This document shows, one piece after another, positions 1 to 54,761 of a stretch of 54,761 nt of DNA (positions within the stretch are counted from its first letter, which is position 1; every line of letters begins with the position of its first letter). The notes beneath the pieces are model-generated. The model saw nothing but the letters and a program-made list of their open reading frames with translations. It was not told the origin of the DNA and did no database searches. The stretch is from an uncultured bacterium (lineage in GTDB: Bacteria; Deinococcota; Deinococci; Deinococcales; Trueperaceae): the NCBI GenBank assembly GCA_964634665.1, contig CAZWJZ010000002.1, forward strand, positions 1-54,761, given 5' to 3'. The translations under genes were made by a program, and so were the position numbers.

Positions 1-67
1 GATGCTTCTCGAGTTTTAGTAGCTCTGCTTCACTTTCTTTAATCAGTTTCTTATACTCCAAACGCAT
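1..67 (-). CDS. First 22 codons (MRLEYKKLIKESEAELLKLEKH...) of an ORF that runs off the left edge; function unknown
   Basis: ATG at 67-65 (minus). A CATAAT -10-like hexamer (79-74, minus) ends 6 nt upstream and there is no SD, so this is a leaderless-type start. Too short to classify. Confidence 0.3.
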   Translation of the reverse strand, partial: MRLEYKKLIKESEAELLKLEKH

Positions 68-76
68 CTTCCCATT

Positions 77-105
77 ATGACACTTTCTGAGCAGTTTGGT
101 ATAAT
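77..105 (+). promoter_or_regulatory. Sigma70-type promoter ATGACA-17-TGgTATAAT, back to back with the minus-strand start at 67
   Basis: -35-like ATGACA at 77-82. Extended -10 TGgTATAAT at 97-105. No convincing plus-strand gene lies downstream. Confidence 0.35.
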
Positions 106-196
106 ACTATCGAAAAGTCCAAACTTGAGGCGTTAGCTTCTACTTAAGGTATGTCAGAACCAAGAGTAGTTGAGAATCTACATACACAGAAACTTG

Positions 197-231
197 AGCT
201 CCTACTCGGTGAAAGTTCGAGAATAGGAGCT
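197..231 (-). terminator. Hairpin immediately after the GH42 stop; probable operon terminator
   Basis: AGCTCCTACTCG (197-208) pairs with CGAG..TAGGAGCT (218-231). On the minus strand it is followed by a short T-containing tract. Confidence 0.45.
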
Positions 232-260
232 ATTTACAAAGTATCAAGGCATTTATTTTG

Positions 261-2222
261 TTAAATGTCATCTTTAATAAAAGCAACATCTACAGAATCT
301 AGCTTTATGCTTTTTGAATCAGGAAGCTCGAGTGTTACTTGGGTGGGGTTAAAGTTCATGGCGTAGCTTATGTTTCCTCTTTTGCTGAGTCTTACGCCTT
401 CAGGCATGGTGTGTAGGGGTATTTGGGCGAGTTCTAAGATGGGTTTTAGTACTAGTGTGAGTGTGTCTGCTTCTGCCCACATGCCTATGGTGGTGCAGCT
501 TCCTTTTTTAAATAGGTTTCTGCTTATAGCGGTCTCATGTTCATAAGCTGCTGTTTGGTAAGTGGCTAGGGTTTTGGCAGTGGTGGGGCTCAGAACGTCT
601 GCCCATGTGTGGTAAGGGTAGCTTTTATCATTAAAGCTAATGCTTTCTTTGATGCCGGGCCTGATGGCATCTACATGGTAAATGTTTACACCCATGAGTT
701 TTGCTAGGGGGCCGGGTGCGGGTGCATGAGCAATGTTTGTGAGGTTTTTAAAGCCACTGCGGGGGCCTATGACTAAGTGATTACCTGCTTCTACGAAGGC
801 TTCTAAATGTTTTGCTAGAGCGTCATCTACTAAGTGTAAGGCGGGTGCAACAGCTACTTTGTAAGCACTTAAGTTGCTTCTAGGGTGAATAATGGCGACA
901 TTTAAGCCCAGTGCACGTAAGGCACTGTAGTAAGTCATCATTAAGCCCCAGTAATCCCAGCCTTGTGCGTGTCTTTGTAAGTTGCTTGCCCACATGCTTT
1001 CGTAATCAAATAGCAAAGCAACATCTGCATGTAACTTAGTAGTGTTAAGGTCTAGAGACTCGAGTTCTTTAAATACTTGTTTGGCTTCTGTGCTGGCTCT
1101 GTCTTCTGTGCCGTCGTGGTTGTTGAGCCCTGCATGCATGAGTTCTTGTGCGCCTCTAGCGGCACGCCAACGAAAGTAGGCAACGACATCGGCTCCATGT
1201 GCAAAGGCTTGGTGAGTCCATAGGCGCACGGCGCCTTTAGCAGGTAGTGGGTTATTGGGGGCCCAGTTTACCTGACCGGGTTGTTGCTCCATAACCCAGA
1301 AGGGTTGATCTTTTAAGCCTACATAAAGGTCATGCATGAAGCTGATTAAATCAGGATGCCCGACACGTAAATAATGAGCTTTTACATTATCATCTAGATT
1401 ACTTTGATCAAGCATGCCCAAAGGGTAACTATCCCACGTGACAATATCTATATCTTTAGCAAATTTGAAGTGATCGAAGTGCTCAAAGAACAGCATGACA
1501 TTATGCGTAATGGGGTAGCTCGAGTGTTCTCTAATAATGCTGCATTGCAGTTGATTGTAAGTAATCATGCTGTCAGAGGCAAAACGATAATAATCAAGAT
1601 TATGGCTTGGGTGTGCCTCTGTGGTGGTTAGAAAAGGCAGGTCAATTTCATCAAAACTTTGGTATTCCATGCTCCAGAAGACGTTCCACCATGCTTCGTT
1701 GAGTGCGTCTGTGGTGCCGTATTTTTCTTTTAACCAAGTTCTAAAGTCACGTTTGCAGTTGTCGCAGTAACAACGAATGGTGTCATGGCAGCCGTACTCG
1801 TTATCTGTTTGCCAAGCGGCGATTGCTTCATGCTTACCGTAACGCTCTGCGAGTAGGGTGGTTATGCGTTTTGTTTCTTCGCGGTAGCTTAGTGAGTTAA
1901 AACAGTAGTGCTTTCGAGATCCAAAATGTCGTTTATGACCATCTGCACCTACTTGTAAAATATCATCGTATTTGTCTATAAGCCATTTAGGGGGTGTAGC
2001 TGTAGGGGTACCTAAAACAACCTTAAGCCCTGCTGCGCCTAAAATATCAATAGAGCGGTCAAGCCAATCAAAATTAAGTTCACCAGAGCGCGGCTCGAGT
2101 CTGCTCCATGCAAATTCAGCAATGCGTACCCAGTTAATACCCAGGTCTTTCATGCGTTTAGCGTCGGGCTGCCAAGTTTCTTCGGGCCAATGCTCTGGGT
2201 AGTAACAAACACCTAATTTCAT
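261..2222 (-). CDS. Beta-galactosidase, glycoside hydrolase family 42
   Basis: MKLGVCYYPEHWPEE..INWVRIAEFAWSRLEP N-terminus, WQTDNEYG catalytic region, about 650 aa. The ATG at 2222 has AGGA about 6 nt upstream. The track ORF begins 7 codons earlier at a TTG. Confidence 0.9.
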   Translation of the reverse strand: MKLGVCYYPEHWPEETWQPDAKRMKDLGINWVRIAEFAWSRLEPRSGELNFDWLDRSIDILGAAGLKVVLGTPTATPPKWLIDKYDDILQVGADGHKRHFGSRKHYCFNSLSYREETKRITTLLAERYGKHEAIAAWQTDNEYGCHDTIRCYCDNCKRDFRTWLKEKYGTTDALNEAWWNVFWSMEYQSFDEIDLPFLTTTEAHPSHNLDYYRFASDSMITYNQLQCSIIREHSSYPITHNVMLFFEHFDHFKFAKDIDIVTWDSYPLGMLDQSNLDDNVKAHYLRVGHPDLISFMHDLYVGLKDQPFWVMEQQPGQVNWAPNNPLPAKGAVRLWTHQAFAHGADVVAYFRWRAARGAQELMHAGLNNHDGTEDRASTEAKQVFKELESLDLNTTKLHADVALLFDYESMWASNLQRHAQGWDYWGLMMTYYSALRALGLNVAIIHPRSNLSAYKVAVAPALHLVDDALAKHLEAFVEAGNHLVIGPRSGFKNLTNIAHAPAPGPLAKLMGVNIYHVDAIRPGIKESISFNDKSYPYHTWADVLSPTTAKTLATYQTAAYEHETAISRNLFKKGSCTTIGMWAEADTLTLVLKPILELAQIPLHTMPEGVRLSKRGNISYAMNFNPTQVTLELPDSKSIKLDSVDVAFIKDDI

Positions 2223-2373
2223 GGTTTTCCTTTGGTTGAACAAATGTGGAGTTTTTTAGAGTTTATCAGAATGCTTACTGCGGGTTTAAGAAATAGTGTA
2301 TCAAGAAGATAGTTTGTTTTTGCACGATGACGGGTGGCTTGCTTTTATTTGTTAGCTGCCTTTTTAGTTGAGT

Positions 2374-3618
2374 TTACTCTTTGCCACCAGAAGCAGCTAA
2401 GCCTTCTATAAAGTAACGTTGCGCAAAAATAAAGACTATCATGGGTGGCAAAATAGCGACAGCTGCGCCTGTTAAAACAATGTTCGGGCGGTCTGAAGCA
2501 ATGTTGCTTAGCGTAATGAGTGCGAGGGTTAGTACATGATTTGCTTCGTTACCTGCACTAATAATAAGTAGGGGCCATAAAAAACTATTCCATGCGTATA
2601 GGAAAGAAAAAATAGATAAGGTGGCTATGGCAGGCCTGCTTAGTGGCACAAAAAGTTGCCATAAGATGCGAAAGCGACTTGCGCCGTCAAGCATGGCTGC
2701 TTCTTCTATGTCTTTAGGAATGGAGATGAAGAATTGGCGCATCAGGAAGGTACCGTAGGCTGTAAATACCCAAGGTAGAATCAGTGAAACCAGTTTGTTT
2801 TGCCAATCTAAAATTACCATAAAGCGATACATAGGGATGATTAGCACTACAAAGGGAATCATAATGCTACCTAAGTAGGTTAGAAAAAGCGTATCGCGAC
2901 CTTTAAAGGGAATTCGGCTAAACGCGTAACCCCCAAAAATAGAGGTAATCACTTGCCCAAATACAACTGAAAGGGTAACCAGAATGGTATTCACGAGCGC
3001 GCGGTTTAGGTTCAGATTAAAGAAAGCTTCGTAGTTACGCCATTCGAACTTAAGGAATTCTTGTTTGCTTGCTGTGCGTTCTACGGCAAATGTTTCAATG
3101 CTAGGGTTTTCAGTATCAACAAAACGATTCAGGGCACCACGGTACGCTAAGAGTAATTCTTGTTTTGAGCCGTCAGGAAGCGTAACTTCATAAACATCAA
3201 AGCTTGCTTCATTACCTGAGCTATCTGAAAGGCTAAGTTGTTTCTCTAAATCGACAGCATCATCTAAAGGTACTTGAGTTGTCAGAACACTCGAGCGTGG
3301 GTCTTGTGGGTTGATTTGTTCTGCGGTACTAAAGAAGCCAAAGCGAATGCGCTCGCCGCTGTCTATCATGTTGCGGCTTTGCCCGTCTAGGGTGAAGCTG
3401 TATAAGGCTGCTTCGTTACCGTCTATGGTTTGCGTTTGTTGACTGTAGGGGAGTAAGCGTGGCGGGTAGCGAAAGACATCTGTTGAGGTTTTTAGGGAGG
3501 TGAATATCATGTATAGAAACGGGAATATCATTAAAAAGCCGAAGGCGCTGAGTAAAAGATAGGCTAGACCTCTGCCGATAATCATTTTAAGACGCTGATT
3601 TCTTTGTTTGTTGGTCAT
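2374..3618 (-). CDS. Carbohydrate ABC transporter permease (MalG type) with a roughly 150-aa periplasmic insert after TM1
   Basis: EAA loop DIEEAAMLDGASRFRILWQLFVPLSRPA, multiple TM segments, and operon context. Confidence 0.85.
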   Translation of the reverse strand: MTNKQRNQRLKMIIGRGLAYLLLSAFGFLMIFPFLYMIFTSLKTSTDVFRYPPRLLPYSQQTQTIDGNEAALYSFTLDGQSRNMIDSGERIRFGFFSTAEQINPQDPRSSVLTTQVPLDDAVDLEKQLSLSDSSGNEASFDVYEVTLPDGSKQELLLAYRGALNRFVDTENPSIETFAVERTASKQEFLKFEWRNYEAFFNLNLNRALVNTILVTLSVVFGQVITSIFGGYAFSRIPFKGRDTLFLTYLGSIMIPFVVLIIPMYRFMVILDWQNKLVSLILPWVFTAYGTFLMRQFFISIPKDIEEAAMLDGASRFRILWQLFVPLSRPAIATLSIFSFLYAWNSFLWPLLIISAGNEANHVLTLALITLSNIASDRPNIVLTGAAVAILPPMIVFIFAQRYFIEGLAASGGKE

Positions 3619-3627
3619 GATTGCCTC

Positions 3628-5286
3628 TTAACTGTAAGCCTGTGAGCGGTTAAAGCGAAACTGAATGAAGGTAAAGCCAAAAATAATTAAGAAGAGAATC
3701 CATGCAATGGAGCTAGCGTAACCAAAATTAAATTGAAAGAAACCCTGACGGTACAAGTAGTAGACCATCGTGCTTGACTGTTCAGGAATGGGGTTAGAAG
3801 GAAACAAGGCATAAGGTTCATTAAAGACTTGTAAGCCTGTGACCATGGTGGTAATGAGTACAAAAAAAGTGGTGGGTGCTAAGAGGGGCAAGGTAACATT
3901 TATGAAGCGCTGCCAAGGGTTAGCACCATCAATCATAGAGGCTTCGTAAAGTGAAATGGGTACACCCTGCAATCCAGCTAAAAAAAGCACGGTGTTATAG
4001 CCTACAACTTGCCAAGCTGCCAAAATGACTACAGAAATAAGAACGACATTGGGGTCTGAAAGCCATAAGATTTCTTGCGGGCTTGCGCCAAACCAAGCTG
4101 CAACTTGGCTAATGCTGTAATTAATAAAGCCTGTCGTTGGGGTGTAAAGCCAACGCCAAATAAGGGCAGTTCCTACAACCGCAGCGACAGAAGGTAAAAA
4201 GTACAAGGCACGAAAAAACTTAACGCCCGGTAAAGAAGAATTCAGAATTAAAGAAATACCTAGTGCAGGTAAAATAGCTAAAGGTAATAGAAGTAAACAA
4301 AATAAGAGGGTGTTGCCTAAACTAATCCAGAAAAGTCTATCTTTAGCACCAAAGATAATACGACTATCACCAAATCTAAAGTCTCGTACAACTGCGTAGC
4401 CAAAATCAAGCGCATCTTGAGCATTCATACTCGAGTCTGTAATGGTTTTAAATTGTACTGAGAGCAGTTTTGCGTAGTTATCAACGCCAACCCAGTGGGG
4501 TACTTGACCTACGGAACTGTCGGTAAAACTTAAGTAAAACGAGAGTAGCAAGGGGGCTGCAAAAAAGAATAAAAAGCCAATAATGTTAGGTGATAACATA
4601 AACCAACCCTGCCATGCATTACGCTGTTCTGGGCTTTCACCAAAGACTTTAGCTAAGCTAAGTAAACGAAAAATAGCAATTAAGAACATAATAACAAGCA
4701 AACTAAGTAGCCATGTTTGCCAATTTGAATATTGTGATAAAACAAAATTAGCTCCGCCCAAAATGTTAGAGCGTAGTAATAAAGTAATGAGCGTAAGAGC
4801 TGCTAAGAAGAGTGCAAAGCGTTCAAGAACAAGCTTTAAAAGACCTTGGAGTTTGCCAGAAAAAAAGAACAGAGCATAAGCAAAAGCAAAGCCTAAATTC
4901 CAAAAGCCATTTGCCATAATGCCATCAACAATAAATTCGTAGCTATCGTAAAAGCCCCAGAGGCCTAAAAGGGCAAAGCTGCTAAGTGCAAAACCAGCAA
5001 CATTTACAAGTAACGAAGCGTAACGCCCAAAGTTGCGTTTGCCAAGCAAGAAAATGCTACCTATAACAGCAAAGACAGCAGGTAGCAGCACAATAAGACC
5101 AGCAAAATACTGAACAGGTTTACCTAAATCAGCAGGTTTTCCCAAAATACTCAAGGTATCCATTTGAAAAATAGTTGTAGCCAAAATAGCACAGCTAATC
5201 GCTAAGACAAGATTCCAGATAGAAAGAAGATAAATAGAAGCTCGAGCTCGAGTTGTTAAGGCTTGATGCAAAGGGTCTGTAGTCAT
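3628..5286 (-). CDS. Carbohydrate ABC transporter permease (MalF type) with a roughly 230-aa N-terminal multi-TM extension
   Basis: EAA loop LYEASMIDGANPWQRFINVTLPLLAP in the C-terminal half. The N-terminal half is hydrophobic with no recognisable motif. Confidence 0.85.
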   Translation of the reverse strand: MTTDPLHQALTTRARASIYLLSIWNLVLAISCAILATTIFQMDTLSILGKPADLGKPVQYFAGLIVLLPAVFAVIGSIFLLGKRNFGRYASLLVNVAGFALSSFALLGLWGFYDSYEFIVDGIMANGFWNLGFAFAYALFFFSGKLQGLLKLVLERFALFLAALTLITLLLRSNILGGANFVLSQYSNWQTWLLSLLVIMFLIAIFRLLSLAKVFGESPEQRNAWQGWFMLSPNIIGFLFFFAAPLLLSFYLSFTDSSVGQVPHWVGVDNYAKLLSVQFKTITDSSMNAQDALDFGYAVVRDFRFGDSRIIFGAKDRLFWISLGNTLLFCLLLLPLAILPALGISLILNSSLPGVKFFRALYFLPSVAAVVGTALIWRWLYTPTTGFINYSISQVAAWFGASPQEILWLSDPNVVLISVVILAAWQVVGYNTVLFLAGLQGVPISLYEASMIDGANPWQRFINVTLPLLAPTTFFVLITTMVTGLQVFNEPYALFPSNPIPEQSSTMVYYLYRQGFFQFNFGYASSIAWILFLIIFGFTFIQFRFNRSQAYS

Positions 5287-5416
5287 TTTTACCGCCTTTG
5301 AAGAGGGTTTCTTAAAGCCAACTGAGGCTTGAGGGATTGAGGCTTAATTTCTAAAATAAAGTGTAATAAAAAGAGCAATTCGCATGAATTGCTCTTTTTA
5401 TTATTAATGTTTTGCT

Positions 5417-6676
5417 TTAGTTACCAAACTCTGGTGCAACTTGCGTACAAATGGTATCAGCAAACTCTTGGGCGCTTAATTCACCATTGTAAATAGAGGT
5501 GACAGCGTTACCGTAAGCAGCGTCAACAGCTGGCCAGTTGCCTGCAAAAAGAGGAGCTTCTGTACGTACATCAGCAGCAGTTGTGCCATCAATAAATGCT
5601 TGATTATTAACACCACTACCAGCTAGTGTAGCTAAGAAAAGCTCAATGGCTTCAGGCGTAGCGCGACTAGGAATGTTGGCACCTAAAGAAGCAATTTGAC
5701 CTTGAATTTCAGCACTGGTTAAGCGAGTCACTAAATCCCAAGCTGCTTCTGGATTTTCAGTTTTGGCATTAACAACATAAGCACCCCAGAAAAGCCAGTT
5801 TGTGGCTTCACCACTAGGGCCAATGGGTAGTGGTGCAACGTTCCAGTTAAAGCCTGCATTAGCAATCGTACCAGGGGTAGCCCAACGACCATTAAGGAAC
5901 ATACCAACATTACCAGCTAAGAAAGGCGGCTCAGAGTCAGTACCCCAAGGAATAGCTGCGCCACTCTTAATAAGATCAGCTGAGAAATCTAAACCAGCAA
6001 CAGTTGCTTCATTATTTAAACCACAAGCACTGTAGTCTTCATTAAAGAAGCTACTACCTGCAGCATTTACAAAGTAACCCCAGTTAGCCCACCAAGCGTT
6101 CATACCGAAGCCATAAATTTCATCACCAAGACCACTTATGTCATTAACGGCAGTCTCAAAGCGATCCCAGTTCCAGTTATCGCCACCTGGGTAGTCAAGA
6201 CCTGCTTCATCAAAAAGATCAGCATTGTAGTAAAGTGCAAAGGCACTCACATCTCTTGGTAAACCCCACAGTGCGTCACCGTCATCTATAGGGGTTGTTA
6301 AGAAGCCCATAGGGCCAGCGTAAAAGTCAGTTTCATTGTAGTTAGCATCGCTAGCAGCAACATCAGCTAAGTTAAGAATAAGGCCTGCCTGAGCAAAACG
6401 AGCAATATCTGTTCCCGGAATCCAGAAGACATCAGGAGCAGTTCCTGCTTCAATTTCTGTTACCAGCACATCTTGATAACCAGCGCCCTCAGAACCACCT
6501 GGCTCGTAAACCAAGCTCACGCCATCCCAGTCAGCATCAATAGCAGCACTAGCTGACTCATAAACATCAATTTCAGCCTGATTATCAGGGCGGGTGCGCC
6601 AACGTAAACTAATATCTTGCGCAAATACTTCAGAAGCAAATGCAAACACGAGAACTAAAGCCAAAAGTTTTTTCAT
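5417..6676 (-). CDS. Extracellular sugar-binding protein of the ABC transporter (SBP family 1)
   Basis: Signal peptide MKKLLALVLVFAFASEVFAQ, Trp/Asn/Gly-rich SBP_bac_1-like sequence. The ATG at 6676 has AAGGA upstream. The track ORF starts 5 codons earlier at a TTG. Confidence 0.85.
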   Translation of the reverse strand: MKKLLALVLVFAFASEVFAQDISLRWRTRPDNQAEIDVYESASAAIDADWDGVSLVYEPGGSEGAGYQDVLVTEIEAGTAPDVFWIPGTDIARFAQAGLILNLADVAASDANYNETDFYAGPMGFLTTPIDDGDALWGLPRDVSAFALYYNADLFDEAGLDYPGGDNWNWDRFETAVNDISGLGDEIYGFGMNAWWANWGYFVNAAGSSFFNEDYSACGLNNEATVAGLDFSADLIKSGAAIPWGTDSEPPFLAGNVGMFLNGRWATPGTIANAGFNWNVAPLPIGPSGEATNWLFWGAYVVNAKTENPEAAWDLVTRLTSAEIQGQIASLGANIPSRATPEAIELFLATLAGSGVNNQAFIDGTTAADVRTEAPLFAGNWPAVDAAYGNAVTSIYNGELSAQEFADTICTQVAPEFGN

Positions 6677-6827
6677 ATCTATCCTTTTCAAAAATTACTA
6701 TCTAAAAACACAATTAAATGCAAGCGACGACAAAAACTAAATCACAGTAATTACAATTAACCACCCCCTAAAAAAGCTCGAGCTAAGAAAGCTAGCCAAA
6801 GCTTAAGCATAACTAAGTAAGCTCGAG

Positions 6828-7862
6828 TCATGAACTTAAGCCTTTAACAGCTTGCGTACTCGAGCGTAGGATGAGTTCAGGGAAAAGAATGCGCTGCTGT
6901 GGCACGGGGGCGTCTTGTTCAAATAGAGAGAGTAAGTAAGTGACGCTTTGTTGACCTAGTAAGTTAAAGTCTTGCCTTATGGTGCTTAAGGGAGGGTCTA
7001 TAAATTCGGCTTCTGGAATGTCATCAAAGCCAATGATAGATAGATCTTCTGGTATCTTGAGGCCGTGTTCTTTGAAAGCGCGGTAAGCCCCTAAGGCCAT
7101 ATGGTCATTAGCAACAATGAGGGCGCTAAACTTTAGGTTTTGTGCTTTGCTTTTTTCTAAGAGTGTCTGGGCTGCATGATAGCCACTTTTTACGGACCAG
7201 TCACCTTCTGCACTTAAGCTGAGCTTTAAACCAGTTTTGCTAAGAACTTGCTCTAAGGCTTCTTGCCGTGAGGCGGCAACCGCCCAATTTAAAGGCCCAC
7301 TTATGCTGGCAATATGTTTGTGGCCAAGTGTCATAAGGTGCTTGGTTGCTAAGTTGATGCCGTGTTCTTGGTCAATAAGGACTGAGGCAATATGTTGCCC
7401 TTTACTAATATCTATCATGACATAAGGTGTTTGGCCAAGCTGCTCTTTAATTTTGTTGAAATTTAGTTCAGCAATAGGGGTAATGAGTAAAATGCCGTCT
7501 AATTGTTGTATATCTATATCAGCAAAGAGGTCCTCTAGTGTCTCGGTTTGAGGGTCATCAATAAAATTAATATGTAGCTTGTAGCCTTTTTGCTTAAGGC
7601 TTGCTTCTATACCTTTTAAAACTTGCCAAGGCCCATAATAGGCATTACCAAAACTAATAATGCCAATGCTATTAGAACGACCTGTGGATAGCCGTCTAGC
7701 TGCGTCATTGGGTCGGTAGCCTAATTTTTCAATGGTGTTCAAAATGCGCTTACGTGTTTTTTCTGCCACATGAGGACTATTATTAATAACTCTAGAGACC
7801 GTCTGGTAAGAAACACCGGCAGCTTTAGCAACGTCATTAATGGTTAAGGCTTTTGAAGACAT
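6828..7862 (-). CDS. LacI-family transcriptional repressor
   Basis: N-terminal HTH TINDVAKAAGVSYQTVSRVINN followed by a periplasmic-binding-fold effector domain. Confidence 0.9.
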   Translation of the reverse strand: MSSKALTINDVAKAAGVSYQTVSRVINNSPHVAEKTRKRILNTIEKLGYRPNDAARRLSTGRSNSIGIISFGNAYYGPWQVLKGIEASLKQKGYKLHINFIDDPQTETLEDLFADIDIQQLDGILLITPIAELNFNKIKEQLGQTPYVMIDISKGQHIASVLIDQEHGINLATKHLMTLGHKHIASISGPLNWAVAASRQEALEQVLSKTGLKLSLSAEGDWSVKSGYHAAQTLLEKSKAQNLKFSALIVANDHMALGAYRAFKEHGLKIPEDLSIIGFDDIPEAEFIDPPLSTIRQDFNLLGQQSVTYLLSLFEQDAPVPQQRILFPELILRSSTQAVKGLSS

Positions 7863-7895
7863 AAGTAAAAAAGCATCCTTATAAATAATAAAAAT

Positions 7896-7909
7896 TGTGA
7901 CCGCTCACA
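7896..7909. promoter_or_regulatory. LacI-type operator TGTGACCGCTCACA
   Basis: Inverted TGTGA/TCACA arms 34 nt upstream of the lacI-family start; resembles the symmetric lac operator TGTGAGCGCTCACA. Confidence 0.55.
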
Positions 7910-8096
7910 TCATAGCCTTGTAACTAAAGCTTGTCAATTATCAGACCTTAATTAATGAGTCTCATAAAGACGAACTATGCGATACAGATTACAATTAGAA
8001 GTAGAAAATTACTTAGCCCATTCAAAATACTCGAGTGTTGTCTATATTCGAAGCTAATTTAAAACGCTTTTCAAACTTATAAACTAGCCAAGTAAA

Positions 8097-8110
8097 TGTG
8101 AACGCTCACT
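8097..8110. promoter_or_regulatory. Second LacI-type operator-like site TGTGAACGCTCACT
   Basis: Near copy of the site at 7896, about 200 bp further upstream. Confidence 0.4.
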
Positions 8111-8468
8111 ATTGTAAGAGTAGCTCTCTCTTCTAAGCCTAATAGGGCAGCTATTAACACCAAAACAGAGTCAATGGTAATCACCCCAACGCAATACAAA
8201 GAACTCGAGCACTATACTTTTGTTAAGTAACTATTCAGACTTAGGAGTCTATTAGTGGTCTTAGGGTACTATTGAAAGGCTGTCTAGGACGACTTATTTT
8301 AATGAGAAAGAGCATTTTAGTCTGGTAATTGATAAGATTTTGGGTTATTTTCTCATCTTGGAAGCTGTCCAGGACGTATTTTCTTGGGCTGAGTAGTTAC
8401 TTTGTTAAAGCTTAAGTCAGACTAAGTTTGTTATTAGTTGCTGTTGCTTTGTGTTGGAAGGAATCTTA

Positions 8469-9452
8469 ATGTCTTATTTACTTCGCGGGCTCGCCGCTAA
8501 TGGCAGTATTCGCGTTATTGCTGCAGATACAACGGCTTTGGTAGATGAAGCTCGACAACGGCACAGTACTACACCGTTAGCATCTGCTGCATTAGGTCGC
8601 ACCTTAACAGGTGCCCTTCTACTATCTCATGTGGTACTCAAAAATCATCAAGATAGACTCACCCTTCGCTTACGGGGTGATGGTCCTTTGGGTGGTGTGG
8701 TTGCAGATGCAGGTTTAGATGGCGCTGTAAGAGGCTATGTAAGTAACCCTAACTTAACGCTAGCTAACCGCAAAGATGGCAAGCTTGATGTGGGTAGAGC
8801 TATTGGTCAGGGTGACATAGAAATCATTCGTTCACATGCACCTTACGGTGACCCTTATAGCAGTAGCGTAAAGCTAGTAAGTGGTGAAATTGCTGAAGAC
8901 ATAGCTATGTTCTTAGCGCAATCAGAACAAATAGGCTCAGCTGTCCTTTTAGGTGTCTATGTTGAAGGTCAGCAAGTTAAACAGTCAGGTGGCGTGCTTT
9001 TACAAGCCCTACCAGGCGCAGAAGAAGCAGCCCTAACTTTATTAGAAGCAAACATAAAAGCTTTTGGGCAACTTACTGACGGCATGAGCCGTATGAGCAT
9101 GCTAGAAATACTCAATGAACTCTGCTGGGGTATGGGCTTTGAACTCTTAACAGATGACGCACTAGCCCTAAAGTTTGATTGCCGTTGTAGTGACGAAAAG
9201 GCCTTAGATGCCTTAGCTTACTTCAGCCCTGAAGAACGCCAAGATATGATTAGTCAAGATGGTGGTGCAGAAGTTGTGTGCCACTGGTGTAACGAAAAAC
9301 GTTGGTTAAACCCAGAGCAAATACAAAGCATTTCAAATAACGAAATACGCTGCCCTGACTGCCAAACCTTATGGTACAGAGAAGGTCAAGCCACCATGAT
9401 GAGAGATGACGAACGTTGTTCTTGTGGTCGCTTGGTCATGTTACCCGCTTAG
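8469..9452 (+). CDS. hslO: Hsp33 redox-regulated chaperone with an extra C-terminal Cys4 tail
   Basis: Hsp33 fold sequence with the CRC...CHWC zinc centre. GGAAGGA lies upstream of the ATG at 8469. An extra 39 aa contain CPDC...CSC. Confidence 0.9.
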   Translation: MSYLLRGLAANGSIRVIAADTTALVDEARQRHSTTPLASAALGRTLTGALLLSHVVLKNHQDRLTLRLRGDGPLGGVVADAGLDGAVRGYVSNPNLTLANRKDGKLDVGRAIGQGDIEIIRSHAPYGDPYSSSVKLVSGEIAEDIAMFLAQSEQIGSAVLLGVYVEGQQVKQSGGVLLQALPGAEEAALTLLEANIKAFGQLTDGMSRMSMLEILNELCWGMGFELLTDDALALKFDCRCSDEKALDALAYFSPEERQDMISQDGGAEVVCHWCNEKRWLNPEQIQSISNNEIRCPDCQTLWYREGQATMMRDDERCSCGRLVMLPA

Positions 9453-9471
9453 GTAAGATAAGCTTAAGTTG

Positions 9472-9503
9472 AAAGGCTGAGAACTAGATTCTCAGCCTTT
9501 TTT
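9472..9503 (+). terminator. Intrinsic terminator of hslO
   Basis: GGCTGAGAA / TTCTCAGCC stem followed by TTTTTT. Confidence 0.75.
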
Positions 9504-9531
9504 AGTAGTTCAATCAATTAAACAATCTTAA

Positions 9532-9559
9532 AGACGTACGTCTAACTTGACGTACGTTA
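9532..9559. promoter_or_regulatory. Two ACGTACGT-core palindromes; candidate operators
   Basis: AGACGTACGTCT (9532-9543) is a perfect 12-bp palindrome. TGACGTACGTTA (9548-9559) lies 16 bp centre to centre from it and overlaps the -35. Confidence 0.4.
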
Positions 9560-9576
9560 GATTAAACGTGCATAAT
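9547..9576 (+). promoter_or_regulatory. Promoter TTGACG-18-CATAAT of the NTPase cassette
   Basis: The -10 ends 7 nt before the ATG at 9584 and there is no SD, implying a leaderless mRNA. Confidence 0.5.
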
Positions 9577-9583
9577 GGTTTAT

Positions 9584-10759
9584 ATGAAATCAAACCCTGG
9601 TGGGCAAGTAGACCCACAAAACTTAATAGGTCGCGACCAACTCATAAAAGAAATATGGGACACACTCGAGCAGCAAAGCGTAGTCATGACAGCAGAACGT
9701 CGTATTGGTAAAACAAGCATTATGCAAAAAATGCAAGCAGAACCAAAAGAAAAATGGATACCCATATATCAAGACTTAGAGAAATACAGTTCAGCACAAG
9801 AATTTGCACAATCAGTTTATGAAATTCTAAAAACCTACCAAAACTTAAGTAAAACAGCTGAAAATTACTTACAAAACCTACGCCAAGCACTGGCGGGTTT
9901 CAAGTTTGGCGACATAGAAATACCTGAAGCAAAAGATATTCCGTGGCAAAAGCTTTTAACAAGCTCAATTACAGACTTAGTAACAGACCCAGACTGGAAT
10001 AAGTACAAACTTGTCTTCTTGTGGGATGAAATACCCTATATGCTCTCAAACATAAAAAACAAAGAAGGCGAAGAAGTTGCTAAACAAATACTCGACATCC
10101 TTCGCTCACTACGCCAAGAACAAAAAAACTTTCGCATAGTCATGACAGGCTCAATAGGCCTACACCACGTCATAATTGACCTAAAAGAAAAAGGCTACAG
10201 CACAGCACCAATAAATGACATGTATACAATAGAAGTTAACCCACTACATGAAAGATATGCCAAAGAGCTAGCAAAAAAATTAATAACAGGAGAAAACATA
10301 ACAATAGAGGGAGAAGTTCAAGAAGAAGTCATAAGCACATTAGTTGAACAAACTGACGCCTTTCCCTACTACATACACCACATCATAAAAACGCTAAAAA
10401 CAGCAACAAACCCTATAACAAAAGAAACCGTAGAAGAAGTAGTGAAACAACAACTAACAAACTCAGATGACCCATGGCAACTAAGACACTTCGAAGAACG
10501 CCTACCCACCTACTACGAAGGTGAAGACAAAATAGCTAAACTCATATTAGATGAACTTGCCGTTCAAGACAGCCCACAATCAGTCAAAGATATGCAAAAA
10601 AGCATAACAAGCCAAACAGCATTAAAAGACCTAGAACAACTACGCAAACTCTTAAGACTTATGGCGCAAGACCACTACCTAAACAAAAACACCGACAATA
10701 AATACAGCTTTCGCTTCTCACTCATAAAACGCTGGTGGAAACTCGAAAGAGACCTCTAA
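9584..10759 (+). CDS. AAA+/Arch_ATPase-like P-loop NTPase with a C-terminal winged-helix-like domain
   Basis: Walker A TAERRIGKTS, Walker B LVFLWDEIP, sensor IVMTGS. An alternative in-frame ATG at 9575 lies inside the -10 hexamer. Confidence 0.7.
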   Translation: MKSNPGGQVDPQNLIGRDQLIKEIWDTLEQQSVVMTAERRIGKTSIMQKMQAEPKEKWIPIYQDLEKYSSAQEFAQSVYEILKTYQNLSKTAENYLQNLRQALAGFKFGDIEIPEAKDIPWQKLLTSSITDLVTDPDWNKYKLVFLWDEIPYMLSNIKNKEGEEVAKQILDILRSLRQEQKNFRIVMTGSIGLHHVIIDLKEKGYSTAPINDMYTIEVNPLHERYAKELAKKLITGENITIEGEVQEEVISTLVEQTDAFPYYIHHIIKTLKTATNPITKETVEEVVKQQLTNSDDPWQLRHFEERLPTYYEGEDKIAKLILDELAVQDSPQSVKDMQKSITSQTALKDLEQLRKLLRLMAQDHYLNKNTDNKYSFRFSLIKRWWKLERDL

Positions 10760-12913
10760 ATGACCACCGAACCCCCAAAATACCTATCTGTCTTCACACC
10801 CAGCCAAACCAACCCAGAAGACCTAGAAGCCATATTTGTACAAAGACAAGACTACCTAAAAGACGCCATAGAACGCATAAAAGAAAGCGCAACCACAGGC
10901 AACAAACACCACCAACTCATAGTAGGCCAACGTGGCTCAGGCAAAACCAACCTAGTCACCCTACTCGTATACAGACTCGAGCAAGACCAAACACTAAAAG
11001 AGCAGTTACAAATAGCATGGCTAAATGAAGATGAAACCAGCGTAAAATTCTTAGACATCCTCTTAAGAATCTACCAAGCACTAAACAAACGCTACCCCAA
11101 GTACTACCCACAAAACACGCTAGAAGAAGCCTACGAAAAAACAGAAAAACAAGCACAAGACTACCTTGCTACAAGCATAGCAAGCAGCCTAAACCAAAAC
11201 AAAAAAACCCTACTCATAATCATAGAAAACCTAGATGCAGTCTTTGAAAGCATAGGTGACCAAGGCCAAAAACAACTACGAGCCTACATACAAGAAAACC
11301 CACACTTCAGCATTTTTGCCACTGCACAAAAACTCATAGATAACTTAACAAACCGCAAAGACCCCTTCTTTGGCTTCTTTCAAACAGAACACCTACAACC
11401 CCTAAACGAACAAGAAGCCACCCAACTCATAAGCAACATAGCAGACCTACAACACAAACCCAAGGTAACAGCATTCTTAAAAACACCCAAAGGCCAAGCA
11501 CGCATAAAAGCACTACACCACCTATCAGGCGGCAACCACCGCATGTACATAGTACTCTCACAATTCATAAATCAAGACAGTATAGATGCACTCGTACCAC
11601 CTTTTCTAAAAATGGTAGACGAACTCACCCCCTACTACCAAGAACGGCTAAGATGGCTACCCCCCCAACAACGCAAAATAATAGAACAACTAAGCAACAG
11701 CCGAACCACCATGACCGTAACCCAACTAGCCAAACGCCTATTTGCAAGCAACCAAACAACCTCAAAACAACTACAAGAACTACGCAACAAAGGCTACGTG
11801 CAATCACACAAAGACGGGCGTGAATCACACTATGAAATAAGTGAACCCCTCATGCGCATATGCACCGAAGTAAAAGAAAACCAAAGAAACGAACCCCTAG
11901 CTATACTCATAGACTTTATAAGAGCATGGTACGACAGCCAAGACCTAAACGAACGCCTGAAAAATAAAGCTATTTCAACAACAGCTAAATACTATTTAGA
12001 AGCAGCACTTGAAAAAAGCATGTCTTTAGAAAGGAAAATTAACAAACAACTAACCCTAACTGACAAGAGCTTAGCCAAAACACTTAACTCTTATGATACG
12101 AAGCAAAGTGAGGTAGAGGCTTTTGACGAAAAGATAGCTGATTTGACCCAAGTGATTGAGTTGAAAGATGCACCTGTTGAGCAAGTAGCTATTGCACTTT
12201 TGTATCGTGGTGTTAGTTATGGTCAGCTGGGTGAAACGGATAAAGAGATAGCTGATTACACTCAAGTGATTGAGTTGAAAGATGCACCTGTTGAGCAAGT
12301 AGCTATTGCACTTGTTGGTCGTGGTATAGGCTTTTTTGGTAAAAAAGAATATGTTTTGGCAAGTCAAGATTTAAGAGCAATTATTTTAAATTACACTTCT
12401 CATTATGAGCAAGTTCAACTTGCATATATGTGCTTGGCTGAACTAGAGCTTATACAGATGCATTGGACAGAAGCGTTACAATGCATTACTGAAGGGTTGA
12501 AAGTAATGCTTGATGACAATGATTCAAGCCGCTACAACTCTCAAGATATCATTGGCGCTTTGTTTACAACGACTCAAGCTACACAAGAGCGCACAGAGCG
12601 TATTACTGAAATGCTTCAAATTTACAAGAACCATGAGCAGGCGCTTGCTTCTTTGGGGTCAGGTCTGGTCGAGCATTTGGGTTCTTTATTTCAAGCAGAT
12701 GAATTACCTTTTAAAGATAATCTAGAGTCTTGGTTAGTTGCTTGGCAAGCAGCAAGTAAAGATATTGAAGGTTTAAGTGTTGCTATGCGCATTTTTGAAG
12801 TGGGTGTAGAGTTCTTGAAGTCTAAAGGTAAGCATGAAGGGGTTTTGTATACGTTGGTAGAGACTGAACGTAGTATTTTGAGGCAGGCTTTAGGGTTAGA
12901 TGAAGCTTCTTAA
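10760..12913 (+). CDS. ORC/Cdc6- or STAND-like P-loop NTPase with a winged HTH and C-terminal TPR-like repeats
   Basis: Walker A VGQRGSGKTNL, Walker B LLIIIENLD, wHTH MTVTQLAKRLFASNQTTSKQLQELRNKGYVQSHKDGRESHYEIS, and a repeated helical C-terminus. The start abuts the upstream stop (TAAATG). Confidence 0.7.
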   Translation: MTTEPPKYLSVFTPSQTNPEDLEAIFVQRQDYLKDAIERIKESATTGNKHHQLIVGQRGSGKTNLVTLLVYRLEQDQTLKEQLQIAWLNEDETSVKFLDILLRIYQALNKRYPKYYPQNTLEEAYEKTEKQAQDYLATSIASSLNQNKKTLLIIIENLDAVFESIGDQGQKQLRAYIQENPHFSIFATAQKLIDNLTNRKDPFFGFFQTEHLQPLNEQEATQLISNIADLQHKPKVTAFLKTPKGQARIKALHHLSGGNHRMYIVLSQFINQDSIDALVPPFLKMVDELTPYYQERLRWLPPQQRKIIEQLSNSRTTMTVTQLAKRLFASNQTTSKQLQELRNKGYVQSHKDGRESHYEISEPLMRICTEVKENQRNEPLAILIDFIRAWYDSQDLNERLKNKAISTTAKYYLEAALEKSMSLERKINKQLTLTDKSLAKTLNSYDTKQSEVEAFDEKIADLTQVIELKDAPVEQVAIALLYRGVSYGQLGETDKEIADYTQVIELKDAPVEQVAIALVGRGIGFFGKKEYVLASQDLRAIILNYTSHYEQVQLAYMCLAELELIQMHWTEALQCITEGLKVMLDDNDSSRYNSQDIIGALFTTTQATQERTERITEMLQIYKNHEQALASLGSGLVEHLGSLFQADELPFKDNLESWLVAWQAASKDIEGLSVAMRIFEVGVEFLKSKGKHEGVLYTLVETERSILRQALGLDEAS
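12132..12312 (+). repeat. 114-bp (38-codon) tandem duplication inside the NTPase-TPR gene
   Basis: AGATAGCTGATT..CAAGTGATTGAGTTGAAAGATGCACCTGTTGAGCAAGTAGCTATTGCACTT occurs at 12132 and again at 12246 with 3 mismatches in about 68 nt. Confidence 0.85.
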
Positions 12914-12937
12914 GAATTACCTTCCTTTGTGTTAAAC

Positions 12938-12964
12938 AAAAAACCGCAGCTTTAAAAGCTGCGG
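12938..12964 (-). terminator. Intrinsic terminator between convergent genes; strong on the minus strand, possibly bidirectional
   Basis: CCGCAGC-TTTAAAA-GCTGCGG, with AAAAAA on the plus side giving TTTTTT on the minus strand. Confidence 0.75.
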
Positions 12965-12986
12965 TTAGAGTTCAAGAAGCAAAGGT

Positions 12987-13619
12987 TTACTGAATAGCGT
13001 TTACATTTACATTACTAATAATTTCAAAGCCGTTCGGTAAACCCGCTAAAGCTTCATGTGAGAACAGCGCATTAACAGCAGTTACGTCTGTGGTTGCAAT
13101 AACGTAGGTGCGGTAGCTTTGACCCGGAGAAGCAAAACGAACTTGTGCAGTCCAGTCACCTGTTGCGCTTGCTGTTATTTCTTGCTGTGGGTAAACAATG
13201 GGTGGGTTACTAGCAGGGCTTTCTAAGACCAAAAAGTAACGCTCATTTTCTGCTGTGCGGCTATTTAGGCGTCCTTGCAGTTCAACCCAGCCGTCAGCAT
13301 CTTGTAGTAAAGCACCATTTGTGGGGCTCATAATGGCAGCGCGGTAATTACTAAAGTCGATTTCTGGGGTGACAACTTCAGAGCTAATGATTGGCGTTTC
13401 AACTGTGTCTAGTGTTCCTACAAGAGGCAGGCTTGGGGTGCTGCTTTCGGCTCTTACGTCACTAACTAAATCAGCATTTGTAGCGCTAGTACTAACCGTA
13501 GCTTGTATGGTGCTTGGGCGTCTACGGACATACTCATAGGCAAGTCCAAAAAGAACAATATAGGCAGCTAGTGCGATGGCTAACCAACCTGAAGGTGTAA
13601 TACGTCGTTGTTGCGTCAT
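12987..13619 (-). CDS. Single-pass membrane-anchored protein with an extracytoplasmic domain; function unknown
   Basis: MTQQRRITPSGWLAIALAAYIVLFGLAY anchor. The ATG at 13619 has AAGGAG upstream. The track ORF is extended 30 codons upstream. Confidence 0.6.
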   Translation of the reverse strand: MTQQRRITPSGWLAIALAAYIVLFGLAYEYVRRRPSTIQATVSTSATNADLVSDVRAESSTPSLPLVGTLDTVETPIISSEVVTPEIDFSNYRAAIMSPTNGALLQDADGWVELQGRLNSRTAENERYFLVLESPASNPPIVYPQQEITASATGDWTAQVRFASPGQSYRTYVIATTDVTAVNALFSHEALAGLPNGFEIISNVNVNAIQ

Positions 13620-13779
13620 GATGCTCCTTCTTACAATAATACGGCAAAGTGCCGAATAGCTTAAACTGATTATAAAGAAAAGCTCGAGCTTTTTGCCCTC
13701 AGGCATCACGTTTTATGGTCAACATGAAATAATTGTGAATAGAATTTTTGGTACAACTAGGAAAAAGAAAAGGTGATGT

Positions 13780-14862
13780 ATGCAAACTGACTTAGTTATC
13801 AATAAGTCTGATATTCGTGAGTTTAAATTTACTAAGCTCGAGCCTGAACGCTTAGCAGATGGGCAGGTTCGTTTGGTTTTGGATAGTTTTGCGGTTACGG
13901 CTAATAACATTACCTACGCTGCTACAGGGCATAGTTTTAAGTACTGGCAGTTTTTTCCTAGCACGGAGGGTTGGGGTAAGTTGCCTGTTTGGGGCTTTGC
14001 GAGCATAGCTGAGTCTAAGCATGCTGAGCTTAAGATTGGGGAGCGTATTTATGGTTATTTTCCTCTAGCGACAGAGCTTGTTGTGACTGCGTCTAAAGTA
14101 ACGGATGGGGGGTTTTATGATGCTGCTGAGCATCGTCAAGATTTAAATCCTGTTTACAATAGTTATGTTCGTACGCATGCAAGTGAAGGCTTTGCGGTTG
14201 AGCATAATCACTTGAATTCGCTTTTGCGCCCCATGTTCATGACTTCTTTTATGATTGATGATCAGCTTGAAGATAATGCTTTTTTTGATGCTGAAGACAT
14301 TGTTATGTCAAGCGCATCTAGTAAAACAGCATTAGGTAGCGCTTTTTTGCTTAAGAAAAACCGTGCAGAGCGTAAGCCGTACAGCATTATAGCTTTAACC
14401 TCTCAAGCTAATAAAGCTTTTGTGCAGAGTCTAAACTACTACGATGTGGTTCTAACTTATGACGAATTAACTAAGCTCGAGTCTGGTCGCAAGACTGCTT
14501 ATATTGATTTTGCGGGTAATGGACAGTTACGTAAAGATATTCATAATCACTATGCAGATAACTTAAAGCATAGCAGTATGATTGGTTTGGCACATTGGCA
14601 GCAGGCGGGTAAAAGGGAGGCTCTGCCGGGGGTAAAACCAAGTTTTTTCTTTGCACCAACCCAAATACAAAAACGAATGCAAGATTGGGGGCGAGAGGGT
14701 TATCAGGCAAAACTAAATGAAGCGTGGTTGGGCTTTATTGAAACGGCAGACACGTGGTTAGATGTAACTGAAGGGCAAGGGGAAGCAGCCATTAGTCAGG
14801 TTTATAAAGCTATGCTTAACAATAGTGCAGACCCAAAAAAAGGCTACATTTTAAGCTTTTAG
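13780..14862 (+). CDS. Conserved hypothetical protein, DUF2855-like / MDR-dehydrogenase-like fold
   Basis: 360 aa with AAGGTGA RBS. The family name comes from recollection of N-terminal similarity only. Confidence 0.55.
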   Translation: MQTDLVINKSDIREFKFTKLEPERLADGQVRLVLDSFAVTANNITYAATGHSFKYWQFFPSTEGWGKLPVWGFASIAESKHAELKIGERIYGYFPLATELVVTASKVTDGGFYDAAEHRQDLNPVYNSYVRTHASEGFAVEHNHLNSLLRPMFMTSFMIDDQLEDNAFFDAEDIVMSSASSKTALGSAFLLKKNRAERKPYSIIALTSQANKAFVQSLNYYDVVLTYDELTKLESGRKTAYIDFAGNGQLRKDIHNHYADNLKHSSMIGLAHWQQAGKREALPGVKPSFFFAPTQIQKRMQDWGREGYQAKLNEAWLGFIETADTWLDVTEGQGEAAISQVYKAMLNNSADPKKGYILSF

Positions 14863-15377
14863 GGTTCTTCAAAGACTTCTGTTTCATCAGGAGCATAGAA
14901 ATCAATTTGCTCTAACACAGCTTTAACTATGTCACTCGGAAAGCCGCGTCTTGCTAAAAAAGCGTAACTCTTAGCGTATCTTTTTTGCGGTTCGGCTTTC
15001 AAAATACGCCACATGGTTTTATCAAGCACCCTCTGTGCAGCCTCAATTTGGCTGTGCTTATCTAAAGGCTCGAGTGTTTTTTCTATAACTTCTGTGCTGA
15101 CGCCTTTTTGTTTGAGTTCTTGCTTTAAAGCGTTGCTGCCTTTGCGTTGTTGGCGGCTTCTTATGTAGGAAGCTGCGAACATTTCGTCATCTACAAATTT
15201 GAGTTCAACAAGGCGTGCCATGACTTTTTCTATGATCTCTTCTTCGGCTTCTTTTTTCTTTAGCTTGTCCCTGAGTTGCTTTTTGGTGTAGGCTTTGCGA
15301 GCTAAAAGCCACAAGACATAATTCCAGCTTCGTTTGTAGTCATAGATTTTTTTTGGCTTTAGCGCTTGCTCGGTCAT
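14859..15377 (-). CDS. recX: Recombination regulator RecX
   Basis: Three-repeat helical pattern with FVDDEMFAASYIRSRQQRKGSNALKQELKQKGV. Confidence 0.8.
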   Translation of the reverse strand: MTEQALKPKKIYDYKRSWNYVLWLLARKAYTKKQLRDKLKKKEAEEEIIEKVMARLVELKFVDDEMFAASYIRSRQQRKGSNALKQELKQKGVSTEVIEKTLEPLDKHSQIEAAQRVLDKTMWRILKAEPQKRYAKSYAFLARRGFPSDIVKAVLEQIDFYAPDETEVFEEP

Positions 15378-15416
15378 TTGCTAACACAATAGCGTGCTTG
15401 CTGTCTTGCTTGCGTT

Positions 15417-16355
15417 ATGCTAGTTAGAGTGACACTTAAAGACCGCTTTTTAAATAAGGATGAACGCGCACTTGCTCGGGCTATTTCTCTAGTTGAGTCA
15501 GCTTCGCCTGAAGGTCAAGCGTTCCTTAGGGCCTTAAGAACAGCAACCTCAAACAGCCATATTGTGGGTATAACGGGTTCACCTGGCAGCGGTAAGAGTA
15601 CTTTAACGGATCAACTCATAGCGCAAGTTAGAGCGCAAGATAAAACAGTTGCCATAATTGCGGTTGACCCTACCAGTCCTTACTCAGGGGGCGCTATTTT
15701 AGGGGATCGTATTCGCATGATGCGTTGGCACCAAGACCCTAAGGTGTTTATTCGGTCCATGGCGACCCGTGGTCACTTGGGAGGCTTAGCTGCAGCTAGC
15801 TTGCAGGTAGTCGCCCTCTTAGAGGCTTACGGATTTGACTATATTTTTATAGAAACGGTCGGGGTAGGGCAGTCAGAAGTAGATATTGTAAGAGTGGCAG
15901 ATACCACCCTGCTGGTACTCACGCCAGGGCAAGGTGACGGAGTGCAGGCCTTCAAGGCAGGCATTATGGAAATAGCAGATGTCTTTGCCATAAACAAATA
16001 TGACCTTGCAGGCGCGCAGCGCTTAAAAAGAGAAATCAAAGCTGCCCTTGAATTAAGTCACCCAGAAGCAAATGACTGGTGGCCCATCATTCAAGAAACC
16101 ATAGCTTCAAAAGGACAATATAGTGACAAGCTGTTTGAAGCTCTAGCAAAACACCATCAGTTCTTAGAAGAAACAGGCAAGCTCGAGCTTAAAAAGCGTG
16201 AACGAATGCGTTTTGAGATTTCTAGTTTACTTAGTGAGCAAGTTCGTTTGGCTTTGCAGGCTAAAGAAGATGGCTTTATTGAAGCGGTTCTAAAAGGTGA
16301 AAAGACAGTACTTGCGGCAGCGCAAGAGCTTCTTGCCTCTAAAGATGAATCTTAA
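15417..16355 (+). CDS. meaB: MeaB/ArgK-type G3E GTPase (methylmalonyl-CoA mutase accessory)
   Basis: GSPGSGKST P-loop, AVDPTSPYSGGAILGDRIRM, ETVGVGQSE, NKYD. Confidence 0.85.
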   Translation: MLVRVTLKDRFLNKDERALARAISLVESASPEGQAFLRALRTATSNSHIVGITGSPGSGKSTLTDQLIAQVRAQDKTVAIIAVDPTSPYSGGAILGDRIRMMRWHQDPKVFIRSMATRGHLGGLAAASLQVVALLEAYGFDYIFIETVGVGQSEVDIVRVADTTLLVLTPGQGDGVQAFKAGIMEIADVFAINKYDLAGAQRLKREIKAALELSHPEANDWWPIIQETIASKGQYSDKLFEALAKHHQFLEETGKLELKKRERMRFEISSLLSEQVRLALQAKEDGFIEAVLKGEKTVLAAAQELLASKDES

Positions 16356-16365
16356 GAAACACTAA

Positions 16366-17598
16366 TTAGGTTTTGCGAAAAGGCTCGAGTCTGAAGTAGG
16401 TTAAGCTACGCCAGAGCCACTCGAGTGGGCCGTAGCGGAAGTGCTTTAGCCACCATGCTGATAGGACTAGCTGTATGGCCCAAATAAGTAGAACGATAGC
16501 GCCTTGACTTAAGCGGTTAAGGTTGCCGTAAAGCCCTAAACCAAATCCATAAAAAATAAAGGTGGCTAAGAGTGATTGAGAAATGTAATTACTGAGCGCC
16601 ATGCGTCCAACGGCTGTTAAGCGATTTTGTAGGGTTTTGAATATAGAGGTTTGACTCCAGAGCATAACCAAAGCAAGGTAAGCGCAAGCTATAAAAGGTG
16701 TCGCAAGATGATTAGGTATGCGCCCTAAAAATAAAGCGTAAGCAGCATCCCAGTTATTAGCGTAGTATAAGTAAAGCCCTATAGAGGCCAAAGGAATGCC
16801 AATTAAAAAACCAAAAAGAAGCATGCGTTTATAAAAAAGATTGCTACGCTGCGCGGTCAAAATGCCTAGCGTGTAAAACGCCATGCCTAAAAGCATCATG
16901 CCAAACGCTCGAGCGAACGCTTCAAGCAAAAAAGAAACATCTAAAAGATCTTGAGCTGTGCTGCTCGCTTGATCTTCACTATCAAAGCGGTAGCTGAGTT
17001 GCTTAGAGTAAGCAGCTCTATGCACAGCAATATCTTCAGCTAACGCTTGCGCTGAAGGTGCAAAGTTTTGAATCAGTACTTGTTGACCCTCAAGATCTAA
17101 ACTACTTAACTGCCTTGAAATAAAGACACTAAACAAAGAAGGTAAAAAGAAAACAAGAAGCCCTATGCTAATTTGCAAGCTTGGCTTTAAGTCTTTAAAG
17201 AAAAACAAGAAAAAAGAACAAAGCGCGTAAACAAGTAAAACATCCCCCTGCCAAACAAAAATGCCATGAAGCAAACCAAAAAGCAAAAGCCAGCCATTAC
17301 GCACATAATGAACTCGAGTGGCCTTTTTGCCTTGCTGCGCTGATTTACTGAATAGCAGCATGACACTAGCACCAAAAAGCATCGAAAAGAGTGCCATGAA
17401 TTTCTGGTCAGCCATAATATGCACAAAGCCATAAACAAAGCGATTTATGCCCTCACCCCCATAAAGCGTCGGGTTGTTGTAAGCCGCGTCGGGCATTGAA
17501 AAACTCATGATGTTCATGCTCAAAATACCCAAAAGAGCAAAGCCTCTTAGCAAATCAATAGCAACAATACGGTTTTTTGAGACAGAAGGCACAGTCAT
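16366..17598 (-). CDS. DUF418/YeiB-like polytopic membrane protein
   Basis: N-terminal RIVAIDLLRGFALLGI motif and about 10 TM segments. Confidence 0.7.
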   Translation of the reverse strand: MTVPSVSKNRIVAIDLLRGFALLGILSMNIMSFSMPDAAYNNPTLYGGEGINRFVYGFVHIMADQKFMALFSMLFGASVMLLFSKSAQQGKKATRVHYVRNGWLLLFGLLHGIFVWQGDVLLVYALCSFFLFFFKDLKPSLQISIGLLVFFLPSLFSVFISRQLSSLDLEGQQVLIQNFAPSAQALAEDIAVHRAAYSKQLSYRFDSEDQASSTAQDLLDVSFLLEAFARAFGMMLLGMAFYTLGILTAQRSNLFYKRMLLFGFLIGIPLASIGLYLYYANNWDAAYALFLGRIPNHLATPFIACAYLALVMLWSQTSIFKTLQNRLTAVGRMALSNYISQSLLATFIFYGFGLGLYGNLNRLSQGAIVLLIWAIQLVLSAWWLKHFRYGPLEWLWRSLTYFRLEPFRKT

Positions 17599-17621
17599 AA
17601 CTCTATTTTTTAACCCATAGA

Positions 17622-17651
17622 TTGCTCAAAATGCTTTATTCTCGTTACTAT
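17622..17651 (+). promoter_or_regulatory. Promoter TTGCTC-18-TACTAT of coaD
   Basis: The -10 ends 5 nt before the ATG at 17657, giving leaderless-type geometry. Confidence 0.4.
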
Positions 17652-17656
17652 AGGAC

Positions 17657-18133
17657 ATGATTAAAGCCATATACCCAGGTAGTTTTGACCCAATTCATAA
17701 TGGGCACCTAGACATTATTAAACGCTCGAGTCAGATTTATGAGCTTACTGTAGCGGTACTTAATAACCCCTACAAGCAAAATAAGTGGTTTTCAAGTGAA
17801 GAGCGTTTAGCAATGGTTGAAGAAGCAACCAAAGACCTGCCGAACGTGAAGGTTGATATTTTTGAGGGTCTACTTGTTCACTATGCACAAAAAAAGCATG
17901 CCCCTGTTATCTTGAAAAGCTTGCGTAACGGTACTGACTTTGAATATGAGGCGTCTATGGCGCATATGAATCAGCATATGTACGCAGCTGCAGAAACGGT
18001 GTTTTTGCTAACCAAACCCGAGTGGTCATTTTTATCAAGTAGTCGGGTTAAAGAAATTATTAGTTACGGAGTTAATGTAAGTGATTTGGTGCCAGAGGTT
18101 GCCTTAAAAGCACTAAATGCCAAAATGGCTTAA
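17657..18133 (+). CDS. coaD: Phosphopantetheine adenylyltransferase
   Basis: AIYPGSFDPIHNGHLDII motif, 158 aa. Confidence 0.92.
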   Translation: MIKAIYPGSFDPIHNGHLDIIKRSSQIYELTVAVLNNPYKQNKWFSSEERLAMVEEATKDLPNVKVDIFEGLLVHYAQKKHAPVILKSLRNGTDFEYEASMAHMNQHMYAAAETVFLLTKPEWSFLSSSRVKEIISYGVNVSDLVPEVALKALNAKMA

Positions 18134-18197
18134 TAATAGTTAAACTCTTTGGCGCCCAGCTTTAAATCTGGATCTAAGTAATTCGGTAAGCTAGGCT

Positions 18198-20015
18198 ATG
18201 CCAACATCAACTTTGCCATTAGAAGAATTAGCAGCTTTATCAAAATTTGCCTTTGTAACCCCCTCTTACAGTGGAGATAAAATAGCTTTTTACTGGGATA
18301 AAACAGGTCGCTTTGAACTTTACCTTATGCATCTGGAAAGCAAAGAACTAAAGCAATTAACAAACGGTCAAGCACCTAAAGGCTTAAGGGCGGGCTTTGT
18401 TTGGACCAGAGATGATAAGTACATTATTTTTGCAAAAGATACTGATGGAGATGAGCAAAACAATCTCTATAGATTAAACCTTGAAAGCTTAGCTGTAGAG
18501 CAGCTAACAAAAGAAGACTCTCAGGAATACGCAAGTCAAGTTTCACCTGATAACAAAACGCTATCTGTCTTGAGTAACCGTGCAGGCCAAATGAATCTAT
18601 TTAGGCTTGACCTAAGCTCCTTAGCGTATACGCAACTAACAACCTTTAAAGCACCCGCCTTTGGAGGTAAATGGAGTCCTGACGGTCAATGGCTTAGCTT
18701 TAATAGCAACGAGTCAAGCAATCTAAATAACATTGATGGTTATCTTATTAAGCATGACGGAACTGAACTTAAAAAAGTATTAAGTGTAACAGAAGGCTCG
18801 AGTGATAGTTTGAGTAGCTGGCATCCAGATGCTAATCAGCTTGCCTTTACGACAGATCGCAGTGGTAGTGACCAAGCAGGTATTTTAAGTTTAGATTCAG
18901 GTGAGATTCGCTATTTTGGTCAAGAAGGCATAGAAGAGACGGCGCAGCGCTTCTCACAAGATGGTAAGTACTTGGTAACCTTAAGAAATCAAGATGCCAG
19001 CATCAAACCTATTCTTTATAATCTTGAGACAGGCGAAGAAAAGCAACTCAAACTACCCGCAGGTATGGCGTCAGGCTCGAGTTTTGTCCTTAATGACAGT
19101 AAGTTTTTGCTTACGCACTCGTCAGCTAATCGTCGCCCTGAGCTGCTTCTTTATGACTTAGTAAGTGATAGCTACGAGGTTTTGCTAGAAGCAGATTACG
19201 GCTCTATAGACCCTAGTTTGTTTGTTAAAGAAAGCTACATTCGCTATGAAAGCTTTGATGGGCAAAACGTGCCCGCTTTACTTTATACACCAAAAAATAT
19301 AGAAGGCAAATTGCCAGCACTTGTTATGGTGCATGGTGGCCCCACAGCCCAGTTCTTTAGGGGCTTTGATACCTACGCGCAATTCTTAACAAGCTTAGGC
19401 TATGTAGTTTTACAACCCAACATTCGCGGCTCAACAGGCTACGGGGTTTCATGGCGAGATGCCAATATTAAAGACTGGGGTGGCGGAGACTTAGAAGATG
19501 TCGTGGCAGGCGCAAGCTACCTTAAAAAGCTTGATTATGTAGATGAAACCCGCATTGCTGTGTTTGGCGGGTCTTTTGGTGGCTACATGAGCTTTATAGC
19601 CGTAACCAAAAAACCAGATGTCTTTAAAGTAGGCATTCCGTGGATAGGCATAACTGACCTGCACACGCTTCATGAAGAAGATATGGATCACTTCAAGTAC
19701 TACTTCCAAAAGCAAATGGGTGACCCTGTAGAAGATTACGACTTATGGCGAGACAGAAGCGCCATAGAATTTGTTGACCAAGTAAGCGCAAAACTCTTAA
19801 TTATGCATGGTACAAACGACCCACGATGCCCCATAAGTCAAGCACGCGTCTTCAAAGACAAGTTACTAGCCCTAGGCAAAACAGAAGGTACCGCGGCAAC
19901 TGATGACTTTGAGTACCACGAATTTGCAGATGAAGGCCACGGCCCTTCAGGCGACATACAAGGAACCATAAGAACCTACAAACTGCTAGCTGATTTTATG
20001 GAACGCAGATTGTAA
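18198..20015 (+). CDS. S9-family serine peptidase (beta-propeller plus alpha/beta hydrolase)
   Basis: GGSFGGYM nucleophile elbow, HGTNDPRCP, C-terminal DEGHG. Confidence 0.85.
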   Translation: MPTSTLPLEELAALSKFAFVTPSYSGDKIAFYWDKTGRFELYLMHLESKELKQLTNGQAPKGLRAGFVWTRDDKYIIFAKDTDGDEQNNLYRLNLESLAVEQLTKEDSQEYASQVSPDNKTLSVLSNRAGQMNLFRLDLSSLAYTQLTTFKAPAFGGKWSPDGQWLSFNSNESSNLNNIDGYLIKHDGTELKKVLSVTEGSSDSLSSWHPDANQLAFTTDRSGSDQAGILSLDSGEIRYFGQEGIEETAQRFSQDGKYLVTLRNQDASIKPILYNLETGEEKQLKLPAGMASGSSFVLNDSKFLLTHSSANRRPELLLYDLVSDSYEVLLEADYGSIDPSLFVKESYIRYESFDGQNVPALLYTPKNIEGKLPALVMVHGGPTAQFFRGFDTYAQFLTSLGYVVLQPNIRGSTGYGVSWRDANIKDWGGGDLEDVVAGASYLKKLDYVDETRIAVFGGSFGGYMSFIAVTKKPDVFKVGIPWIGITDLHTLHEEDMDHFKYYFQKQMGDPVEDYDLWRDRSAIEFVDQVSAKLLIMHGTNDPRCPISQARVFKDKLLALGKTEGTAATDDFEYHEFADEGHGPSGDIQGTIRTYKLLADFMERRL

Positions 20016-20045
20016 TTACTTTTATCCCAATAAGTGTTACTTTTC

Positions 20046-20075
20046 CACGCATCATTGTTAGTGCAATGATGCGTG
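20046..20075. terminator. Perfect 12-bp stem hairpin downstream of the peptidase gene
   Basis: CACGCATCATTG-ttagtg-CAATGATGCGTG. No T-run on either strand, so terminator function is uncertain. Confidence 0.3.
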
Positions 20076-20268
20076 CGGCTTAGAGAGTTAAAAGAAAAGT
20101 ACTTAAATTGGGGGTAAGACCTAACAGAATCGCAAGGTGTATCAATTATCAATAACTAAAGGATTACCCAGTGGAATGTACAAAAGCATCTCCCTGACAT
20201 ATTCCCCTAGCTAAACACTCACCCCAAAAAACAGACAAATCTCAGAAAAAAAAGATACGCTAAGCATC

Positions 20269-20934
20269 ATGCAGTTCTACGAATTTGGTGTGAGTGAAAA
20301 TATAGGATGGCTCGAGCTTATTGTCGGGCCTATGTTTAGTGGTAAATCAGAAGAACTCATCAGACGCGTTAATCGTGCTGTTATAGCTAAACAAAACGTA
20401 CAAGTCTTCAAGCCAGCCATAGACAACCGCTATGACGCAGTCGCTGTTGCCTCGCACAACGGACGCACCGTAGACGCACAAGCCATAAGAGATATCAATG
20501 ACATAAGACAATTACTCGAGTCTGACACCCAAGTCATAGCCATTGATGAAGGACAATTCTTAGGGGATGAGCTTATTGCCTTAGCCATTGATTTAGCTGA
20601 TGAAGGTAAACGCGTACTCATTGCAGGTTTAGATCAAGACTTTAAAGGTGAACCATTTGGCCCCATACCCAGCTTACTAGCGCACGCTGAATTCATAACC
20701 AAACTCACCGCGATTTGTCGTTGTGGTCGCGCAGCTACCCGCACGCAACGCCTCATATCAGGGCACCCTGCTCACTACAATGACCCGGTCATATTAGTAG
20801 GGGCATCGGAGAGTTACGAACCCCGCTGTAGAGCCTGCCATGACGTACCAAGAGAAGCTCGAGTATCCCCTTTATTTACCGAAGCGGTGCACAGTGCAAA
20901 TAGGCAAGCGAGTTTAAAAGCAATAAAAGATTAA
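20269..20934 (+). CDS. tdk: Thymidine kinase with a roughly 30-aa C-terminal tail
   Basis: [15 protein letters not shown]-loop and CxxC...CxxC zinc site (ICRCG, RCRAC). Confidence 0.9.
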
Positions 20935-20982
20935 TACTTGTTGAATCATTAAGTATTTTTTAAGAAAAGATGTCTGTCAATC

Positions 20983-21486
20983 TTGCGTAGGGATATAATC
21001 TTCATTCATGGTGCTCCGGGAACGGGCAAATCTTCACTTGCTTGGGCTTTACAAGAAAGGTTAAAAAGTCCATGTTTTGAATTTGGTTGGATTCCTGAGT
21101 TTAGGCTAAAGAATAACAGTACGATTACTTATGTAGAAGAAGAATCACTTGCCTTTGAAAATCTCACTCTTGTTATTAAAAACTATATTAGCCACGGGTT
21201 TTGCAACATTATTGTTACCGACTTAAAGGATCGTATTGTTCAGAAGCTGTCGGAGTCTTTTAAGGATTATTCATATATTTTAATTACACTCTGGATCGAT
21301 AACAATGAAGTTCTTAAAGAGCGGGTGCTTAATGAGAACCGTTCTAGTCAATTTAGAAATTGGAAGTATTCTATAGAGTTGAACGAAGAGCTGGTTGAAC
21401 GTTCACTTATGGGTAGCGAAATACGCTTTAATAGTAGCGAGAAATCAATAGAAGAACTGGTTTCTGAAGTCATTAAGCTACTTTGA
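20983..21486 (+). CDS. Small P-loop kinase/ATPase-like protein
   Basis: IIFIHGAPGTGKSSLA Walker A. TTG start. Visibly lower GC than its neighbours and no CTCGAG site. Confidence 0.55.
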   Translation: MRRDIIFIHGAPGTGKSSLAWALQERLKSPCFEFGWIPEFRLKNNSTITYVEEESLAFENLTLVIKNYISHGFCNIIVTDLKDRIVQKLSESFKDYSYILITLWIDNNEVLKERVLNENRSSQFRNWKYSIELNEELVERSLMGSEIRFNSSEKSIEELVSEVIKLL

Positions 21487-21544
21487 GCTTAGCTGCTAAT
21501 TGACAATTTGATTTTTTAGAGAGAAAAACATCTAAGCTGGTATT

Positions 21545-21578
21545 AGTTGTATTGCAAATGTACTAAGGATTAGCTTAG
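21545..21578. repeat. 34-nt dispersed intergenic element, copy A
   Basis: AGTTGTATTGCAAATGTACTAAGGATTAGCTTAG matches 52956-52989 at 31 of 34 positions. Confidence 0.7.
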
Positions 21579-21590
21579 CTCAAAAACTAA

Positions 21591-21617
21591 GGCGCAGCGT
21601 TTTCAAAACGCTGCGCC
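21591..21617 (-). terminator. Terminator between convergent genes
   Basis: GGCGCAGCGTTTT-C-AAAACGCTGCGCC palindrome. A T-run follows on the minus strand. Confidence 0.65.
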
Positions 21618-21650
21618 TAAATCCTTAGGAGGAGGGGAAAGGACCTAACT

Positions 21651-22043
21651 TTATACGCTTGCTTCTAGTGCAACTTCTTCTTTGCTTTCTTTTTCTTCAG
21701 CAACAACTTCATCTTTTTCGACACGCTCAACTGTAATAGATAAATTTGCAATGAGCGCACCAATCGCACCTATGGCTGCTAGCGTTGGTAACAGTAAACC
21801 ACCTACAACACCCAGCGTTAAAGGAATTTCAAGTAGGGTTTTACCTTCTTCATTCTTAAGGGTAATACGGCGAATGTTACCCTCACGAATAACTTCTTTA
21901 ACTTTACCAACAATCGCCTCACCACTCACCTTAAACTCTTCAATGGTAATGCGATGTTTTTTTTCTTCAGTAGTTACATTTTCGTTAACATCTTCATTTA
22001 CAGCTTCACTATTAACCGTTTCGTTTTTAACTTCTTCAGACAT
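21651..22043 (-). CDS. DUF4342-domain protein
   Basis: IVGKVKEVIREGNIRRITLKNEEGKTLLEIPLTLGVVGGLLLP core flanked by acidic tails. Confidence 0.7.
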   Translation of the reverse strand: MSEEVKNETVNSEAVNEDVNENVTTEEKKHRITIEEFKVSGEAIVGKVKEVIREGNIRRITLKNEEGKTLLEIPLTLGVVGGLLLPTLAAIGAIGALIANLSITVERVEKDEVVAEEKESKEEVALEASV

Positions 22044-22357
22044 AATTAAACCTCTTTCTAAAATCTTATAAAAAGAGTTTAAGCCTAATAACAGCTAAGG
22101 TCTTCATACCAAAGGGGGAGGTCATGAGTACGCCTAAGTAGGAGATAATTATTGAGATGGATATTTGCAAGCTCGAGTGTGCCTAAGATTGTATTTTGAG
22201 AAGCCTTTCTTTAAGGCTATACAGATAATGACTAGAAAAATCTTTTGGCTTAAAAGGTAAAAAGGTCTTAGCTAAAGCTAAAAGATGAGCTTAAACGTAA
22301 GACTTACGTGGTTTCAAACTGCATGCCTGACAGGCGTACTTGGTATAAAAATACCTA

Positions 22358-23371
22358 ATGTCTGATTCGTCTGAAAATCGTGTTTTACTGCCTTGGCGTC
22401 AAGAGGCTTTTCCTGTTGATTGGGTTGCTGAATTTAAGCGTGATGCGCCTTTGCATTTAGAGGTTGGTTTTGGTGATGGGCGCTTTACGGTTCGTCGTGC
22501 TTTGGCTCATAAGGATGAGCAGTTTATTGGTCTTGAAATTTCGAGTGCTAGTTTGCAGCGAGGTTGGAAGAAGATTAACCGTGAAGGTCTATCTAATGTA
22601 CGGCTTATTAAGTTGGGTGCGCAGTTTGCCGTGCGGCATTTGTTTGCAGCTGATTCTCTTGACTCTATGGTGGTTAATTTTCCTGACCCGTGGCCTAAAG
22701 AGAAGCATGAGAAGTACAGGCTTTTACAGGACTCATTTTTTAGGCTGGCTGCAACTAGGCTTAAAACGGGGGGCTGTATTAATTTAGCAACTGATCACCC
22801 TGAGTACTTAGCGTTTGCGCAAGAGCAAGGCAAGCTTAGTGGCTTTTATGATTTGCTGTCAGCAGAGCCACCTGAAGCTGTTTTTGAAACCAAATACGCC
22901 CTGAAATGGAAAGGGCAAGGAAAGCCTCTTTTTTATCAAGTTTTTCGTTATAACGGAACAAGTAGTGAAGATTACCCTATTCTTGAAAGGCCAAGCATTA
23001 TGCCGCATGCACTTATACAAGGACGACTCCCCGAAAATCAAGCACTCGAGCAGCTCGAGTTTAGTAAAGTTGTGCTGCCTTATGCGCAGGGTCATGTGAT
23101 TTTGCATGAGGTTATGCGTAGTTTGGGTTCAGATGAGGATATTGGTACGCATAAAGATAAGTGGATTGTTCGTGCCACGATTGATGAGCCTGATCTTAAG
23201 CAGCAGCTTCTGGTTGCGGTTAAGCGCCGTACGGATGAGGAGCTTATTGTTAGACTTGAACCGTTTGGAGATCCTGTTATTACGAAGACAACGAGGGGTG
23301 CGGTTCATGCGGTGACGGAGTGGTTACTTACTTTGCCTTCTGATATTAGGGTTTTAGAGCGTAATTACTAA
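22358..23371 (+). CDS. trmB: tRNA (guanine46-N7)-methyltransferase, long form with a roughly 130-aa C-terminal extension
   Basis: EVGFGDGRF, GLEIS and VNFPDPWPKEKHEKYRLL motifs. Confidence 0.85.
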   Translation: MSDSSENRVLLPWRQEAFPVDWVAEFKRDAPLHLEVGFGDGRFTVRRALAHKDEQFIGLEISSASLQRGWKKINREGLSNVRLIKLGAQFAVRHLFAADSLDSMVVNFPDPWPKEKHEKYRLLQDSFFRLAATRLKTGGCINLATDHPEYLAFAQEQGKLSGFYDLLSAEPPEAVFETKYALKWKGQGKPLFYQVFRYNGTSSEDYPILERPSIMPHALIQGRLPENQALEQLEFSKVVLPYAQGHVILHEVMRSLGSDEDIGTHKDKWIVRATIDEPDLKQQLLVAVKRRTDEELIVRLEPFGDPVITKTTRGAVHAVTEWLLTLPSDIRVLERNY

Positions 23372-23383
23372 GAAGGAAAAAAT

Positions 23384-23514
23384 GAGAAGATTGGAAAATT
23401 GGGAAATTCAAAAAGCTGAGTATTATAAACGTTTTTCATTTTTCGCTTTTCGCTTTTCACTTTTCACTTTCTTCCTTCCACTTTTCACTCTCCACTTTTC
23501 ACTTTTCACTCTCA
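23384..23514 (+). repeat. Intergenic element: GAGAAGATTGGAAAATT head plus about 12 tandem heptads of (R)CTTTTC/CACTTTT type
   Basis: 7-nt register from 23431 to 23514: GTTTTTC ATTTTTC GCTTTTC GCTTTTC ACTTTTC ACTTTCT TCCTTCC ACTTTTC ACTCTCC ACTTTTC ACTTTTC ACTCTCA. Confidence 0.85.
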
Positions 23515-23527
23515 CTACTTTTTCCTT

Positions 23528-24052
23528 ATGATGGCCTACAATCCTGCTGAAGTACTTAAATTCCGTGAGCAGAAAGCTTTGTTTTTTCGGCGTAATCGTA
23601 ATGCTCCTTTAAGGGGTAATGAGGTGGCAGGCATGCGTTATTTTTCGGTTTCAGCTGATTATGTATTTAATGCAAGACTTGAGCTTTTTGAGGCTGAGCA
23701 GCGGGTTTGGTTGGCGACTTCTACAGGGGATGCGGAGGCTTACTTTCGTTACGCTCGAGCTTGCTTTGTGTTTGAGGCTGAGCAGCATTGCTTGACTGTC
23801 TATTTGCCTGAGGGTAGTGTGGATGCGTCTAGGGTGTTTGTGCCTTTTACAGATGCAACTAATGCTGTTAGTAGTTATGAGGGGGGGCGTTATTTGGAGG
23901 CGTCACCTGAGGGGGATGAGCTTAAGCTGGATTTTAATTTTGCTTATAATCCTTATTGTGCTTATAGTGAGCGTTTTCGTTGTCCTATTCCGCCGGTTGA
24001 AAATGCTTTGGGGTTTTTTGTTAAGGCAGGTGAAATGAATTATGAGCGATAA
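23528..24052 (+). CDS. DUF1684-domain protein
   Basis: GGRYLEA, NFAYNPYCAY and RCPIPPVEN motifs. No SD; preceded directly by the heptad tract. Confidence 0.8.
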   Translation: MMAYNPAEVLKFREQKALFFRRNRNAPLRGNEVAGMRYFSVSADYVFNARLELFEAEQRVWLATSTGDAEAYFRYARACFVFEAEQHCLTVYLPEGSVDASRVFVPFTDATNAVSSYEGGRYLEASPEGDELKLDFNFAYNPYCAYSERFRCPIPPVENALGFFVKAGEMNYER

Positions 24053-24791
24053 AGCTTTGTTTTCTACTGAGTTTTTGAGCGTGCCGCATGCCTTTAGTAC
24101 GCGCTTGTCGGGTGTGAGTGAGGGTGTTTTTGCTAGTTTTAATTTGGGCTTGAGTACAGGTGATGAGCCTGAGCGGGTGGCGCAAAATAGAGAGCAGGTG
24201 TTTCGCTCTTTTGGGGTGACTAAGGCGCAGGTTTGTGGTTTGCATCAGGTGCATAGTGCCACGGTGCTAGAAGCTCGAGCGAGTTGGTTTGAGCTTGAGG
24301 CAGATGCATCTGTTACTAATGACCCTAACTTGCTACTCGTGATTGGTACGGCAGATTGTTTGCCTATTTTGTTTCATGATCCTGTTAAGCACGTGGTTGC
24401 TGCGGCACATGCTGGCTGGCGCGGTACGGTTGCTGGGGTTAGTCAGAATGTGATTCTTAAAATGCAGTCGCTTTATGGTTCTAAGGCAAGCGATGTTCAT
24501 GCGGTCATTGGGCCTTGCATTAAAGGGGCTTGTTATCAGGTAGGGCAAGAAGTGATTGATGCGTTTATAAAGGCTGGCTTTCCTGAATATGTTTATGAAA
24601 GCGATGCTGAGGGGCGTTATTTGCTTGATTTGGTAAAGGCTAATACATATCTTTTAAGGCAGTCTGGTGTTACGCAGATTTATGATGTGCAGCAGTGCAC
24701 ACATTGTGATGCAACTACGTTTTATTCGCATAGGCGAGATGGCTTAAAGCGGGGTAGTCACTGGTCAGCGATTAAGCTAGCCCACACTTGA
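24042..24791 (+). CDS. pgeF: Peptidoglycan editing factor PgeF / YfiH laccase-domain protein
   Basis: HQVHS, ADCLPILF, AHAGWRGT, CYQVG and YSHRRDG motifs. Confidence 0.85.
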   Translation: MSDKALFSTEFLSVPHAFSTRLSGVSEGVFASFNLGLSTGDEPERVAQNREQVFRSFGVTKAQVCGLHQVHSATVLEARASWFELEADASVTNDPNLLLVIGTADCLPILFHDPVKHVVAAAHAGWRGTVAGVSQNVILKMQSLYGSKASDVHAVIGPCIKGACYQVGQEVIDAFIKAGFPEYVYESDAEGRYLLDLVKANTYLLRQSGVTQIYDVQQCTHCDATTFYSHRRDGLKRGSHWSAIKLAHT

Positions 24792-25363
24792 TCTACTTTC
24801 GAGCTTAAATCGTTTAGGTCGCTCGTATTTTCTATAACAAAATCAGCACGCTTTGCCTTTAGACCTAAAGGCAATTGTGCTTTATCTCTAGCCATAATGT
24901 CTTCTTCGCTTAACCCACTGCGTTCTTGTACGCGTTTTATGCGTAACTCGAGTGGCGCTGTTACAACGAGTACAGCGTCAACGGTGCTTTCTAAGTGATT
25001 TTCGTAGAGTAAAGGAATGTCGTAAAGAATAACCTGGGGTGGTTGGGCTTGCTCTAAAAGGCTTTTTGTGCGTTTTAGGCTTTCTTGCCTGACCCAAGGG
25101 TGAACAATGCTGTTGAGTGTTTTAAGAGCCTCTTTGTTGTTAAAGACCAGTGCAGCTGTTTTTTCTCGGTTTAACTGGCTTTCTTTAATTAAGTCTGAGC
25201 CTAATTTTTCAGCTATTTCTTGCAGAACGGTTGCGTTTTGGGTGGCTTCTCTGGCGAGTGCATCAGAATCAATAAGTACAGCACCTTTGGCTACGAGTAA
25301 TTTGGCAACAGTTGACTTGCCTGAACCAATATTGCCTGTTAAGCCAAGGCGTTTAGTAGGCAT
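24758..25363 (-). CDS. coaE: Dephospho-CoA kinase
   Basis: LGLTGNIGSGKSTVAKLL P-loop, about 200 aa. Confidence 0.88.
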   Translation of the reverse strand: MPTKRLGLTGNIGSGKSTVAKLLVAKGAVLIDSDALAREATQNATVLQEIAEKLGSDLIKESQLNREKTAALVFNNKEALKTLNSIVHPWVRQESLKRTKSLLEQAQPPQVILYDIPLLYENHLESTVDAVLVVTAPLELRIKRVQERSGLSEEDIMARDKAQLPLGLKAKRADFVIENTSDLNDLSSKVDQVWASLIADQ

Positions 25364-25446
25364 AAGAAGGGCTTTTCTTTAAAGGTATTTGAGACTGTTG
25401 ACTAAGCTTAGGTAAATAATTCAAGGTCTTTTTATAATAACGTACT

Positions 25447-26379
25447 GTGCTGCTAAGACGAAACACTCGCCCTAAACTTTATGAGCTGGCTAGTGATTTA
25501 GAAGAGGCGCTTAGCATTATTCTTCAAGCTAGTGCTCAGCATGCACGTTTAAGTTCAAGCACGCTTGCATCCTTAACTCAAGTTGCCACAAAAGCCAAGC
25601 TGCATGGTGAGGCAGGCAAGCCATTTCTTGATAGTTTAATGACTGAGCAAGCTGCTTACGGGCTGCATCTGCTTGAAAAAACACGCTTGTTAGACCTAAT
25701 CATGCCAGAATTAGCCCAAAATAGAGGCGTTGAGCAAGGTGGTTTTCATCATCTAGATGTCCTAAATCACTCGATAGAAGCCTTAAGGCAAGTCATTCTT
25801 AGTGAAGTAACTGCTAGTCCAGAATTACGCCTTGCTGCCTTACTACACGATGTAGCTAAAGCAAGCACCTTTAAGCTAGATGCGCTTGGACGCAGAAGCT
25901 TTTTAGGTCACGACAAAGTAGGTGCAGATATAAGTAAAACCATACTCGAGCGTTTGAACTTGCCTGTTAATAGTGACAGGGTTGCAGCTTTGGTGCAGTA
26001 CCACATGCTGCCGTTACCTAAAAATACCAAAGAAGCTGAGCGTTTTGTACGCAAACGAAAAGATTTACTACCTGACTTACTGCAGGTCATGCTGGCTGAC
26101 AGGCAGGCTGCCAGAGGTCGCTTGTCTAGCCCTGCAACAAGACAACGCTACCAACTGGGTATGGCTCGAGTGCTTGAGGTGCTTAATGAAGTGCCGCTGG
26201 AAGAGATTGTTTTGCTAACGGGTCATGATTTAATAGCGCAGTTTGGGTTTGCGGAAGGTCCTTTTTTAGCTGAGCTTTTAAGCTTTCTTAAGGCAGCACA
26301 AAAGGCTGGTGATATAAGCACAAAAGAAGAAGCTTTAGAAGCTGTCCAGCATTATGCAGAGAAGCAGGGTTTCTTATAA
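25447..26379 (+). CDS. HD-domain protein resembling the neck plus HD part of class II CCA-adding enzymes; lacks the nucleotidyltransferase head
   Basis: GGFHHLDVLNHS and LLHDVAK..GHDKVG HD motifs. GTG start. Only 83 nt of spacer upstream. Confidence 0.6.
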   Translation: MLLRRNTRPKLYELASDLEEALSIILQASAQHARLSSSTLASLTQVATKAKLHGEAGKPFLDSLMTEQAAYGLHLLEKTRLLDLIMPELAQNRGVEQGGFHHLDVLNHSIEALRQVILSEVTASPELRLAALLHDVAKASTFKLDALGRRSFLGHDKVGADISKTILERLNLPVNSDRVAALVQYHMLPLPKNTKEAERFVRKRKDLLPDLLQVMLADRQAARGRLSSPATRQRYQLGMARVLEVLNEVPLEEIVLLTGHDLIAQFGFAEGPFLAELLSFLKAAQKAGDISTKEEALEAVQHYAEKQGFL

Positions 26380-26422
26380 AATACAAACTGAAGTGCTTTG
26401 CTGACTCGAGTTGTTTAAGCTT

Positions 26423-28177
26423 TTAAAAAACAGTTTCTAAGACGTGACTGTTATCCCAAATACGAACATGGTTTTTACCATTGCGTTTTACTTTGTACAA
26501 GATGTTATCAGCTTTAGAAATCATTTCATGAGCATCTTTAGAGGCAAGATCATCACATAAGCCCATACTGAGCGTTACTTTTAAGTCAGGATGAATGTCG
26601 TGCCAAGGGAAACCAGCAATCTTAGCTCTTAAACGGTCACAAATAGGGTAAGCATCTTGCGAAGCGGTTTCTGGTAGTAACAGCACAAACTCCTCACCCC
26701 CATAACGCGCTACGGTATCTACAGAACGAATGTTTTCTTTAAATAATTTAGCGACATGTTTTAAAACTTCATCACCTACCTGATGCGAAAAGCTGTCATT
26801 TACTTTTTTGAAGTTATCAATATCACAAATCATGACCGTCATAATGCCATCAAAACGCGTGGCACGACTAAATTCTTGCTCAATCTTTTCGTTAAAGACT
26901 CTACGGTTATAAAGACCTGTCAAAGGATCTTCATTAGCTTGCTTTTCAAGCTCATTTTTAAGCGTATGCAGTTCATCATAAGCTTGCGCGAGCTTAATGC
27001 TTTTAAGCTTATAAATTTCTTTTTCTTTCTCAGCCTGCTCAACCTCATAGCTGACCCTTAAGGCATGAAAACGCTGATTAGAAATTTCATTAAAAAAGTC
27101 ATCTCTTAAGTTTGAGTAAAGATGCATGTGACTGAAGGCTGATTCAAAATCATTAAGAATTTCATAGGTTTTGGCTAAGCCATAGTGCGCATTAAAGACT
27201 TCGGTTTTAGCTTTTACATCAGTGGCAATGGTTAAGGCTTCCCGAAAGACATTCAGCGCCTCATGATTACCTGCTTGTAAATAAATGTCACCAAGATATA
27301 AAGAGCTCGTAGCAAAATGCTTACGGTCACCCGCTTCTTTTTTAAGCGCTAAACTTTCCTTTAAAAACTTGATAGCCTCATCTGAATTACCAATAGCAAA
27401 AGAAGTTAAGCCTAACTCATCAAAAGTAAAGCTCTTACCCACTTTATCTTTAATGCTTTCCATGATATCTAAACTCTTATACTGATACTCAAAGGCTCGA
27501 GTATAGTTCTCAAGCTTACGGTAACAAGTACCAATGTTGGAAAAGGTAAGGGCGTAGGTGTGAGGGTCTGCATCAGGGTTTTGTTTCGCTAAGCTTTTCT
27601 CATAATGTTTTAAAGCTTCATCATGCTGACCTGTATCATCATAAATAGCACCTACATTGGCTAGAACTCTAGAAATACCAGCTTGGTCTTGCATGAGTTC
27701 ATAGAGTTTTAAGCTCTGAAAATTATACTCGAGTGCTTCTGTGTGTTCACCTAGTAGTTTATAGATAATGCCAATGTTATTTAGGGCGTTGGCTTCGGGT
27801 ATTTTGTCTTTGCTTGCCTGATTGCTTTGGCAGAGTTTTTGTAGTTTTAAGAAGTTCTTGAGCGCTTCAGCGTAATTTCCTGATTGCCCGTGAATCATGC
27901 CTAGGTTATTGAGAGCGCGTTGCTGGCCTTCTACATGTTCAAAAGAGGTGTAGAGTTTTAGTGCTTCTTCAGAGTGGTGCTTGGCGTCTTGGTGGTTGCC
28001 GTAACGAAATTGACAAAAGCCTATGGTTATGTGACTGGCTGCTAAGCCTTGGCTGTAGTGAGCTTTTTGGGCTTCAGCCAGAGCTTGTTCAGATAGCTCT
28101 AAAGCCTGCGCTGTATTTGCGTTGCGCAATGACCAAGCTTGTTCTGTTAATTTATCTATAGAACTGAACAGCGACAC
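26423..28177 (-). CDS. TPR-repeat diguanylate cyclase (GGDEF)
   Basis: About 9 TPR-like repeats, a coiled coil, then a GGDEF domain with RYGGEEFVLLLPE. Confidence 0.85.
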   Translation of the reverse strand: MSLFSSIDKLTEQAWSLRNANTAQALELSEQALAEAQKAHYSQGLAASHITIGFCQFRYGNHQDAKHHSEEALKLYTSFEHVEGQQRALNNLGMIHGQSGNYAEALKNFLKLQKLCQSNQASKDKIPEANALNNIGIIYKLLGEHTEALEYNFQSLKLYELMQDQAGISRVLANVGAIYDDTGQHDEALKHYEKSLAKQNPDADPHTYALTFSNIGTCYRKLENYTRAFEYQYKSLDIMESIKDKVGKSFTFDELGLTSFAIGNSDEAIKFLKESLALKKEAGDRKHFATSSLYLGDIYLQAGNHEALNVFREALTIATDVKAKTEVFNAHYGLAKTYEILNDFESAFSHMHLYSNLRDDFFNEISNQRFHALRVSYEVEQAEKEKEIYKLKSIKLAQAYDELHTLKNELEKQANEDPLTGLYNRRVFNEKIEQEFSRATRFDGIMTVMICDIDNFKKVNDSFSHQVGDEVLKHVAKLFKENIRSVDTVARYGGEEFVLLLPETASQDAYPICDRLRAKIAGFPWHDIHPDLKVTLSMGLCDDLASKDAHEMISKADNILYKVKRNGKNHVRIWDNSHVLETVF

Positions 28178-28685
28178 AATAACCTTTCTTTTAAGCTAGT
28201 TTGTTTAGTTCCACCAAACTAAAGCAAAGTATAGAAAATAAAGTCTTTCAAGAATCTTACAAATGAGTTAAAGCTGCGCGAAAATAGATTTATTAAGAAC
28301 TTATTAAGCTTTATTTGTGTACTCATTGGCTTTTTTATAGCTACGTACAGGGCTCTAAGTTAAGTAGTTAATCTAATGTCTGAAGGTCAGCTCATACCTA
28401 AAACTCACTATTGCTGTGCTGAGTTTAGTTTTGCTAGACAGAATTTCTTGGTAGTAAATCAAATCAGCTTAAAAGCCAAAAGCTAGTTAAGTTGTCTCAA
28501 ACAACAACGCCAGCTAGTCTTCCTAATCTCATAATGAGAAATGTCTTTGTCACAATTATGTAAGAATGACTGCTATACACTCGAGTTTAGGGACTGTTCT
28601 TTGCTGTATTCTGCTTTTGTTTAAGCGTGCAAGGCATAGTTACGCTAAGCTTATGGCTAATGGGTAGCTCTGAAAGGAGTGCGTT

Positions 28686-29648
28686 ATGAAGGTTCTTGTT
28701 ACAGGTGCGGCTGGCTTTATTGCGAGTCATGTCAGTGAAATGCTGAGTCGCCGTGGTGATTCGGTGATAGGTGTTGATAATTTTAATGATTACTATGATG
28801 TTGCTAAGAAACTAAAAAATGCTAAAACGCTAGAAACGAAGCATGATGTTACGGTTATTAAGGCTGATATTCGTGATCGTGAGCGCATGATGGCTCTTTT
28901 TGAGGAGCATCAGTTTGACGCGGTAGCGCATATTGCAGCTATGGCGGGTGTGCGTAATTCTGTTGCAAATCCTGCTTTATATATGGATGTTGATCTGGTG
29001 GGTACGCAGCATCTCATGGACGCAGCTCGTGAGTTTGGGGTTGCCAATTTTGTTTTTGCTTCTACCTCATCTATTTATGGTGATACCACGCAAATACCGT
29101 TTGTTGAAACAGATAGTGCTGCGCAGCCACCTCAACCTTATGCTGCTGCAAAGCGGGCTGCTGAGTTACTTGGTTTTACTTATAATAAACTCTTTAAGCT
29201 GAATTTTACGGCTGTTCGTTTCTTTACGGTTTATGGTCCGCGGGGTCGCCCTGACATGATGCCTTATTTGTTGGCTGAAAGTATTTATAAGGGTAAGGAA
29301 ATTCCGCTTTATGAGGGTGATTTTAAGCGTGACTGGACTTATGTTGAAGATACCGCGAAGGGTGTTATTTTGGCTTTAGATAAGCCTTTAGGCTATGAGA
29401 TTATTAATTTGGGTAAAGGACAGCCTGAACCTCTTTTAGACTTTATTGCTGAAATGGAAGGCATCGCAGGTAAAAAAGCTAATTTCATTTCGAAGCCTAA
29501 ACTCGAGGCTGATATGTACGTGACTTACGCAAATATTGAAAAAGCGCAACGCTTATTAGGCTTTAACCCTCAGGTATCAATGCAAGAGGGTGTAAGGCGC
29601 TTTTGGGATTGGTATGTCGCTGAGCAAGAGAATTTAGTTTTGGTTTGA
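28686..29648 (+). CDS. NAD-dependent nucleotide-sugar epimerase (UDP-glucuronate 4-epimerase-like)
   Basis: VTGAAGFIASHV Rossmann motif, YAAAK catalytic YxxxK, GGAG RBS. Confidence 0.8.
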   Translation: MKVLVTGAAGFIASHVSEMLSRRGDSVIGVDNFNDYYDVAKKLKNAKTLETKHDVTVIKADIRDRERMMALFEEHQFDAVAHIAAMAGVRNSVANPALYMDVDLVGTQHLMDAAREFGVANFVFASTSSIYGDTTQIPFVETDSAAQPPQPYAAAKRAAELLGFTYNKLFKLNFTAVRFFTVYGPRGRPDMMPYLLAESIYKGKEIPLYEGDFKRDWTYVEDTAKGVILALDKPLGYEIINLGKGQPEPLLDFIAEMEGIAGKKANFISKPKLEADMYVTYANIEKAQRLLGFNPQVSMQEGVRRFWDWYVAEQENLVLV

Positions 29649-29661
29649 TACAGTAGGCCTA

Positions 29662-30147
29662 ATGCCTATTTCTGATTACTTAAAAAATATGAGAGCGCAT
29701 GTTGGTCATGCGCTCATTCTTATGCCAGCAACAGCAGCCCTTATTTTTAATGATGAGGGTGAACTACTTTTGCAAAGGCGTAGTGATAATGGTTTGTGGG
29801 GTTTACCTGGAGGCGCCATAGACCCTGGTGAAGACGCAGCTTTAGCAACTATGCGAGAAGTCTACGAGGAAACAGGTTTAAAGGTTAAACCCGAGCGCTT
29901 AGTTGCCGTTATTAAGCACCGAAATACTTATCCTAATGGTGATGAAATAGAAGTGCACATAAGCACTTTTCGCTGTAAAGTACGCTCAGGAAAGCTTGAA
30001 AGTCTAGATGGTGAATCTTTAGAATTACGCTACTTTAATGTAAACAACATGCCCGAGTCAAAAATGCTCGAGCCTTTTCCTAAAGAAATTTTTGATTTTG
30101 AGTATGAGGCTTGTTATTTTGCTTGGAATGACGCTTGGTTGCTTTAG
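29662..30147 (+). CDS. NUDIX hydrolase
   Basis: Nudix box GGAIDPGEDAALATMREVYEETGL. Confidence 0.85.
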   Translation: MPISDYLKNMRAHVGHALILMPATAALIFNDEGELLLQRRSDNGLWGLPGGAIDPGEDAALATMREVYEETGLKVKPERLVAVIKHRNTYPNGDEIEVHISTFRCKVRSGKLESLDGESLELRYFNVNNMPESKMLEPFPKEIFDFEYEACYFAWNDAWLL

Positions 30148-30161
30148 GGCAAGCAAGCGTT

Positions 30162-31013
30162 TTAAACAATTTGCAGGGTAGTAACAATAATTACAATAAC
30201 TGCTACTAAGCTTAAGCCAATACGGTAAATGCTTTGTTGTAGTAAGGGTTTTGTTTTAAAGTCAATGAGCAGTAACCAAGGTGCTAAAGAAATAAGAATG
30301 ACGCTTATGATAGGTATGGTTGTGTAGATACTTAACCAAGGTAAGGTTAACAGTAGCGTAATAAGGGGTGTGATGCTGGCATTTAGCCCAGTGGTTTTTG
30401 TTAACCAAGCTAAGACCATAATGGCACCTAAACTTGCCGCAATTGCACCTGTGAGTTGTGCCATAACCAGTGAGTGTGCCAGTACAACCGCAATGGCAGA
30501 AGCAGACACAATAAAAACTAAGCCTGTTATAGGAATGGCATTTTCGCGTGACGCTGTGCGTTCTTTTCGGCTGAGTAAGTCAAGGGCAAGCCAAAAAGTG
30601 CTAATCACTAGTGTTGTAATGAGTAAATTAGTGAAGGTTTGGCCCGTGCTCCAGCTTCGGTTTGGAAAAGGATGATTAATAAAAGGTTGAAACAAACGAA
30701 CCAGTAAGAGGACTAATAAAACAAGTCTGACGGCCCAGCGAGCAAAAATATTTTTTAGCCATAATTGCTCAGCGATACCTAGTGCGAATGCTGCCACGGT
30801 TATATAAGGAAGCCAATGCTGAATGCTTACCGGGGGTACTCTAAAGCCACTTAAGCCACTAATGCCAAGAAAGCCAGCTAAAAAGCCGACTGCTAGAGAT
30901 ATGCTTGTTGAAAATTTAAGTTTGTCTTTTGTAAATAAATAACAAAGGCCTGCAATAACGGCAGGAAATAAAATACCACGCAAAAAGAAGCTTATCAGAA
31001 CAGAAACTGTCAT
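30162..31013 (-). CDS. Polytopic membrane protein, function unknown
   Basis: About 8 predicted TM helices and no recognisable motif. Confidence 0.6.
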   Translation of the reverse strand: MTVSVLISFFLRGILFPAVIAGLCYLFTKDKLKFSTSISLAVGFLAGFLGISGLSGFRVPPVSIQHWLPYITVAAFALGIAEQLWLKNIFARWAVRLVLLVLLLVRLFQPFINHPFPNRSWSTGQTFTNLLITTLVISTFWLALDLLSRKERTASRENAIPITGLVFIVSASAIAVVLAHSLVMAQLTGAIAASLGAIMVLAWLTKTTGLNASITPLITLLLTLPWLSIYTTIPIISVILISLAPWLLLIDFKTKPLLQQSIYRIGLSLVAVIVIIVTTLQIV

Positions 31014-31056
31014 GGGATTAAAGGGAAAGGGAGGGGGTTTCCCTCCCTAAGTTTCT

Positions 31057-31656
31057 TTACTGGCCTACGCCTTCGAAGCTAAGCATTATTCTTACATCAG
31101 AACTAGCAGCTTGAAGTAGGTTAGTCATGCCATAATCAGTACGGTCAATATCAAACTCTGTATAAAAACCAACAAGAGGTGAGCCCTGTTGATTAACAGC
31201 TTCACCTGTTTTTTCAACCATAGTTGTTACTTCATTGGTGACACCATGAATAGTTAAGTCACCTACAACTTCATACATGTTTTCTGTATCTGTTGCGCTA
31301 ATGCTTTTACTTACAAAAGTAAGGGTAGGAAACTGAGCAGCATCAAAAAAGTCAGGGCTTCTTAAGTGGCCGTTACGTGCTTCGGCATCAAAGTCACCTT
31401 CTTTATCAGGGCCTGTATCAACACTCTCGGTCAAAATAATAAACTCAATGCTGCTAGCAGCAAGGTTATCTGCATCATAAACAACAGTTGCGTCCATTTC
31501 ATTAAAACGGCCAAAGGTATAAGCAATACCTAAGTGGCTAGCGCGAAACAAAGCATGGGTATGGACGCCATCTATACGGTAAGTGGTTTGCGCAAAAGCT
31601 GAACCTAGCAGAGCTAAGAGACCTAAACTAATGATGATATTGCGAAGGGTTTTCAT
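31057..31656 (-). CDS. YceI-family periplasmic protein
   Basis: Signal peptide followed by a YRIDGVHTHALFRASHLG YceI-type start. Confidence 0.8.
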   Translation of the reverse strand: MKTLRNIIISLGLLALLGSAFAQTTYRIDGVHTHALFRASHLGIAYTFGRFNEMDATVVYDADNLAASSIEFIILTESVDTGPDKEGDFDAEARNGHLRSPDFFDAAQFPTLTFVSKSISATDTENMYEVVGDLTIHGVTNEVTTMVEKTGEAVNQQGSPLVGFYTEFDIDRTDYGMTNLLQAASSDVRIMLSFEGVGQ

Positions 31657-31809
31657 GATTTTCTCCTTAATAAAATGGTACTCGAGTTTGAATTATGTCT
31701 TTAATACTGATGAAGTTAAGTTAAGTAGTTGACAGAAACTATTTCCAGGGTGTCATTCCTCCTTAAAAGGTAGTATAAAGCTCGAGTTTATATAAGCCTA
31801 AATAAGAAT

Positions 31810-32226
31810 ATGCACAGCGAAGTAAATAATAAAGTAGTCTACAATTCAAACTATCCTAAGTGTGCTATGCTTAATAGCCTAGTTATGAGCCAAGATACCT
31901 ATTGCCCCGTCTACGAAGCCATTAATTTGCTACAAGAAAAATGGACCCTTCATATTGTTAGAGTTCTTCTAAAAGAACCTTTAGGCTTTAATGAATTAAG
32001 TCGCGCAGTAGGTGGCGTAAACTCAAACACCCTCGCTCAAAGACTCGAGCATTTAGATGAACTAGGTGTTGTTGAAAAAACCATTATTTCCATGATGCCC
32101 CCCAAAACCAGCTATTCTTTAACAGAAGCAGGTGTTGAGCTAAATGAAGCTGTTGATGCTATAGCGCGCTGGGGTGCAAAGCACATGAGTTTAGAATCTG
32201 ACAGCCCAAAAGAAACCTGCGTGTAG
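31810..32226 (+). CDS. HxlR-family transcriptional regulator
   Basis: CPVYEAINLLQEKWTLHIVRVLL..GFNELSRAV..SNTLAQRLEHLDELGVV. The true start may be an internal Met (31867 or 31885). Confidence 0.8.
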   Translation: MHSEVNNKVVYNSNYPKCAMLNSLVMSQDTYCPVYEAINLLQEKWTLHIVRVLLKEPLGFNELSRAVGGVNSNTLAQRLEHLDELGVVEKTIISMMPPKTSYSLTEAGVELNEAVDAIARWGAKHMSLESDSPKETCV

Positions 32227-32396
32227 CTTTACCAAAAGCACGTATTTAGTAGGCATCTTGACAGACAACAGCAGCATAAAAGCTAACAGTACAAAAGCAG
32301 ATTAGTTCAGGTTTAGATTGAATAATTTTTTACCTCCGCTAATAGGTATGCGGTTACCTAAATTTTAGATGCATTTAATAAAAAAAGAGCCACAGC

Positions 32397-33092
32397 TTAT
32401 GAAGTAGGCACGCCACCAAGAAGCTCTTCAGGTTCAGCACTACCCCCATCAGGCTCAAGACTCACCCCAATAAACGCATAAGCCTCATAAGGAACTTCTA
32501 AGAGCGTCCTGTCAGACAAACCCAAAGAAACCCGCTCACCACTAGGACTATCGCCCCAAGCCTGATAGGTAAAGCCTCTGCTAGGCGCAGTGCGAAAAAC
32601 AAACAAAGCCCGACCATCTGACAGCGTTAAGACGCTACCTAAACGCTCACCTTGCGCGTCAAGCAACTGCTGCGAACTCACATCGGGCCTAGATAGCCAA
32701 CCCGCAACCTTACGCTGCTCAGCTTTAGTCACTAAATAATTTTGACGCTGCTGAAAACCCCACAAAAGCCCAGAGGCAAACAACAGTAAAGAAGCAGCCA
32801 TAGCAAAAGCCTGCCAAGCAAAACGCTTAGGTTTTAAGCTGATAACATGAGTAGCTTCAGACCTAGTAGGTTCAGAAGGTTCAGCAAGCCTAGCTTGAAT
32901 AGCAGCCCAAGCACCCGCAGGCGCCAGCACTTGAGGTGCAGATTCAGCCAAATGCACAAAACTAGCTTGAAGTGCATGCAACTCAGCAAGACAAAGCTCA
33001 CAACTAGACAAGTGAAGCTCGAGTGTTTCTTGCTCTTTGCTACTAAGCTCATCAAGGGCGTAACTTAAAAGAAGATCAGTAGGATGACTCAT
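32397..33092 (-). CDS. Anti-sigma factor (zf-HC2 N-terminus, one TM, RskA-like C-terminus)
   Basis: HLSSCELCLAELHAL. 4-nt overlap with the upstream sigma gene. Confidence 0.75.
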   Translation of the reverse strand: MSHPTDLLLSYALDELSSKEQETLELHLSSCELCLAELHALQASFVHLAESAPQVLAPAGAWAAIQARLAEPSEPTRSEATHVISLKPKRFAWQAFAMAASLLLFASGLLWGFQQRQNYLVTKAEQRKVAGWLSRPDVSSQQLLDAQGERLGSVLTLSDGRALFVFRTAPSRGFTYQAWGDSPSGERVSLGLSDRTLLEVPYEAYAFIGVSLEPDGGSAEPEELLGGVPTS

Positions 33093-33619
33093 AAACTCAA
33101 CCCTTCTTTTAACTTGAGTAGTGCTCGCCTAAGTCGACTTTTAATAGTACCAAGCGGTAAACCTGTTTGTTCAGATAAATCATGATGCGTAAAACCCTGA
33201 AAAAAAGAAGCCTCTAGCAAATGCCTATCTGTTTGATTTAGTTCACCCAAAGCTTTTTCTAAAAAGATACGCGTATCATGATCTGCGCTGTTAGCCTCAA
33301 AGGTACTGGCAGGATCATGAATATCAAAATCATTGTTTGATTTCGGGCGACTTTGCTTAGCCCGCAAGCGCATACGCGCTTCATTACGCGCAATCGTATA
33401 AATATAAGCTCGAGCTGAACCAAACTCAGGTTTAAAGCGATCAGCATGTTGATGAAGTTTAATAAAGCAGTCTTGCAGCACTTCTTCAGCGTCCTCACGG
33501 TTCTTTAGCATTTGCAGAGCTAAAGCATAGACATTATTTGCTAATAACTCATAAAGTTCAGCAAATGCGGCCTCATCACCTAATTGTAAACGGATGATAA
33601 GCTCTGATTCTGTATCCAT
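33089..33619 (-). CDS. ECF (group IV) sigma-70 factor
   Basis: Region 2 (DCFIKLHQ) and region 4 (GLPLGTIKSRLRRAL). Confidence 0.88.
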   Translation of the reverse strand: MDTESELIIRLQLGDEAAFAELYELLANNVYALALQMLKNREDAEEVLQDCFIKLHQHADRFKPEFGSARAYIYTIARNEARMRLRAKQSRPKSNNDFDIHDPASTFEANSADHDTRIFLEKALGELNQTDRHLLEASFFQGFTHHDLSEQTGLPLGTIKSRLRRALLKLKEGLSL

Positions 33620-33894
33620 ACCCCCCTATCTAACCATATGTACGCCAACTGCGTTTAGATGCATGATTCTAAAATAAAGCCAGACAAATGAAAAAAGTAA
33701 CATCTTAAAAATAAAAGCTAAGCACTTTTAAGCCACTGATTAGAAAAAGAAACTGCCAAAGGTAAATTCAAAAATGCTGATAGTAAACATGAAACTTAAA
33801 AGCAATAAACTTAAACTCACAGGACAATAGCAAACATTTCAACAAGGATTAAGGTATCGTAAACCCAGATAGTTATTAGCAGGAGGCAGACCCC

Positions 33895-34845
33895 ATGCTC
33901 AGTTTTGAAAAGATACAAAGAGCACAAGAAACCATAAAACCCTACATCAAACGCACCCGCCTAGAACACAACCAAACCCTAAGCGAACTCTTAGGCACAA
34001 ACATCTACCTAAAGCTCGAGCTTTTTCAAAAAACCGGCTCCTTTAAATCTAGAGGGGCAATAAGCCAGTTTCTTAATTTAACGAAAGAACAAAAAGAACG
34101 CGGTGTAGTAGGGGTGAGTGGTGGTAATTTTGCGCAAGGTGTTGCTTATGCGGGTCAGGTTTTGGGTGTAAAAACACGCATTATTATGCCTGAAGGTACT
34201 CCTCAAAATTATATCGCTGCCACTAAAGCTTATGGTGCAGAAGTAGAGATAGCAAGCAACATAGCTGAGGCATTTGCAAAAGCAAAAGCCTATGGCGATG
34301 AAGGCTTTAGTTTTGTGCATCCTTTTGATGACCCTATCCTGATGGCTGGCAACGGCAGCATAGGGCTAGAAATCATGGAGGATTTACCTGAAGCAACTGA
34401 TGTTTTTATTAGCATTGGTGGGGGAGGCCTCATGGGGGGTGTGAGTAGCGCCATTAAAGCAAAACATCCTAATGTGCACATTTGGGGTGTTGAAACCGAA
34501 GGCGCTGACGCTATGAGCTTAGCTTTAGCAGCTAACAAAATTGTAGCGGTAACCCCAACCTCACTAGCAAAAACACTAGCTGCACCTTACGTTTCAGAAG
34601 CCACCTTAGAGCTTGCCCAAAAACATCTTGAAGCCGTCTTGCTAGTGCCAGACAGAGAAGCTTACCATGCGCAAAGATTACTCATGGAGCGCGCTAAAAT
34701 TTACCCTGAATTAGCAGCCTCATGCACGCTAGCTGCTGCCAAAACCGTAAAAGAAAAACTAGGCGAACATGTGGTGCTCATTATCTGCGGAGGGAACGTA
34801 TCTTTAGATGACATTGCCATGTATCACAGTAAATTTGAAGCTTAA
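33895..34845 (+). CDS. PLP-dependent threonine/serine ammonia-lyase or racemase family enzyme
   Basis: FQKTGSFKSRGA PLP-lysine motif, GGGGL loop, 316 aa with no ACT domain. Confidence 0.85.
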   Translation: MLSFEKIQRAQETIKPYIKRTRLEHNQTLSELLGTNIYLKLELFQKTGSFKSRGAISQFLNLTKEQKERGVVGVSGGNFAQGVAYAGQVLGVKTRIIMPEGTPQNYIAATKAYGAEVEIASNIAEAFAKAKAYGDEGFSFVHPFDDPILMAGNGSIGLEIMEDLPEATDVFISIGGGGLMGGVSSAIKAKHPNVHIWGVETEGADAMSLALAANKIVAVTPTSLAKTLAAPYVSEATLELAQKHLEAVLLVPDREAYHAQRLLMERAKIYPELAASCTLAAAKTVKEKLGEHVVLIICGGNVSLDDIAMYHSKFEA

Positions 34846-34973
34846 ACTTTAAGTAGAACGTCTGAACGCAAACAATAGACTAAGCACAGTCTCAGAGATC
34901 TAAAAGCTAGAAGCTCGAGTTTAGATAAAGTAAAGATAGGCAAAGGTCTGCTTAACATGTAAGAATAGTTCTT

Positions 34974-35996
34974 ATGATTGATTTACGTTCTGATACGGTT
35001 ACAAAACCTACCGAAGCTATGCGTCATGCCATGGCTAACGCTGAAGTTGGTGATGATGTTTATGGTCAAGACCCTACAGTAAATCGCCTTCAAGATTTGC
35101 TGTGTGAAATGACCGGCTTTGAAGCTGCACTTTACATGCCTTCGGGTAGTCAAAGTAATCAGGTGGCCCTAGCTGCACATGCGCAACGCGGCTATGAAGT
35201 TATTTCACCTGAAGGTGCACATATTTACGAGTATGAAATAGGCGCCATGTCAGTACTTAGTGGCTTAGTACCCCGCTTAGTTAAAGCACCCTACGGTATT
35301 CCTGAAGTGAGTGACATTAAAGCAGTAATCAAACACAATATTCACCAAGCACCCACAGGGCTCATAACGCTAGAAAACACGCATAACAAAGCAGGCGGCA
35401 CTGTAGTACCCCTAAAACGCTGTCAAGAAATAAGTGAGCTTGCCAAACAAGAAAACTTACCCTTTCACCTAGATGGAGCTCGAGCTTTTAATGCAGCTGT
35501 AGCGCAAGGTATTTCTTTAAAAGATTTTTGTGCACCTTATGACTCGGTTTCATTGTGCCTTAGTAAAGGTTTAGGTGCGCCTGTGGGTAGTGTTTTGCTG
35601 GGTTCAAAAGAGTTTATGCTTAAAGCCCACCGTTACCGCAAAATGTTTGGTGGTGGCATGCGCCAAGCTGGCATTATTGCTGCTGCTGGCATAGTGGCTG
35701 TAGAAACCATGATTGATAGACTCAAAGAAGACCATGAACGTGCTCATGGTTTAGCTGAAAAACTAAGCAACATAGCTGGCATAAGCATAGACTTAAAGGG
35801 TGTACAAACCAACCTTGTTTACTTTGATGTTGCTGATGCCCCCGCACTTATAGAAAAAATGCATGCCAAAGGCATTCTTGCTAATGCCATGTACGCCACC
35901 AAAATACGCTTAGTTGTTCATCATCACATAACAGATGAAGACATAGAAAGCACAGCTCGAGTTATTCAAGAAGCACTCGAGCCTGTTGCTGCTTAA
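34974..35996 (+). CDS. ltaE: Low-specificity L-threonine aldolase
   Basis: IDLRSDTVTKPT start and a SLCLSKGLGAP PLP-lysine region. Confidence 0.88.
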   Translation: MIDLRSDTVTKPTEAMRHAMANAEVGDDVYGQDPTVNRLQDLLCEMTGFEAALYMPSGSQSNQVALAAHAQRGYEVISPEGAHIYEYEIGAMSVLSGLVPRLVKAPYGIPEVSDIKAVIKHNIHQAPTGLITLENTHNKAGGTVVPLKRCQEISELAKQENLPFHLDGARAFNAAVAQGISLKDFCAPYDSVSLCLSKGLGAPVGSVLLGSKEFMLKAHRYRKMFGGGMRQAGIIAAAGIVAVETMIDRLKEDHERAHGLAEKLSNIAGISIDLKGVQTNLVYFDVADAPALIEKMHAKGILANAMYATKIRLVVHHHITDEDIESTARVIQEALEPVAA

Positions 35997-36010
35997 CCTT
36001 AAGGAGATAA

Positions 36011-36460
36011 ATGATTAATCCAGAAGCTTTTACACGTAACCTCATGATGCACCGCTCTGCCCTTTTGGACTTGTTAGATAAAATTCCTGAAGATAAAGAA
36101 GACTTAGTAGCTTTTGAAGATGGCATGACCATTGCCAAAACGGCTTATCATATTCTTGCTTCTGCAGAAAGAAGTGCAGGCATGATTATGCCTGAGGGCG
36201 CAGTAAAGCCCGAGCCGAGCGCTAGTTTTGCAGATACCAAAGCAAGATTAAAAGCAAATACTGAGATGCTGCAAGCCGCTTTACCTAAGCTAAGCTCAGA
36301 GCAATTAAACAGTTCAGTAGAAGCGTTTGGTGGCAGAAAGATGCCTATGTTTGGGCTATTAGAAATCTTTAGAGATCACGAAGTACACCACAAAGGTCAA
36401 CTCTGGACCATGGCAAGAATGGCAGGACTCGAGCCTGGCATGTTTATGAAGCTTGGTTAA
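36011..36460 (+). CDS. DinB-family four-helix-bundle protein
   Basis: Size and the His pattern (AYHIL ... DHEVHHKGQ). Confidence 0.7.
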   Translation: MINPEAFTRNLMMHRSALLDLLDKIPEDKEDLVAFEDGMTIAKTAYHILASAERSAGMIMPEGAVKPEPSASFADTKARLKANTEMLQAALPKLSSEQLNSSVEAFGGRKMPMFGLLEIFRDHEVHHKGQLWTMARMAGLEPGMFMKLG

Positions 36461-36486
36461 CGTGTCTGGTCGCCAGTATCAGCTGA

Positions 36487-36521
36487 ACTTTTCACCTTCT
36501 ACTTTTCACTTTCTACTTTTT
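36487..36521 (+). repeat. Five tandem ACTTTTC-type heptads in the dinB-aroE spacer
   Basis: ACTTTTC ACCTTCT ACTTTTC ACTTTCT ACTTTTT, ending 8 nt before the aroE ATG. No SD. Confidence 0.8.
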
Positions 36522-36529
36522 GCGTTCTT

Positions 36530-37369
36530 ATGAAACGAGTTTTTCTACTCGCTCATCCTGCAGGTCATTCGATTAGTCCTGCTATGCATAACGCTGCGTT
36601 TAAAGCTTTAAAAATTGATGCGTATTATCAAGCTTTAGATGTTGCTCCTGAAGCTTTGAAAACGGTTGTTGAAGGCTTTAGAGAAAAAGATGTCTTTGGC
36701 TCAAATGTGACCATTCCTCATAAGCTAGCTGTTATGCCTTTGATGGATGAACTAAGTGACGCAGCTAAAGCCATTGGCGCAGTCAATACCATCATTAATA
36801 AAGAAGGTAAATTACTGGGTCACAATACAGATGCAACAGGCTATATTCGAGCCTTAAAAGAAGACGCAGCTTATGGGCTAAAAGGCAAAACAGTTGTCAT
36901 GCTAGGTGCAGGGGGCGCAGCCAGAGCCATTGTTTATGCACTTTTAAAAGAAGGTGTTAAGTGCTTAAGTGTTTATAATCGCACTAGCGAAAAAGCGCAG
37001 GGCTTAGTGACAGAGTTTGCGCATTTAGGCCCTATTGATGTTGTAACAGACTTAGCCAATGCTGCACCTCAAGCTGACCTAATTATTAATACAACTTCTG
37101 TAGGTATGGAACACAAGGGGCAAGACCCAGATGTATCACCCATAGCTAGTGACTTGCTACCCAAACAAGGCTTTGTGAGTGACATTGTCTATAGACCAAG
37201 CCAAACCAGACTTTTAAAAGATGCCCAAGCTAAAGGTCTAAAAACACAAAATGGTTTAGCCATGCTGATATACCAAGGTGCTGAATCGTTTGAATACTGG
37301 ACCAAACAAAAACCCGACGCACAAATCATGTTCACAGCTGCCCGCCACGCACTAGACTCGAGTGCTTGA
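36530..37369 (+). CDS. aroE: Shikimate dehydrogenase
   Basis: HSISPAMHNAAF, NVTIPHK, NTDATG and LGAGGAARA motifs. Confidence 0.9.
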   Translation: MKRVFLLAHPAGHSISPAMHNAAFKALKIDAYYQALDVAPEALKTVVEGFREKDVFGSNVTIPHKLAVMPLMDELSDAAKAIGAVNTIINKEGKLLGHNTDATGYIRALKEDAAYGLKGKTVVMLGAGGAARAIVYALLKEGVKCLSVYNRTSEKAQGLVTEFAHLGPIDVVTDLANAAPQADLIINTTSVGMEHKGQDPDVSPIASDLLPKQGFVSDIVYRPSQTRLLKDAQAKGLKTQNGLAMLIYQGAESFEYWTKQKPDAQIMFTAARHALDSSA

Positions 37370-37962
37370 TAGCAAAATCTAAACTGACTCTTAAGCTGCT
37401 AGCACCTTACTTAGCGGTTACTATTTTTTGCTTGGGCTATCAAAACGCATGGTTAAGCATTTTGGTTTATCATGCTCAAATTTTGTTCTGGTCAAAAGAC
37501 CAAGCCAAACTGCTTCTTAAAGGCTTTACTAAGCAAGGTTTTGTTAGTTTTGCGCTACCTTGTTTAGCTACGGGGCTTATGGCTTACTTCTTACTACCTT
37601 TTATGTACCCTGAAGCTGCCTTAGCTGCATGGTTAGCTAGCTACAAACTTGAAGGGCTTGCCTTGCTGCTTATGATTCCTTACTTTGGAGTTATTCATCC
37701 GCCTTTAGAGCAAATGCATTGGGCTGAGTTAAGAGAAAACCAAGGGCTTTTGGCACACGTGTGTTTTGCTGGTTATCACGCAATAGTTTTGTTCAGTTTA
37801 CTCAATGCTATCTGCTTAGCGTTGGTAGTCGTAGTTTTGCTTAGCGTGTCTATGCTTTGGGCTTGGATGCATAAACGCTACCAAGGTTTAGCCATTCCTG
37901 CCTTAACGCACATCTTTGCAGATGCAGGGATTATAGTGGCAGCATTCTTTCTTGTAAATTAA
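37366..37962 (+). CDS. Polytopic membrane protein, possibly a CPBP-family intramembrane protease
   Basis: Weak motif matches (LEQMHWAELRE, FAGYH, THIFAD). TTG start overlapping the aroE stop. Confidence 0.45.
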   Translation: MIAKSKLTLKLLAPYLAVTIFCLGYQNAWLSILVYHAQILFWSKDQAKLLLKGFTKQGFVSFALPCLATGLMAYFLLPFMYPEAALAAWLASYKLEGLALLLMIPYFGVIHPPLEQMHWAELRENQGLLAHVCFAGYHAIVLFSLLNAICLALVVVVLLSVSMLWAWMHKRYQGLAIPALTHIFADAGIIVAAFFLVN

Positions 37963-38045
37963 AAGCCATCACAAAAATCGCTTTTCTTTACGCATTACAG
38001 CTTTATATCCGAATCTTGCTTTAGAATTAGATAACTTTAAGAACG

Positions 38046-38726
38046 CTACAGGTAATCAATAACCAGCACTCGAGTGCTTTCAGGTAGGTTCTCTTTGGTT
38101 ATTTCAGCGGTATCAGAAAAAGCAAAATCAACGTCACTATCATCAAAGTGACTCAAAAACTCTGCAATCCAAAAAGAATCACGAGGAATATAGCGCAGGG
38201 TTCTAAAATGCATAGGAATAAGCAGTTTAGGCTTGACCTCTTTAATGACATCCATTAAGGCATCATGCGCAATCACAGGAAAACCACCCGCCAACGCAAG
38301 CAGAACATCAACCCCACGAAAAAACTCGAGTTGTTCAGGGGTAAAAGGATTGCCCGTATCTCCCATATGACCCACACTTACACCGTCAACCGTGAAGCGG
38401 TACATACCGTTATCATCAGGATGCTGACTAGGATGATCAACATGCTCACGTGATTCAACCGCTGTAAAGGTTACGCCGTGAGCTGTTTGGGACACGCCAC
38501 TTTTAGCAAGATCAAGCGCAGTAATAACAGTCGTACTTTCCTTTTGAGGTACTAAATCAGCTTGGCAATGAAAACTATCATTATCTGAAGAGCGAATAAT
38601 AATGTCAGCCGCTTCAGGAAAAGGTTTATAGCCTGAGGTTTTTGGGTCATAAGGGTCAGTTACTATAAGAATGCCTGAGCTTGTGCGTATGCCAAAACTT
38701 GCCTGACCATACCAACTAATCTTCAT
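38046..38726 (-). CDS. MBL-fold metallo-hydrolase (UPF0173-like)
   Basis: MKISWYGQASFGI start, about 226 aa. Confidence 0.7.
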   Translation of the reverse strand: MKISWYGQASFGIRTSSGILIVTDPYDPKTSGYKPFPEAADIIIRSSDNDSFHCQADLVPQKESTTVITALDLAKSGVSQTAHGVTFTAVESREHVDHPSQHPDDNGMYRFTVDGVSVGHMGDTGNPFTPEQLEFFRGVDVLLALAGGFPVIAHDALMDVIKEVKPKLLIPMHFRTLRYIPRDSFWIAEFLSHFDDSDVDFAFSDTAEITKENLPESTRVLVIDYL

Positions 38727-38798
38727 ACTTTGCCTTTCAAGCTGATCTTGTTTTGTGCCTTAAATTAGCATAAATTCTTCTTGATTTAGGTTATGAAC

Positions 38799-39779
38799 TT
38801 AAGCTTTTGCTTTAGCATCAAAGCTAATAACAACTTTACCTCGAGCTCGACTTGTTTCAAGGTAAGTAATTGCCTCAGGAATGTCAGTGAAGGCATAGCT
38901 TTTATCGATAACAGTTGTAACTTTGTCAGTTTCAAAAAGTTCATTCATAAATTGCAAATCCGCTTGCTTCACTTTAGCAAGTACGGGAGCTATCTTTTGC
39001 CCACTTGTAAAAGAACGCCACGACCCTAAGGTCATAACTTGAAACATTCTTGCAAAGGTTGTAAACCCAATAACCACAGCTCGACCTTTATGTTTTAAGG
39101 CACGCTTGTAGTCTGCCACTGAGCAATTACCCACAGCATCAAACATAAGGTCATAGCTATGAGCACTTTGACGAAAGTCTTCTTGTGTGTAATCAATGAC
39201 CATATCAGCACCTAAAGAGCGCACTAGTTCAACATTGCGTGTACTACAAACAGCAGTAACATGAGTACCAAAGAATTTAGCAATTTGAACAGCAAATGTA
39301 CCCACACCACCTGACGCACCATTAATAAGCACCTTCTGACCCGCTTGAATCGCACCATGATTACGTAAGCCTTGCAAAGCGGTAAGCGCAGCCACAGGCA
39401 CAGCAGCAGCTTGCTCAAAAGATAAACTGCTGGGTTTTAAAACCAAGCTACTCTCAGTTGCACAAACATAATCAGCAAAGCCTCCCCTCATGACATCTCC
39501 ATAAACCTCATCCCCAACTTTGAACTGAGTTACGTTTTCTCCTACAGCCTCAACACGCCCAGCAATGTCTGCCCCCAAAATGCTGTTTTTGGGTTTAAAC
39601 AGACCAGACTCGAAACGCGCTAAGAAGGGTTCACCCCTCATAGCATGCCAATCAAGCGGATTTACAGATGCCGCTTTAACTCTAATAAGCACCTCAGCCT
39701 CTTTAGGGCTTGGTTTTTCTAAGTCTTGTAGCTCGAGTACCTCTGCTGAGCCATACTTAGTATAAATATACGCTTTTAT
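38799..39779 (-). CDS. NAD(P)H quinone oxidoreductase / zinc-type alcohol dehydrogenase-like protein, probably initiating at ATA
   Basis: INGASGGVGTFAVQIAK. The conserved N-terminus (I)KAYIYTKYGSAEVLELQDLEKPSPKEAEV is in frame upstream of the first canonical start (GTG at 39692). AAGGAGG lies 6 nt before ATA at 39779. Confidence 0.7.
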   Translation of the reverse strand: MKAYIYTKYGSAEVLELQDLEKPSPKEAEVLIRVKAASVNPLDWHAMRGEPFLARFESGLFKPKNSILGADIAGRVEAVGENVTQFKVGDEVYGDVMRGGFADYVCATESSLVLKPSSLSFEQAAAVPVAALTALQGLRNHGAIQAGQKVLINGASGGVGTFAVQIAKFFGTHVTAVCSTRNVELVRSLGADMVIDYTQEDFRQSAHSYDLMFDAVGNCSVADYKRALKHKGRAVVIGFTTFARMFQVMTLGSWRSFTSGQKIAPVLAKVKQADLQFMNELFETDKVTTVIDKSYAFTDIPEAITYLETSRARGKVVISFDAKAKA

Positions 39780-39980
39780 GATGAGCCTCCTTACTTGCCT
39801 TGTTGATTTATGCTACAAGTACAAGGACTAAAAAGCTTCCTACGAAAGTTGTGTATTTGAGTTCTAAATTGCGCATAGTAGTTGCCAACTGCATCCACAA
39901 AGACTAACAGATAAACTACAAGCCAAGTTATCTTTTTTGCATGCCAAGTAGCTCTTCACCTTAGCTTTATGATTGAGTGT

Positions 39981-41240
39981 TTAAGTAACAACAACGCTCG
40001 CCTTAGCGTATTTTTTATAAAGCTTAGTTTGCATGATTTCTTCTATACGATTTACTGCCGTATAAATGTCACTAAATGAGGTGTAGAGCGGAGCTACGCC
40101 CAGACGAATATTATCAGGCGGACGAAAGTCGGGAATAATATTTTTGTCTTTAATCATGGCTAAATCAATGCCAAGCCCTTGCGGATGCCCAAAAGAAACA
40201 TGTGAACCACGCCATTGCGCTTCGCTGGGTGTTTTTAATTTAAAACCATACTGAGCTAGTTTCTCTTCATAAAGCTTTATGAGGAAAGTAGTCTGCTTTA
40301 TGCTTTTTTCCCGAATGGCTTTCATACCAACCTCAATCAGAAGGTCAATACCGGGCTCCATAAGCTCTAAAGAAGCAACGGTGGGTGTACCTGTTAAAAA
40401 ACTTTGCAAGCTGTTATCAGCCTCATAACTCAAGGCAAAATCAAAAAGGTTTTTCTTGCCCATCCAACCCGGAATGGGGTTTATAAGTTTATCTTGCAGA
40501 TCTTCACGAATATAGATAAAGGCAGGTGCACCCGGACCACCATTAAGATACTTATAAGTACAGCCAATCGCTAAATCTGCATTGGCTTTATTTAAATCAA
40601 TATCAACAGAACCAACTGAGTGACTTAAATCCCACAAGGCGAGCGCACCCACACTATGCGCAGCTGCAGTTAAAGCTTGCATGTCATAAGTGTAGCCACT
40701 CTTAAAAACGGTATGCGTTAGGCTAAGCAATGATGTACTTTCATTTAAACTTGCCTTGATTTTTTCAACAGGCGCATAAATGCCATCTTCAGAACTAACA
40801 ATTTGCATGTCATGATTTTTATCTAAAATATCAATAGCACCCTGCATGACATAAAGATCAGAAGGAAAATTAAGATCATCCGTCACAATGCCTGTACGCT
40901 TTGTTTGATGCCTAAGGGCAGCAACAACCAACTTAAATAAATTAATGCTGGTTGAGTCTGCCACAATAACCTCATGAGGTTTCGCACCAATGAGCTGAGC
41001 AATCTTTGCGCCAATACGTTTAGGCGCTTCAAACCAACCCTCATTCCAACTGCGAATTAACCTGTCCGCCCATTGCTGTTGAATGAGCGTATCAGCCTTT
41101 GCAAGCGTAGCCTTAGGAAGACGACCCAGAGAATTACCATCTAGATAAATAAGATCATCATCAGGAATAACAAAATGGTTTTTATAAGCTGCTAGTGAAT
41201 CATTAGCATCTTGCTCTTTAGCGTAGTCACTGCTCATCAT
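39981..41240 (-). CDS. kynU: Kynureninase
   Basis: YLDGNSLG start and overall class V aminotransferase-like kynureninase sequence, 419 aa. Confidence 0.88.
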   Translation of the reverse strand: MMSSDYAKEQDANDSLAAYKNHFVIPDDDLIYLDGNSLGRLPKATLAKADTLIQQQWADRLIRSWNEGWFEAPKRIGAKIAQLIGAKPHEVIVADSTSINLFKLVVAALRHQTKRTGIVTDDLNFPSDLYVMQGAIDILDKNHDMQIVSSEDGIYAPVEKIKASLNESTSLLSLTHTVFKSGYTYDMQALTAAAHSVGALALWDLSHSVGSVDIDLNKANADLAIGCTYKYLNGGPGAPAFIYIREDLQDKLINPIPGWMGKKNLFDFALSYEADNSLQSFLTGTPTVASLELMEPGIDLLIEVGMKAIREKSIKQTTFLIKLYEEKLAQYGFKLKTPSEAQWRGSHVSFGHPQGLGIDLAMIKDKNIIPDFRPPDNIRLGVAPLYTSFSDIYTAVNRIEEIMQTKLYKKYAKASVVVT

Positions 41241-41248
41241 TATTTCAC

Positions 41249-42043
41249 CTATAACTTAGAACGAATTTCCCACAAATCAGGAAAAAGGGGCTTCAGGGTA
41301 GCCTGCAAATAGTTTACGCCACTCGAGCCACCCGTTCCTAATTTATGACCAATGGTTCTTTCAACCATTTTGACGTGCCTGTAACGCCACTCTTGCATGC
41401 CTTCATCAAAGTCAAGCAGATTCTCACAAAGCGCAGCCAGCTGCGGATTTGTGTTGTAAATAGTTATAAGGGCAGTTTGCATAGCTTCATTAGGGCTTAA
41501 CGCCACCGTGAAATCTTCTCTTGCTTCTAACGCGTAATTGTGCGCTTGCAGCAAAGTAATAAACGCATCCCAAAGACTAGCTTCTTTAAAGCGCTGCTCA
41601 AGCTTTAAGCGACCCTCACTACCCTCAGGATGATGATTCAAAAGCGCCTCACGTTTATAAGCAAGTAAAAACTCGAGCTCTCTAAACTGGTAAGATTGAA
41701 AGCCACTACTACTACCAAGCCGATCTCTAAAACTATTAAACTCTAAGGGGGTCATGGTTTCTAAAATATCCACTTGTGAGACAATGGTTTTTAAGATGCT
41801 CAGCATGCGCTTTAAGGTATGCATTGACCTTGTTACATCTTGCTTATTAAAGAGCGTTACAAGGTAATCGGTTTCATGTAGTAGTTGCTTGAACCATAAT
41901 TCGTAAACCTGATGAATAGTTATAAATAAGAGTTCATCATGTTCGTCTGATTCGCAATTCTGCAGGCTTAAGAGCTCATCTACAGCGAGGTAGCTGCTGT
42001 AGGTAATGGTTTTGCTACTGTCAAGATAAGTGTTTTTTGGCAT
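41249..42043 (-). CDS. kynA: Tryptophan 2,3-dioxygenase
   Basis: TYSSYLAVDELLSLQ and HDELLFITIHQVYELWFKQLLHE motifs. Confidence 0.9.
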   Translation of the reverse strand: MPKNTYLDSSKTITYSSYLAVDELLSLQNCESDEHDELLFITIHQVYELWFKQLLHETDYLVTLFNKQDVTRSMHTLKRMLSILKTIVSQVDILETMTPLEFNSFRDRLGSSSGFQSYQFRELEFLLAYKREALLNHHPEGSEGRLKLEQRFKEASLWDAFITLLQAHNYALEAREDFTVALSPNEAMQTALITIYNTNPQLAALCENLLDFDEGMQEWRYRHVKMVERTIGHKLGTGGSSGVNYLQATLKPLFPDLWEIRSKL

Positions 42044-42169
42044 AAGTTCCTTTAGTGCTTGCTTAACGATAGCTGCTAACGCTAAGAACGAGTATATAAA
42101 GTATTTGCGGGCATGTTTTCTTCACAAGCATCTAAACCTAGACTGGAGTATACAGCCTTAAACGTTACT

Positions 42170-43009
42170 TTAGCTTAAATTCACCAAGGCTTCACTTACC
42201 TCCCAGAGTTGTTTTTGAACTAATTCATCATAAGAAAATGCACTCGAGCGTTGCTCTTTACAATCAACAAAGTATTTGCCTGTTACACCTTCTACATCAG
42301 GAGAGCTTGCTAAGTAAATGCTTGTTTTTGCGCCTGTCTCTACATCTTTTGCAAAAATGTTAATGAGTCTTTTAAGGATTTTTCCAAAGATGGGAATGCT
42401 GTCTGCACCAATGTTTGTTGCAACAAAACCTGGATGTAATGCGTTCACGGTAATGCTTGTTGCTTTGAGCCTTCTAGCAAGTTCATAGCTAAACATAATG
42501 TTAGCGAGCTTTGATTGACTGTAAGCCTTCATAAGGCTATAGTTTTGTTCAAAACCAAGATCATTAAAATCTAGGTCTTTTACACTTTCATGAGCATTAG
42601 AAGCAACATTAACAACACGTGCTGATGATGACGCCTTAAGTCTATCTAGTAGCAACTGTGTTAGTAAGAAGTAGCCCAGATGATTAACTGCAAAGGTACG
42701 TTCAATCCCATCTTCTGTTTTTTGATAGGAAGTGAATATACTACCTGCATTATTAAGCAAAACATCTAAGTGAGTATATTTTGCCTTAATTGCCTCAGCT
42801 AAAGCATGCACCTGAGCTTGAGAAGCAAAATCACAAAGAAAGTAACTCACATCAGCATTAGGAGCATGCTCGATTAAGTAATTTAGCGTTGCAAGAGCTT
42901 TAGCTTCTGTACGTGTTGTAAACAGAACTTTGTGGCCTTGTTCAGCCAGAACTCGAGCGCTTACTTTGCCTATGCCTGAACTTGCGCCTGTTACAAGAAT
43001 AGTCTTCAT
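42170..43009 (-). CDS. Short-chain dehydrogenase/reductase
   Basis: VTGASSGIGK and YSQSK motifs. Confidence 0.85.
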   Translation of the reverse strand: MKTILVTGASSGIGKVSARVLAEQGHKVLFTTRTEAKALATLNYLIEHAPNADVSYFLCDFASQAQVHALAEAIKAKYTHLDVLLNNAGSIFTSYQKTEDGIERTFAVNHLGYFLLTQLLLDRLKASSSARVVNVASNAHESVKDLDFNDLGFEQNYSLMKAYSQSKLANIMFSYELARRLKATSITVNALHPGFVATNIGADSIPIFGKILKRLINIFAKDVETGAKTSIYLASSPDVEGVTGKYFVDCKEQRSSAFSYDELVQKQLWEVSEALVNLS

Positions 43010-43111
43010 GGTTTCTAGTGTAAGGTTTTTTTTCGGGTTCTGTCTTTAGGGTTTTTGTAATGCTTTGTCTATCATTCGTTTTTTAAACATCTTTTTACTT
43101 AGCTAGCTACT

Positions 43112-43939
43112 CTAACTAAACTCGAGTATGGCTTTAATCTGCTTTTCAACAACTCTCCACTGTGCTGTTGAAGCTACAACCAATTCAAAATGCCCTGAAT
43201 TATCTAAGCTAATAAGTTCAATCGTTTCAGCTCGAGCTTTTGCTTGCTTAACGTAGTTTTCAACATAGTCATGCGGTACCGTGTCATCTTGCCTGCCGTG
43301 TATAAAGACTTGCTTGCAATTTAAGGGTCCAAGCTGTGCAGGTGAGCCCTGCTGGTATCTTTTGGCTTGCTCACTTGGCGTGCCACCCATAAGCTGTACA
43401 GGGGCAGCGTCATCACAAATTTCTCTACGCACAGCCTCAGCTAAGTCAGGTATGCCTGCTAGGGAAATAAAGCCGGTTAACTTTAGGGGCATTTCACTGT
43501 AAAGCTCACTGTCTGCACTTAATTTTTCTCTAGCAGCTAACCAGTGAACCAAATGCCCACCGGCTGAGTGACCCACAGCAACAACACGCGAGGCATCAAG
43601 TGAGTACTCTTGAGCAATCGTTCTTATAAAATCGGCAGCTTTAGCAAGATCTAAAAAAGTTTCAGGATAGCCGCCGCCATTACCAATACGCCTGTACTCA
43701 ATATTAATAACAGCTAGCCCTAAGTCACTAAGCGCCTTTGCCGCTTGACCAAAATAATCTAAGCTAACGCGTGAGCGCCAGCAGCCCCCATGCACCAAAA
43801 GTACAATAGGGGCAGACGTTTTGCTTTCTGGTAAGTAAAGGTCAAGAAATTGACTTTCATTAGAACCATAAACCAATCGAGTTGAAGCGGATGCTTTAGC
43901 TAAGGCAAGTAAATCTTGAACGCTCATCATAGTAAGCAC
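43112..43939 (-). CDS. Alpha/beta hydrolase, candidate kynurenine (aryl)formamidase
   Basis: HGGCW oxyanion motif, GHSAGGHL nucleophile elbow, and kyn cluster context. The start may be the ATG at 43930. Confidence 0.65.
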   Translation of the reverse strand: MLTMMSVQDLLALAKASASTRLVYGSNESQFLDLYLPESKTSAPIVLLVHGGCWRSRVSLDYFGQAAKALSDLGLAVINIEYRRIGNGGGYPETFLDLAKAADFIRTIAQEYSLDASRVVAVGHSAGGHLVHWLAAREKLSADSELYSEMPLKLTGFISLAGIPDLAEAVRREICDDAAPVQLMGGTPSEQAKRYQQGSPAQLGPLNCKQVFIHGRQDDTVPHDYVENYVKQAKARAETIELISLDNSGHFELVVASTAQWRVVEKQIKAILEFS

Positions 43940-44122
43940 AGTTTACCTGCATAGGTGCTGTAATCAGGAAAACTGATTGTCTAATATTAGGTTTATGCGC
44001 CTTCATATAATTAAGACGAGTTTCCTATTTTGTAAAAGACTAGAAAGGTAGGTTCTCAGGGTAATTTTAGGTTGTAACATTAAAGCTCTACCTTTGTTTG
44101 ATATGAGTCAGGGAGCTACTAC

Positions 44123-44157
44123 AAAAAAGAGGATGCAGACTAAGGTGTCTGCATCCT
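44123..44157 (-). terminator. Intrinsic terminator of the VOC gene
   Basis: GGATGCAGAC-taaggt-GTCTGCATCC, then TTTTTT on the minus strand. Confidence 0.7.
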
Positions 44158-44182
44158 AAAAGGCTGGTTCTAACCTGTTTAG

Positions 44183-44554
44183 CTAGGTAATTGAGTGAAA
44201 ACCAATCCTATTACCCTCAGTGTCTTGAAAGAAAGCAATAAAGCCATTTTCACCAATGCTCGTTTTTTCTGCTAAGATTTTGCCACCTGCTGCTTCCACA
44301 CGGCTTAAAGGTACGCTTAAATCTTCGCCGCCATTTAAGTAAACAACACTACCAGAGTGACTTGGCTCATAAGCCATTTCAGCCCATTTAACCAGAGCGC
44401 CACCCACACCGTCACTATAAGGTAAAAAAGCCATCAGTGAACCACCCTCGTTAAGCATAGCTAAGTCATCTGCTAGTAAAACGCTACAGTAAAACGCTTT
44501 TGCTCTATCCATATCGCTAACAGGAATTTCGAACCAATTAATTGCACTAGCCAT
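44183..44554 (-). CDS. VOC/glyoxalase-family protein
   Basis: 123 aa. INWFEIPVSDMDRAKAFY start typical of the family. Confidence 0.8.
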   Translation of the reverse strand: MASAINWFEIPVSDMDRAKAFYCSVLLADDLAMLNEGGSLMAFLPYSDGVGGALVKWAEMAYEPSHSGSVVYLNGGEDLSVPLSRVEAAGGKILAEKTSIGENGFIAFFQDTEGNRIGFHSIT

Positions 44555-44660
44555 TTTTTGCCTCCAAGATGAACACCTGAACTAAGGCGCCTGCTGCCCC
44601 TTTTGTTCATCTACTTAAATATTAAGGCATGCTAGTGACAACGTTATGTCAGTAGGAAAA

Positions 44661-44710
44661 AGAAGATTAGAAAATTCTTTTTACTTTCTACCTTTCACTC
44701 ATAGCTCATT
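44661..44710 (+). repeat. Third copy of the head-plus-heptad element (degenerate)
   Basis: AGAAGATTAGAAAATTC head, then ACTTTCT ACCTTTC ACTCATA heptads. Compare 23384-23514. Confidence 0.5.
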
Positions 44711-44717
44711 GCTTTTG

Positions 44718-45971
44718 CTATGAATACCGCAACTCAAGACCCTTATTAGACTGCTCTAATTGCGCATTACAACCCAAGCGACGCAAAGACACAAACAGCA
44801 TTAAAGAAAACAAAGGTTCAGGCTTCAACCAACGCAAGCCCGTAACACCCAAATAAACTCGAGCTGCTCTTTTTAAGCGTAGTAAACGCCACTCGTAAAT
44901 AGGTTTAGATGCACTTTCTTCAGCTAATAAAGCCTGTACTTTTAAACCATCAAAAATATAATAAAGAGCCAAAATGAAACTTGGAAGCATCCAAACACAA
45001 TCAACAACAAGTTCACGAAAAAACACCATAAAACGATCTAAGCGAGGGCTACCCCGCTCGAGTACAATCTGTGACTCCCATATTAAGCGTTCTTGCTGAT
45101 TGGGTGCTTCTAAACTAAGGATTTGCTTAAAGGGGTTACAACGCTTCAAAAACAGCTTGAGTGTTTCAGTGCAATTAAGCTCTTGTGCTCTAGCAAACAA
45201 ATCATGCTGCGTGACACCCTTAGCTATAAGTAAGTCAAAATCAAGGTAATCTTGCGCTTTTAAAACCCAGTTATCAGCTGACCAACTACGGCTCATAACT
45301 AGCCCTACCAGTACCGAATCAACAAGGTTAGGTGTTAATACTTGCACACCCTCCCAGTCACGCAGTTCAGCATGCTGCCACACTGATTTCGTAATGGCAG
45401 ACTGAACACCCTGACGGGCATTTACTACATGCGTAACTTGAGCATGCACATCAAGCCGAATAGGGTAAGTCTCATGCTCCAAATGCAAAACCTCATGACT
45501 CACATGGGTTGCTGATGCTTTACTGGTTTCAACACCTGCCCGCCAACTTACCCGCCAACCCAAAGACTCAGCTTGCAACACCATAGCGTCAACATCAGCA
45601 GCATTAACCAGCAAATCAACATCACCATAACGACGCTTTGCAGCCACATCATAAAGAAACTCAGCTAAGAAAAAGCCTTTAAATACCAGCACATCAACAT
45701 AAGCATCTGCCCAAAGTTCAAACAAAGGTTTCAAACTCGCTTTTACCTTAAGATGATTCATGCTGGCAAACACAAAGTCATTATGCAAAGCACTACGCTT
45801 AAACTCGACTTCAGGCAGCACCGCATAAGCATAAGCAGCTAACTTATGCCGCCTTAAAACATCAGCATGAGGCGCAGCCAAAACATCCCCCAATAAGAAA
45901 AGCTCGAGCTGCTGTAAGTCTTCGGTGGTGTTGCTATGTTTTTGGGCACGTGGATGACGTAATGTAAGCAT
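44718..45971 (-). CDS. Nucleotidyltransferase, NTP_transf_5-like (Pol-beta superfamily)
   Basis: FKGFFLAEFLY..RRYGDVDLLV catalytic motif, 417 aa, own AAGGGA RBS. Confidence 0.7.
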   Translation of the reverse strand: MLTLRHPRAQKHSNTTEDLQQLELFLLGDVLAAPHADVLRRHKLAAYAYAVLPEVEFKRSALHNDFVFASMNHLKVKASLKPLFELWADAYVDVLVFKGFFLAEFLYDVAAKRRYGDVDLLVNAADVDAMVLQAESLGWRVSWRAGVETSKASATHVSHEVLHLEHETYPIRLDVHAQVTHVVNARQGVQSAITKSVWQHAELRDWEGVQVLTPNLVDSVLVGLVMSRSWSADNWVLKAQDYLDFDLLIAKGVTQHDLFARAQELNCTETLKLFLKRCNPFKQILSLEAPNQQERLIWESQIVLERGSPRLDRFMVFFRELVVDCVWMLPSFILALYYIFDGLKVQALLAEESASKPIYEWRLLRLKRAARVYLGVTGLRWLKPEPLFSLMLFVSLRRLGCNAQLEQSNKGLELRYS

Positions 45972-46031
45972 AGTGAGTCCCTTAAGTTGTTTTTATTAGT
46001 ATGTACTTAATGAGTATTTTTTTCAGTGACC

Positions 46032-46065
46032 AAAAAGAGCATCCCCAGTTGAGGATGCTCTTTTT
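46032..46065. terminator. Bidirectional intrinsic terminator ending the rSAM operon
   Basis: AAAAA-GAGCATCC-ccagttga-GGATGCTC-TTTTT. Confidence 0.7.
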
Positions 46066-46090
46066 GTAATAAATTCTAAATAGATGCTTA

Positions 46091-47107
46091 CTATACTTTT
46101 GTAACTTGAGCGTTTTCTAAATAATCAACCCAAGGGTTTTCAGGGAATTCTTTTAACCAGTCTAGTTTTTTGAAGTATTTACTGCAGTACCAGCAGGGGC
46201 TTTTGTCGTCTTCGTTGACACCATTTGCAAAGTGGGCCTTTTTGATTCGTTTTAGTTTCTCGTTGCCTGCTACGAGTTTTAAGAAGCCTTCTGTGAAACT
46301 CATGCTTTCTAGGTTGCCTACTATGTCGTCTTGGCTGGCTATGGGGCCGTGGCTACTTAAGTGACAGCATTTGGTTATGTTGCCTTGTGAGTCTATGTTG
46401 ACTTCCATCATGTTTAGCGGTGCGCAAGGAAAGAGTTGCTCTGTGCTAAAGCCTGGTGCCATGGCTATGGGGAGTGTTTTGGCGTAGTCTGCTTGTAGTT
46501 GCCAGATTTGTGCTTCTAGGTCTTTGCGTTCTGTTAGGCTTAAATCCCAGCCGTTGGCGGTTGTTATGGGGGAGTGCATAAGGTGCCCGAAGCGCAGGCC
46601 GCTGCTACCTAAACTTTGTATGAGTTCAGCGAGGTCTTTTAGTTCATGTTGATTGTGTTTGGTTATGACCATGTTGTTTGTAAAAGGAATGTTTAGGTCT
46701 TTGGCTAGCTTCATGGCATTTATGACTTGCTTATAAGAGTGCTTGCCGCGTAGTGCGCCGTGGGTTTCTTGACTGGCACCGTCTAGGCTGAAGGTTATTT
46801 GCTCTAAGTTAGCTAGGTAAGGCAAGATTTTTTTGTGGGAGCTTGCAAAGTTATAGCCGTTGGTAACAAAGCTAAAGCGGTAGGTGTGGGCTTTGACTTT
46901 GGCGAGAAGTTCATCGAAGTACTTGTAAACGGTGGGGTCGCCCCCTGTGAAGGTAAGGTGTTCAAAGCCTAGGCGTTTTGCTTGATTAAAGACGTTTTCT
47001 AGTAGCTCTAAACTTAAGTCATCATTGCCACCATGACGCCCTGAGAAGCAGTGCTGGCAGGCTAAGTTGCAGCGATTTGTGAGTTCTATGACAATGCGTT
47101 TACTCAT
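46091..47107 (-). CDS. Radical SAM enzyme with a SPASM-like Cys-rich C-terminal domain
   Basis: CNLACQHC (CX3CX2C) at residues 12-19, GGDP, and C-terminal CAPL..CCHLS..CWYC cysteines. Confidence 0.88.
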   Translation of the reverse strand: MSKRIVIELTNRCNLACQHCFSGRHGGNDDLSLELLENVFNQAKRLGFEHLTFTGGDPTVYKYFDELLAKVKAHTYRFSFVTNGYNFASSHKKILPYLANLEQITFSLDGASQETHGALRGKHSYKQVINAMKLAKDLNIPFTNNMVITKHNQHELKDLAELIQSLGSSGLRFGHLMHSPITTANGWDLSLTERKDLEAQIWQLQADYAKTLPIAMAPGFSTEQLFPCAPLNMMEVNIDSQGNITKCCHLSSHGPIASQDDIVGNLESMSFTEGFLKLVAGNEKLKRIKKAHFANGVNEDDKSPCWYCSKYFKKLDWLKEFPENPWVDYLENAQVTKV

Positions 47108-48107
47108 CTAGTTTGGCCTCTACTAAATTGCTTACAAGGGCAGGCTTTTCTAAAGCGTCAGGTGCTAACAGTAATTCATAAGCTGTGGCTTGTTGAAGCA
47201 TTTGACTTAAAACTTGTAGTTGAGCTTTCGAGGTATTTGCATCTGTCATAATGCCAGCACTTTGTTGCGCGAGTAAAATGAGGGCTTGAGTTGCGTTTAT
47301 TTCAGCTAAGCTTGTTTTTGTGCTTAAACCTAAACGTGGAAATAAAATTATGTTAGGCGTGCAAGTAGCAGTAAATCCGGCGGCAAACTCAGGGTTTAAA
47401 TTAATGACTTTTTTGCCTTTAGGATCGTCAAACTCTAAACTTGCATCTTTATCATTAAAAGCTTGAAACACGTCAGGCATAACTGAGAAGCCCTTACGAA
47501 AGGCTAACGCTTCAACTTCATTTTCTGAGGCTTTAAGTAAGACAGCATCATCAGATAAAAACTGCCAAGCTGAATTAATTAAATTAAGCGTAGTTGTGGT
47601 TTTACCAGAACCACTCGAGCCAACTACAAGTAAGCCTGTGTTGTGTTTTTTGAGTCCGCAGGCATGTAAACCATAGAGACCTTGGGGTCTTAGTAGCATG
47701 AGTATGCTTAGCATGATGAATTCGCGTTGCGCGTAGAGGCTTTCATGCCAGAAGTAATCTGATAAGTAAGCAGTTGCGTGTAGTGTTTGGGTATCTAGGT
47801 TGAGCTGTGATGCGCCGCAGCTTAAGTAAAAGCCTGTTGTTGTTTTTAGGACTTCTAGACTGCCAGCACTGTAAACAAGGTCACCACTTGGTTTTGAAAA
47901 AGGTTTATCTAGTAGTTTAATGTCTGAATTTGCTTGAGCGTAATCACATTCAGTTAAGACAAGCACACGGTTTAATAAGTAGTCAAGTTTGCTTAAACTA
48001 GCGTAATCTCGACCTGAAAAACGCAGGTTCACGGTGTCTATTTGGTAGAAGCGTTGGTAGTCTTGCGCGCTTGTTAAGGTATCAAGAGGTGTTTCCCAGA
48101 CCATCAT
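47100..48107 (-). CDS. HPr kinase/phosphorylase C-terminal-domain-like P-loop protein
   Basis: LLVVGSSGSGKTTT followed by FLSDDAV. 8-nt overlap (ATGAGTAA) with the rSAM gene. Confidence 0.75.
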   Translation of the reverse strand: MMVWETPLDTLTSAQDYQRFYQIDTVNLRFSGRDYASLSKLDYLLNRVLVLTECDYAQANSDIKLLDKPFSKPSGDLVYSAGSLEVLKTTTGFYLSCGASQLNLDTQTLHATAYLSDYFWHESLYAQREFIMLSILMLLRPQGLYGLHACGLKKHNTGLLVVGSSGSGKTTTTLNLINSAWQFLSDDAVLLKASENEVEALAFRKGFSVMPDVFQAFNDKDASLEFDDPKGKKVINLNPEFAAGFTATCTPNIILFPRLGLSTKTSLAEINATQALILLAQQSAGIMTDANTSKAQLQVLSQMLQQATAYELLLAPDALEKPALVSNLVEAKLDE

Positions 48108-48722
48108 TTACTCCGCAAAGAACCAAGCTGCGTCACTAGGAACAGCTTTGCTAGATAACTCAACGGTTTGAAAGATACCTGACTTATCAACCAGTGAAAA
48201 CAAAGCTGTATTCCAACCCTGAGTTAACTGAAGGTCATAACGAAACACACCTGGAACACCGCCTAAAGGACAGTCACCAGAAATGCTTGAAGCAGAATTA
48301 GCATAAATGTACTGCACGTAATAATCACCTACTTGGCTTAAGCCATTCTGCATAACTGCTTCAGAAGAAGCCAGTGCAACCAAACCCGCTGCATCTTCAC
48401 CGTCAACAGAGACAGAAAAGGCAGAAAACTGATTACTACGCAAAGCACCATTAGTCATAGTCAGCGCGTCACAAGCAGCTAAAGGCTCGAGTAGGTCATT
48501 AGTAATGCTGGTAGATAAATTAACTTCAAAAATACCCGTGTTTGTAAGTTGACCTGACGCAATAACGCCTTCTTTATCTGCGTAAAACATGGCATTAAGC
48601 GCTGCGGAACCCGCAGTCCAATTTTTGAGTTCAGCCTGAATAGTGTACTGAGGTGATACCGAAGTGCTACAACTACTTAAAAAAATACAAAATAGAGCAG
48701 CTAAGAAAGAGTAACGAAACAT
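48108..48722 (-). CDS. Lipoprotein of unknown function
   Basis: Lipobox FLSSC in MFRYSFLAALFCIFLSSCSTS, AGGAG RBS, and a stop codon directly abutting the next start. Confidence 0.7.
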   Translation of the reverse strand: MFRYSFLAALFCIFLSSCSTSVSPQYTIQAELKNWTAGSAALNAMFYADKEGVIASGQLTNTGIFEVNLSTSITNDLLEPLAACDALTMTNGALRSNQFSAFSVSVDGEDAAGLVALASSEAVMQNGLSQVGDYYVQYIYANSASSISGDCPLGGVPGVFRYDLQLTQGWNTALFSLVDKSGIFQTVELSSKAVPSDAAWFFAE

Positions 48723-48921
48723 GCTTTGCTCCTAAAAGAAGAGAGATGGGAGTCTTAATCTTCTAACTTCAGTGTAGGTAAAGACACAGCCTTTTTAAGG
48801 TACGCTCATCACAAGAAAAAGCCTTAGGAAGTCTGATCGTACTCTGCTAGGTCAGAATTATAAAGCTCTACGACATTTATAATTCAGCTTAGTAAAAAGC
48901 AGCAAACAGTAAAGCTAAAAG

Positions 48922-50013
48922 CTAGTCTAAAGAGATAAAGCGCTCGAGTACTCGAGTGTTTGCTAAGTTGCTTTGAAATACGTCTGCTAGGTTGGCTACG
49001 GTTTGAACTTGCATGTCGGTATTTTGATTAGGGTAGTCTTCATTTTGCCATGTTTCATTCCACCATGAGAAGCCTTTAAGGCTATCCCAGCGGTTAGATA
49101 AGATGGCTTTTAGAGCGTCATCTGCCCAGATGGCAGGGTCCCCTAGAGGGTTAGCTGCGGGCGCACCAAACTCTAAAACAAAGACAGGTTTAGTGTTACT
49201 TAAAGCATTAAATCTAGGAATAGCAGTGTCTAGCGCTTCGGTAAAATCATCCCAGTAATCATCAAAAGGTGCTTGAGCTGCATACAAAGAAACACCAAGC
49301 CAGTCCACAACATCATCACCAGGGTAATAAGCTTCAAAGGTATTCCACGGTTCTTCAGGGAAGTCATAGGCATTTACGTGAAACACCCACGTAATATTGC
49401 TTGCCCCTTGAGCCTTTATGGTACTAACAATATGACGATAACTTTGTTTAAATAAGTCTGTATCCTGCTGATTCTGAGCACCACTCCAAGAGAACCAATC
49501 CCCATTCATTTCAGCTCCCCACTCGACAATAAGTGGAGATTTAAAAGCTGCCGCGGCTTTGCCCCATGCTTCTAAATCGCTATCAAAAACACCATTTACA
49601 ATATTCTCTAAGCTAAAAACAGTCTCCTCAGTATAAATTTCAGCAGAGGAGCGCAACATAAGGCGAATAAAAGGAACAGAACCGCTATCCTTAATCCAAG
49701 ATACGGTTTCTAAAGGAAAACTACGATTTTGATACCAGTTATGAGAGAAATAAACCCAAGCTGCTTTACGACCCACCGCAGTTTCATAAGACACTAAGCC
49801 TTCAAGACTAATGTCATCTTCTTCACCACTGACCCCACCAGGGTAAACCCCATGATAATACTGACCCTGCTCAGGTAGCGCCAAGCCAAAAGATTCATTA
49901 GCCGTTACATTTGCAGCGTTGCAAGCAAGCAAACAAACAAGAAGCAAAACAAAACTCAAATAACCCTTAAAAACAGTGAAGAAAACCCCTTGTAAACTCG
50001 AGTGTCTAGTCAT
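48922..50013 (-). CDS. Secreted glycoside hydrolase, GH26-like
   Basis: Signal/anchor sequence and EWGAEMNGDWFSWSG, resembling the GH26 HE-NG-WFWW motif. Confidence 0.65.
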   Translation of the reverse strand: MTRHSSLQGVFFTVFKGYLSFVLLLVCLLACNAANVTANESFGLALPEQGQYYHGVYPGGVSGEEDDISLEGLVSYETAVGRKAAWVYFSHNWYQNRSFPLETVSWIKDSGSVPFIRLMLRSSAEIYTEETVFSLENIVNGVFDSDLEAWGKAAAAFKSPLIVEWGAEMNGDWFSWSGAQNQQDTDLFKQSYRHIVSTIKAQGASNITWVFHVNAYDFPEEPWNTFEAYYPGDDVVDWLGVSLYAAQAPFDDYWDDFTEALDTAIPRFNALSNTKPVFVLEFGAPAANPLGDPAIWADDALKAILSNRWDSLKGFSWWNETWQNEDYPNQNTDMQVQTVANLADVFQSNLANTRVLERFISLD

Positions 50014-50064
50014 GAGATGTTTGCTTTAAGCAGAGTCAGGTTTCTATGGGCATAGTGCATAACT

Positions 50065-50097
50065 AAAAACTCGAGCTTAGCTAACTTAGCTAAGCTC
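50065..50097 (-). terminator. Intrinsic terminator of glyQS
   Basis: GAGCTTAGCTAA-c-TTAGCTAAGCTC perfect inverted repeat, then TTTTT on the minus strand. Confidence 0.7.
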
Positions 50098-50104
50098 TTG
50101 AATT

Positions 50105-51616
50105 TTACTGTAAGCGACTTCTTACATAATCAGCTAAATCAGCTACGGCAACACGCTCTTGATTCATACTGTCACGATCACGAATTGTTACGGTATCTTT
50201 AAGCTCTGCTTCACCTTTACCAATGGTGTCAAAATCTACCGTAACGCAAAAAGGAGTTCCTACTTCATCATGACGACGGTAAGCTTTACCTATATTGCCC
50301 GTATCTTCATAAAAAACACGTCCAAAACCAAGAGCCTGCAAATTACGTTTTATCTCTTTAGCTTTGCCAGTAATATCCTCATCGTTTTTCTTTAAAGGAA
50401 TAACAGCTACCTTAATAGGGGATAAGTGAGGTCTAAGCTTAAGCACAATACGTGACTTACCATCCCCTAAATCTTCATCGGTATACGCTTCTGTTAAAAC
50501 AGCCAGTACACCCCTATCAACCCCAGCTGAAGGCTCAATAACAAAAGGCACGATAGGTTTATTGGTATCAGGGTCAGGAATGGTTAACTTAGCTGTACTA
50601 TCTTGATTCTTACCAACCTCAGCAGTTAAGTCCAGCGTATCTTGATTTTTGCTATGCGAACCCAAATCAAAATCAGTCCGATTTGCTATACCCTCGAGTT
50701 CCTCTAAACCATGCGGAAATCTATACATAATATCAACTGCTGATTTTGCGTAGTGCGCTAAGTCAGCAGGCGTTTGCTGATACAAATCTAAGTTATCACT
50801 CTCTAAACCCTGATCTCGCCACCAAGCAAGCCTATCTTCAATCCACTGCTTATGCATAGCTTCATCTTGACCTGGTTGCACAAAATACTCAATTTCCATC
50901 TGCTCAAACTCACGAACCCGAAAAATAAAGTTACGAGGCGTAATTTCATTTCGAAAAGCTTTACCAATTTGAGCAATGCCAAAAGGTAGTTTGCGTGAAG
51001 TTGAATCAACTACATTCTTAAAGTTCACAAAAATAGCTTGCGCTGTTTCTGGCCTAAGGTAAGCGTAAGATTCATCATCTTCAACAGGACCCACCGTTGT
51101 TTTGAACATCATGTTAAACGGTCTTGGTTCCGTCCAGTTACCCACTTTGCCATTCTCAGGGTCAGCCACTTTAGCAGCATTAAGCGCTTCAGAAGCTTTG
51201 GCAGAATCTTTCATTATATGCGCAACAAGAGCATTAATATCACTAGTATCTTCAAAATCTACCAGCTCAGCTAAAGCTTTTAAGGTAGCTTCTTTCTGAT
51301 CAGCAAGCAAATGATCAAGACGATAACGCTTTTTACTCTCACGATTATCTACCAGCGGGTCAGAAAACGTAGCCTCATGACCTGAGTGACGCCAAATAAG
51401 ACGATGCGTCAAAATAGAAGCGTCAAGCCCCTCCATATCATCACGCTCATAAATAGTGGCCTTCCACCAAGCTGCTTTTAAGTTGTTCTTAAGTTCCACC
51501 CCGAGTGGACCGTAATCATAAGTACCTTGCAGACCACCATAAATATCTGAACCTTGAAAAATAAAGCCTCTTCGTTTACAAAGAGAAACAAGCTCATCCA
51601 TTGTTTTTGCTGGCAT
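50105..51616 (-). CDS. glyQS: Glycine--tRNA ligase, dimeric class II type
   Basis: [43 protein letters not shown] at 51616 with GGAGG 6 nt upstream. The track ORF over-extends 34 codons into the T-box leader. Confidence 0.92.
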
Positions 51617-51639
51617 AAGAACCTCCGCATTGTGTGCGC

Positions 51640-51830
51640 TTTGCACCAAAAAATCCCTAGGTGACAAAGCACCTGGGGACGAGTAAGCCTGTGGGTTTTT
51701 GCTTAGCCGCGGTTCCACCCCAGTTCCCTATAAGTAGGGCACTCAGAGAAATACGCTTTAAAAACGTTACTGCCTTTCGCACTTGTTTACCGCTAGACTC
51801 TCACCATCGCTAGCTCGCTTTACTGCTATT
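51640..51830 (-). promoter_or_regulatory. T-box riboswitch leader (Gly, specifier GGC) with terminator
   Basis: Read on the minus strand: GCGATGGTGAGAGT stem I start; GAAAGGCA specifier loop (GGC = complement of 51772-51774); stem III CCCTActtaTAGGG; T-box AACTGGGGTGGAACCGCGG (51725-51707); terminator CCCAGGTG..CACCTAGGG plus TTTTTT (51679-51648). Confidence 0.85.
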
Positions 51831-52103
51831 AAGCAGCTTGGCAACCTTAGTGCTACTCATGTAACCGAGCGCATGACAAATTGTGCCAGAAGAACAGCAA
51901 AAAAGCAAGAGCAACGCTTTGGCTATAGAGGTATAGCCTTTTAGTATCAATGCTTTCTGTTATCTTCAATAGCATGAAACTTACCCCCTGCACTCCATGG
52001 AATCAGACTCAGCGTAATAAAACTAGGCTTAATGATAATACCCGCCGTATAACGGAGTTAGTTTGTCCTTAGTCGGAACAATCTTGAACCAGAGGTGTTA
52101 TCT

Positions 52104-52132
52104 TTGATACTTACGTACTTTATATTTATAAT
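52104..52132 (+). promoter_or_regulatory. Near-consensus sigma70 promoter TTGATA-17-TATAAT
   Basis: -35 at 52104-52109, -10 at 52127-52132, exact 17-nt spacer. Confidence 0.55.
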
Positions 52133-52138
52133 CGTTTT

Positions 52139-52215
52139 ACTCTTTTAGTTCAAGATTATTTACTTGGGTTCGTTCGTAAAATAGAAACAACCCCAAGTGC
52201 TACTTAGGGTTTTTT
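52139..52215 (+). ncRNA. Candidate ~75-nt small transcript or attenuator-type leader
   Basis: Runs from the predicted TSS to the terminator CCCAAGT-gct-ACTTAGGG plus TTTTTT (52192-52215). ACTTGGGTT (52162-52170) can pair with the same CCCAAGT segment instead. Confidence 0.4.
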
Positions 52216-52391
52216 GTTGATTTTCTTTTGAGTGGTTTTGGCTTAGGTTTAAAATCGCTAGTATCTTGGTCGTTGTGCATATAAACTTGGGTGTTCCAAG
52301 AAACTTAATACCTTTTTTGTAGCATTGACACCTAGCATCAGCATAGGCTTTTTGGTTTTACTGTTTGAGTTGGGGTGTTCTAAGGAGAGTT

Positions 52392-52793
52392 ATGAATATG
52401 GTTTTTGCTTTTTTTAAGCCTAGACGGCTTTTGTTTGTAAGTGTTTTGGTTTTGCTTTCTTTTCTGCCTTTAAGTTTTGCGCAGGCACCTGTGCTTGTGC
52501 AGACAAATGCGACTATTATGCTTAATGCGGTTAAAGATGGTATTTACGGTAGTTTTATTGCCTCTGCGAGTGATGAGTTTAAGACTAGCTATCTGAAAGA
52601 GTATTTTGATGTTGTGGTTGAAGATCACTCTGCTAGGCTTGCTCAGGGTTATGAGGCTACCTACCTTAGTAGTTTGAATATTGATGGCTATGTTGTTTAC
52701 TTGTGGAAGTTGAGTTTTCAAGATGGTGGCGATGATAGTTTGCTTAGTTTGAGTGTGCAGAACGGCTTTGTTGTTGGCTTTTTGATGCAGTAA
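52392..52793 (+). CDS. Small secreted protein of unknown function
   Basis: AAGGAGAG RBS before the ATG at 52392. Signal peptide MNMVFAFFKPRRLLFVSVLVLLSFLPLSFAQA. Confidence 0.65.
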   Translation: MNMVFAFFKPRRLLFVSVLVLLSFLPLSFAQAPVLVQTNATIMLNAVKDGIYGSFIASASDEFKTSYLKEYFDVVVEDHSARLAQGYEATYLSSLNIDGYVVYLWKLSFQDGGDDSLLSLSVQNGFVVGFLMQ

Positions 52794-52815
52794 CTTAAAT
52801 CTTAATTGTATTGAT

Positions 52816-52843
52816 GCGCAGAAAAAACTTTCTGCGCTTTTTT
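52816..52843 (+). terminator. Intrinsic terminator
   Basis: GCGCAGAAA-aaac-TTTCTGCGC plus TTTTTT. Confidence 0.8.
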
Positions 52844-52955
52844 ATTGACTATAGAAATCGATAGCAGCTCTGCTACAAACCGGAGAAGTTTACCTAAGTA
52901 CCTGTTTGCAAAATGGAAACAAACTCGAGTGGAACGAGTAAGGACAAGTAAACTC

Positions 52956-52989
52956 AGTTATATTGCAAACGTACTATGGATTAGCTTAG
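52956..52989. repeat. 34-nt dispersed intergenic element, copy B
   Basis: AGTTATATTGCAAACGTACTATGGATTAGCTTAG matches 21545-21578 at 31 of 34 positions. Confidence 0.7.
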
Positions 52990-53004
52990 TGTCTCTGTTT
53001 TAAT

Positions 53005-53063
53005 GATTTAAGCTGTTTCGATAACATTTGATTTAAGCTGTTCCGATAACATTTGATTCAAGG
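53005..53063 (+). repeat. 25-bp tandem repeat, about 2.3 copies
   Basis: GATTTAAGCTGTTTCGATAACATTT / GATTTAAGCTGTTCCGATAACATTT / GATTCAAGG. Confidence 0.85.
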
Positions 53064-53138
53064 TCACAGTATTTATCCTTGAATAGCTAGGCGTGGGAGT
53101 ATTTTTGGTCAGAATACTTTTAGAGGAATGAAGATGCT

Positions 53139-53160
53139 ATAATTAGGCATGCCTAATTAT
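53139..53160. promoter_or_regulatory. DtxR/MntR-type operator, perfect 22-bp palindrome overlapping a TATAAT -10
   Basis: ATAATTAGGCA|TGCCTAATTAT. TATAAT at 53138-53143. Confidence 0.7.
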
Positions 53161-53177
53161 TTTCTTAGGAATATTTT

Positions 53178-53867
53178 ATGAAAAAAGCTGCCGTGAGTAG
53201 TTCAATGGAGGATTACCTAAAAGCTATCTTTGAATTAGGTGAATCTACAGTTAAAACGCAAGATTTAGCAGCTGAGCTTGATGTGAGTTCTGCTAGTGTC
53301 ACGGGCATGATTAAGAAGCTAAGTGACCTTAAGCTGATTGATTATGAGCGCTATTACGGCGTTAGTTTGACAAAGGCAGGTCGACTTATTGCGCTTGAAA
53401 CGCTGCGCCATCATCGGCTCTTAGAGACTTATTTAGCGCAAGCCCTTGGTTACGCATGGCATGAAGTTCACGCGGAGGCTGAACATTTAGAGCACCATAT
53501 TAGTGAAGCCTTTGAAGACAAAATTGCCGATCTTTTAGGTCACCCAAATTATGACCCGCATGGTGACCCTATTCCGCAAAGGGATGGTACGGTGCCACAA
53601 AGTCTAGGTAGACCTTTACCGGAATTTAGTGCTGATGAAAAGCTAATTATAACTAGAGTAAAAGGTAAAGAAGCTGAGCTGCTTAAGTATTTGGCTGAGC
53701 ATAAGCTGGTACCGAATAGCAACTTAGTTATAACGACCAAAGCACCTTTTGATGGGCCAATTACAGTGACGTGTGAAGGCTCGAGTGTGGCTTTGGCGTT
53801 TGCGGTTGCTGAGCGTCTTGAGGTTGAAAAACTTAGTGTGCTTGACAAGTTGAAACAAGCTGTTTAA
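53178..53867 (+). CDS. mntR: DtxR-family manganese/iron-responsive repressor with a C-terminal SH3-like/FeoA domain
   Basis: MEDYLKAIFELGE, wHTH, and metal-site HH..E..H residues in HEVHAEAEHLEHH. Confidence 0.88.
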   Translation: MKKAAVSSSMEDYLKAIFELGESTVKTQDLAAELDVSSASVTGMIKKLSDLKLIDYERYYGVSLTKAGRLIALETLRHHRLLETYLAQALGYAWHEVHAEAEHLEHHISEAFEDKIADLLGHPNYDPHGDPIPQRDGTVPQSLGRPLPEFSADEKLIITRVKGKEAELLKYLAEHKLVPNSNLVITTKAPFDGPITVTCEGSSVALAFAVAERLEVEKLSVLDKLKQAV

Positions 53868-53890
53868 TATTTAGGCATGCCTAAATATTA
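53865..53890. promoter_or_regulatory. Second DtxR/MntR-type operator, perfect 26-bp palindrome
   Basis: TAATATTTAGGCA|TGCCTAAATATTA overlaps the mntR stop codon and lies 23 nt before the next start. Confidence 0.7.
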
Positions 53891-53912
53891 GTTTAGGCTA
53901 TGGAGGTAAGCA

Positions 53913-54761
53913 ATGAATAGACGGATTCTGATGGGTCTTAGTTTTGTTTTTCTACTAAGCATCTGCGTCGCTCAAGCGGAACCCAAAGTTGTCGTAACTA
54001 TAGGTATGCTTGGTGATATTGTCAAAGAAATAGGCGGTGACTGCATAGATGTTGAAGTCATGATGGGCCCAGGCATAGACCCACACTTATATAAAGCAAG
54101 CGCAGGCGATGTGCAAACGTTGCAAAATGCAGACATTATTTTCTACTCAGGTTTACACCTAGAAGGACAACTTGGCGAAGTCTTCGAAAATTTAGCTCAA
54201 AAACGACCTGTCATAGCTGTAACTGAACGCGCTGTACCCGAAGAAAGCATCATAAAAACTAGCTCAGATTACGGTGTAGACCCACATGTCTGGATGGACT
54301 CGAGTCTTTGGGCACAAACAATCGACGTAATTGCCGAAGAACTAAGCAAACTCAAACCTGACTGCGCAACAGACATAAACACTCGAGCGCAAACTTACAA
54401 ACCACAACTCTTAGCTTTGCATGACTGGGTGAAAACGAGTATTGCTAGCATTCCGGCAGAACAACGCATTTTGGTTACAGCGCATGATGCTTTCTTTTAC
54501 TATGCTAAGGCCTACAGCATAGATGTAGCAGGCATTCAGGGTATATCTACAGAATCAGAAGCAGCTATTGCAGATATTCGTGATACGGTAGATACCATAG
54601 TAGAACGCAATGTCCCTGCGATTTTTGTTGAAAGCACCATTAACCCGCGCACTATAGAAGCTGTCAAACAAGCGGTTGAAGACAGAGGCCAAAGCATCGT
54701 CATAGGTGGTGAACTCTTCTCAGATGCTATGGGTGAGAGCGGTAGTGCAGCTGGTACTTAT
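53913..54761 (+). CDS. Metal (Mn/Zn) ABC transporter substrate-binding protein, TroA/ZnuA cluster 9, 3'-truncated by the window end
   Basis: GGAGG RBS and a signal peptide. GPGIDPHLY and DPHVWMD metal-ligand motifs. Open for 283 codons to the window edge. Not in the ORF track because no stop codon falls within the window. Confidence 0.85.
   Translation, partial: MNRRILMGLSFVFLLSICVAQAEPKVVVTIGMLGDIVKEIGGDCIDVEVMMGPGIDPHLYKASAGDVQTLQNADIIFYSGLHLEGQLGEVFENLAQKRPVIAVTERAVPEESIIKTSSDYGVDPHVWMDSSLWAQTIDVIAEELSKLKPDCATDINTRAQTYKPQLLALHDWVKTSIASIPAEQRILVTAHDAFFYYAKAYSIDVAGIQGISTESEAAIADIRDTVDTIVERNVPAIFVESTINPRTIEAVKQAVEDRGQSIVIGGELFSDAMGESGSAAGTY

Follow-up and report, generated by a model that had tools for sequence, protein, structure and literature searches.

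The locus considered here, a stretch of 54,761 bp (hereafter the window) from a low-GC, Trueperaceae-like lineage of Deinococcota, raises the question of why a single six-base palindrome, CTCGAG, is so densely scattered over it. The window (41.8% GC) carries 81 sites, i.e. 1479 per Mb or about one per 680 bp. These independent sites have no strand, extend from position 8 to 54387 (the last one being 54382–54387) and are found in 40 of the 51 genes as well as in spacers. In 77 of the 81, the hexamer is preceded by a purine and followed by a pyrimidine (RCTCGAGY), this R..Y flank being absent from four sites. A sequence-only reading had reported at least 81 sites, 77 of them so flanked, and recounting returned exactly these figures. 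The tandem pair that it mentioned is present as two abutting sites (CTCGAGCTCGAG, 5241–5252) within an ABC-permease gene (3628–5286, minus strand), where it is translated T-T-R-A-R-A-S.

Under Markov models of order 0, 1 and 2, the window is expected to contain 8.8, 5.1 and 4.3 sites, respectively, which corresponds to an observed/expected ratio (O/E) of 9–19. The expectation is 17.4 at order 3 and 66.6 at order 4. An O/E near 1 under a higher-order model had been named as grounds for dismissing the enrichment, and such a value is formally obtained at order 4 (1.22), but it is uninformative: about 90% of the CTCGA and TCGAG words of the window lie inside the motif (81/92 and 81/89; 81/123 for TCGA), so that the model is conditioned on the motif and the argument is circular. 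Once the motif is masked, an order-2 model predicts 2.2 sites (O/E 37). Overall, the excess over chance in the window is about 10–40 times. CTCGAG ranks first of the 4096 hexamers (z = 37, order 2), the next-ranked words all overlap it, and it is the only palindromic hexamer in clear excess. The flank is likewise not due to chance, as a purine precedes CTC in 65% of the cases outside the motif, giving an expected 42% of R..Y sites compared with 95% observed (P = 2e-24). The preference extends further, with A favoured at -3 and T at +3 (57% vs 29% in the background).

The longest context common to any two sites is 16 nt, shared in 3 of the 3237 pairs, and a repeat search of the window revealed no repeat family carrying CTCGAG, so that a few longer repeated elements, the other ground for dismissal named by the sequence-only reading, do not account for the excess. 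REP- or MITE-type repeats (at least 20 nt, intergenic) were rejected, as 80% of the sites are located in genes and have no extended sequence in common. Oriented signals of the Chi or KOPS type were also rejected, as CTCGAG is its own reverse complement and cannot be oriented. The spacing between sites is evener than random (CV 0.79 vs 0.985, P about 0.012). Local clusters include three sites within 88 bp (6777, 6822 and 6859; 6777–6864, no strand) in the spacer between a sugar-binding-protein gene and a LacI-type gene, and a pair 9 bp apart in a TrmB-like gene (23045–23059), both in-frame CTC-GAG (A-L-E-Q-L-E-F). The longest site-free stretch (2.7 kb, 10982–13682) coincides with an ATPase/ArsR-HTH gene whose GC and AT skew is aberrant and which is possibly a recent acquisition that still lacks the motif.

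Coding sites are distributed over the three frames as 34, 18 and 13, and 16 further sites lie outside called genes, among them all ten that had been described as spacer sites; the density is about 2 per kb outside called genes vs 1.4 per kb within genes. The nine peptides quoted in support of frame independence (WSRLEP, KLELK, ALEQLEF, GSSGSGKT, DPRSSV, HSSY, TTRARAS, FGSARAY and MARVLE) are all encoded within long ORFs, each peptide overlapping a site. Synonymous-codon shuffling (1000 shuffles) yielded 6.8±2.4 coding sites with a maximum of 15, compared with the 65 observed, and the excess over this null reaches 8x, 9x and 24x in the three frames. Rare codons are recruited into the sites (34 of 184 CTC, 13 of 48 TCG and 18 of 58 CGA codons), and 34 of the 136 Leu-Glu pairs are written CTC-GAG where 4.75 would be expected. 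The excess in all frames, the spacer sites and the recruitment of rare codons indicate that the driver acts at the DNA rather than the protein level, as the sequence-only reading had proposed. CTCGAG sites are therefore independent short words, found in every frame as well as in spacers, that override codon preference.

These data bear on a trivial origin of the enrichment, be it a by-product of codon or dipeptide usage, a family of dispersed repeats, or an artefact of assembly or adapters. Such an effect is real in high-GC relatives: the raw 3–5x excess of CTCGAG in Thermus is fully accounted for by its CTC and GAG codons. In the window, however, Leu is encoded by CTC in only 10% of cases and Glu by GAG in 35%, and shuffling at this low usage falls far short of the observed sites. 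GAGCTC, a control palindrome built from these two triplets, is present 7 times, no repeat family was found, and the excess recurs in isolate genomes and independent MAGs as well as in another metagenome contig, 99.6% identical. A trivial origin is thus scarcely credible, being refuted by the codon shuffle, the lack of shared context and the excess in relatives.

Comparison with L002, a 91%-identical relative, illustrates how sites turn over. L002 shares 9 of 10 window sites vs 62% for all hexamers, a comparison of low power (P = 0.06). Both members of a pair of sites 8 bp apart (48943–48956, no strand) are conserved in L002. At 50693–50698, in a class II aminoacyl-tRNA synthetase gene, a site lacking the R..Y flank (CCTCGAGT) is CTCAAG in L002, which implies gain or loss through a CpG transition. 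Conversely, L002 has CTCGAG where the window has CTCAAG (41597–41602, turnover by a single transition) or ATCGAG (43876–43881).

Such changes could be viewed as the product of a mutation or repair bias independent of methylation, for example a very-short-patch-like conversion of near-cognate words comparable to that of Vsr at CCWGG in E. coli. The pressure is indeed frame-independent and also acts in spacers, single transitions are seen at sites that differ from L002, and the Dcm/Vsr system does provide a case where a repair bias at a methyltransferase site raises the site frequency. However, the Dcm/Vsr effect is small, requires deamination of m5C and leaves the T:G precursor words depleted, whereas the transition precursors of CTCGAG show no depletion in the window (CTTGAG 26 vs 20.7 expected, CTCAAG 14 vs 19.6), which led to the rejection of a Vsr-type repair product. 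All 18 one-off variants together amount to 98 vs 105 expected and TCGA outside the motif to 42 vs 48; these values near expectation indicate that intact sites are kept, there being no halo of decayed copies around the motif and no shortage of precursor words. Furthermore, known VSP effects are less than 2-fold, compared with 37–100-fold here, and the documented modification of CTCGAG is m6A, not m5C. A repair bias of this kind is thus highly improbable.

The hyper-abundance of CTCGAG is a clade-wide trait of the Trueperaceae-like lineage and of Deinococcales MAGs, and is weaker in Meiothermus and Calidithermus. In each enriched group of relatives, no palindromic hexamer ranks above CTCGAG. Its motif-masked O/E is 15–40 in the clade of the window, up to about 100 in loci L005, L007, L010 and L011, 5–10 (a moderate excess) in Meiothermus and Calidithermus, and shows no excess in outgroups; codon-shuffle tests confirmed the excess in relatives other than Thermus. 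Some Deinococcales MAGs harbour 7 sites per kb, about 100x over expectation, a density far above the need of any known strand-discrimination function. In Calidithermus chliarophilus DSM 9957 (locus L023), 74 sites were found in 21.5 kb. Locus L013 is an exception within the enriched clades. The smallest excess is that of A. silvanus, represented by its megaplasmid only (1.85x relative to the codon null, and 1.05 sites per kb in DNA outside genes). Deinococcus loci avoid the word, with CTC-GAG in 1% of Leu-Glu pairs vs 9% expected. The flank differs between lineages, being R..Y in the window, G..C in L003 and absent in clade B. The octamer, which the sequence-only reading regarded as the real unit, therefore holds for the window but not for relatives, where G..C or no flank prevails: the conserved core is the hexamer CTCGAG, and RCTCGAGY is lineage-specific.

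In the denser relatives, the sites even alter amino acids. In the dense Deinococcales MAGs, 77% of Leu-Glu pairs take the form CTC-GAG, and in clade-B proteins Leu-Glu is over-used 2.66x, vs 0.99 for the Glu-Leu control. Comparison of orthologous positions in one synthetase shows that sites go with the replacement of, for example, Ile-Glu (5 sequences vs 18) and Tyr-Glu by Leu-Glu.

CTCGAG is also the XhoI-type target, a link made by the sequence-only reading and strengthened by data from three relatives. According to the SMRT data of Blow et al. 2016 (PMC4752239, supplementary tables), CTCGAG is methylated (m6A) by M.Mru1279II of Meiothermus ruber at 99.5% of sites, by M.Mch9957IV of C. chliarophilus at 94.1% and by M.Mhy14884I of Marinithermus hydrothermalis at 94.6%, all three being type II enzymes for which no cognate nuclease is listed. 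No CTCGAG methylation is listed for A. silvanus (PMC4752239). The correlation between methyltransferase and enrichment spans four species only, one of them (A. silvanus) known here from its megaplasmid. Meiothermus, Thermus and Deinococcus go unmentioned in the main text of that study, where CTCGAG is named only for the Nocardia-origin clusters, and the paper reports no genome-wide hyper-abundance of CTCGAG for Meiothermus, Calidithermus or Marinithermus (PMC4752239). In Nocardia, the orphan CTCGAG methyltransferase is associated with a local site cluster at oriC rather than with a genome-wide excess (PMC4752239). An active XhoI-type restriction-modification system was rejected as the cause, as it would be expected to lead to site avoidance and not to a 10–40x enrichment. 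The Dam and CcrM systems share with these enzymes an orphan m6A methyltransferase acting on a short palindrome over the whole chromosome. However, GATC occurs near chance frequency and GANTC is under-represented, neither being enriched 10–100-fold.

The three Thermaceae enzymes thus act on the same hexamer, in the same phylum, at 94–99.5% of sites and with no listed nuclease. The window encodes no DNA methyltransferase, and in about 590 kb of CTCGAG-rich loci the only one found was a sporadic type IIG enzyme; a counterpart of the orphan enzymes, of the sort envisaged in the sequence-only reading, was located in neither. Methylation in the lineage of the window is therefore an extrapolation from Thermaceae, by which this lineage would probably carry an orphan CTCGAG methyltransferase too.

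The closest known counterpart is HIP1 (GCGATCGC) of cyanobacteria (Elhai 2015, PMC4390886; Xu et al. 2018, PMC5861425). Some cyanobacteria carry alternative HIPs, namely GGCGCC in Calothrix PCC 7103, GCSGC in Cyanothece PCC 7822 and RCCGGY in Oscillatoria PCC 10802 (PMC4390886; PMC5861425), each accompanied by a methyltransferase for that sequence (PMC4390886). Like HIP1, CTCGAG is a short GC-rich palindrome and the most over-represented word, with an O/E in the tens. Its density in the window falls within the range of HIPs, roughly 300–2700 copies per Mb (PMC4390886), and its copies are independent, in all coding frames and spacers, and not part of a longer repeat. Both motifs are spread over whole lineages apart from a few exceptional relatives (here L013, A. 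silvanus being weak), have palindromic flank extensions that differ by lineage, and match the specificity of a partnerless methyltransferase (for CTCGAG, in relatives only). The resemblance proposed from the sequence alone thus extends to density, O/E, frame independence and the link with a methyltransferase target, although sequence and phylum differ. HIP1 proper was ruled out, as it contains CGATCG, which occurs 0 times in the window, and is cyanobacterial, whereas the window is from Deinococcota. HIP1 also has an m6A (GATC) and m5C (CGATCG) pair, in genomes with DmtA and DmtC, whereas documented CTCGAG modification is m6A by a single enzyme; one-off variants are common for HIP1 but not over-represented for CTCGAG; and the core of CTCGAG comprises 6 bp, compared with 8 bp for HIP1, and reaches a higher density (7 per kb) in relatives. 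CTCGAG is therefore aptly compared to a HIP in the broad sense of Elhai 2015.

Recent work on HIP1 points to a methylation-dependent enhancement of transformation and to a possible role as an uptake signal. On this precedent, CTCGAG might be a self-recognition sequence for DNA uptake, comparable to the USS of Pasteurellaceae or the DUS of Neisseriaceae: DNA bearing it, perhaps only when methylated, would be preferentially taken up or recombined, and transformation would spread it by molecular drive irrespective of any benefit. Like these, it occurs about once per kb or more in all frames and spacers with rather even spacing, and leaves a footprint in the proteome (Leu-Glu 2.7x). DUS form dialects by lineage, which the lineage-specific flanks (R..Y, G..C or none) resemble; very high site densities are compatible with drive, and Thermus and Deinococcus are naturally competent. 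However, USS and DUS are asymmetric words of 9–12 nt read by a specific uptake receptor, whereas CTCGAG is a perfect 6–8-bp palindrome, which led to the rejection of this class in the strict sense. No uptake specificity is known in Deinococcota, and DNA uptake in Thermus, which among the competent relatives has been studied best, is indifferent to sequence; Thermus also shows no CTCGAG enrichment of its own. Competence is undocumented for the enriched lineages and the gene content of the window is silent on uptake. An uptake signal is thus unlikely, and would overlap with a methylation-linked tag, the cause being uptake and recombination instead of repair.

The even spacing in coding and non-coding DNA would also suit a binding site for a nucleoid-organizing or chromosome-maintenance protein, for which a dense, even array would be selected, methylation being incidental or regulatory. 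HIP1 offers a precedent here as well: a periodic distribution, on a scale of 10–90 kb, has been proposed for it as a hint at a role in chromosome structure, whereas in the 55-kb window the evenness concerns short-range spacing. We know of no candidate protein for CTCGAG, however, and a six-base palindrome that recurs 7 times per kb and distorts the proteome would be an extreme case of a structural site. It would moreover be a coincidence that the word is exactly what a methyltransferase conserved in relatives recognizes. This role is therefore very unlikely.

Taken as a whole, the data are best explained, with a probability of roughly 55%, by a HIP-type, methylation-linked genome tag, CTCGAG (here RCTCGAGY), written in by DNA-level pressure. 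The accumulation of this tag can be viewed as a methylation-linked ratchet. Sites would be created by random mutation and lost far more slowly than they arise, as repair or recombination beside a (hemi)methylated site would favour the site-bearing, methylated strand or allele. This would correspond to the model of Elhai for HIP1 or, equivalently, to selection keeping every DNA stretch tagged, the sites marking resident DNA with dense methylation. The density, 1.5 per kb in the window and up to 7 per kb in relatives, would be set by a balance with protein constraint. The higher value, however, counts against a simple functional optimum and is more in keeping with a runaway drive. Deinococcota are also not known to have a MutH that could read the methyl mark, which counts against this reading. 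Selection and biased repair or recombination are not separable from the window alone. Either way, CTCGAG in Deinococcota would be a second case, independent of the cyanobacterial one, of the puzzle posed by HIP1.

The palindromic hexamer CTCGAG occurs 81 times across the window (54,761 bp, 41.8% GC), and 77 of these copies are preceded by a purine and followed by a pyrimidine. Both the count and the flank agree, at the positions it implied, with the sequence-only reading, whose nine peptide examples and ten spacer sites were likewise verified. Markov models of orders 0 to 4 predict 8.8, 5.1, 4.3, 17.4 and 66.6 copies, respectively. That reading had taken an observed/expected (O/E) ratio near 1 under such models as an argument against any excess; a ratio of 1.22 is formally obtained at order 4, the maximal order, but it is circular because the sub-words of this model are produced by the motif itself (81 of the 92 CTCGA, 81 of the 89 TCGAG and 81 of the 123 TCGA lie within it), and it was dropped. 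A motif-masked order-2 model, used in its place together with the shuffling of synonymous codons, predicts 2.2 copies, i.e. a 37-fold excess. CTCGAG ranks first among the 4096 hexamers (z = 37) and is followed by words that overlap it; no comparable excess was seen for any other palindromic hexamer of the window, and GAGCTC, made of the same two triplets, is present seven times.

The 18 words that differ from CTCGAG at one position total 98 copies against 105 expected (motif masked), and TCGA is found 42 times beyond the motif against 48 expected after masking, which rules out a separate avoidance of TCGA (a TaqI-type effect). As both stand at background, there is neither a halo of decayed copies nor a depleted precursor. 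A repair bias that would generate sites independently of methylation, one of the less likely explanations of the excess, is contradicted by these undepleted transition precursors. The purine/pyrimidine flank is observed at 95% of the sites against 42% expected from the context of CTC elsewhere (P = 2e-24), and the palindrome is lengthened by a weaker preference for A at -3 and T at +3. Sites are somewhat more evenly spaced than random (coefficient of variation 0.79 vs 0.985, P about 0.012) and 40 of the 51 genes carry at least one. The largest site-free gap (10976-13683) overlaps an ATPase/ArsR gene of aberrant skew and starts within a pair of adjoining ATPase genes (9575-12913), one of the ATPase_2 family, the other encoding a 717-aa ATPase with an ArsR-type HTH and containing an internal 114-nt repeat (12129-12325). 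This pair has a strongly negative GC skew (-0.31), a strongly positive AT skew (+0.44) and just 2 CTCGAG sites in its 3.3 kb; it may have been acquired horizontally not long ago and have yet to gain the motif.

Gene calling yielded 51 genes, which take up 86% of the window and form an ordinary chromosomal set (GH42 galactosidase, sugar ABC transporter, LacI, Hsp33, RecX, MeaB, thymidine kinase, CoaE and a class II aminoacyl-tRNA synthetase, among others), and the window has no DNA methyltransferase gene, tRNA or Rfam match. Sixty-five sites are genic, in the frames CTC-GAG (34), xCT-CGA-Gxx (18) and xxC-TCG-AGx (13), and 16 lie beyond called genes, the density being about 2 per kb outside genes vs 1.4 per kb within. 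When synonymous codons were shuffled within each gene, leaving proteins and codon usage unchanged, 6.8±2.4 coding sites were obtained (maximum 15 in 1000 shuffles) against the 65 observed, and the three frames exceed this null 8-, 9- and 24-fold. Leu-Glu is thus written CTC-GAG in 34 of 136 pairs against 4.75 expected, and the motif supplies 13 of the 48 TCG and 18 of the 58 CGA codons, which are otherwise rare. The frame independence from which a DNA-level driver had been proposed is borne out by these excesses in all three frames and by the non-genic sites. The sites do not belong to a repeat family: any two of them have at most 16 nt of context in common, a length reached by 3 of 3237 pairs, so that the enrichment does not come from longer repeated elements, the other objection raised beforehand. 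The CTCGAG field is therefore set at the level of DNA and consists of short words independent of one another. No clear pattern emerges in where sites lie along genes or with respect to promoters and terminators. The last fifth of genes holds 22 of the 65 sites vs 13 expected, a marginal deviation (chi-square P about 0.04).

Other features of the window include two near-identical 22-nt palindromes, ATAATTAGGCATGCCTAATTAT (53139-53161) and AATATTTAGGCATGCCTAAATAT (53866-53888), which directly flank a DtxR/MntR-family repressor gene (53178-53867) on both sides and are probably its operator sites. T/C-rich tandem repeats (TTTTCACTTTTCAC...) at 23434-23513 and 36490-36527 are located directly upstream of the starts of a DUF1684 gene (23528) and of the shikimate dehydrogenase gene (36530), respectively. 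A 25-nt tandem duplication, separate from these, occupies 53004-53053.

By its synthetase gene, the window belongs to Deinococcota. Its nearest genome is the uncultured MAG L002 (97% amino-acid and about 91% nucleotide identity), followed by the Trueperaceae MAG L003 (78%) and then by various Deinococcales MAGs; a stromatolite metagenome contig is 99.6% identical to the window. A metagenome scan for close relatives, aimed at polarising gains and losses, returned none above 72% amino-acid identity, the closest being likewise enriched in CTCGAG. Over 80 genomic loci, density tracks phylogeny. The window's clade (L002, L003, L004, L006, L009, L012) has 1.1-2.2 sites per kb with a masked O/E of 15-40, and a second, densest clade of Deinococcales MAGs, hereafter clade B (L005, L007, L008, L010, L011, also L046 and L069), has 4.7-7.9 per kb with an O/E of up to about 100. 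Meiothermus and Calidithermus show 1.3-3.6 per kb (O/E 5-10), Thermus about 1 per kb, Deinococcus 0-0.3 per kb, which is under expectation, and outgroups are at expectation. Codon shuffling gives a 7-10-fold excess over this conservative null in Deinococcales MAGs, in every frame and in spacers (8-9 sites per kb beyond genes), and a 2.5-4-fold excess in Meiothermus and Calidithermus; the raw excess of Thermus vanishes, and this genus was excluded from the phenomenon. CTCGAG is the top palindromic hexamer within each enriched group. The gradient thus runs from clade B through the window's clade and Meiothermus to Allomeiothermus silvanus, L013 and Thermus, with Deinococcus avoiding the site. 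L013 (Deinococcales MAG ABC2.109), inside the window's clade, is devoid of excess (6 sites vs 3.2 expected), and the A. silvanus megaplasmid (L169, pMESIL01 1-50000) has the weakest one (1.85 times the codon null, 1.05 per kb in non-genic DNA); these two, inside or beside enriched clades, are candidate natural losses. The purine/pyrimidine flank of the window is mostly G..C in L002, L003 and L009 and disappears in the densest clade. What is conserved is thus the hexamer, RCTCGAGY being a local dialect.

Four viral or proviral contigs from IMG/VR (L274, L287, L253, L191) carry 5-6 CTCGAG per kb, with coding sites about 3 to 5 times the codon-null expectation; they come from a pattern scan (three CTCGAG within 78 bp) that is biased toward dense contigs. 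GAGCTC is wholly absent from L274 and L191, a signature matching the dense Deinococcales clade. Palindrome avoidance was surveyed in the whole window and in L004, L005, L007, L008, L010, L011, L046, L069, L082 and L103. Some 100 kb of the densest relatives lack GAGCTC (the SacI site) altogether, and likewise CAGCTG, CCGCGG and ATGCAT; in the window, CAATTG occurs twice vs 14-22 expected and eight GC-rich hexamers are missing. Such avoidance is the usual signature of restriction avoidance, opposite to the behaviour of CTCGAG. Among Deinococcus loci (L018-L072), most 21-kb loci contain 0-3 CTCGAG vs 1-12 expected, contrary to their sister lineages. This avoidance suggests that CTCGAG-specific restriction circulates in the phylum and that the orphan enzyme may descend from such a system.

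The excess reaches the proteins. Leu-Glu is encoded as CTC-GAG in 25% of cases in the window (3% expected), 58% in the L004 group, 77% in clade B (10% expected) and 69% in Calidithermus and Meiothermus (25% expected), vs 22% in Thermus (26% expected) and 1% in Deinococcus (9% expected). Leu-Glu as a dipeptide is also used more than expected, by factors of 2.66 (clade B) and 1.17 (window), the Glu-Leu control being about 1.0. When the synthetase codons of 23 taxa are aligned, sites are found in 31 different columns, in every frame, and are in part common to close relatives. Many of them fall on amino-acid replacements relative to site-less orthologues: Ile-Glu to Leu-Glu (5 against 18 sequences), Tyr-Glu to Leu-Glu, Leu-Val-Ala to Leu-Ser-Ser, and Gly-Ser-Asp/Glu to Gly-Ser-Ser. 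Of the 10 window sites that can be aligned with L002, 9 are shared, vs 62% for all hexamers (P = 0.06), and the three differences between the two each involve one substitution, two of them CpG transitions. Taken as a whole, the excess is clade-wide, frame-independent and sharply defined, overrides codon choice and alters proteins in relatives; neither a repeat family nor codon usage nor an artefact accounts for it.

CTCGAG is also the specificity of m6A methyltransferases devoid of nuclease in three cultured Deinococcota, one of which was found here to be enriched. Entries in the supplement of Blow et al. 2016 (PMC4752239) describe type II enzymes without a listed cognate nuclease in Meiothermus ruber DSM 1279 (M.Mru1279II, Mrub_2385, 99.5% of sites modified), Meiothermus (now Calidithermus) chliarophilus DSM 9957 (M.Mch9957IV, 94.1%) and Marinithermus hydrothermalis (M.Mhy14884I, 94.6%); in the same entries, CTCGAG methylation is absent from the SMRT data of M. 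silvanus (= A. silvanus). The main text of this paper treats CTCGAG solely for origin clusters in Nocardia. The locus from the same C. chliarophilus strain (L023) has 74 sites in 21.5 kb, and that of M. taiwanensis (L026) is 4-fold over the codon null.

The search for a CTCGAG methyltransferase proposed by the sequence-only reading came back empty for the window's lineage, both in the window and in about 590 kb of CTCGAG-rich loci. M.TaqI (sequence verified against PDB) has no homologue in the window or any fetched locus, and a protein search with it retrieved only close TaqI orthologues. An M.TaqI-seeded search of representatives gave 150 relatives, from which nine candidates were selected by composition and Leu-Glu content (P0204, P0132, P0128, P0180, P0175, P0237, P0233, P0268, P0183); they were rejected, as none of their contigs carries the CTCGAG signature. 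The sole match of an NPPY-motif regular expression in 586 kb of CTCGAG-rich loci is a 1352-aa type IIG-like restriction-modification protein (L103, 4940-8998, minus strand) with HSDR_N nuclease, Eco57I-type methylase and TaqI_C specificity domains. Its gene adjoins a MeaB orthologue on a CTCGAG-rich metagenome contig and is missing from all other loci; it is therefore a defence gene of sporadic occurrence, distinct from the conserved methyltransferase. From the cultured relatives, we infer that the same methyltransferase is present in the window's lineage and that methylation causes the accumulation of sites.

A methylation-linked cause is given a probability of about 0.55, and less can be wagered on its exact route. 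The likeliest mechanism would be a ratchet of the kind Elhai proposed for HIP1, the cyanobacterial highly iterated palindrome: ordinary mutation would create CTCGAG sites and their loss would be far slower than their gain, either because repair or recombination near a (hemi)methylated site would prefer the methylated, site-bearing strand or allele, or because selection would maintain a tag on every stretch of DNA. Such a ratchet fits the background level of one-off words, the stability of sites (P = 0.06), their even spacing and a density gradient limited by protein constraint. The main rival, which overlaps with it, is a spread driven by uptake or transformation like that of USS/DUS; it is favoured by the dialects that differ between lineages, the footprint on the proteome, the very high site densities and recent work on HIP1. 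An array of binding sites for a protein is among the less likely explanations.

The likening of CTCGAG to HIP1 was essentially right: the rank and excess of the word, its density, its independent copies in all frames and in spacers, and its lineage-wide distribution with occasional exceptions are those of HIP-type elements. CTCGAG is not HIP1, from which it differs in sequence, phylum and modification chemistry (m6A only), but the signature is the same: it is a HIP-type element in a second phylum, with a matching orphan methyltransferase documented in relatives. An incomplete search of the literature found no description of CTCGAG enrichment in Deinococcota, and neither CTCGAG nor Deinococcota is mentioned in two key HIP papers (Elhai 2015, PMC4390886; Xu et al. 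2018, PMC5861425). The distorted codon usage and dipeptides matter for gene prediction, the detection of horizontal transfer and binning, for which CTCGAG itself could serve as a signature of the clade.

For three decades, the debate over where HIP1 comes from and what it does has drawn on one phylum. It is conceivable, although the odds are somewhat against it, that the Deinococcota element evolved independently of that of cyanobacteria, is linked with a conserved orphan m6A methyltransferase and rewrites protein sequences. A second, unrelated case would show that the HIP phenomenon is general and tied to orphan methylation, and would offer what cyanobacteria do not: a steep density gradient among close relatives, a site-avoiding sister genus, lineages of apparent loss, and relatives in culture, among them Meiothermus ruber, whose methyltransferase gene (Mrub_2385) is known. 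The HIP question thereby becomes testable in an independent system, and the on/off contrasts within one phylum, together with these cultured relatives, would make the mechanism experimentally tractable. If, in addition, the methyl-tagged palindrome is read as self by repair, recombination or transformation, HIP-type elements, instead of being peculiar to cyanobacteria, would be a general convergent bacterial solution.

Follow-up and report, generated by a model that had tools for sequence, protein, structure and literature searches.

What does a pair of adjacent NTPase genes between hslO and a convergent gene do, and does it belong to a defence repertoire? This question is raised by a locus in a 54.7-kb stretch of DNA from an uncultured bacterium (54,761 nt, hereafter the window; all positions are counted from its first letter). 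The initial annotation had described the locus as a self-contained two-gene module with a stop/start junction TAAATG, set between the hslO terminator and a convergent terminator, and all of these elements were found (Table 1). The two genes are tightly coupled, with the junction ctc TAA ATG acc. The U-tract of the downstream hairpin lies on the minus strand only, and the hairpin is therefore the terminator of the convergent gene (12987-13709). Comparison of 83 related loci supports the modular character, as ORF1 stands directly upstream of ORF2 in 82 of them, with -11 to +4 nt at the junctions among relatives, and no third conserved gene was found within 6 kb. The family has been uncharacterised so far. 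Our preferred explanation, in which we have moderate confidence, is that the cassette is a self-contained and self-regulated operon whose two colinear products are NTPase switches, and that it has spread horizontally, together with its own promoter and box array.

Table 1 Features of the cassette and its boundaries, in window coordinates
Feature	Position	Strand	Description
Intrinsic terminator of hslO	9471-9506	+	hairpin 9471-9501 and U-tract; fold -18.3 kcal/mol, z = -4.3; upstream cassette boundary
Box A	9532-9543		perfect palindrome AGACGTACGTCT; matches family box A consensus
Box B	9547-9559		TTGACGTACGTTA; first six bases are the -35 TTGACG; most conserved box, 1.4-2.0 bits per position
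Box C	9563-9576		degenerate, TAAACGTGCATAAT; 16 bp past box B; includes the -10 CATAAT
ORF1	9584-10759	+	391 aa; Arch_ATPase-like AAA+ NTPase, helical domain and C-terminal winged helix (profiles, alignment, fold)
A+C-rich segment	9584-12050	+	extreme coding-strand composition; third-position A+C 0.70-0.97; abrupt end inside ORF2
ORF2	10760-12913	+	717 aa; Cdc6/NACHT-like NTPase, ArsR-type wHTH, TPR-like repeats and helical C-terminal domain
ORF2 NTPase module	10760-11650	+	Walker A GQRGSGKT (10925-10948), Walker B IIIENLD (11213-11236); invariant columns; fold matches
ORF2 wHTH	11657-11875	+	ArsR/MarR-type winged helix-turn-helix (aa 300-372), candidate operator-binding domain; profiles, invariant residues
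TPR-like units	12129-12356	+	two units of 114 nt (38 aa), 90% identical over 83 nt
ORF2 C-terminal domain	12392-12913	+	all-helical (aa 545-717); family-specific
Hairpin with U-tract	12942-12966	-	perfect 11-bp stem; downstream cassette boundary

The coding strand has an extreme base composition. The A+C content amounts to 68% over 9584-12000 and reaches 71% in 600-nt windows, below the 73% given originally; the kind of the skew was rightly described, with ATA accounting for 50 of 63 isoleucine and CTA for 42 of 89 leucine codons. The third codon positions of ORF1 are 78% A+C, those of the 5' portion of ORF2 88%. This skew is specific to the copy in the window and is not shared by the family.

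ORF1 was first listed as 9575-10759; its start was reset to the ATG at 9584 because the homologues all begin with MK[AST]NPGGQ, an N-terminal peptide (MKxNPGGQ) that is conserved in the ORF1 family, and the resulting length agrees with the approximately 391 aa proposed before. The protein carries Walker A AERRIGKTS (9692-9718) and Walker B LVFLWDE. Its Pfam match, ATPase_2 (Arch_ATPase, PF01637; E 1.8e-7), is borderline, with 31.6 bits falling below the gathering score of 33.2. The predicted structure (AF2, pLDDT 84.6) has 2qen (E 7.6e-11; query/target TM 0.64/0.71) and 2fna (E 7.9e-10; 0.60/0.66) as best PDB matches in Foldseek, followed by NLR NB-ARC proteins and MalT. ORF1 is a bare Arch_ATPase-like module, and its winged helix is as conserved as the wHTH of ORF2.

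In ORF2, the Walker B motif is NACHT-like and GGNHR resembles a sensor-2 motif. The Walker A, Walker B and sensor motifs form invariant alignment columns in both protein families, and the four Walker motifs read initially from the sequence are all located on these columns. Pfam AAA_16 scores 32.4 bits against a cutoff of 32.6, and the STAND models NACHT, nSTAND5, nSTAND6 and NPHP3_N give sub-threshold scores only. Residues 300-372 score at or above the curated profile cutoffs for ArsR/SmtB-MarR winged-helix domains (aa 300-365 in Pfam: MarR_2, 27.0 vs 27; HTH_24, 24.7 vs 21.9; HTH_5 (ArsR), 23.5 vs 22); NCBIfam NF033788 matches with E 1.6e-11, its 43.8 lying below the cutoff of 55 for a whole-protein model. 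The recognition region is near-invariant in the family, with many invariant residues. This internal ArsR/MarR-type wHTH is the only DNA-binding domain detected in ORF2, a LuxR-type C-terminal HTH being absent.

The TPR-like region, previously estimated at about 280 aa, does contain repeats, but its extent was overestimated: it consists of the two 38-aa units and the family-specific C-terminal domain. Pfam recognises a single weak TPR match (aa 477-506), whereas in 27 loci the DNA itself shows tandem TPR-like units, as many as 13 of them at 91% identity. Variation of the repeats across relatives is concentrated at few positions, and the units are otherwise highly conserved internally. The C-terminal domain has no Pfam match, and a search with it yielded 196 matches, all C-terminal and seen only in the ORF2 family.

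The two proteins align colinearly with each other, and as modelled both fold as NBD-helical-winged-helix modules. Domain packing in the ORF2 model is unreliable (pTM 0.46); its Foldseek matches include Orc1/Cdc6, NRC4, CED-4, NB-ARC and Apaf-1. The NOD module typical of STAND NTPases (P-loop with Walker A/B, helical domain and winged helix) is present, as judged from the invariant motifs and from AF2 matches to NB-ARC, CED-4, Apaf-1 and MalT, and the C-terminal repeat sensor expected of this class occurs in ORF2 alone. Profiles and folds thus agree with the proposed STAND/Orc-like arrangement of NTPase, winged helix and repeat sensor. No effector (enzyme-like) domain was detected in either protein by Pfam, NCBIfam, PADLOC or Foldseek, nor was one found adjacent and conserved, which bears out the initial annotation on this point.

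The predicted promoter comprises a -35 element TTGACG (9547-9552), an 18-nt spacer and a -10 element CATAAT (9571-9576) that ends 7 nt ahead of the ORF1 ATG; a leaderless ORF1 mRNA is predicted, transcription starting at about 9583-9584. Of the sigma-70-like sites in 9300-13100, TTGACG-18-CATAAT scores highest (10 of 12 positions matching); as six such sites were found there and 6.3 are expected from the shuffled control, the promoter alone is not significant. Box B is placed 33-37 nt from the start codon in 28 loci, the window's copy included (about one third of all loci), and leaderless mRNA is therefore predicted there as well, which lends weight to the leaderless-type promoter suggested at the outset.

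Both palindromes noticed earlier at the promoter were recovered, namely box A and TGACGTACGTTA at 9548-9559 (10 of 12 palindromic positions), and they are part of a three-box array with a 16-bp period. The family consensus, built from 74 of the 83 loci, reads aACaTACGTcA / TTGACGTACGTcA / TTGACGTATaaT; -35 and -10 lie inside it, the third box being a half-box fused to the -10. Of 26 spacings between boxes, 24 measure exactly 16 bp, and across the family loci the 200 nt preceding ORF1 show an 82-fold enrichment of the boxes. Across phyla the array is kept upstream of the gene pair, with TGACGTACGTCA-type boxes in which a -35 TTGACG and a TATAAT-like -10 are embedded. Divergent cassettes have divergent boxes in the same layout, as in locus L051 (ATTGTACAATA boxes, 16-bp period), and a Clostridium plasmid variant carries TTGACAAAACAATTTTTGTCAA over its -35. 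Co-variation between boxes and recognition helix is suggestive only.

Within the window, GACGTACGT occurs three times against 0.09 expected, always in the cassette promoter region, and the two-box pattern with 16-bp spacing four times, again against 0.09 expected. These counts bear on the possibility that two unrelated ATPase genes became neighbours by accident and that the palindromes arose by chance, with which the unremarkable number of sigma-70-like sites would be compatible. The box count in the window speaks against it, and it is effectively refuted by the recurrence of the pair together with its operator array in at least 80 loci across phyla.

As the array is conserved across phyla, enriched upstream of the pair and inclusive of both -35 and -10, self-repression is well supported, and the cassette probably represses itself through its own winged helix. 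The initial proposal that the palindromes are repressor sites for this wHTH is strengthened by the cross-phylum placement of the array over the promoter elements. In principle the boxes might instead serve for activation, or a host factor might bind them.

Repeats with a regular 16-bp period are also reminiscent of iterons, and the top-ranking fold matches of ORF2 include Orc1/Cdc6 structures, one of them the DNA-bound heterodimer 2qby. One might thus consider an Orc1/Cdc6-like initiator pair with iteron-like repeats, by which a mobile element, now integrated or degraded, would be replicated or maintained. We regard this as highly improbable: the boxes coincide with -35 and -10 and not with an AT-rich unwinding element, ORF2 scores 20.9 bits against the NCBIfam orc1/cdc6 model TIGR02928 (cutoff 181.3), integrase, relaxase, partition or other mobile-element genes are not conserved nearby, and the only plasmid-borne relatives found share about 23% identity.

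Relatives were identified in about 298 of 185,579 species genomes (approximately 0.16%), patchily distributed over at least nine phyla. The initial annotation had held that conservation in a syntenic core-genome position would tell against a defence role. Three Trueperaceae relatives lack the cassette at hslO; the pair is hence no syntenic core-genome element, and an accessory or defence reading stays tenable. The site beside hslO is variable. Among 30 loci surveyed, most flanking genes have housekeeping functions and defence genes are few; further contexts are alike. One defence-rich context is the Thiocystis locus, where the cassette is surrounded by a PARIS-like AAA_21+DUF4435 pair, an RT-ATPase pair, toxin-antitoxin genes and transposases.

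An anti-phage or anti-plasmid defence system, in which ORF2 would be an Avs-like STAND protein sensing a foreign protein by its TPR and C-terminal domain and ORF1 the helper or effector (with abortive infection via ATP depletion, DNA binding or transcription shut-off as examples of output), would fit the sparse and patchy distribution, the accessory insertion at a variable site and the Thiocystis neighbourhood. Moreover, the TPR repeats combine conservation with hypervariability at localised positions, much as NLR sensors do, the fold matches include NLR resistosomes and Avs4, and a predicted two-gene STAND NTPase pair has been described before (PMC8195603). Against this stand the missing effector domain, the housekeeping character of the immediate neighbours, and the absence of cassette and operator from IMG/VR and phage records, and thus from viral contigs and phage genomes. 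Furthermore, PADLOC yielded only generic wHTH (Csa3, CasR) or P-loop (mad8, 1.8e-4) matches and no real defence family, in line with the earlier statement that no named defence system fits, and STAND clades are mostly not defence-associated, only 198 of 589 being so in a published census (PMC13581612). The original view of the module as a defence system has so far no support from PADLOC, the viral collections or the neighbourhoods, and we consider it possible, if somewhat unlikely.

The housekeeping neighbourhoods would suit a signal-sensing pair of transcription factors of the MalT/AfsR kind, with a regulon elsewhere in the genome and the own promoter as one target. The succession of NOD, DNA-binding domain and TPR sensor, the occurrence of MalT among the fold matches and the repeated boxes over the -35, which resemble MalT or SARP boxes, point in the same direction. 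We nevertheless judge this reading unlikely, since no other box array was found in the window or in the 10-kb flanks on either side of the 83 loci, neighbour genes are never conserved, a physiological regulator would not usually be scattered over as few as about 0.16% of species genomes, and a near-consensus -35/-10 promoter needs repression, not activation.

Returning to the self-regulated operon of two NTPase switches, its mode of action may be outlined as follows. The cassette's own winged helix would occupy the three boxes, either as dimers or in an oligomer that depends on nucleotide, the ORF2 wHTH being the more likely binder, possibly jointly with ORF1; RNA polymerase would thereby be blocked and the operon repressed by its own product. 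A near-consensus promoter and leaderless mRNA would make expression largely host-independent, which suits a module moving between phyla. The TPR array and the C-terminal domain may bind a protein or peptide ligand, and ligand and ATP binding would lead to assembly with ORF1 and altered DNA binding, by which self-repression is relieved and an output triggered. The likeliest role, which we propose with low confidence, is that of an immune-like or conflict sensor acting via DNA binding or ATP turnover without a fused enzyme. Quite doubtful is the more specific proposal of a cross-phylum family of immune-type sensors without fused effector, in which two NTPases, a DNA-binding TPR receptor and a bare helper ATPase, cooperate. 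If true, this family would be previously unrecognised, nucleotides would drive its assembly on DNA, with arrest of transcription or at the level of the nucleoid as output in place of a fused enzyme, and the immune-type module would bring along a host-independent expression unit of near-consensus promoter, leaderless mRNA and self-operator.

Among known systems, the archaeal Arch_ATPase proteins (PF01637; PAB2304, 2qen, and SSO1545, 2fna) share with ORF1 the fold, the size and the order of AAA+, helical domain and C-terminal winged helix. Their function is not known and they have not been described as members of a pair, whereas ORF1 is bacterial, is paired with ORF2 and has the conserved N-terminal MKxNPGGQ. 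Orc1/Cdc6 initiators resemble ORF2 in combining AAA+ with a DNA-binding winged helix, in the sensor-2-like GGNHR motif and in their high fold rank, and they likewise form heteromeric assemblies on repeated DNA elements; the repeats of the cassette, however, are promoter elements and not an origin, ORF2 has a TPR sensor, and its profile score is far below the cutoff. Like the cassette, the nSTAND2 counter-invader system predicted by Kaur et al. (2021, PMC8195603) is a two-gene operon, and both of its genes encode STAND-class NTPases. It has links to GT4 and other effector domains, whereas the cassette has no effector and possesses a DNA-binding wHTH with its own predicted operator; the list of the 25 top Pfam families for ORF2 does not contain nSTAND2.

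Avs1-5/bNACHT proteins, the antiviral STAND NTPases and bacterial NLR-like pattern-recognition receptors, have in common with the cassette a P-loop NOD with helical and winged-helix subdomains, a C-terminal TPR-like repeat sensor of variable copy number, a patchy, horizontally transferred distribution and a fold similar to NLR resistosomes and Avs4. The cassette differs in having no nuclease, protease, TIR or other effector, no PADLOC Avs match and no visible defence-island bias, as well as in its obligatory second NTPase gene and in a winged helix of canonical ArsR type, a DNA-binding domain for which a conserved operator is predicted. STAND transcription factors (MalT/LAL, AfsR/SARP-NB-ARC-TPR, GutR) also join NOD, TPR-type sensor and DNA-binding domain and act on repeated promoter boxes; their ATP- and ligand-controlled NOD can be likened to that of the cassette, and the fold search matched 8bob, a structure of MalT. 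In contrast to them, the DNA-binding domain of ORF2 is an internal ArsR-type wHTH and not a terminal one of LuxR or SARP type, its own promoter is the single target detectable in the window and in the flanks of the 83 loci, with a geometry that suggests repression, and the cassette includes a partner NTPase and is accessory and patchy in its occurrence.

The cassette comprises two plus-strand genes between two hairpins (window 9453-12990; see table), and the TAAATG-coupled module between terminators that was described in the initial annotation is borne out with small corrections. The start of ORF1, which encodes an Arch_ATPase-like AAA+/winged-helix protein, was moved to its corrected position because all aligned homologues (26/26) begin with MK[AST]NPGGQ. 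The stop codon is followed with zero gap by the ATG of ORF2, the gene for a Cdc6/NACHT-like NTPase with an ArsR-type winged helix-turn-helix (wHTH). The downstream hairpin was assigned to the convergent gene 12987-13709, since its U-tract lies on the minus strand only. A search for known RNA elements in Rfam returned a single sub-threshold chance match. The Walker-type motifs proposed earlier, AERRIGKT and LWDE in ORF1 and GxRGxGKT and ENLD in ORF2, are present and occupy invariant alignment columns.

Features of the cassette, of its surroundings and of one compared locus (window coordinates unless stated otherwise)
Feature	Position	Strand	Remarks
hslO terminator	hairpin 9471-9501, then U-tract	+	-18.3 kcal/mol; upstream of cassette
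Box A, GACGTACGT	9533		16-bp-period array
Box B, GACGTACGT	9549		begins with -35 TTGACG (9547-9552)
Box C, AACGTGCAT	9565		ends in -10 CATAAT (9571-9576)
ORF1	listed 9575-10759; corrected start ATG 9584	+	391 aa
ORF2	10760-12913	+	717 aa
Two 38-aa TPR-like units of ORF2	12129-12356	+	90% nucleotide identity; downstream of wHTH
Downstream hairpin	12942-12966	-	U-tract on minus strand
Example genes of host A+C spread	22358-24791	+
	28686-29648	+
	32397-33092	-
	46091-47107	-
Malate synthase genes flanking the cassette in locus L089	8454-8738 and 13804-16023 (L089 coordinates)	-

The two genes occur as a pair. A homologue of ORF2 lies directly 3' of ORF1 on the same strand in 82 of the 83 related loci, the lone exception being interrupted by a contig end, and the called-gene junctions are overlaps of at most 11 nt or gaps of at most 4 nt. 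At the cluster level, ORF1 has more than 1,300 homologues (about 45-53% identity) and ORF2 more than 660 (45-64% identity); the latter are mostly 800-1200 aa long because they carry more TPR units. In the source databases these proteins are annotated as 'hypothetical', 'TPR protein', 'Cdc6-like ATPase' or 'ArsR/MarR regulator'. With one genome scanned per species, approximately 298 relatives were found among 185,579 species. The best 80 of these 298 come from Planctomycetota (~34), Gamma- and Betaproteobacteria (~19), Verrucomicrobiota together with Kiritimatiellales (~16) and Cyanobacteria (5), the remainder from Entotheonella, Acidobacteriota and Armatimonadota. Literature searches with domain terms, the operator sequence and protein accessions found no description of this family. 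Within the STAND/Orc-like theme of NTPase sensors, the cassette constitutes an uncharacterised variant that is set apart by its obligate second NTPase and by a putative self-operator, conserved and portable.

The two palindromes noticed initially are members of an array of three boxes (A, B and C) with an exact 16-bp period. The window contains three box matches (0.09 expected) and four matches to the paired pattern (0.09 expected), with none elsewhere in its length. The three-box array is located upstream of ORF1 in almost all related loci, whatever the phylum: over the 200 nt upstream, the density of GACGTACGT (one mismatch or fewer) is 82 times that in the rest of the loci, and consecutive boxes are spaced by exactly 16 bp in 24 of 26 cases. 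The consensus of the anchored loci (74/83), aACaTACGTcAanA, TTGACGTACGTcaaat, TTGACGTATaaT, carries 1.3-2.0 bits at core positions and ~0 bits outside, and in it box B opens with the -35 element and the latter half of box C is replaced by the -10 element. The distance from the beginning of box B to the start codon is 33-37 nt in 28 loci, namely the window, most Verrucomicrobiota and Betaproteobacteria, several Gammaproteobacteria and three Cyanobacteria. As a leader would not fit into this spacing, these loci are predicted to produce leaderless mRNA, and the leaderless-type promoter suggested for the window holds as a prediction from this geometry. Other loci have leaders of 15-60 nt or longer. 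In a few Planctomycetota (L058, L061 and L055) the array is found ~230-260 nt upstream of ORF1; the leader may be long there, or a further small gene may separate the promoter from ORF1.

As the near-consensus -35 and -10 sit inside palindromic boxes that travel only with the cassette, and do so across phyla, the architecture is best explained by a cassette-encoded winged helix that would bind the boxes and repress its own promoter; the self-operator suspected in the initial annotation is retained in this sense. Judged from its near-invariant recognition region (FAT.QTISSQLKDLR.KGYV), the ArsR-type wHTH of ORF2 is the prime candidate for the box binder; the winged helix of ORF1 is another possible one, because it is equally conserved. 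Co-variation between boxes and recognition helices is suggestive only, being confounded by phylogeny. Divergent cassettes retain the layout with altered boxes, as in locus L051, which has ATTGTACAATA boxes with the 16-bp period kept. The Clostridium tagluense plasmid pCM022-183 (L088 7880-10761) encodes a pair 22-24% identical to that of the window, in which a 530-aa ORF2-like gene lacking TPR units comes after an ORF1-like gene, with the palindrome TTGACAAAACAATTTTTGTCAA over its own -35, and a Methylomonas sp. plasmid (L095 4890-6197) carries a lone ORF1-like gene (~23% identity) behind TTGTACAACAA boxes. With these two distant plasmid versions, the design principle reaches beyond the family studied. 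Some genomes harbour two cassettes, namely Candidatus Entotheonella palauensis (L023, L043) and one Thermosynechococcaceae MAG (L065, L074). The Entotheonella copies differ both in their boxes (TTATCGTACGT and TTGACATACGT) and in the recognition-helix sequences of ORF2, which would allow independent self-regulation of each copy.

ORF1 scores 31.6 bits against Pfam ATPase_2/Arch_ATPase, slightly below the cutoff of 33.2. The best Foldseek matches of its AF2 model (pLDDT 84.6, pTM 0.82) are the archaeal Arch_ATPase structures 2qen (query/target TM 0.64/0.71) and 2fna (0.60/0.66), followed by plant NLR NB-ARC modules, RuvB, MalT, ORC2, RFC and Avs4. On the profile score and these fold matches, the protein consists of a P-loop domain, a helical domain and a winged helix and nothing more. 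Its residues 1-8, MK[AST]NPGGQ (window 9584-9613 covers aa 1-10), are almost invariant across phyla, yet predicted to be disordered (pLDDT ~40); ORF2 likewise begins with a conserved disordered motif, SVFTPSxT. Both N-termini could serve the TPR domain as peptide ligands or be connected with leaderless translation.

The order of NTPase, winged helix and repeats read from the sequence of ORF2 agrees with profiles and fold matches, the repeat part consisting of the two TPR-like units and a helical domain. The match to AAA_16 is borderline (32.4 bits, cutoff 32.6), those to NACHT and NPHP3_N are weak, and residues 300-372 form a genuine ArsR/MarR-type wHTH (HTH_5, HTH_24 and MarR_2 at or above cutoff; NF033788, 1.6e-11). 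In the AF2 model (pLDDT 78, pTM 0.46) the first ~400 aa match Orc1/Cdc6, NRC4, CED-4 and Apaf-1, and the remainder is wholly helical. In our reading, the Walker B motif IIIENLD is similar to the hhhhDGxDE form of NACHT proteins, and GGNHR to the sensor-2 GDAR of Cdc6. The N-terminal 370 aa align with ORF1 in a colinear but weak manner (hhalign E 0.024). The C-terminal 170-aa helical domain has no Pfam match, and in an exhaustive phmmer search all 196 matches were C-terminal in the ORF2 family of the cassette, none in other architectures. Tandem TPR units of 102 or 114 nt are recognisable at the nucleotide level in 27 of 83 loci, with a maximum of 13.3 copies at 91% identity, and variation between units clusters at a few positions of an A-L-x-x-R-G-x-x stretch; judging by its sequence, the array looks like a fast-evolving ligand-binding surface. 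In L091 (10001-12849) ORF2 is split inside the TPR region into products of 725 and 230 aa, in comparison with the syntenic strain variant L090 (10001-12832); a frameshift or an altered number of repeats could account for the split.

In STAND and Orc-type switches, assembly is driven by ligand and ATP. By analogy, ligand binding and ATP would drive assembly of ORF2 with ORF1 and alter DNA binding. Many hosts would be able to use a near-consensus promoter with a leaderless start, in keeping with the cross-phylum spread.

Neither protein contains a recognisable enzyme-like effector by Pfam, NCBIfam, PADLOC, PHROGs, PDB sequence search or Foldseek on both AF2 models, as had been noted from the sequence; a cryptic effector was rejected, the searches having returned NTPase, winged-helix and TPR folds only. 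All-against-all clustering of neighbours within 6 kb revealed no third conserved gene. The missing effector argues against the defence system proposed in the initial annotation, a reading that is unproven and that we regard as possible but doubtful. PADLOC likewise gave no family match; a weak match to mad8 covers the P-loop only and, MADS being an eight-gene operon, this identity was rejected. The patchy distribution favours defence, together with the repeat behaviour, which resembles that of NLR sensors, and an earlier prediction of a two-gene nSTAND2 pair (PMC8195603). A Thiocystis locus rich in defence and mobile-element genes points the same way. Also in favour, hslO is followed by other genes instead of the cassette in three Trueperaceae relatives (HslO 78-84% identical), with different neighbours in each, and the P0242 contig of a further relative (HslO 94% identical) ends 226 nt after hslO. 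Neighbours that are mostly housekeeping genes, both at six inspected loci and among 117 immediate neighbours pooled from 30 loci, speak against defence. Absence of the cassette from viral and phage collections (IMG/VR and phage records) weighs against defence; the operator array is also absent from the 2.9 million viral contigs of IMG/VR and plasmids hold ~23%-identity relatives only, so carriage by phages or plasmids was rejected. The description as a self-regulated paired switch applies both to a defence role and to a MalT-like regulator of a distant regulon, the latter an assignment that we consider unlikely.

The HslO encoded in the window is 81% identical to that of a Trueperaceae metagenome-assembled genome, and on this identity the window was assigned to Trueperaceae (Deinococcota). 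P0242 (Logan ERR4592245, 7515 nt) is the closest relative and shares the upstream LacI/ABC synteny; its end coincides with the exact point where the cassette begins in the window, perhaps because the assembly broke off at a variable site. Genes downstream of hslO differ in all four relatives examined. In one of the Trueperaceae (L093 3533-7822, plus strand), a different STAND protein of 1429 aa (nSTAND1, AAA_16, WD40) is encoded two genes upstream of hslO. In the betaproteobacterial L089, the cassette has a 94-aa piece of the C-terminal domain of malate synthase on one flank and a complete malate synthase G gene on the other; apparently, the 3' end of the target gene was duplicated on insertion.

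The extreme A+C content of the coding strand, noted at the outset together with the ATA and CTA codons, is real. Third codon positions contain A 0.52, C 0.27, G 0.08 and T 0.14 in ORF1, and A 0.50, C 0.375, G 0.04 and T 0.08 in ORF2 up to nt 12000. The A+C share of third positions climbs from 0.70 where ORF1 begins to 0.85-0.97 within ORF2 and collapses within ~100 nt (~12000-12080) to 0.25-0.5, with T 0.40 and G 0.22 there. This switch is placed directly before the two TPR-like units, and which homologues are the closest does not change there. ATA accounts for 50 of 63 Ile codons and CTA for 42 of 89 Leu codons. The protein composition is shifted as well: amino acids encoded by A/C-rich codons exceed the family mean by 3.7-4.6 sd, with V/L to I, R to Q or K and F to Y as typical replacements; despite the skew all family-invariant residues are kept. 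A family trait or donor signature was rejected, as third-position A+C in homologues is ~0.5 and the apparent exceptions L034 and L082 lie inside regions that are A+C-rich as a whole. A replication-strand effect was also rejected, since host genes on the same strand span 0.17-0.78. Across the window, third-position A+C of host genes varies unusually widely (0.17-0.75) and independently of strand, from a G+T-rich extreme that includes ordinary genes (TrmB-like methyltransferase, DUF1684, YfiH-like, an epimerase and an anti-sigma factor) to an A+C-rich radical-SAM gene; the spread is similar in the close Trueperaceae relative L092 (sd 0.10), but not in L093 (sd 0.04). As ideas on the cause, we offer deamination linked to antisense transcription, a recombination junction before the sensor part, or selection for structure-free A+C mRNA. 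Specific to this copy and found in a Trueperaceae lineage whose genes differ unusually in strand asymmetry, the skew poses a question of its own about mutation or selection acting on mRNA.

If the model of a self-regulated paired switch is true, the cassette represents a large unnamed family and illustrates how a horizontally transferred module imports its own regulation, with promoter, operator and leaderless start kept from Planctomycetota and Verrucomicrobiota to Cyanobacteria and Deinococcota. It offers a directly testable operator/winged-helix pairing and is a candidate defence or signalling mechanism without a classical effector. STAND/Orc-like switches would then act as an obligate heterologous pair, an arrangement reminiscent of the sensor-helper pairs of NLR proteins.

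Follow-up and report, generated by a model that had tools for sequence, protein, structure and literature searches.

Paeninodin (PadeK) and pseudomycoidin (PsmK/PsmN) are made by lasso clusters that contain a tailoring kinase and a nucleotidyltransferase, and kinase plus nucleotidyltransferase tailoring of lasso peptides has been reviewed (PMC8498205). The gene block studied here lies in a 54.7-kb stretch of DNA from an uncultured bacterium of the Trueperaceae, called the window. It shares a kinase-like gene and an NTP_transf_5 gene with these lasso clusters but has no precursor, B1 or B2. Its relatives in other genomes resemble the lasso clusters (PMC8498205) more fully, having the YxxPxLx3Gx5Tx leader, PqqD/B1, the B2 transglutaminase-like protease, the HprK-like kinase and NTP_transf_5. 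Unlike lasso clusters, none of the loci has an Asn-synthetase-like cyclase, and the core QTFFG(S/T)FSP lacks an Asp or Glu that could act as ring acceptor. Moreover, the invariant partner of the kinase is a radical SAM (rSAM) enzyme, and there are a lipoprotein and large surface proteins in addition.

SynChlorMet, a system defined in silico, consists of ScmC, ScmD/PqqD and the rSAM/SPASM proteins ScmE and ScmF (NCBIfam TIGR04248-04251). It likewise combines an ScmC-type HprK-like protein with a PqqE-like rSAM enzyme and PqqD, and the precomputed Pfam call for the window kinase is PF27840 'ScmC'. The window proteins score far below the SynChlorMet equivalog cut-offs, specifically 16 for ScmC (cut-off 125), 82 for ScmE (400) and 68 for ScmF (400). 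Unlike SynChlorMet, the window's cluster family has one rSAM enzyme instead of two, five Cys in its C-terminal domain, additional B2, NTP_transf_5 and lipoprotein genes, and an identifiable precursor. The same component types occur in HPr-rel-A (TIGR04352 kinase A, TIGR04353 PqqD) and GeoRSP (TIGR04303 rSAM/SPASM, TIGR04302 PqqD, TIGR04355 kinase B), which are also uncharacterised. The window scores stay well under their cut-offs (47 vs 200, 33.5 vs 200 and 63.5 vs 400), and the window belongs to a different clade.

The closest solved relatives of the window rSAM enzyme are SkfB, PqqE and YydG. These twitch/SPASM peptide maturases rely on an RRE to bind the leader, have short peptides of ribosomal origin as substrates and contain auxiliary Fe-S domains. 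Only the rSAM core (residues 2-180) is alike; the window enzyme differs from them in its own Cys pattern, C-x18-CC...C-x2-C, and in having no fused RRE. We know of no characterised product for any member of this cluster type in the literature, which was covered incompletely for radical SAM.

Results

Organisation of the block

The open reading frames of the preliminary description were all found where it had placed them (Table 1), and so were the TAA-ATG abutment, the 8-nt overlap, the terminator and the motifs CNLACQHC, GSSGSGKTTT, LSDD and GDVDLLV. When the junctions are read directly, the stop codon TAA of the lipoprotein gene abuts the next ATG (GAGTAAATGATGG), and the kinase and rSAM genes share the 8 nt ATGAGTAA (GATGAGTAA). 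The hairpin downstream of the rSAM gene (AAAAAGAGCAUCC...GGAUGCUCUUUUU, limits approximate) is a strong G+C-rich palindrome with A and T runs on its flanks (-25.7 kcal/mol, z = -7.6; none of 200 shuffles was as stable). It is kept in the relative L006 and is an intrinsic terminator, bidirectional by its sequence.

Table 1. Positions of the block genes and neighbouring features in the window
Feature	Position	Strand	Remark
NTP_transf_5 gene	44718-45971	minus	ORF confirmed
Terminator hairpin	46032-46065	.	between rSAM and NTP_transf_5 genes
rSAM gene	46091-47107	minus	ORF confirmed
HprK-like (ScmC-family) gene	47100-48107	minus	ORF confirmed
Lipoprotein gene	48108-48722	minus	ORF confirmed; first gene of block
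Leader/promoter region	48723-48835	minus	conserved, non-coding; DNA alignment
GH26-like gene	48922-50013	minus	ORF confirmed

The GH26-like gene (partial domain match, 1.7e-11) and a weak AT-rich hairpin at 48855-48885 (-8.2 kcal/mol, z = -2.7) had been described as preceding the operon. They are unrelated to it: they form an indel that is missing from the closest relative, the 90%-identical L006, and both were rejected as parts of the cassette.

Proteins of the block

The rSAM protein (PF04055, 4.8e-30) begins at its Cys motif (CX3CX2C, residues 13-20) and has no N-terminal RRE. It has more than 569 homologues and does not fall into any characterised family, as each NCBIfam match is 3-6 fold under its cut-off. 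By sequence, the nearest solved structures are SkfB (1e-17), PqqE and YydG, within a range of 1e-17 to 1e-11. The label SPASM used previously is too strong: PF13186 gives no match at E<=0.1, and the alignment shows five invariant Cys towards the C-terminus (228, 247, 248, 305 and 308) in the arrangement given above. The Cys-rich C-terminus looks twitch-like or like an abridged SPASM domain, not a canonical one.

The kinase-like protein stays under the gathering score of PF07475 (29 bits against 33.3), and its best NCBIfam match is HprK_rel_A (47 bits, cut-off 200). Alignment reveals invariant H147, P-loop G-S-G-K-T-T (GSSGSGKTT in the window) and D185-D186. Its AlphaFold2 model (pLDDT 91.7) has PEP carboxykinase (E 1.6e-10) and HprK/P (E 1e-6) as top Foldseek matches; the N-domain is PEPCK-like, and a built-in RRE is absent. 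It is an ScmC-family HprK-like P-loop protein and probably a peptide Ser/Thr kinase.

The lipoprotein (204 aa) has a signal peptide with the lipobox LSSC and two invariant residues, C84 and C151. Pfam and NCBIfam searches gave no family match, and the AlphaFold2 model is poor (pLDDT 44, all-beta). The L001 copy shares 36% identity with it (E 3e-38). In L001, L003 (frameshifted), L005, L006, L008, L012/L063, L064, L067 and L068 a homologue immediately precedes the ScmC-like gene; within the Deinococcota-like clade the lipoprotein is conserved as part of the cassette. It is not the orphan of the first description: a profile search finds its domain in 396 representative protein clusters, often within large surface proteins.

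The 417-aa NTP_transf_5 protein has a nucleotidyltransferase fold with the GDVDLLV motif (PF14907: 71 bits, cut-off 31; E 1.2e-19). Its linkage to the operon is real, since orthologues follow the rSAM or precursor gene in L001, L005, L006, L008, L063, L064, L066, L067 and L068 (L068 copy 53% identical). In L063 the NTP_transf_5 and rSAM genes overlap by 4 nt. NTP_transf_5 genuinely belongs to the cassette; in the window it forms a separate transcription unit.

Complete clusters in relatives

The triad of lipoprotein, kinase and rSAM genes recurs in other genomes and makes up ten distinct loci, the window's included. The order lipoprotein-ScmC-rSAM(-NTP_transf_5) is found in L001/L009, L005, L006, L008, L012/L063, L064, L067 and L068. 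Beyond the window, 15 distinct loci with an rSAM at least 42% identical to the window's were examined, and in every one ScmC immediately precedes the rSAM gene; they include loci of Planctomycetota (L065) and Chloroflexota (L066).

Next to the block, Trueperaceae and allied MAGs encode a chaperone (PqqD), a leader peptidase of the lasso B2 type and one to three precursors of 46-60 aa each. Precursor, PqqD and B2 are located immediately upstream of the lipoprotein gene, and each precursor gene has a large secreted LRR/DUF11 protein as its partner. Precursors adjoin the enzymes in 13 of the 15 loci. All precursors have the lasso leader motif and score 20.5-21.9 bits against NCBIfam lasso_leader_L3 (cut-off 19); their cores include the conserved QTFFG(S/T)FSP, GFFGAFSP and PFGTFSP. 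The relatives' B2 matches lasso_biosyn_B2 with 76.6 bits (cut-off 33), and PqqD has the lasso PqqD model as its best match (63 bits). The earlier suggestion of a RiPP-type tailoring cassette is supported. No lasso cyclase appears in any gene table of the examined loci, and no exporter was seen in any of them. Split layouts also exist: L010 and L011 have precursor-ScmC-rSAM-PqqD, with no B2 or NTP_transf_5 within 10 kb. The frameshift in the lipoprotein gene of L003, a reduced locus, is a hint that such copies can decay.

The missing half and selection

Neither a lasso leader motif or FFGxFSP-type core nor PqqD or B2 homologues are present in any frame of the whole window. The previous observation that no precursor is visible, made on the spacers, thus holds for all frames of the window. 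Precursor, PqqD and B2 are not visible in the 10.9-kb contig of L006 either. Going upstream from the lipoprotein gene, likeness to the full clusters ends after about 110 nt, at the 5' edge of the leader/promoter region. In a DNA alignment that also covers L006, the homology of L005, L067 and L068 to the window starts right after their precursor terminator. The region itself matches no Rfam family, and no consensus fold is supported for it. Its 5' edge marks the breakpoint, where the relatives have the precursor gene and terminator. Since homology stops at that terminator, the window copy is 5'-truncated or split.

Between the window and L006 (dS about 0.2-0.3), dN/dS is 0.056 for rSAM, 0.16 for ScmC and 0.21 for both the lipoprotein and NTP_transf_5; for housekeeping neighbours it is 0.055-0.14. 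All four block genes are under purifying selection. Therefore a precursor elsewhere in the genome, not the lipoprotein, is the most likely substrate. Of the two substrates considered in the preliminary description, the peptide encoded elsewhere is the one favoured by the evidence.

Discussion

We consider it reasonably probable that the block is the tailoring half of a widespread, uncharacterised RiPP-type cluster, 5'-truncated or split here, which still acts on a precursor in trans. In its complete form such a cluster uses the recognition and processing parts of lasso peptide biosynthesis (leader-motif precursor, discrete PqqD/B1 and B2 cysteine protease) with no lasso cyclase. PqqD would bind the leader and present the short core QTFFG(S/T)FSP. 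The rSAM enzyme, with one radical SAM cluster and probably one auxiliary cluster, would then modify the core, most likely by a C-H-activated crosslink involving Phe residues. A core Ser or Thr may be phosphorylated by the ScmC/HprK-like protein, as HprK homologues do on lasso precursors, and NTP_transf_5 may add a sugar or nucleotide to this phosphate, as happens in pseudomycoidin. B2 would cut off the leader, and the lipoprotein could be an extracytoplasmic binding or self-protection partner. In the window the half with precursor, PqqD, B2 and surface protein is absent from the locus, and the four genes are intact and translationally coupled. We assume a substrate in trans: most likely, genes for a precursor, PqqD and B2 lie in another part of the genome and the enzymes still act on that precursor. 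Note that the rSAM and ScmC-like proteins have no RRE, so leader recognition would fail without a PqqD somewhere in the genome.

The same breakpoint, exactly at the precursor terminator, also fits a decaying remnant, in which the upstream half was deleted and four genes without substrate are heading to pseudogenes, or only the lipoprotein is still useful. All recognition parts are missing from both the window and L006, and L003 is another reduced locus with a frameshifted lipoprotein gene. We regard decay as unlikely, however, as the four frames are intact, overlaps and abutments are kept, and the dN/dS of 0.06-0.21 matches that of the housekeeping neighbours. Both lineages compared lack the upstream half, so selection continued after its loss.

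The enzymes could instead modify a protein before export, namely the lipoprotein or another surface protein, with no leader needed, in analogy to anSME acting on sulfatases. The tight coupling of the lipoprotein and kinase genes, seen in the window as well as its relatives, the pairing of precursor genes with LRR/DUF11 proteins and the absence of an RRE from the window are consistent with this. We find it improbable, and the lipoprotein, previously proposed as a possible substrate, a poor candidate, as genuine precursors with a leader and a conserved core exist in the family. A search for an FFGxFSP-like motif in the lipoprotein found none, and its conserved C-terminus, AxW(F/L/V)(F/Y/L) with invariant W, differs from the precursor core. 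Moreover, L010, L011, L013, L065 and L066 have the same ScmC-rSAM pair and no lipoprotein, and the lipoprotein domain is a common surface module, not confined to such cassettes.

Synthesis or modification of a nucleotide or small molecule, such as viperin-like defence or cofactor maturation, is a very remote prospect. The combination of kinase and nucleotidyltransferase is nucleotide-like, and the rSAM core matches pVip (77 bits, PADLOC), prokaryotic viperin (73), MoaA (84) and W-cofactor maturase (87). These scores reflect the shared rSAM core only and are far under the family cut-offs (73 vs 180, 87 vs 380), and PADLOC gave no match for the other three proteins. The window enzyme has its five-Cys auxiliary domain, which to our knowledge viperins do not have, and the neighbours of these genes in the relatives include PqqD, B2 and precursors.

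Layout of the gene block

All five minus-strand ORFs lie exactly where the preliminary description had placed them (see the table). The lipoprotein stop TAA abuts the ATG of the kinase-like gene, as read directly from the sequence, and the predicted 8-nt overlap between the kinase-like and radical SAM (rSAM) genes is present (ATGAGTAA). The terminator hairpin at about 46032-46065 is strong (−25.7 kcal/mol, z = −7.6). An AT-rich hairpin at 48855-48885, described together with the GH26-like gene as preceding the operon, does exist and is weak (−8.2 kcal/mol, z = −2.7); the tie of either element to the operon did not stand. Both are missing from L006, the closest related locus (from GCA_964352605.1, 90% identical), and therefore the GH26-like gene and the hairpin, within 48836-50104, are an indel unrelated to the cassette. 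In L006 the same four-gene block is placed between the GlyRS and glyoxalase genes, with the lipoprotein leader almost directly after GlyRS.

Genes of the block and the conserved non-coding leader upstream of the lipoprotein gene
Feature	Locus	Position	Strand	Basis
NTP_transf_5 gene	window	44718-45971	minus	ORF, PF14907
Radical SAM gene	window	46091-47107	minus	ORF, PF04055
HprK-like (ScmC-like) gene	window	47100-48107	minus	ORF, PF27840 'ScmC' call
Lipoprotein gene	window	48108-48722	minus	ORF, signal peptide, lipobox
GH26-like gene	window	48922-50013	minus	partial GH26 domain match
Conserved non-coding leader	window	48723-48835	minus	alignment
Conserved non-coding leader	L005 (full cluster)	8290-8411		alignment
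Conserved non-coding leader	L067 (full cluster)	450-563		alignment
Conserved non-coding leader	L068 (full cluster)	8306-8419		alignment
Conserved non-coding leader	L006 (closest relative)	2064-2179		alignment

The cassette and its precursors in related genomes

Beyond the window, we inspected 15 distinct loci with an rSAM that shares at least 42% identity with the window's. In 15/15 of them the rSAM gene is immediately preceded by the ScmC-like gene, and the two usually overlap. In the Deinococcota-like clade, here comprising Truepera, Trueperaceae MAGs and lower-GC relatives (42-48% GC), this pair is preceded by a gene for a homologous lipoprotein of ~205 aa and followed by an NTP_transf_5 gene. 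The lipoprotein-ScmC-rSAM order is kept across the clade, and the triad noticed in the window does recur in other genomes. Trueperaceae MAGs are the closest relatives that carry a name. The clade loci also carry a PqqD gene, a Transglut_core3 gene and, in one to three copies, a gene for a large secreted LRR/DUF11/SpaA protein paired with an ORF of 46-60 aa. By their sequence, these small ORFs read unmistakably as precursors; examples are MKELNNHNDEQLEYKKPELKEHGSVEEVTLQTFFGTFSPQPPMKNG from L005 and, for the C-terminal part, ...YTKPELKEHGSAAEVTLQTFFGSFSP from the related locus L001. Other precursors end in ...TGFFGAFSP (Novipirellula, L065), ...GGFFGSFSP (Caldilineaceae, L066) and ...PRDPFGTFSP (the split locus L011). 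The cluster ranges over Deinococcota, Planctomycetota, Chloroflexota and Acidobacteriota, and its core of 9 residues, QTFFG(S/T)FSP, is sharply conserved. A metagenome pattern scan for the core yielded one real precursor, in L061, adjoining an NTP_transf_5 gene; a match in L062 lies inside a large ORF and was dismissed as chance.

In the full clusters each precursor gene is found directly 3' of the large secreted LRR/DUF11 (CLIPPER)/SpaA-like gene (L063 631-7198, L005 5675-8247, L064 12128-14288, L068 5268-8277), and one Trueperaceae genome holds three surface-protein/precursor pairs in tandem. In the Caldilineaceae locus L066 a Peptidase_S24/S26-like protein (9324-9830) stands in place of the lasso-type B2 protease and may be an alternative leader peptidase.

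In Chloroflexota and Acidobacteriota, the loci of more distant ScmC homologues retain PqqD and a precursor beside ScmC; NTP_transf_5 occurs in some of them, the cores are different and rSAM is often absent. Eight Chloroflexota MAG loci (L022, L025, L027, L030, L031, L034-L036) have PqqD/precursor/ScmC-like triads without rSAM at ~9000-10700 of each 20-kb locus, with a common precursor leader Y(E/Q)xPxLxKHQRLQKVTL and varying cores, e.g. GTVSNG..DWLLPGN and ATTPPPLNFPNALPGQ. In Acidobacteriota/Thermoanaerobaculia MAGs, 24-aa precursors MKKTYRKPSLRRLGLLRQITRFSF (L015 8795-8869, L018 7469-7543, L019 8967-9041) adjoin PqqD, B2, ScmC-like and NTP_transf_5 genes, and the implied core is three or four residues only, (R)FSF.

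The upstream half is absent from the window

The preliminary description had seen no precursor in the spacers around the block, and extending the search to all six frames of the whole 54.7-kb window gave none either. Six-frame regular expressions and tblastn found no leader motif, FFGxFSP-type core, PqqD or B2 in the window, and custom HMMs made from the relatives matched only the four known genes in its 54.7 kb. A conserved 176-aa secreted protein, encoded after NTP_transf_5 in L005, L067 and L068, is absent from the window as well.

Upstream of the lipoprotein start, ~110 nt are common to the window, L006, L005, L067 and L068, with the invariant blocks TGTGATG-NN-CGTACC and CTA.ACTG, in loci whose lipoproteins are only ~50% identical. 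This conserved leader is probably a promoter or a regulator site; a search for structured RNA in it gave no Rfam match and no supported consensus fold. In L005, L067 and L068 the precursor gene ends in a terminator hairpin and the leader follows it at once; further upstream the window DNA is unrelated to the full clusters. Homology ends at the precursor-terminator edge, and therefore the window locus is 5'-truncated or split exactly there. Split layouts are found in L010 and L011, which have the order precursor-ScmC-rSAM-PqqD and neither B2 nor NTP_transf_5 within 10 kb.

Proteins of the block

The ScmC-like protein scores 29.2 bits against PF07475, just under the gathering score of 33.3, and stays below the cut-offs of 200 for NCBIfam HprK_rel_A (TIGR04352, 47.0 bits) and kinase B (TIGR04355, 33.5 bits); the precomputed Pfam call is PF27840 'ScmC'. 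A word-seeded search gave 59 homologues, many of which share contigs with rSAM homologues. Across 21 homologues there is no variation in the P-loop, H147 or D185-D186. In Foldseek, the AlphaFold2 model (pLDDT 91.7) matches PEP carboxykinase best (1.6e-10) and HprK/P next (1e-6). With a P-loop GxSGxGK[ST], an upstream conserved His, Asp-Asp and a PEPCK-like fold, the protein has a predicted HprK/P-type P-loop kinase fold and is a putative kinase. As modelled, its N-domain is PEPCK-like and not a winged-helix RRE.

The rSAM belongs to the radical SAM superfamily: it has CX3CX2C as CNLACQHC (residues 13-20), matches PF04055 with 105 bits (cut-off 29.5, E 4.8e-30) and has more than 569 homologues. 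Cys residues 13, 17, 20, 228, 247, 248, 305 and 308 are invariant in the alignment, the C-terminal ones forming C-x18-CC...C-x2-C. The SPASM domain ascribed to it earlier, defined by the seven-Cys motif CX9-15GX4C...CX2CX5CX3C...C or by a PF13186 match, was not borne out, as PF13186 does not match at E<=0.1 and the five invariant C-terminal Cys do not make the seven-Cys motif. The first SPASM half, CX13GX4C, and a CX2C are there; CX5CX3C is missing. This pattern suggests a C-terminal domain that is twitch-like or an abridged SPASM, and it fits one auxiliary cluster; BtrN has the same Cys spacing. The window rSAM has no N-terminal RRE. Its nearest solved structures by sequence are the twitch/SPASM peptide maturases SkfB, PqqE and YydG. 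It falls outside the characterised families: its scores stay about 3-6 fold under the cut-off of every NCBIfam equivalog, those for MoaA, PqqE, MftC, viperin and the tungsten-cofactor maturase among them. Scores against cut-offs are 73/180 for prokaryotic viperin, 84/284 for MoaA and 87/380 for the W-cofactor maturase, and include 73/381 and 78/265 among the PqqE/MftC/NirJ models. Matches to pVip are generic to the rSAM core, and a defence-system identity was rejected.

With its signal peptide and lipobox, the lipoprotein, in which two more Cys are invariant, should be extracytoplasmic. The window copy is 36% identical to that of L001 (E 3e-38). It had been called an orphan; its domain is in fact present in 396 representative clusters and is sometimes repeated in large surface proteins beside DUF11, TIG, Ig and beta-propeller domains. 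The AlphaFold2 model (pLDDT 44.5) was too poor for a fold search. In the reduced locus L003 (GCA_024642575.1, 6383-6992) a frameshift splits the lipoprotein gene into ORFs of 130 aa and 77 aa; this reflects either pseudogenisation or a faulty assembly. The NTP_transf_5 protein matches PF14907 with 71.3 bits (cut-off 31.2, E 1.2e-19), has the G-D-x-D motif as GDVDLLV and is 53% identical to the L068 copy; its C-terminal 140 aa, where a B2-like remnant was sought, gave no Pfam match.

Comparison with known systems

The precursors of the relatives fit the lasso leader YxxPxLx3Gx5Tx and pass NCBIfam lasso_leader_L3 (20.5-21.9 bits, cut-off 19), whereas the window has no such ORF in any frame. Their protease passes lasso_biosyn_B2 (NF033537, 76.6 bits against 33) and matches PF13471, and their PqqD (PF05402) is best matched by the lasso PqqD model; B1, the PqqD RRE, and B2 are both present in the relatives, but tblastn and custom HMMs located neither in the window. 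No Asn-synthetase-like lasso cyclase was found in the window, nor in the 8-10 kb searched on either side in L001, L005, L063-L066 and L068. Lasso peptides need a core Asp/Glu at position 7-9, whereas the cores of the relatives have no acidic ring acceptor there; most have no acidic residue, the sole exception being a C-terminal Asp at position 13 in ...FSPPASD variants. Though not a lasso cluster itself, the family resembles by its sequence features a lasso-type RiPP pathway in which a radical SAM enzyme would stand in for the cyclase.

The SynChlorMet equivalogs are not reached either (ScmC 16.4 against 125, ScmE 82.4 against 400, ScmF 68.1 against 400); the window kinase-like protein shares only the broader Pfam ScmC call. 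The defining features were looked for and not found, which places the block outside the SynChlorMet, GeoRSP and HPr-rel-A equivalog families. Cassettes of PqqD, HprK-like protein and rSAM are already recognised in comparative genomics. The link to lasso B2 and lasso leaders, the QTFFG(S/T)FSP core and the precursor-less copy appear to be new. In the literature, which was partially covered, SynChlorMet/ScmC had no relevant description and PqqD with HPr kinase led to lasso papers only; priority is not established.

Possible mechanism and alternatives

HprK homologues act on lasso precursors, whose C-terminal Ser they phosphorylate, and in pseudomycoidin an NTP_transf-type enzyme attaches hexoses to that phosphate (PMC8498205). 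In a complete system of the present family, the leader would be bound by PqqD and the aromatic-rich core crosslinked by the rSAM; the kinase would phosphorylate the conserved Ser/Thr of the invariant G-x-F-(S/T)-P, the phosphate would be elaborated by NTP_transf_5, and B2 would cut one residue past the conserved leader Thr. The lipoprotein may serve as an extracellular binding or immunity partner, by analogy with LanI-type lipoproteins.

For the window itself, we moderately favour the reading that the substrate of its enzymes is a precursor whose gene, like those of PqqD and B2, is located elsewhere. Comparison of the window with L006 gives dN/dS values of 0.056 for rSAM, 0.16 for the ScmC-like gene and 0.21 for both the lipoprotein and NTP_transf_5 genes, and of 0.055-0.14 for neighbouring housekeeping genes. 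These low values indicate that selection continued in a lineage without the upstream half at this locus. Against these values a recently orphaned remnant seems unlikely, although the abrupt end of homology speaks for it. A protein substrate is improbable: the lipoprotein, one such candidate, is encoded next to the enzymes, which speaks for it, but the relatives have short precursors in the same clusters. We give equally little credence to the related idea that the block needs no leader peptide, RRE or protease, its enzymes modifying the lipoprotein or a surface protein with the same beta-domain before export. If this is true, a protein-level crosslink/phospho-adduct maturation system has evolved from a RiPP cluster. 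To a non-peptide role we assign very low probability.

The family joins lasso-type leader/B1/B2 recognition, a radical SAM maturase, an HprK-like kinase and NTP_transf_5 in one conserved cluster without a lasso cyclase, four parts that are usually treated separately. The long-orphan ScmC/HprK-related/PqqD cassettes thereby gain a concrete candidate substrate. If the precursor is indeed encoded elsewhere, the window illustrates how selection can maintain an enzyme half apart from its precursor, and mining tools that demand an in-cis precursor would miss or mis-score such loci.

Genomic surroundings

Just downstream of the cassette, and syntenic with L006, are genes of the kynurenine pathway (kynureninase and tryptophan 2,3-dioxygenase) and a BD-FAE esterase gene (39981-42043 and 43112-43939). 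At 9575-12913 on the plus strand, two adjacent genes encode an ATPase_2 protein and a protein with AAA_16 and a MarR-like HTH. Composition is unusual around them (GC skew −0.26 to −0.35, AT skew +0.44 at 10-12 kb), and the pair may be an acquired STAND-type module.
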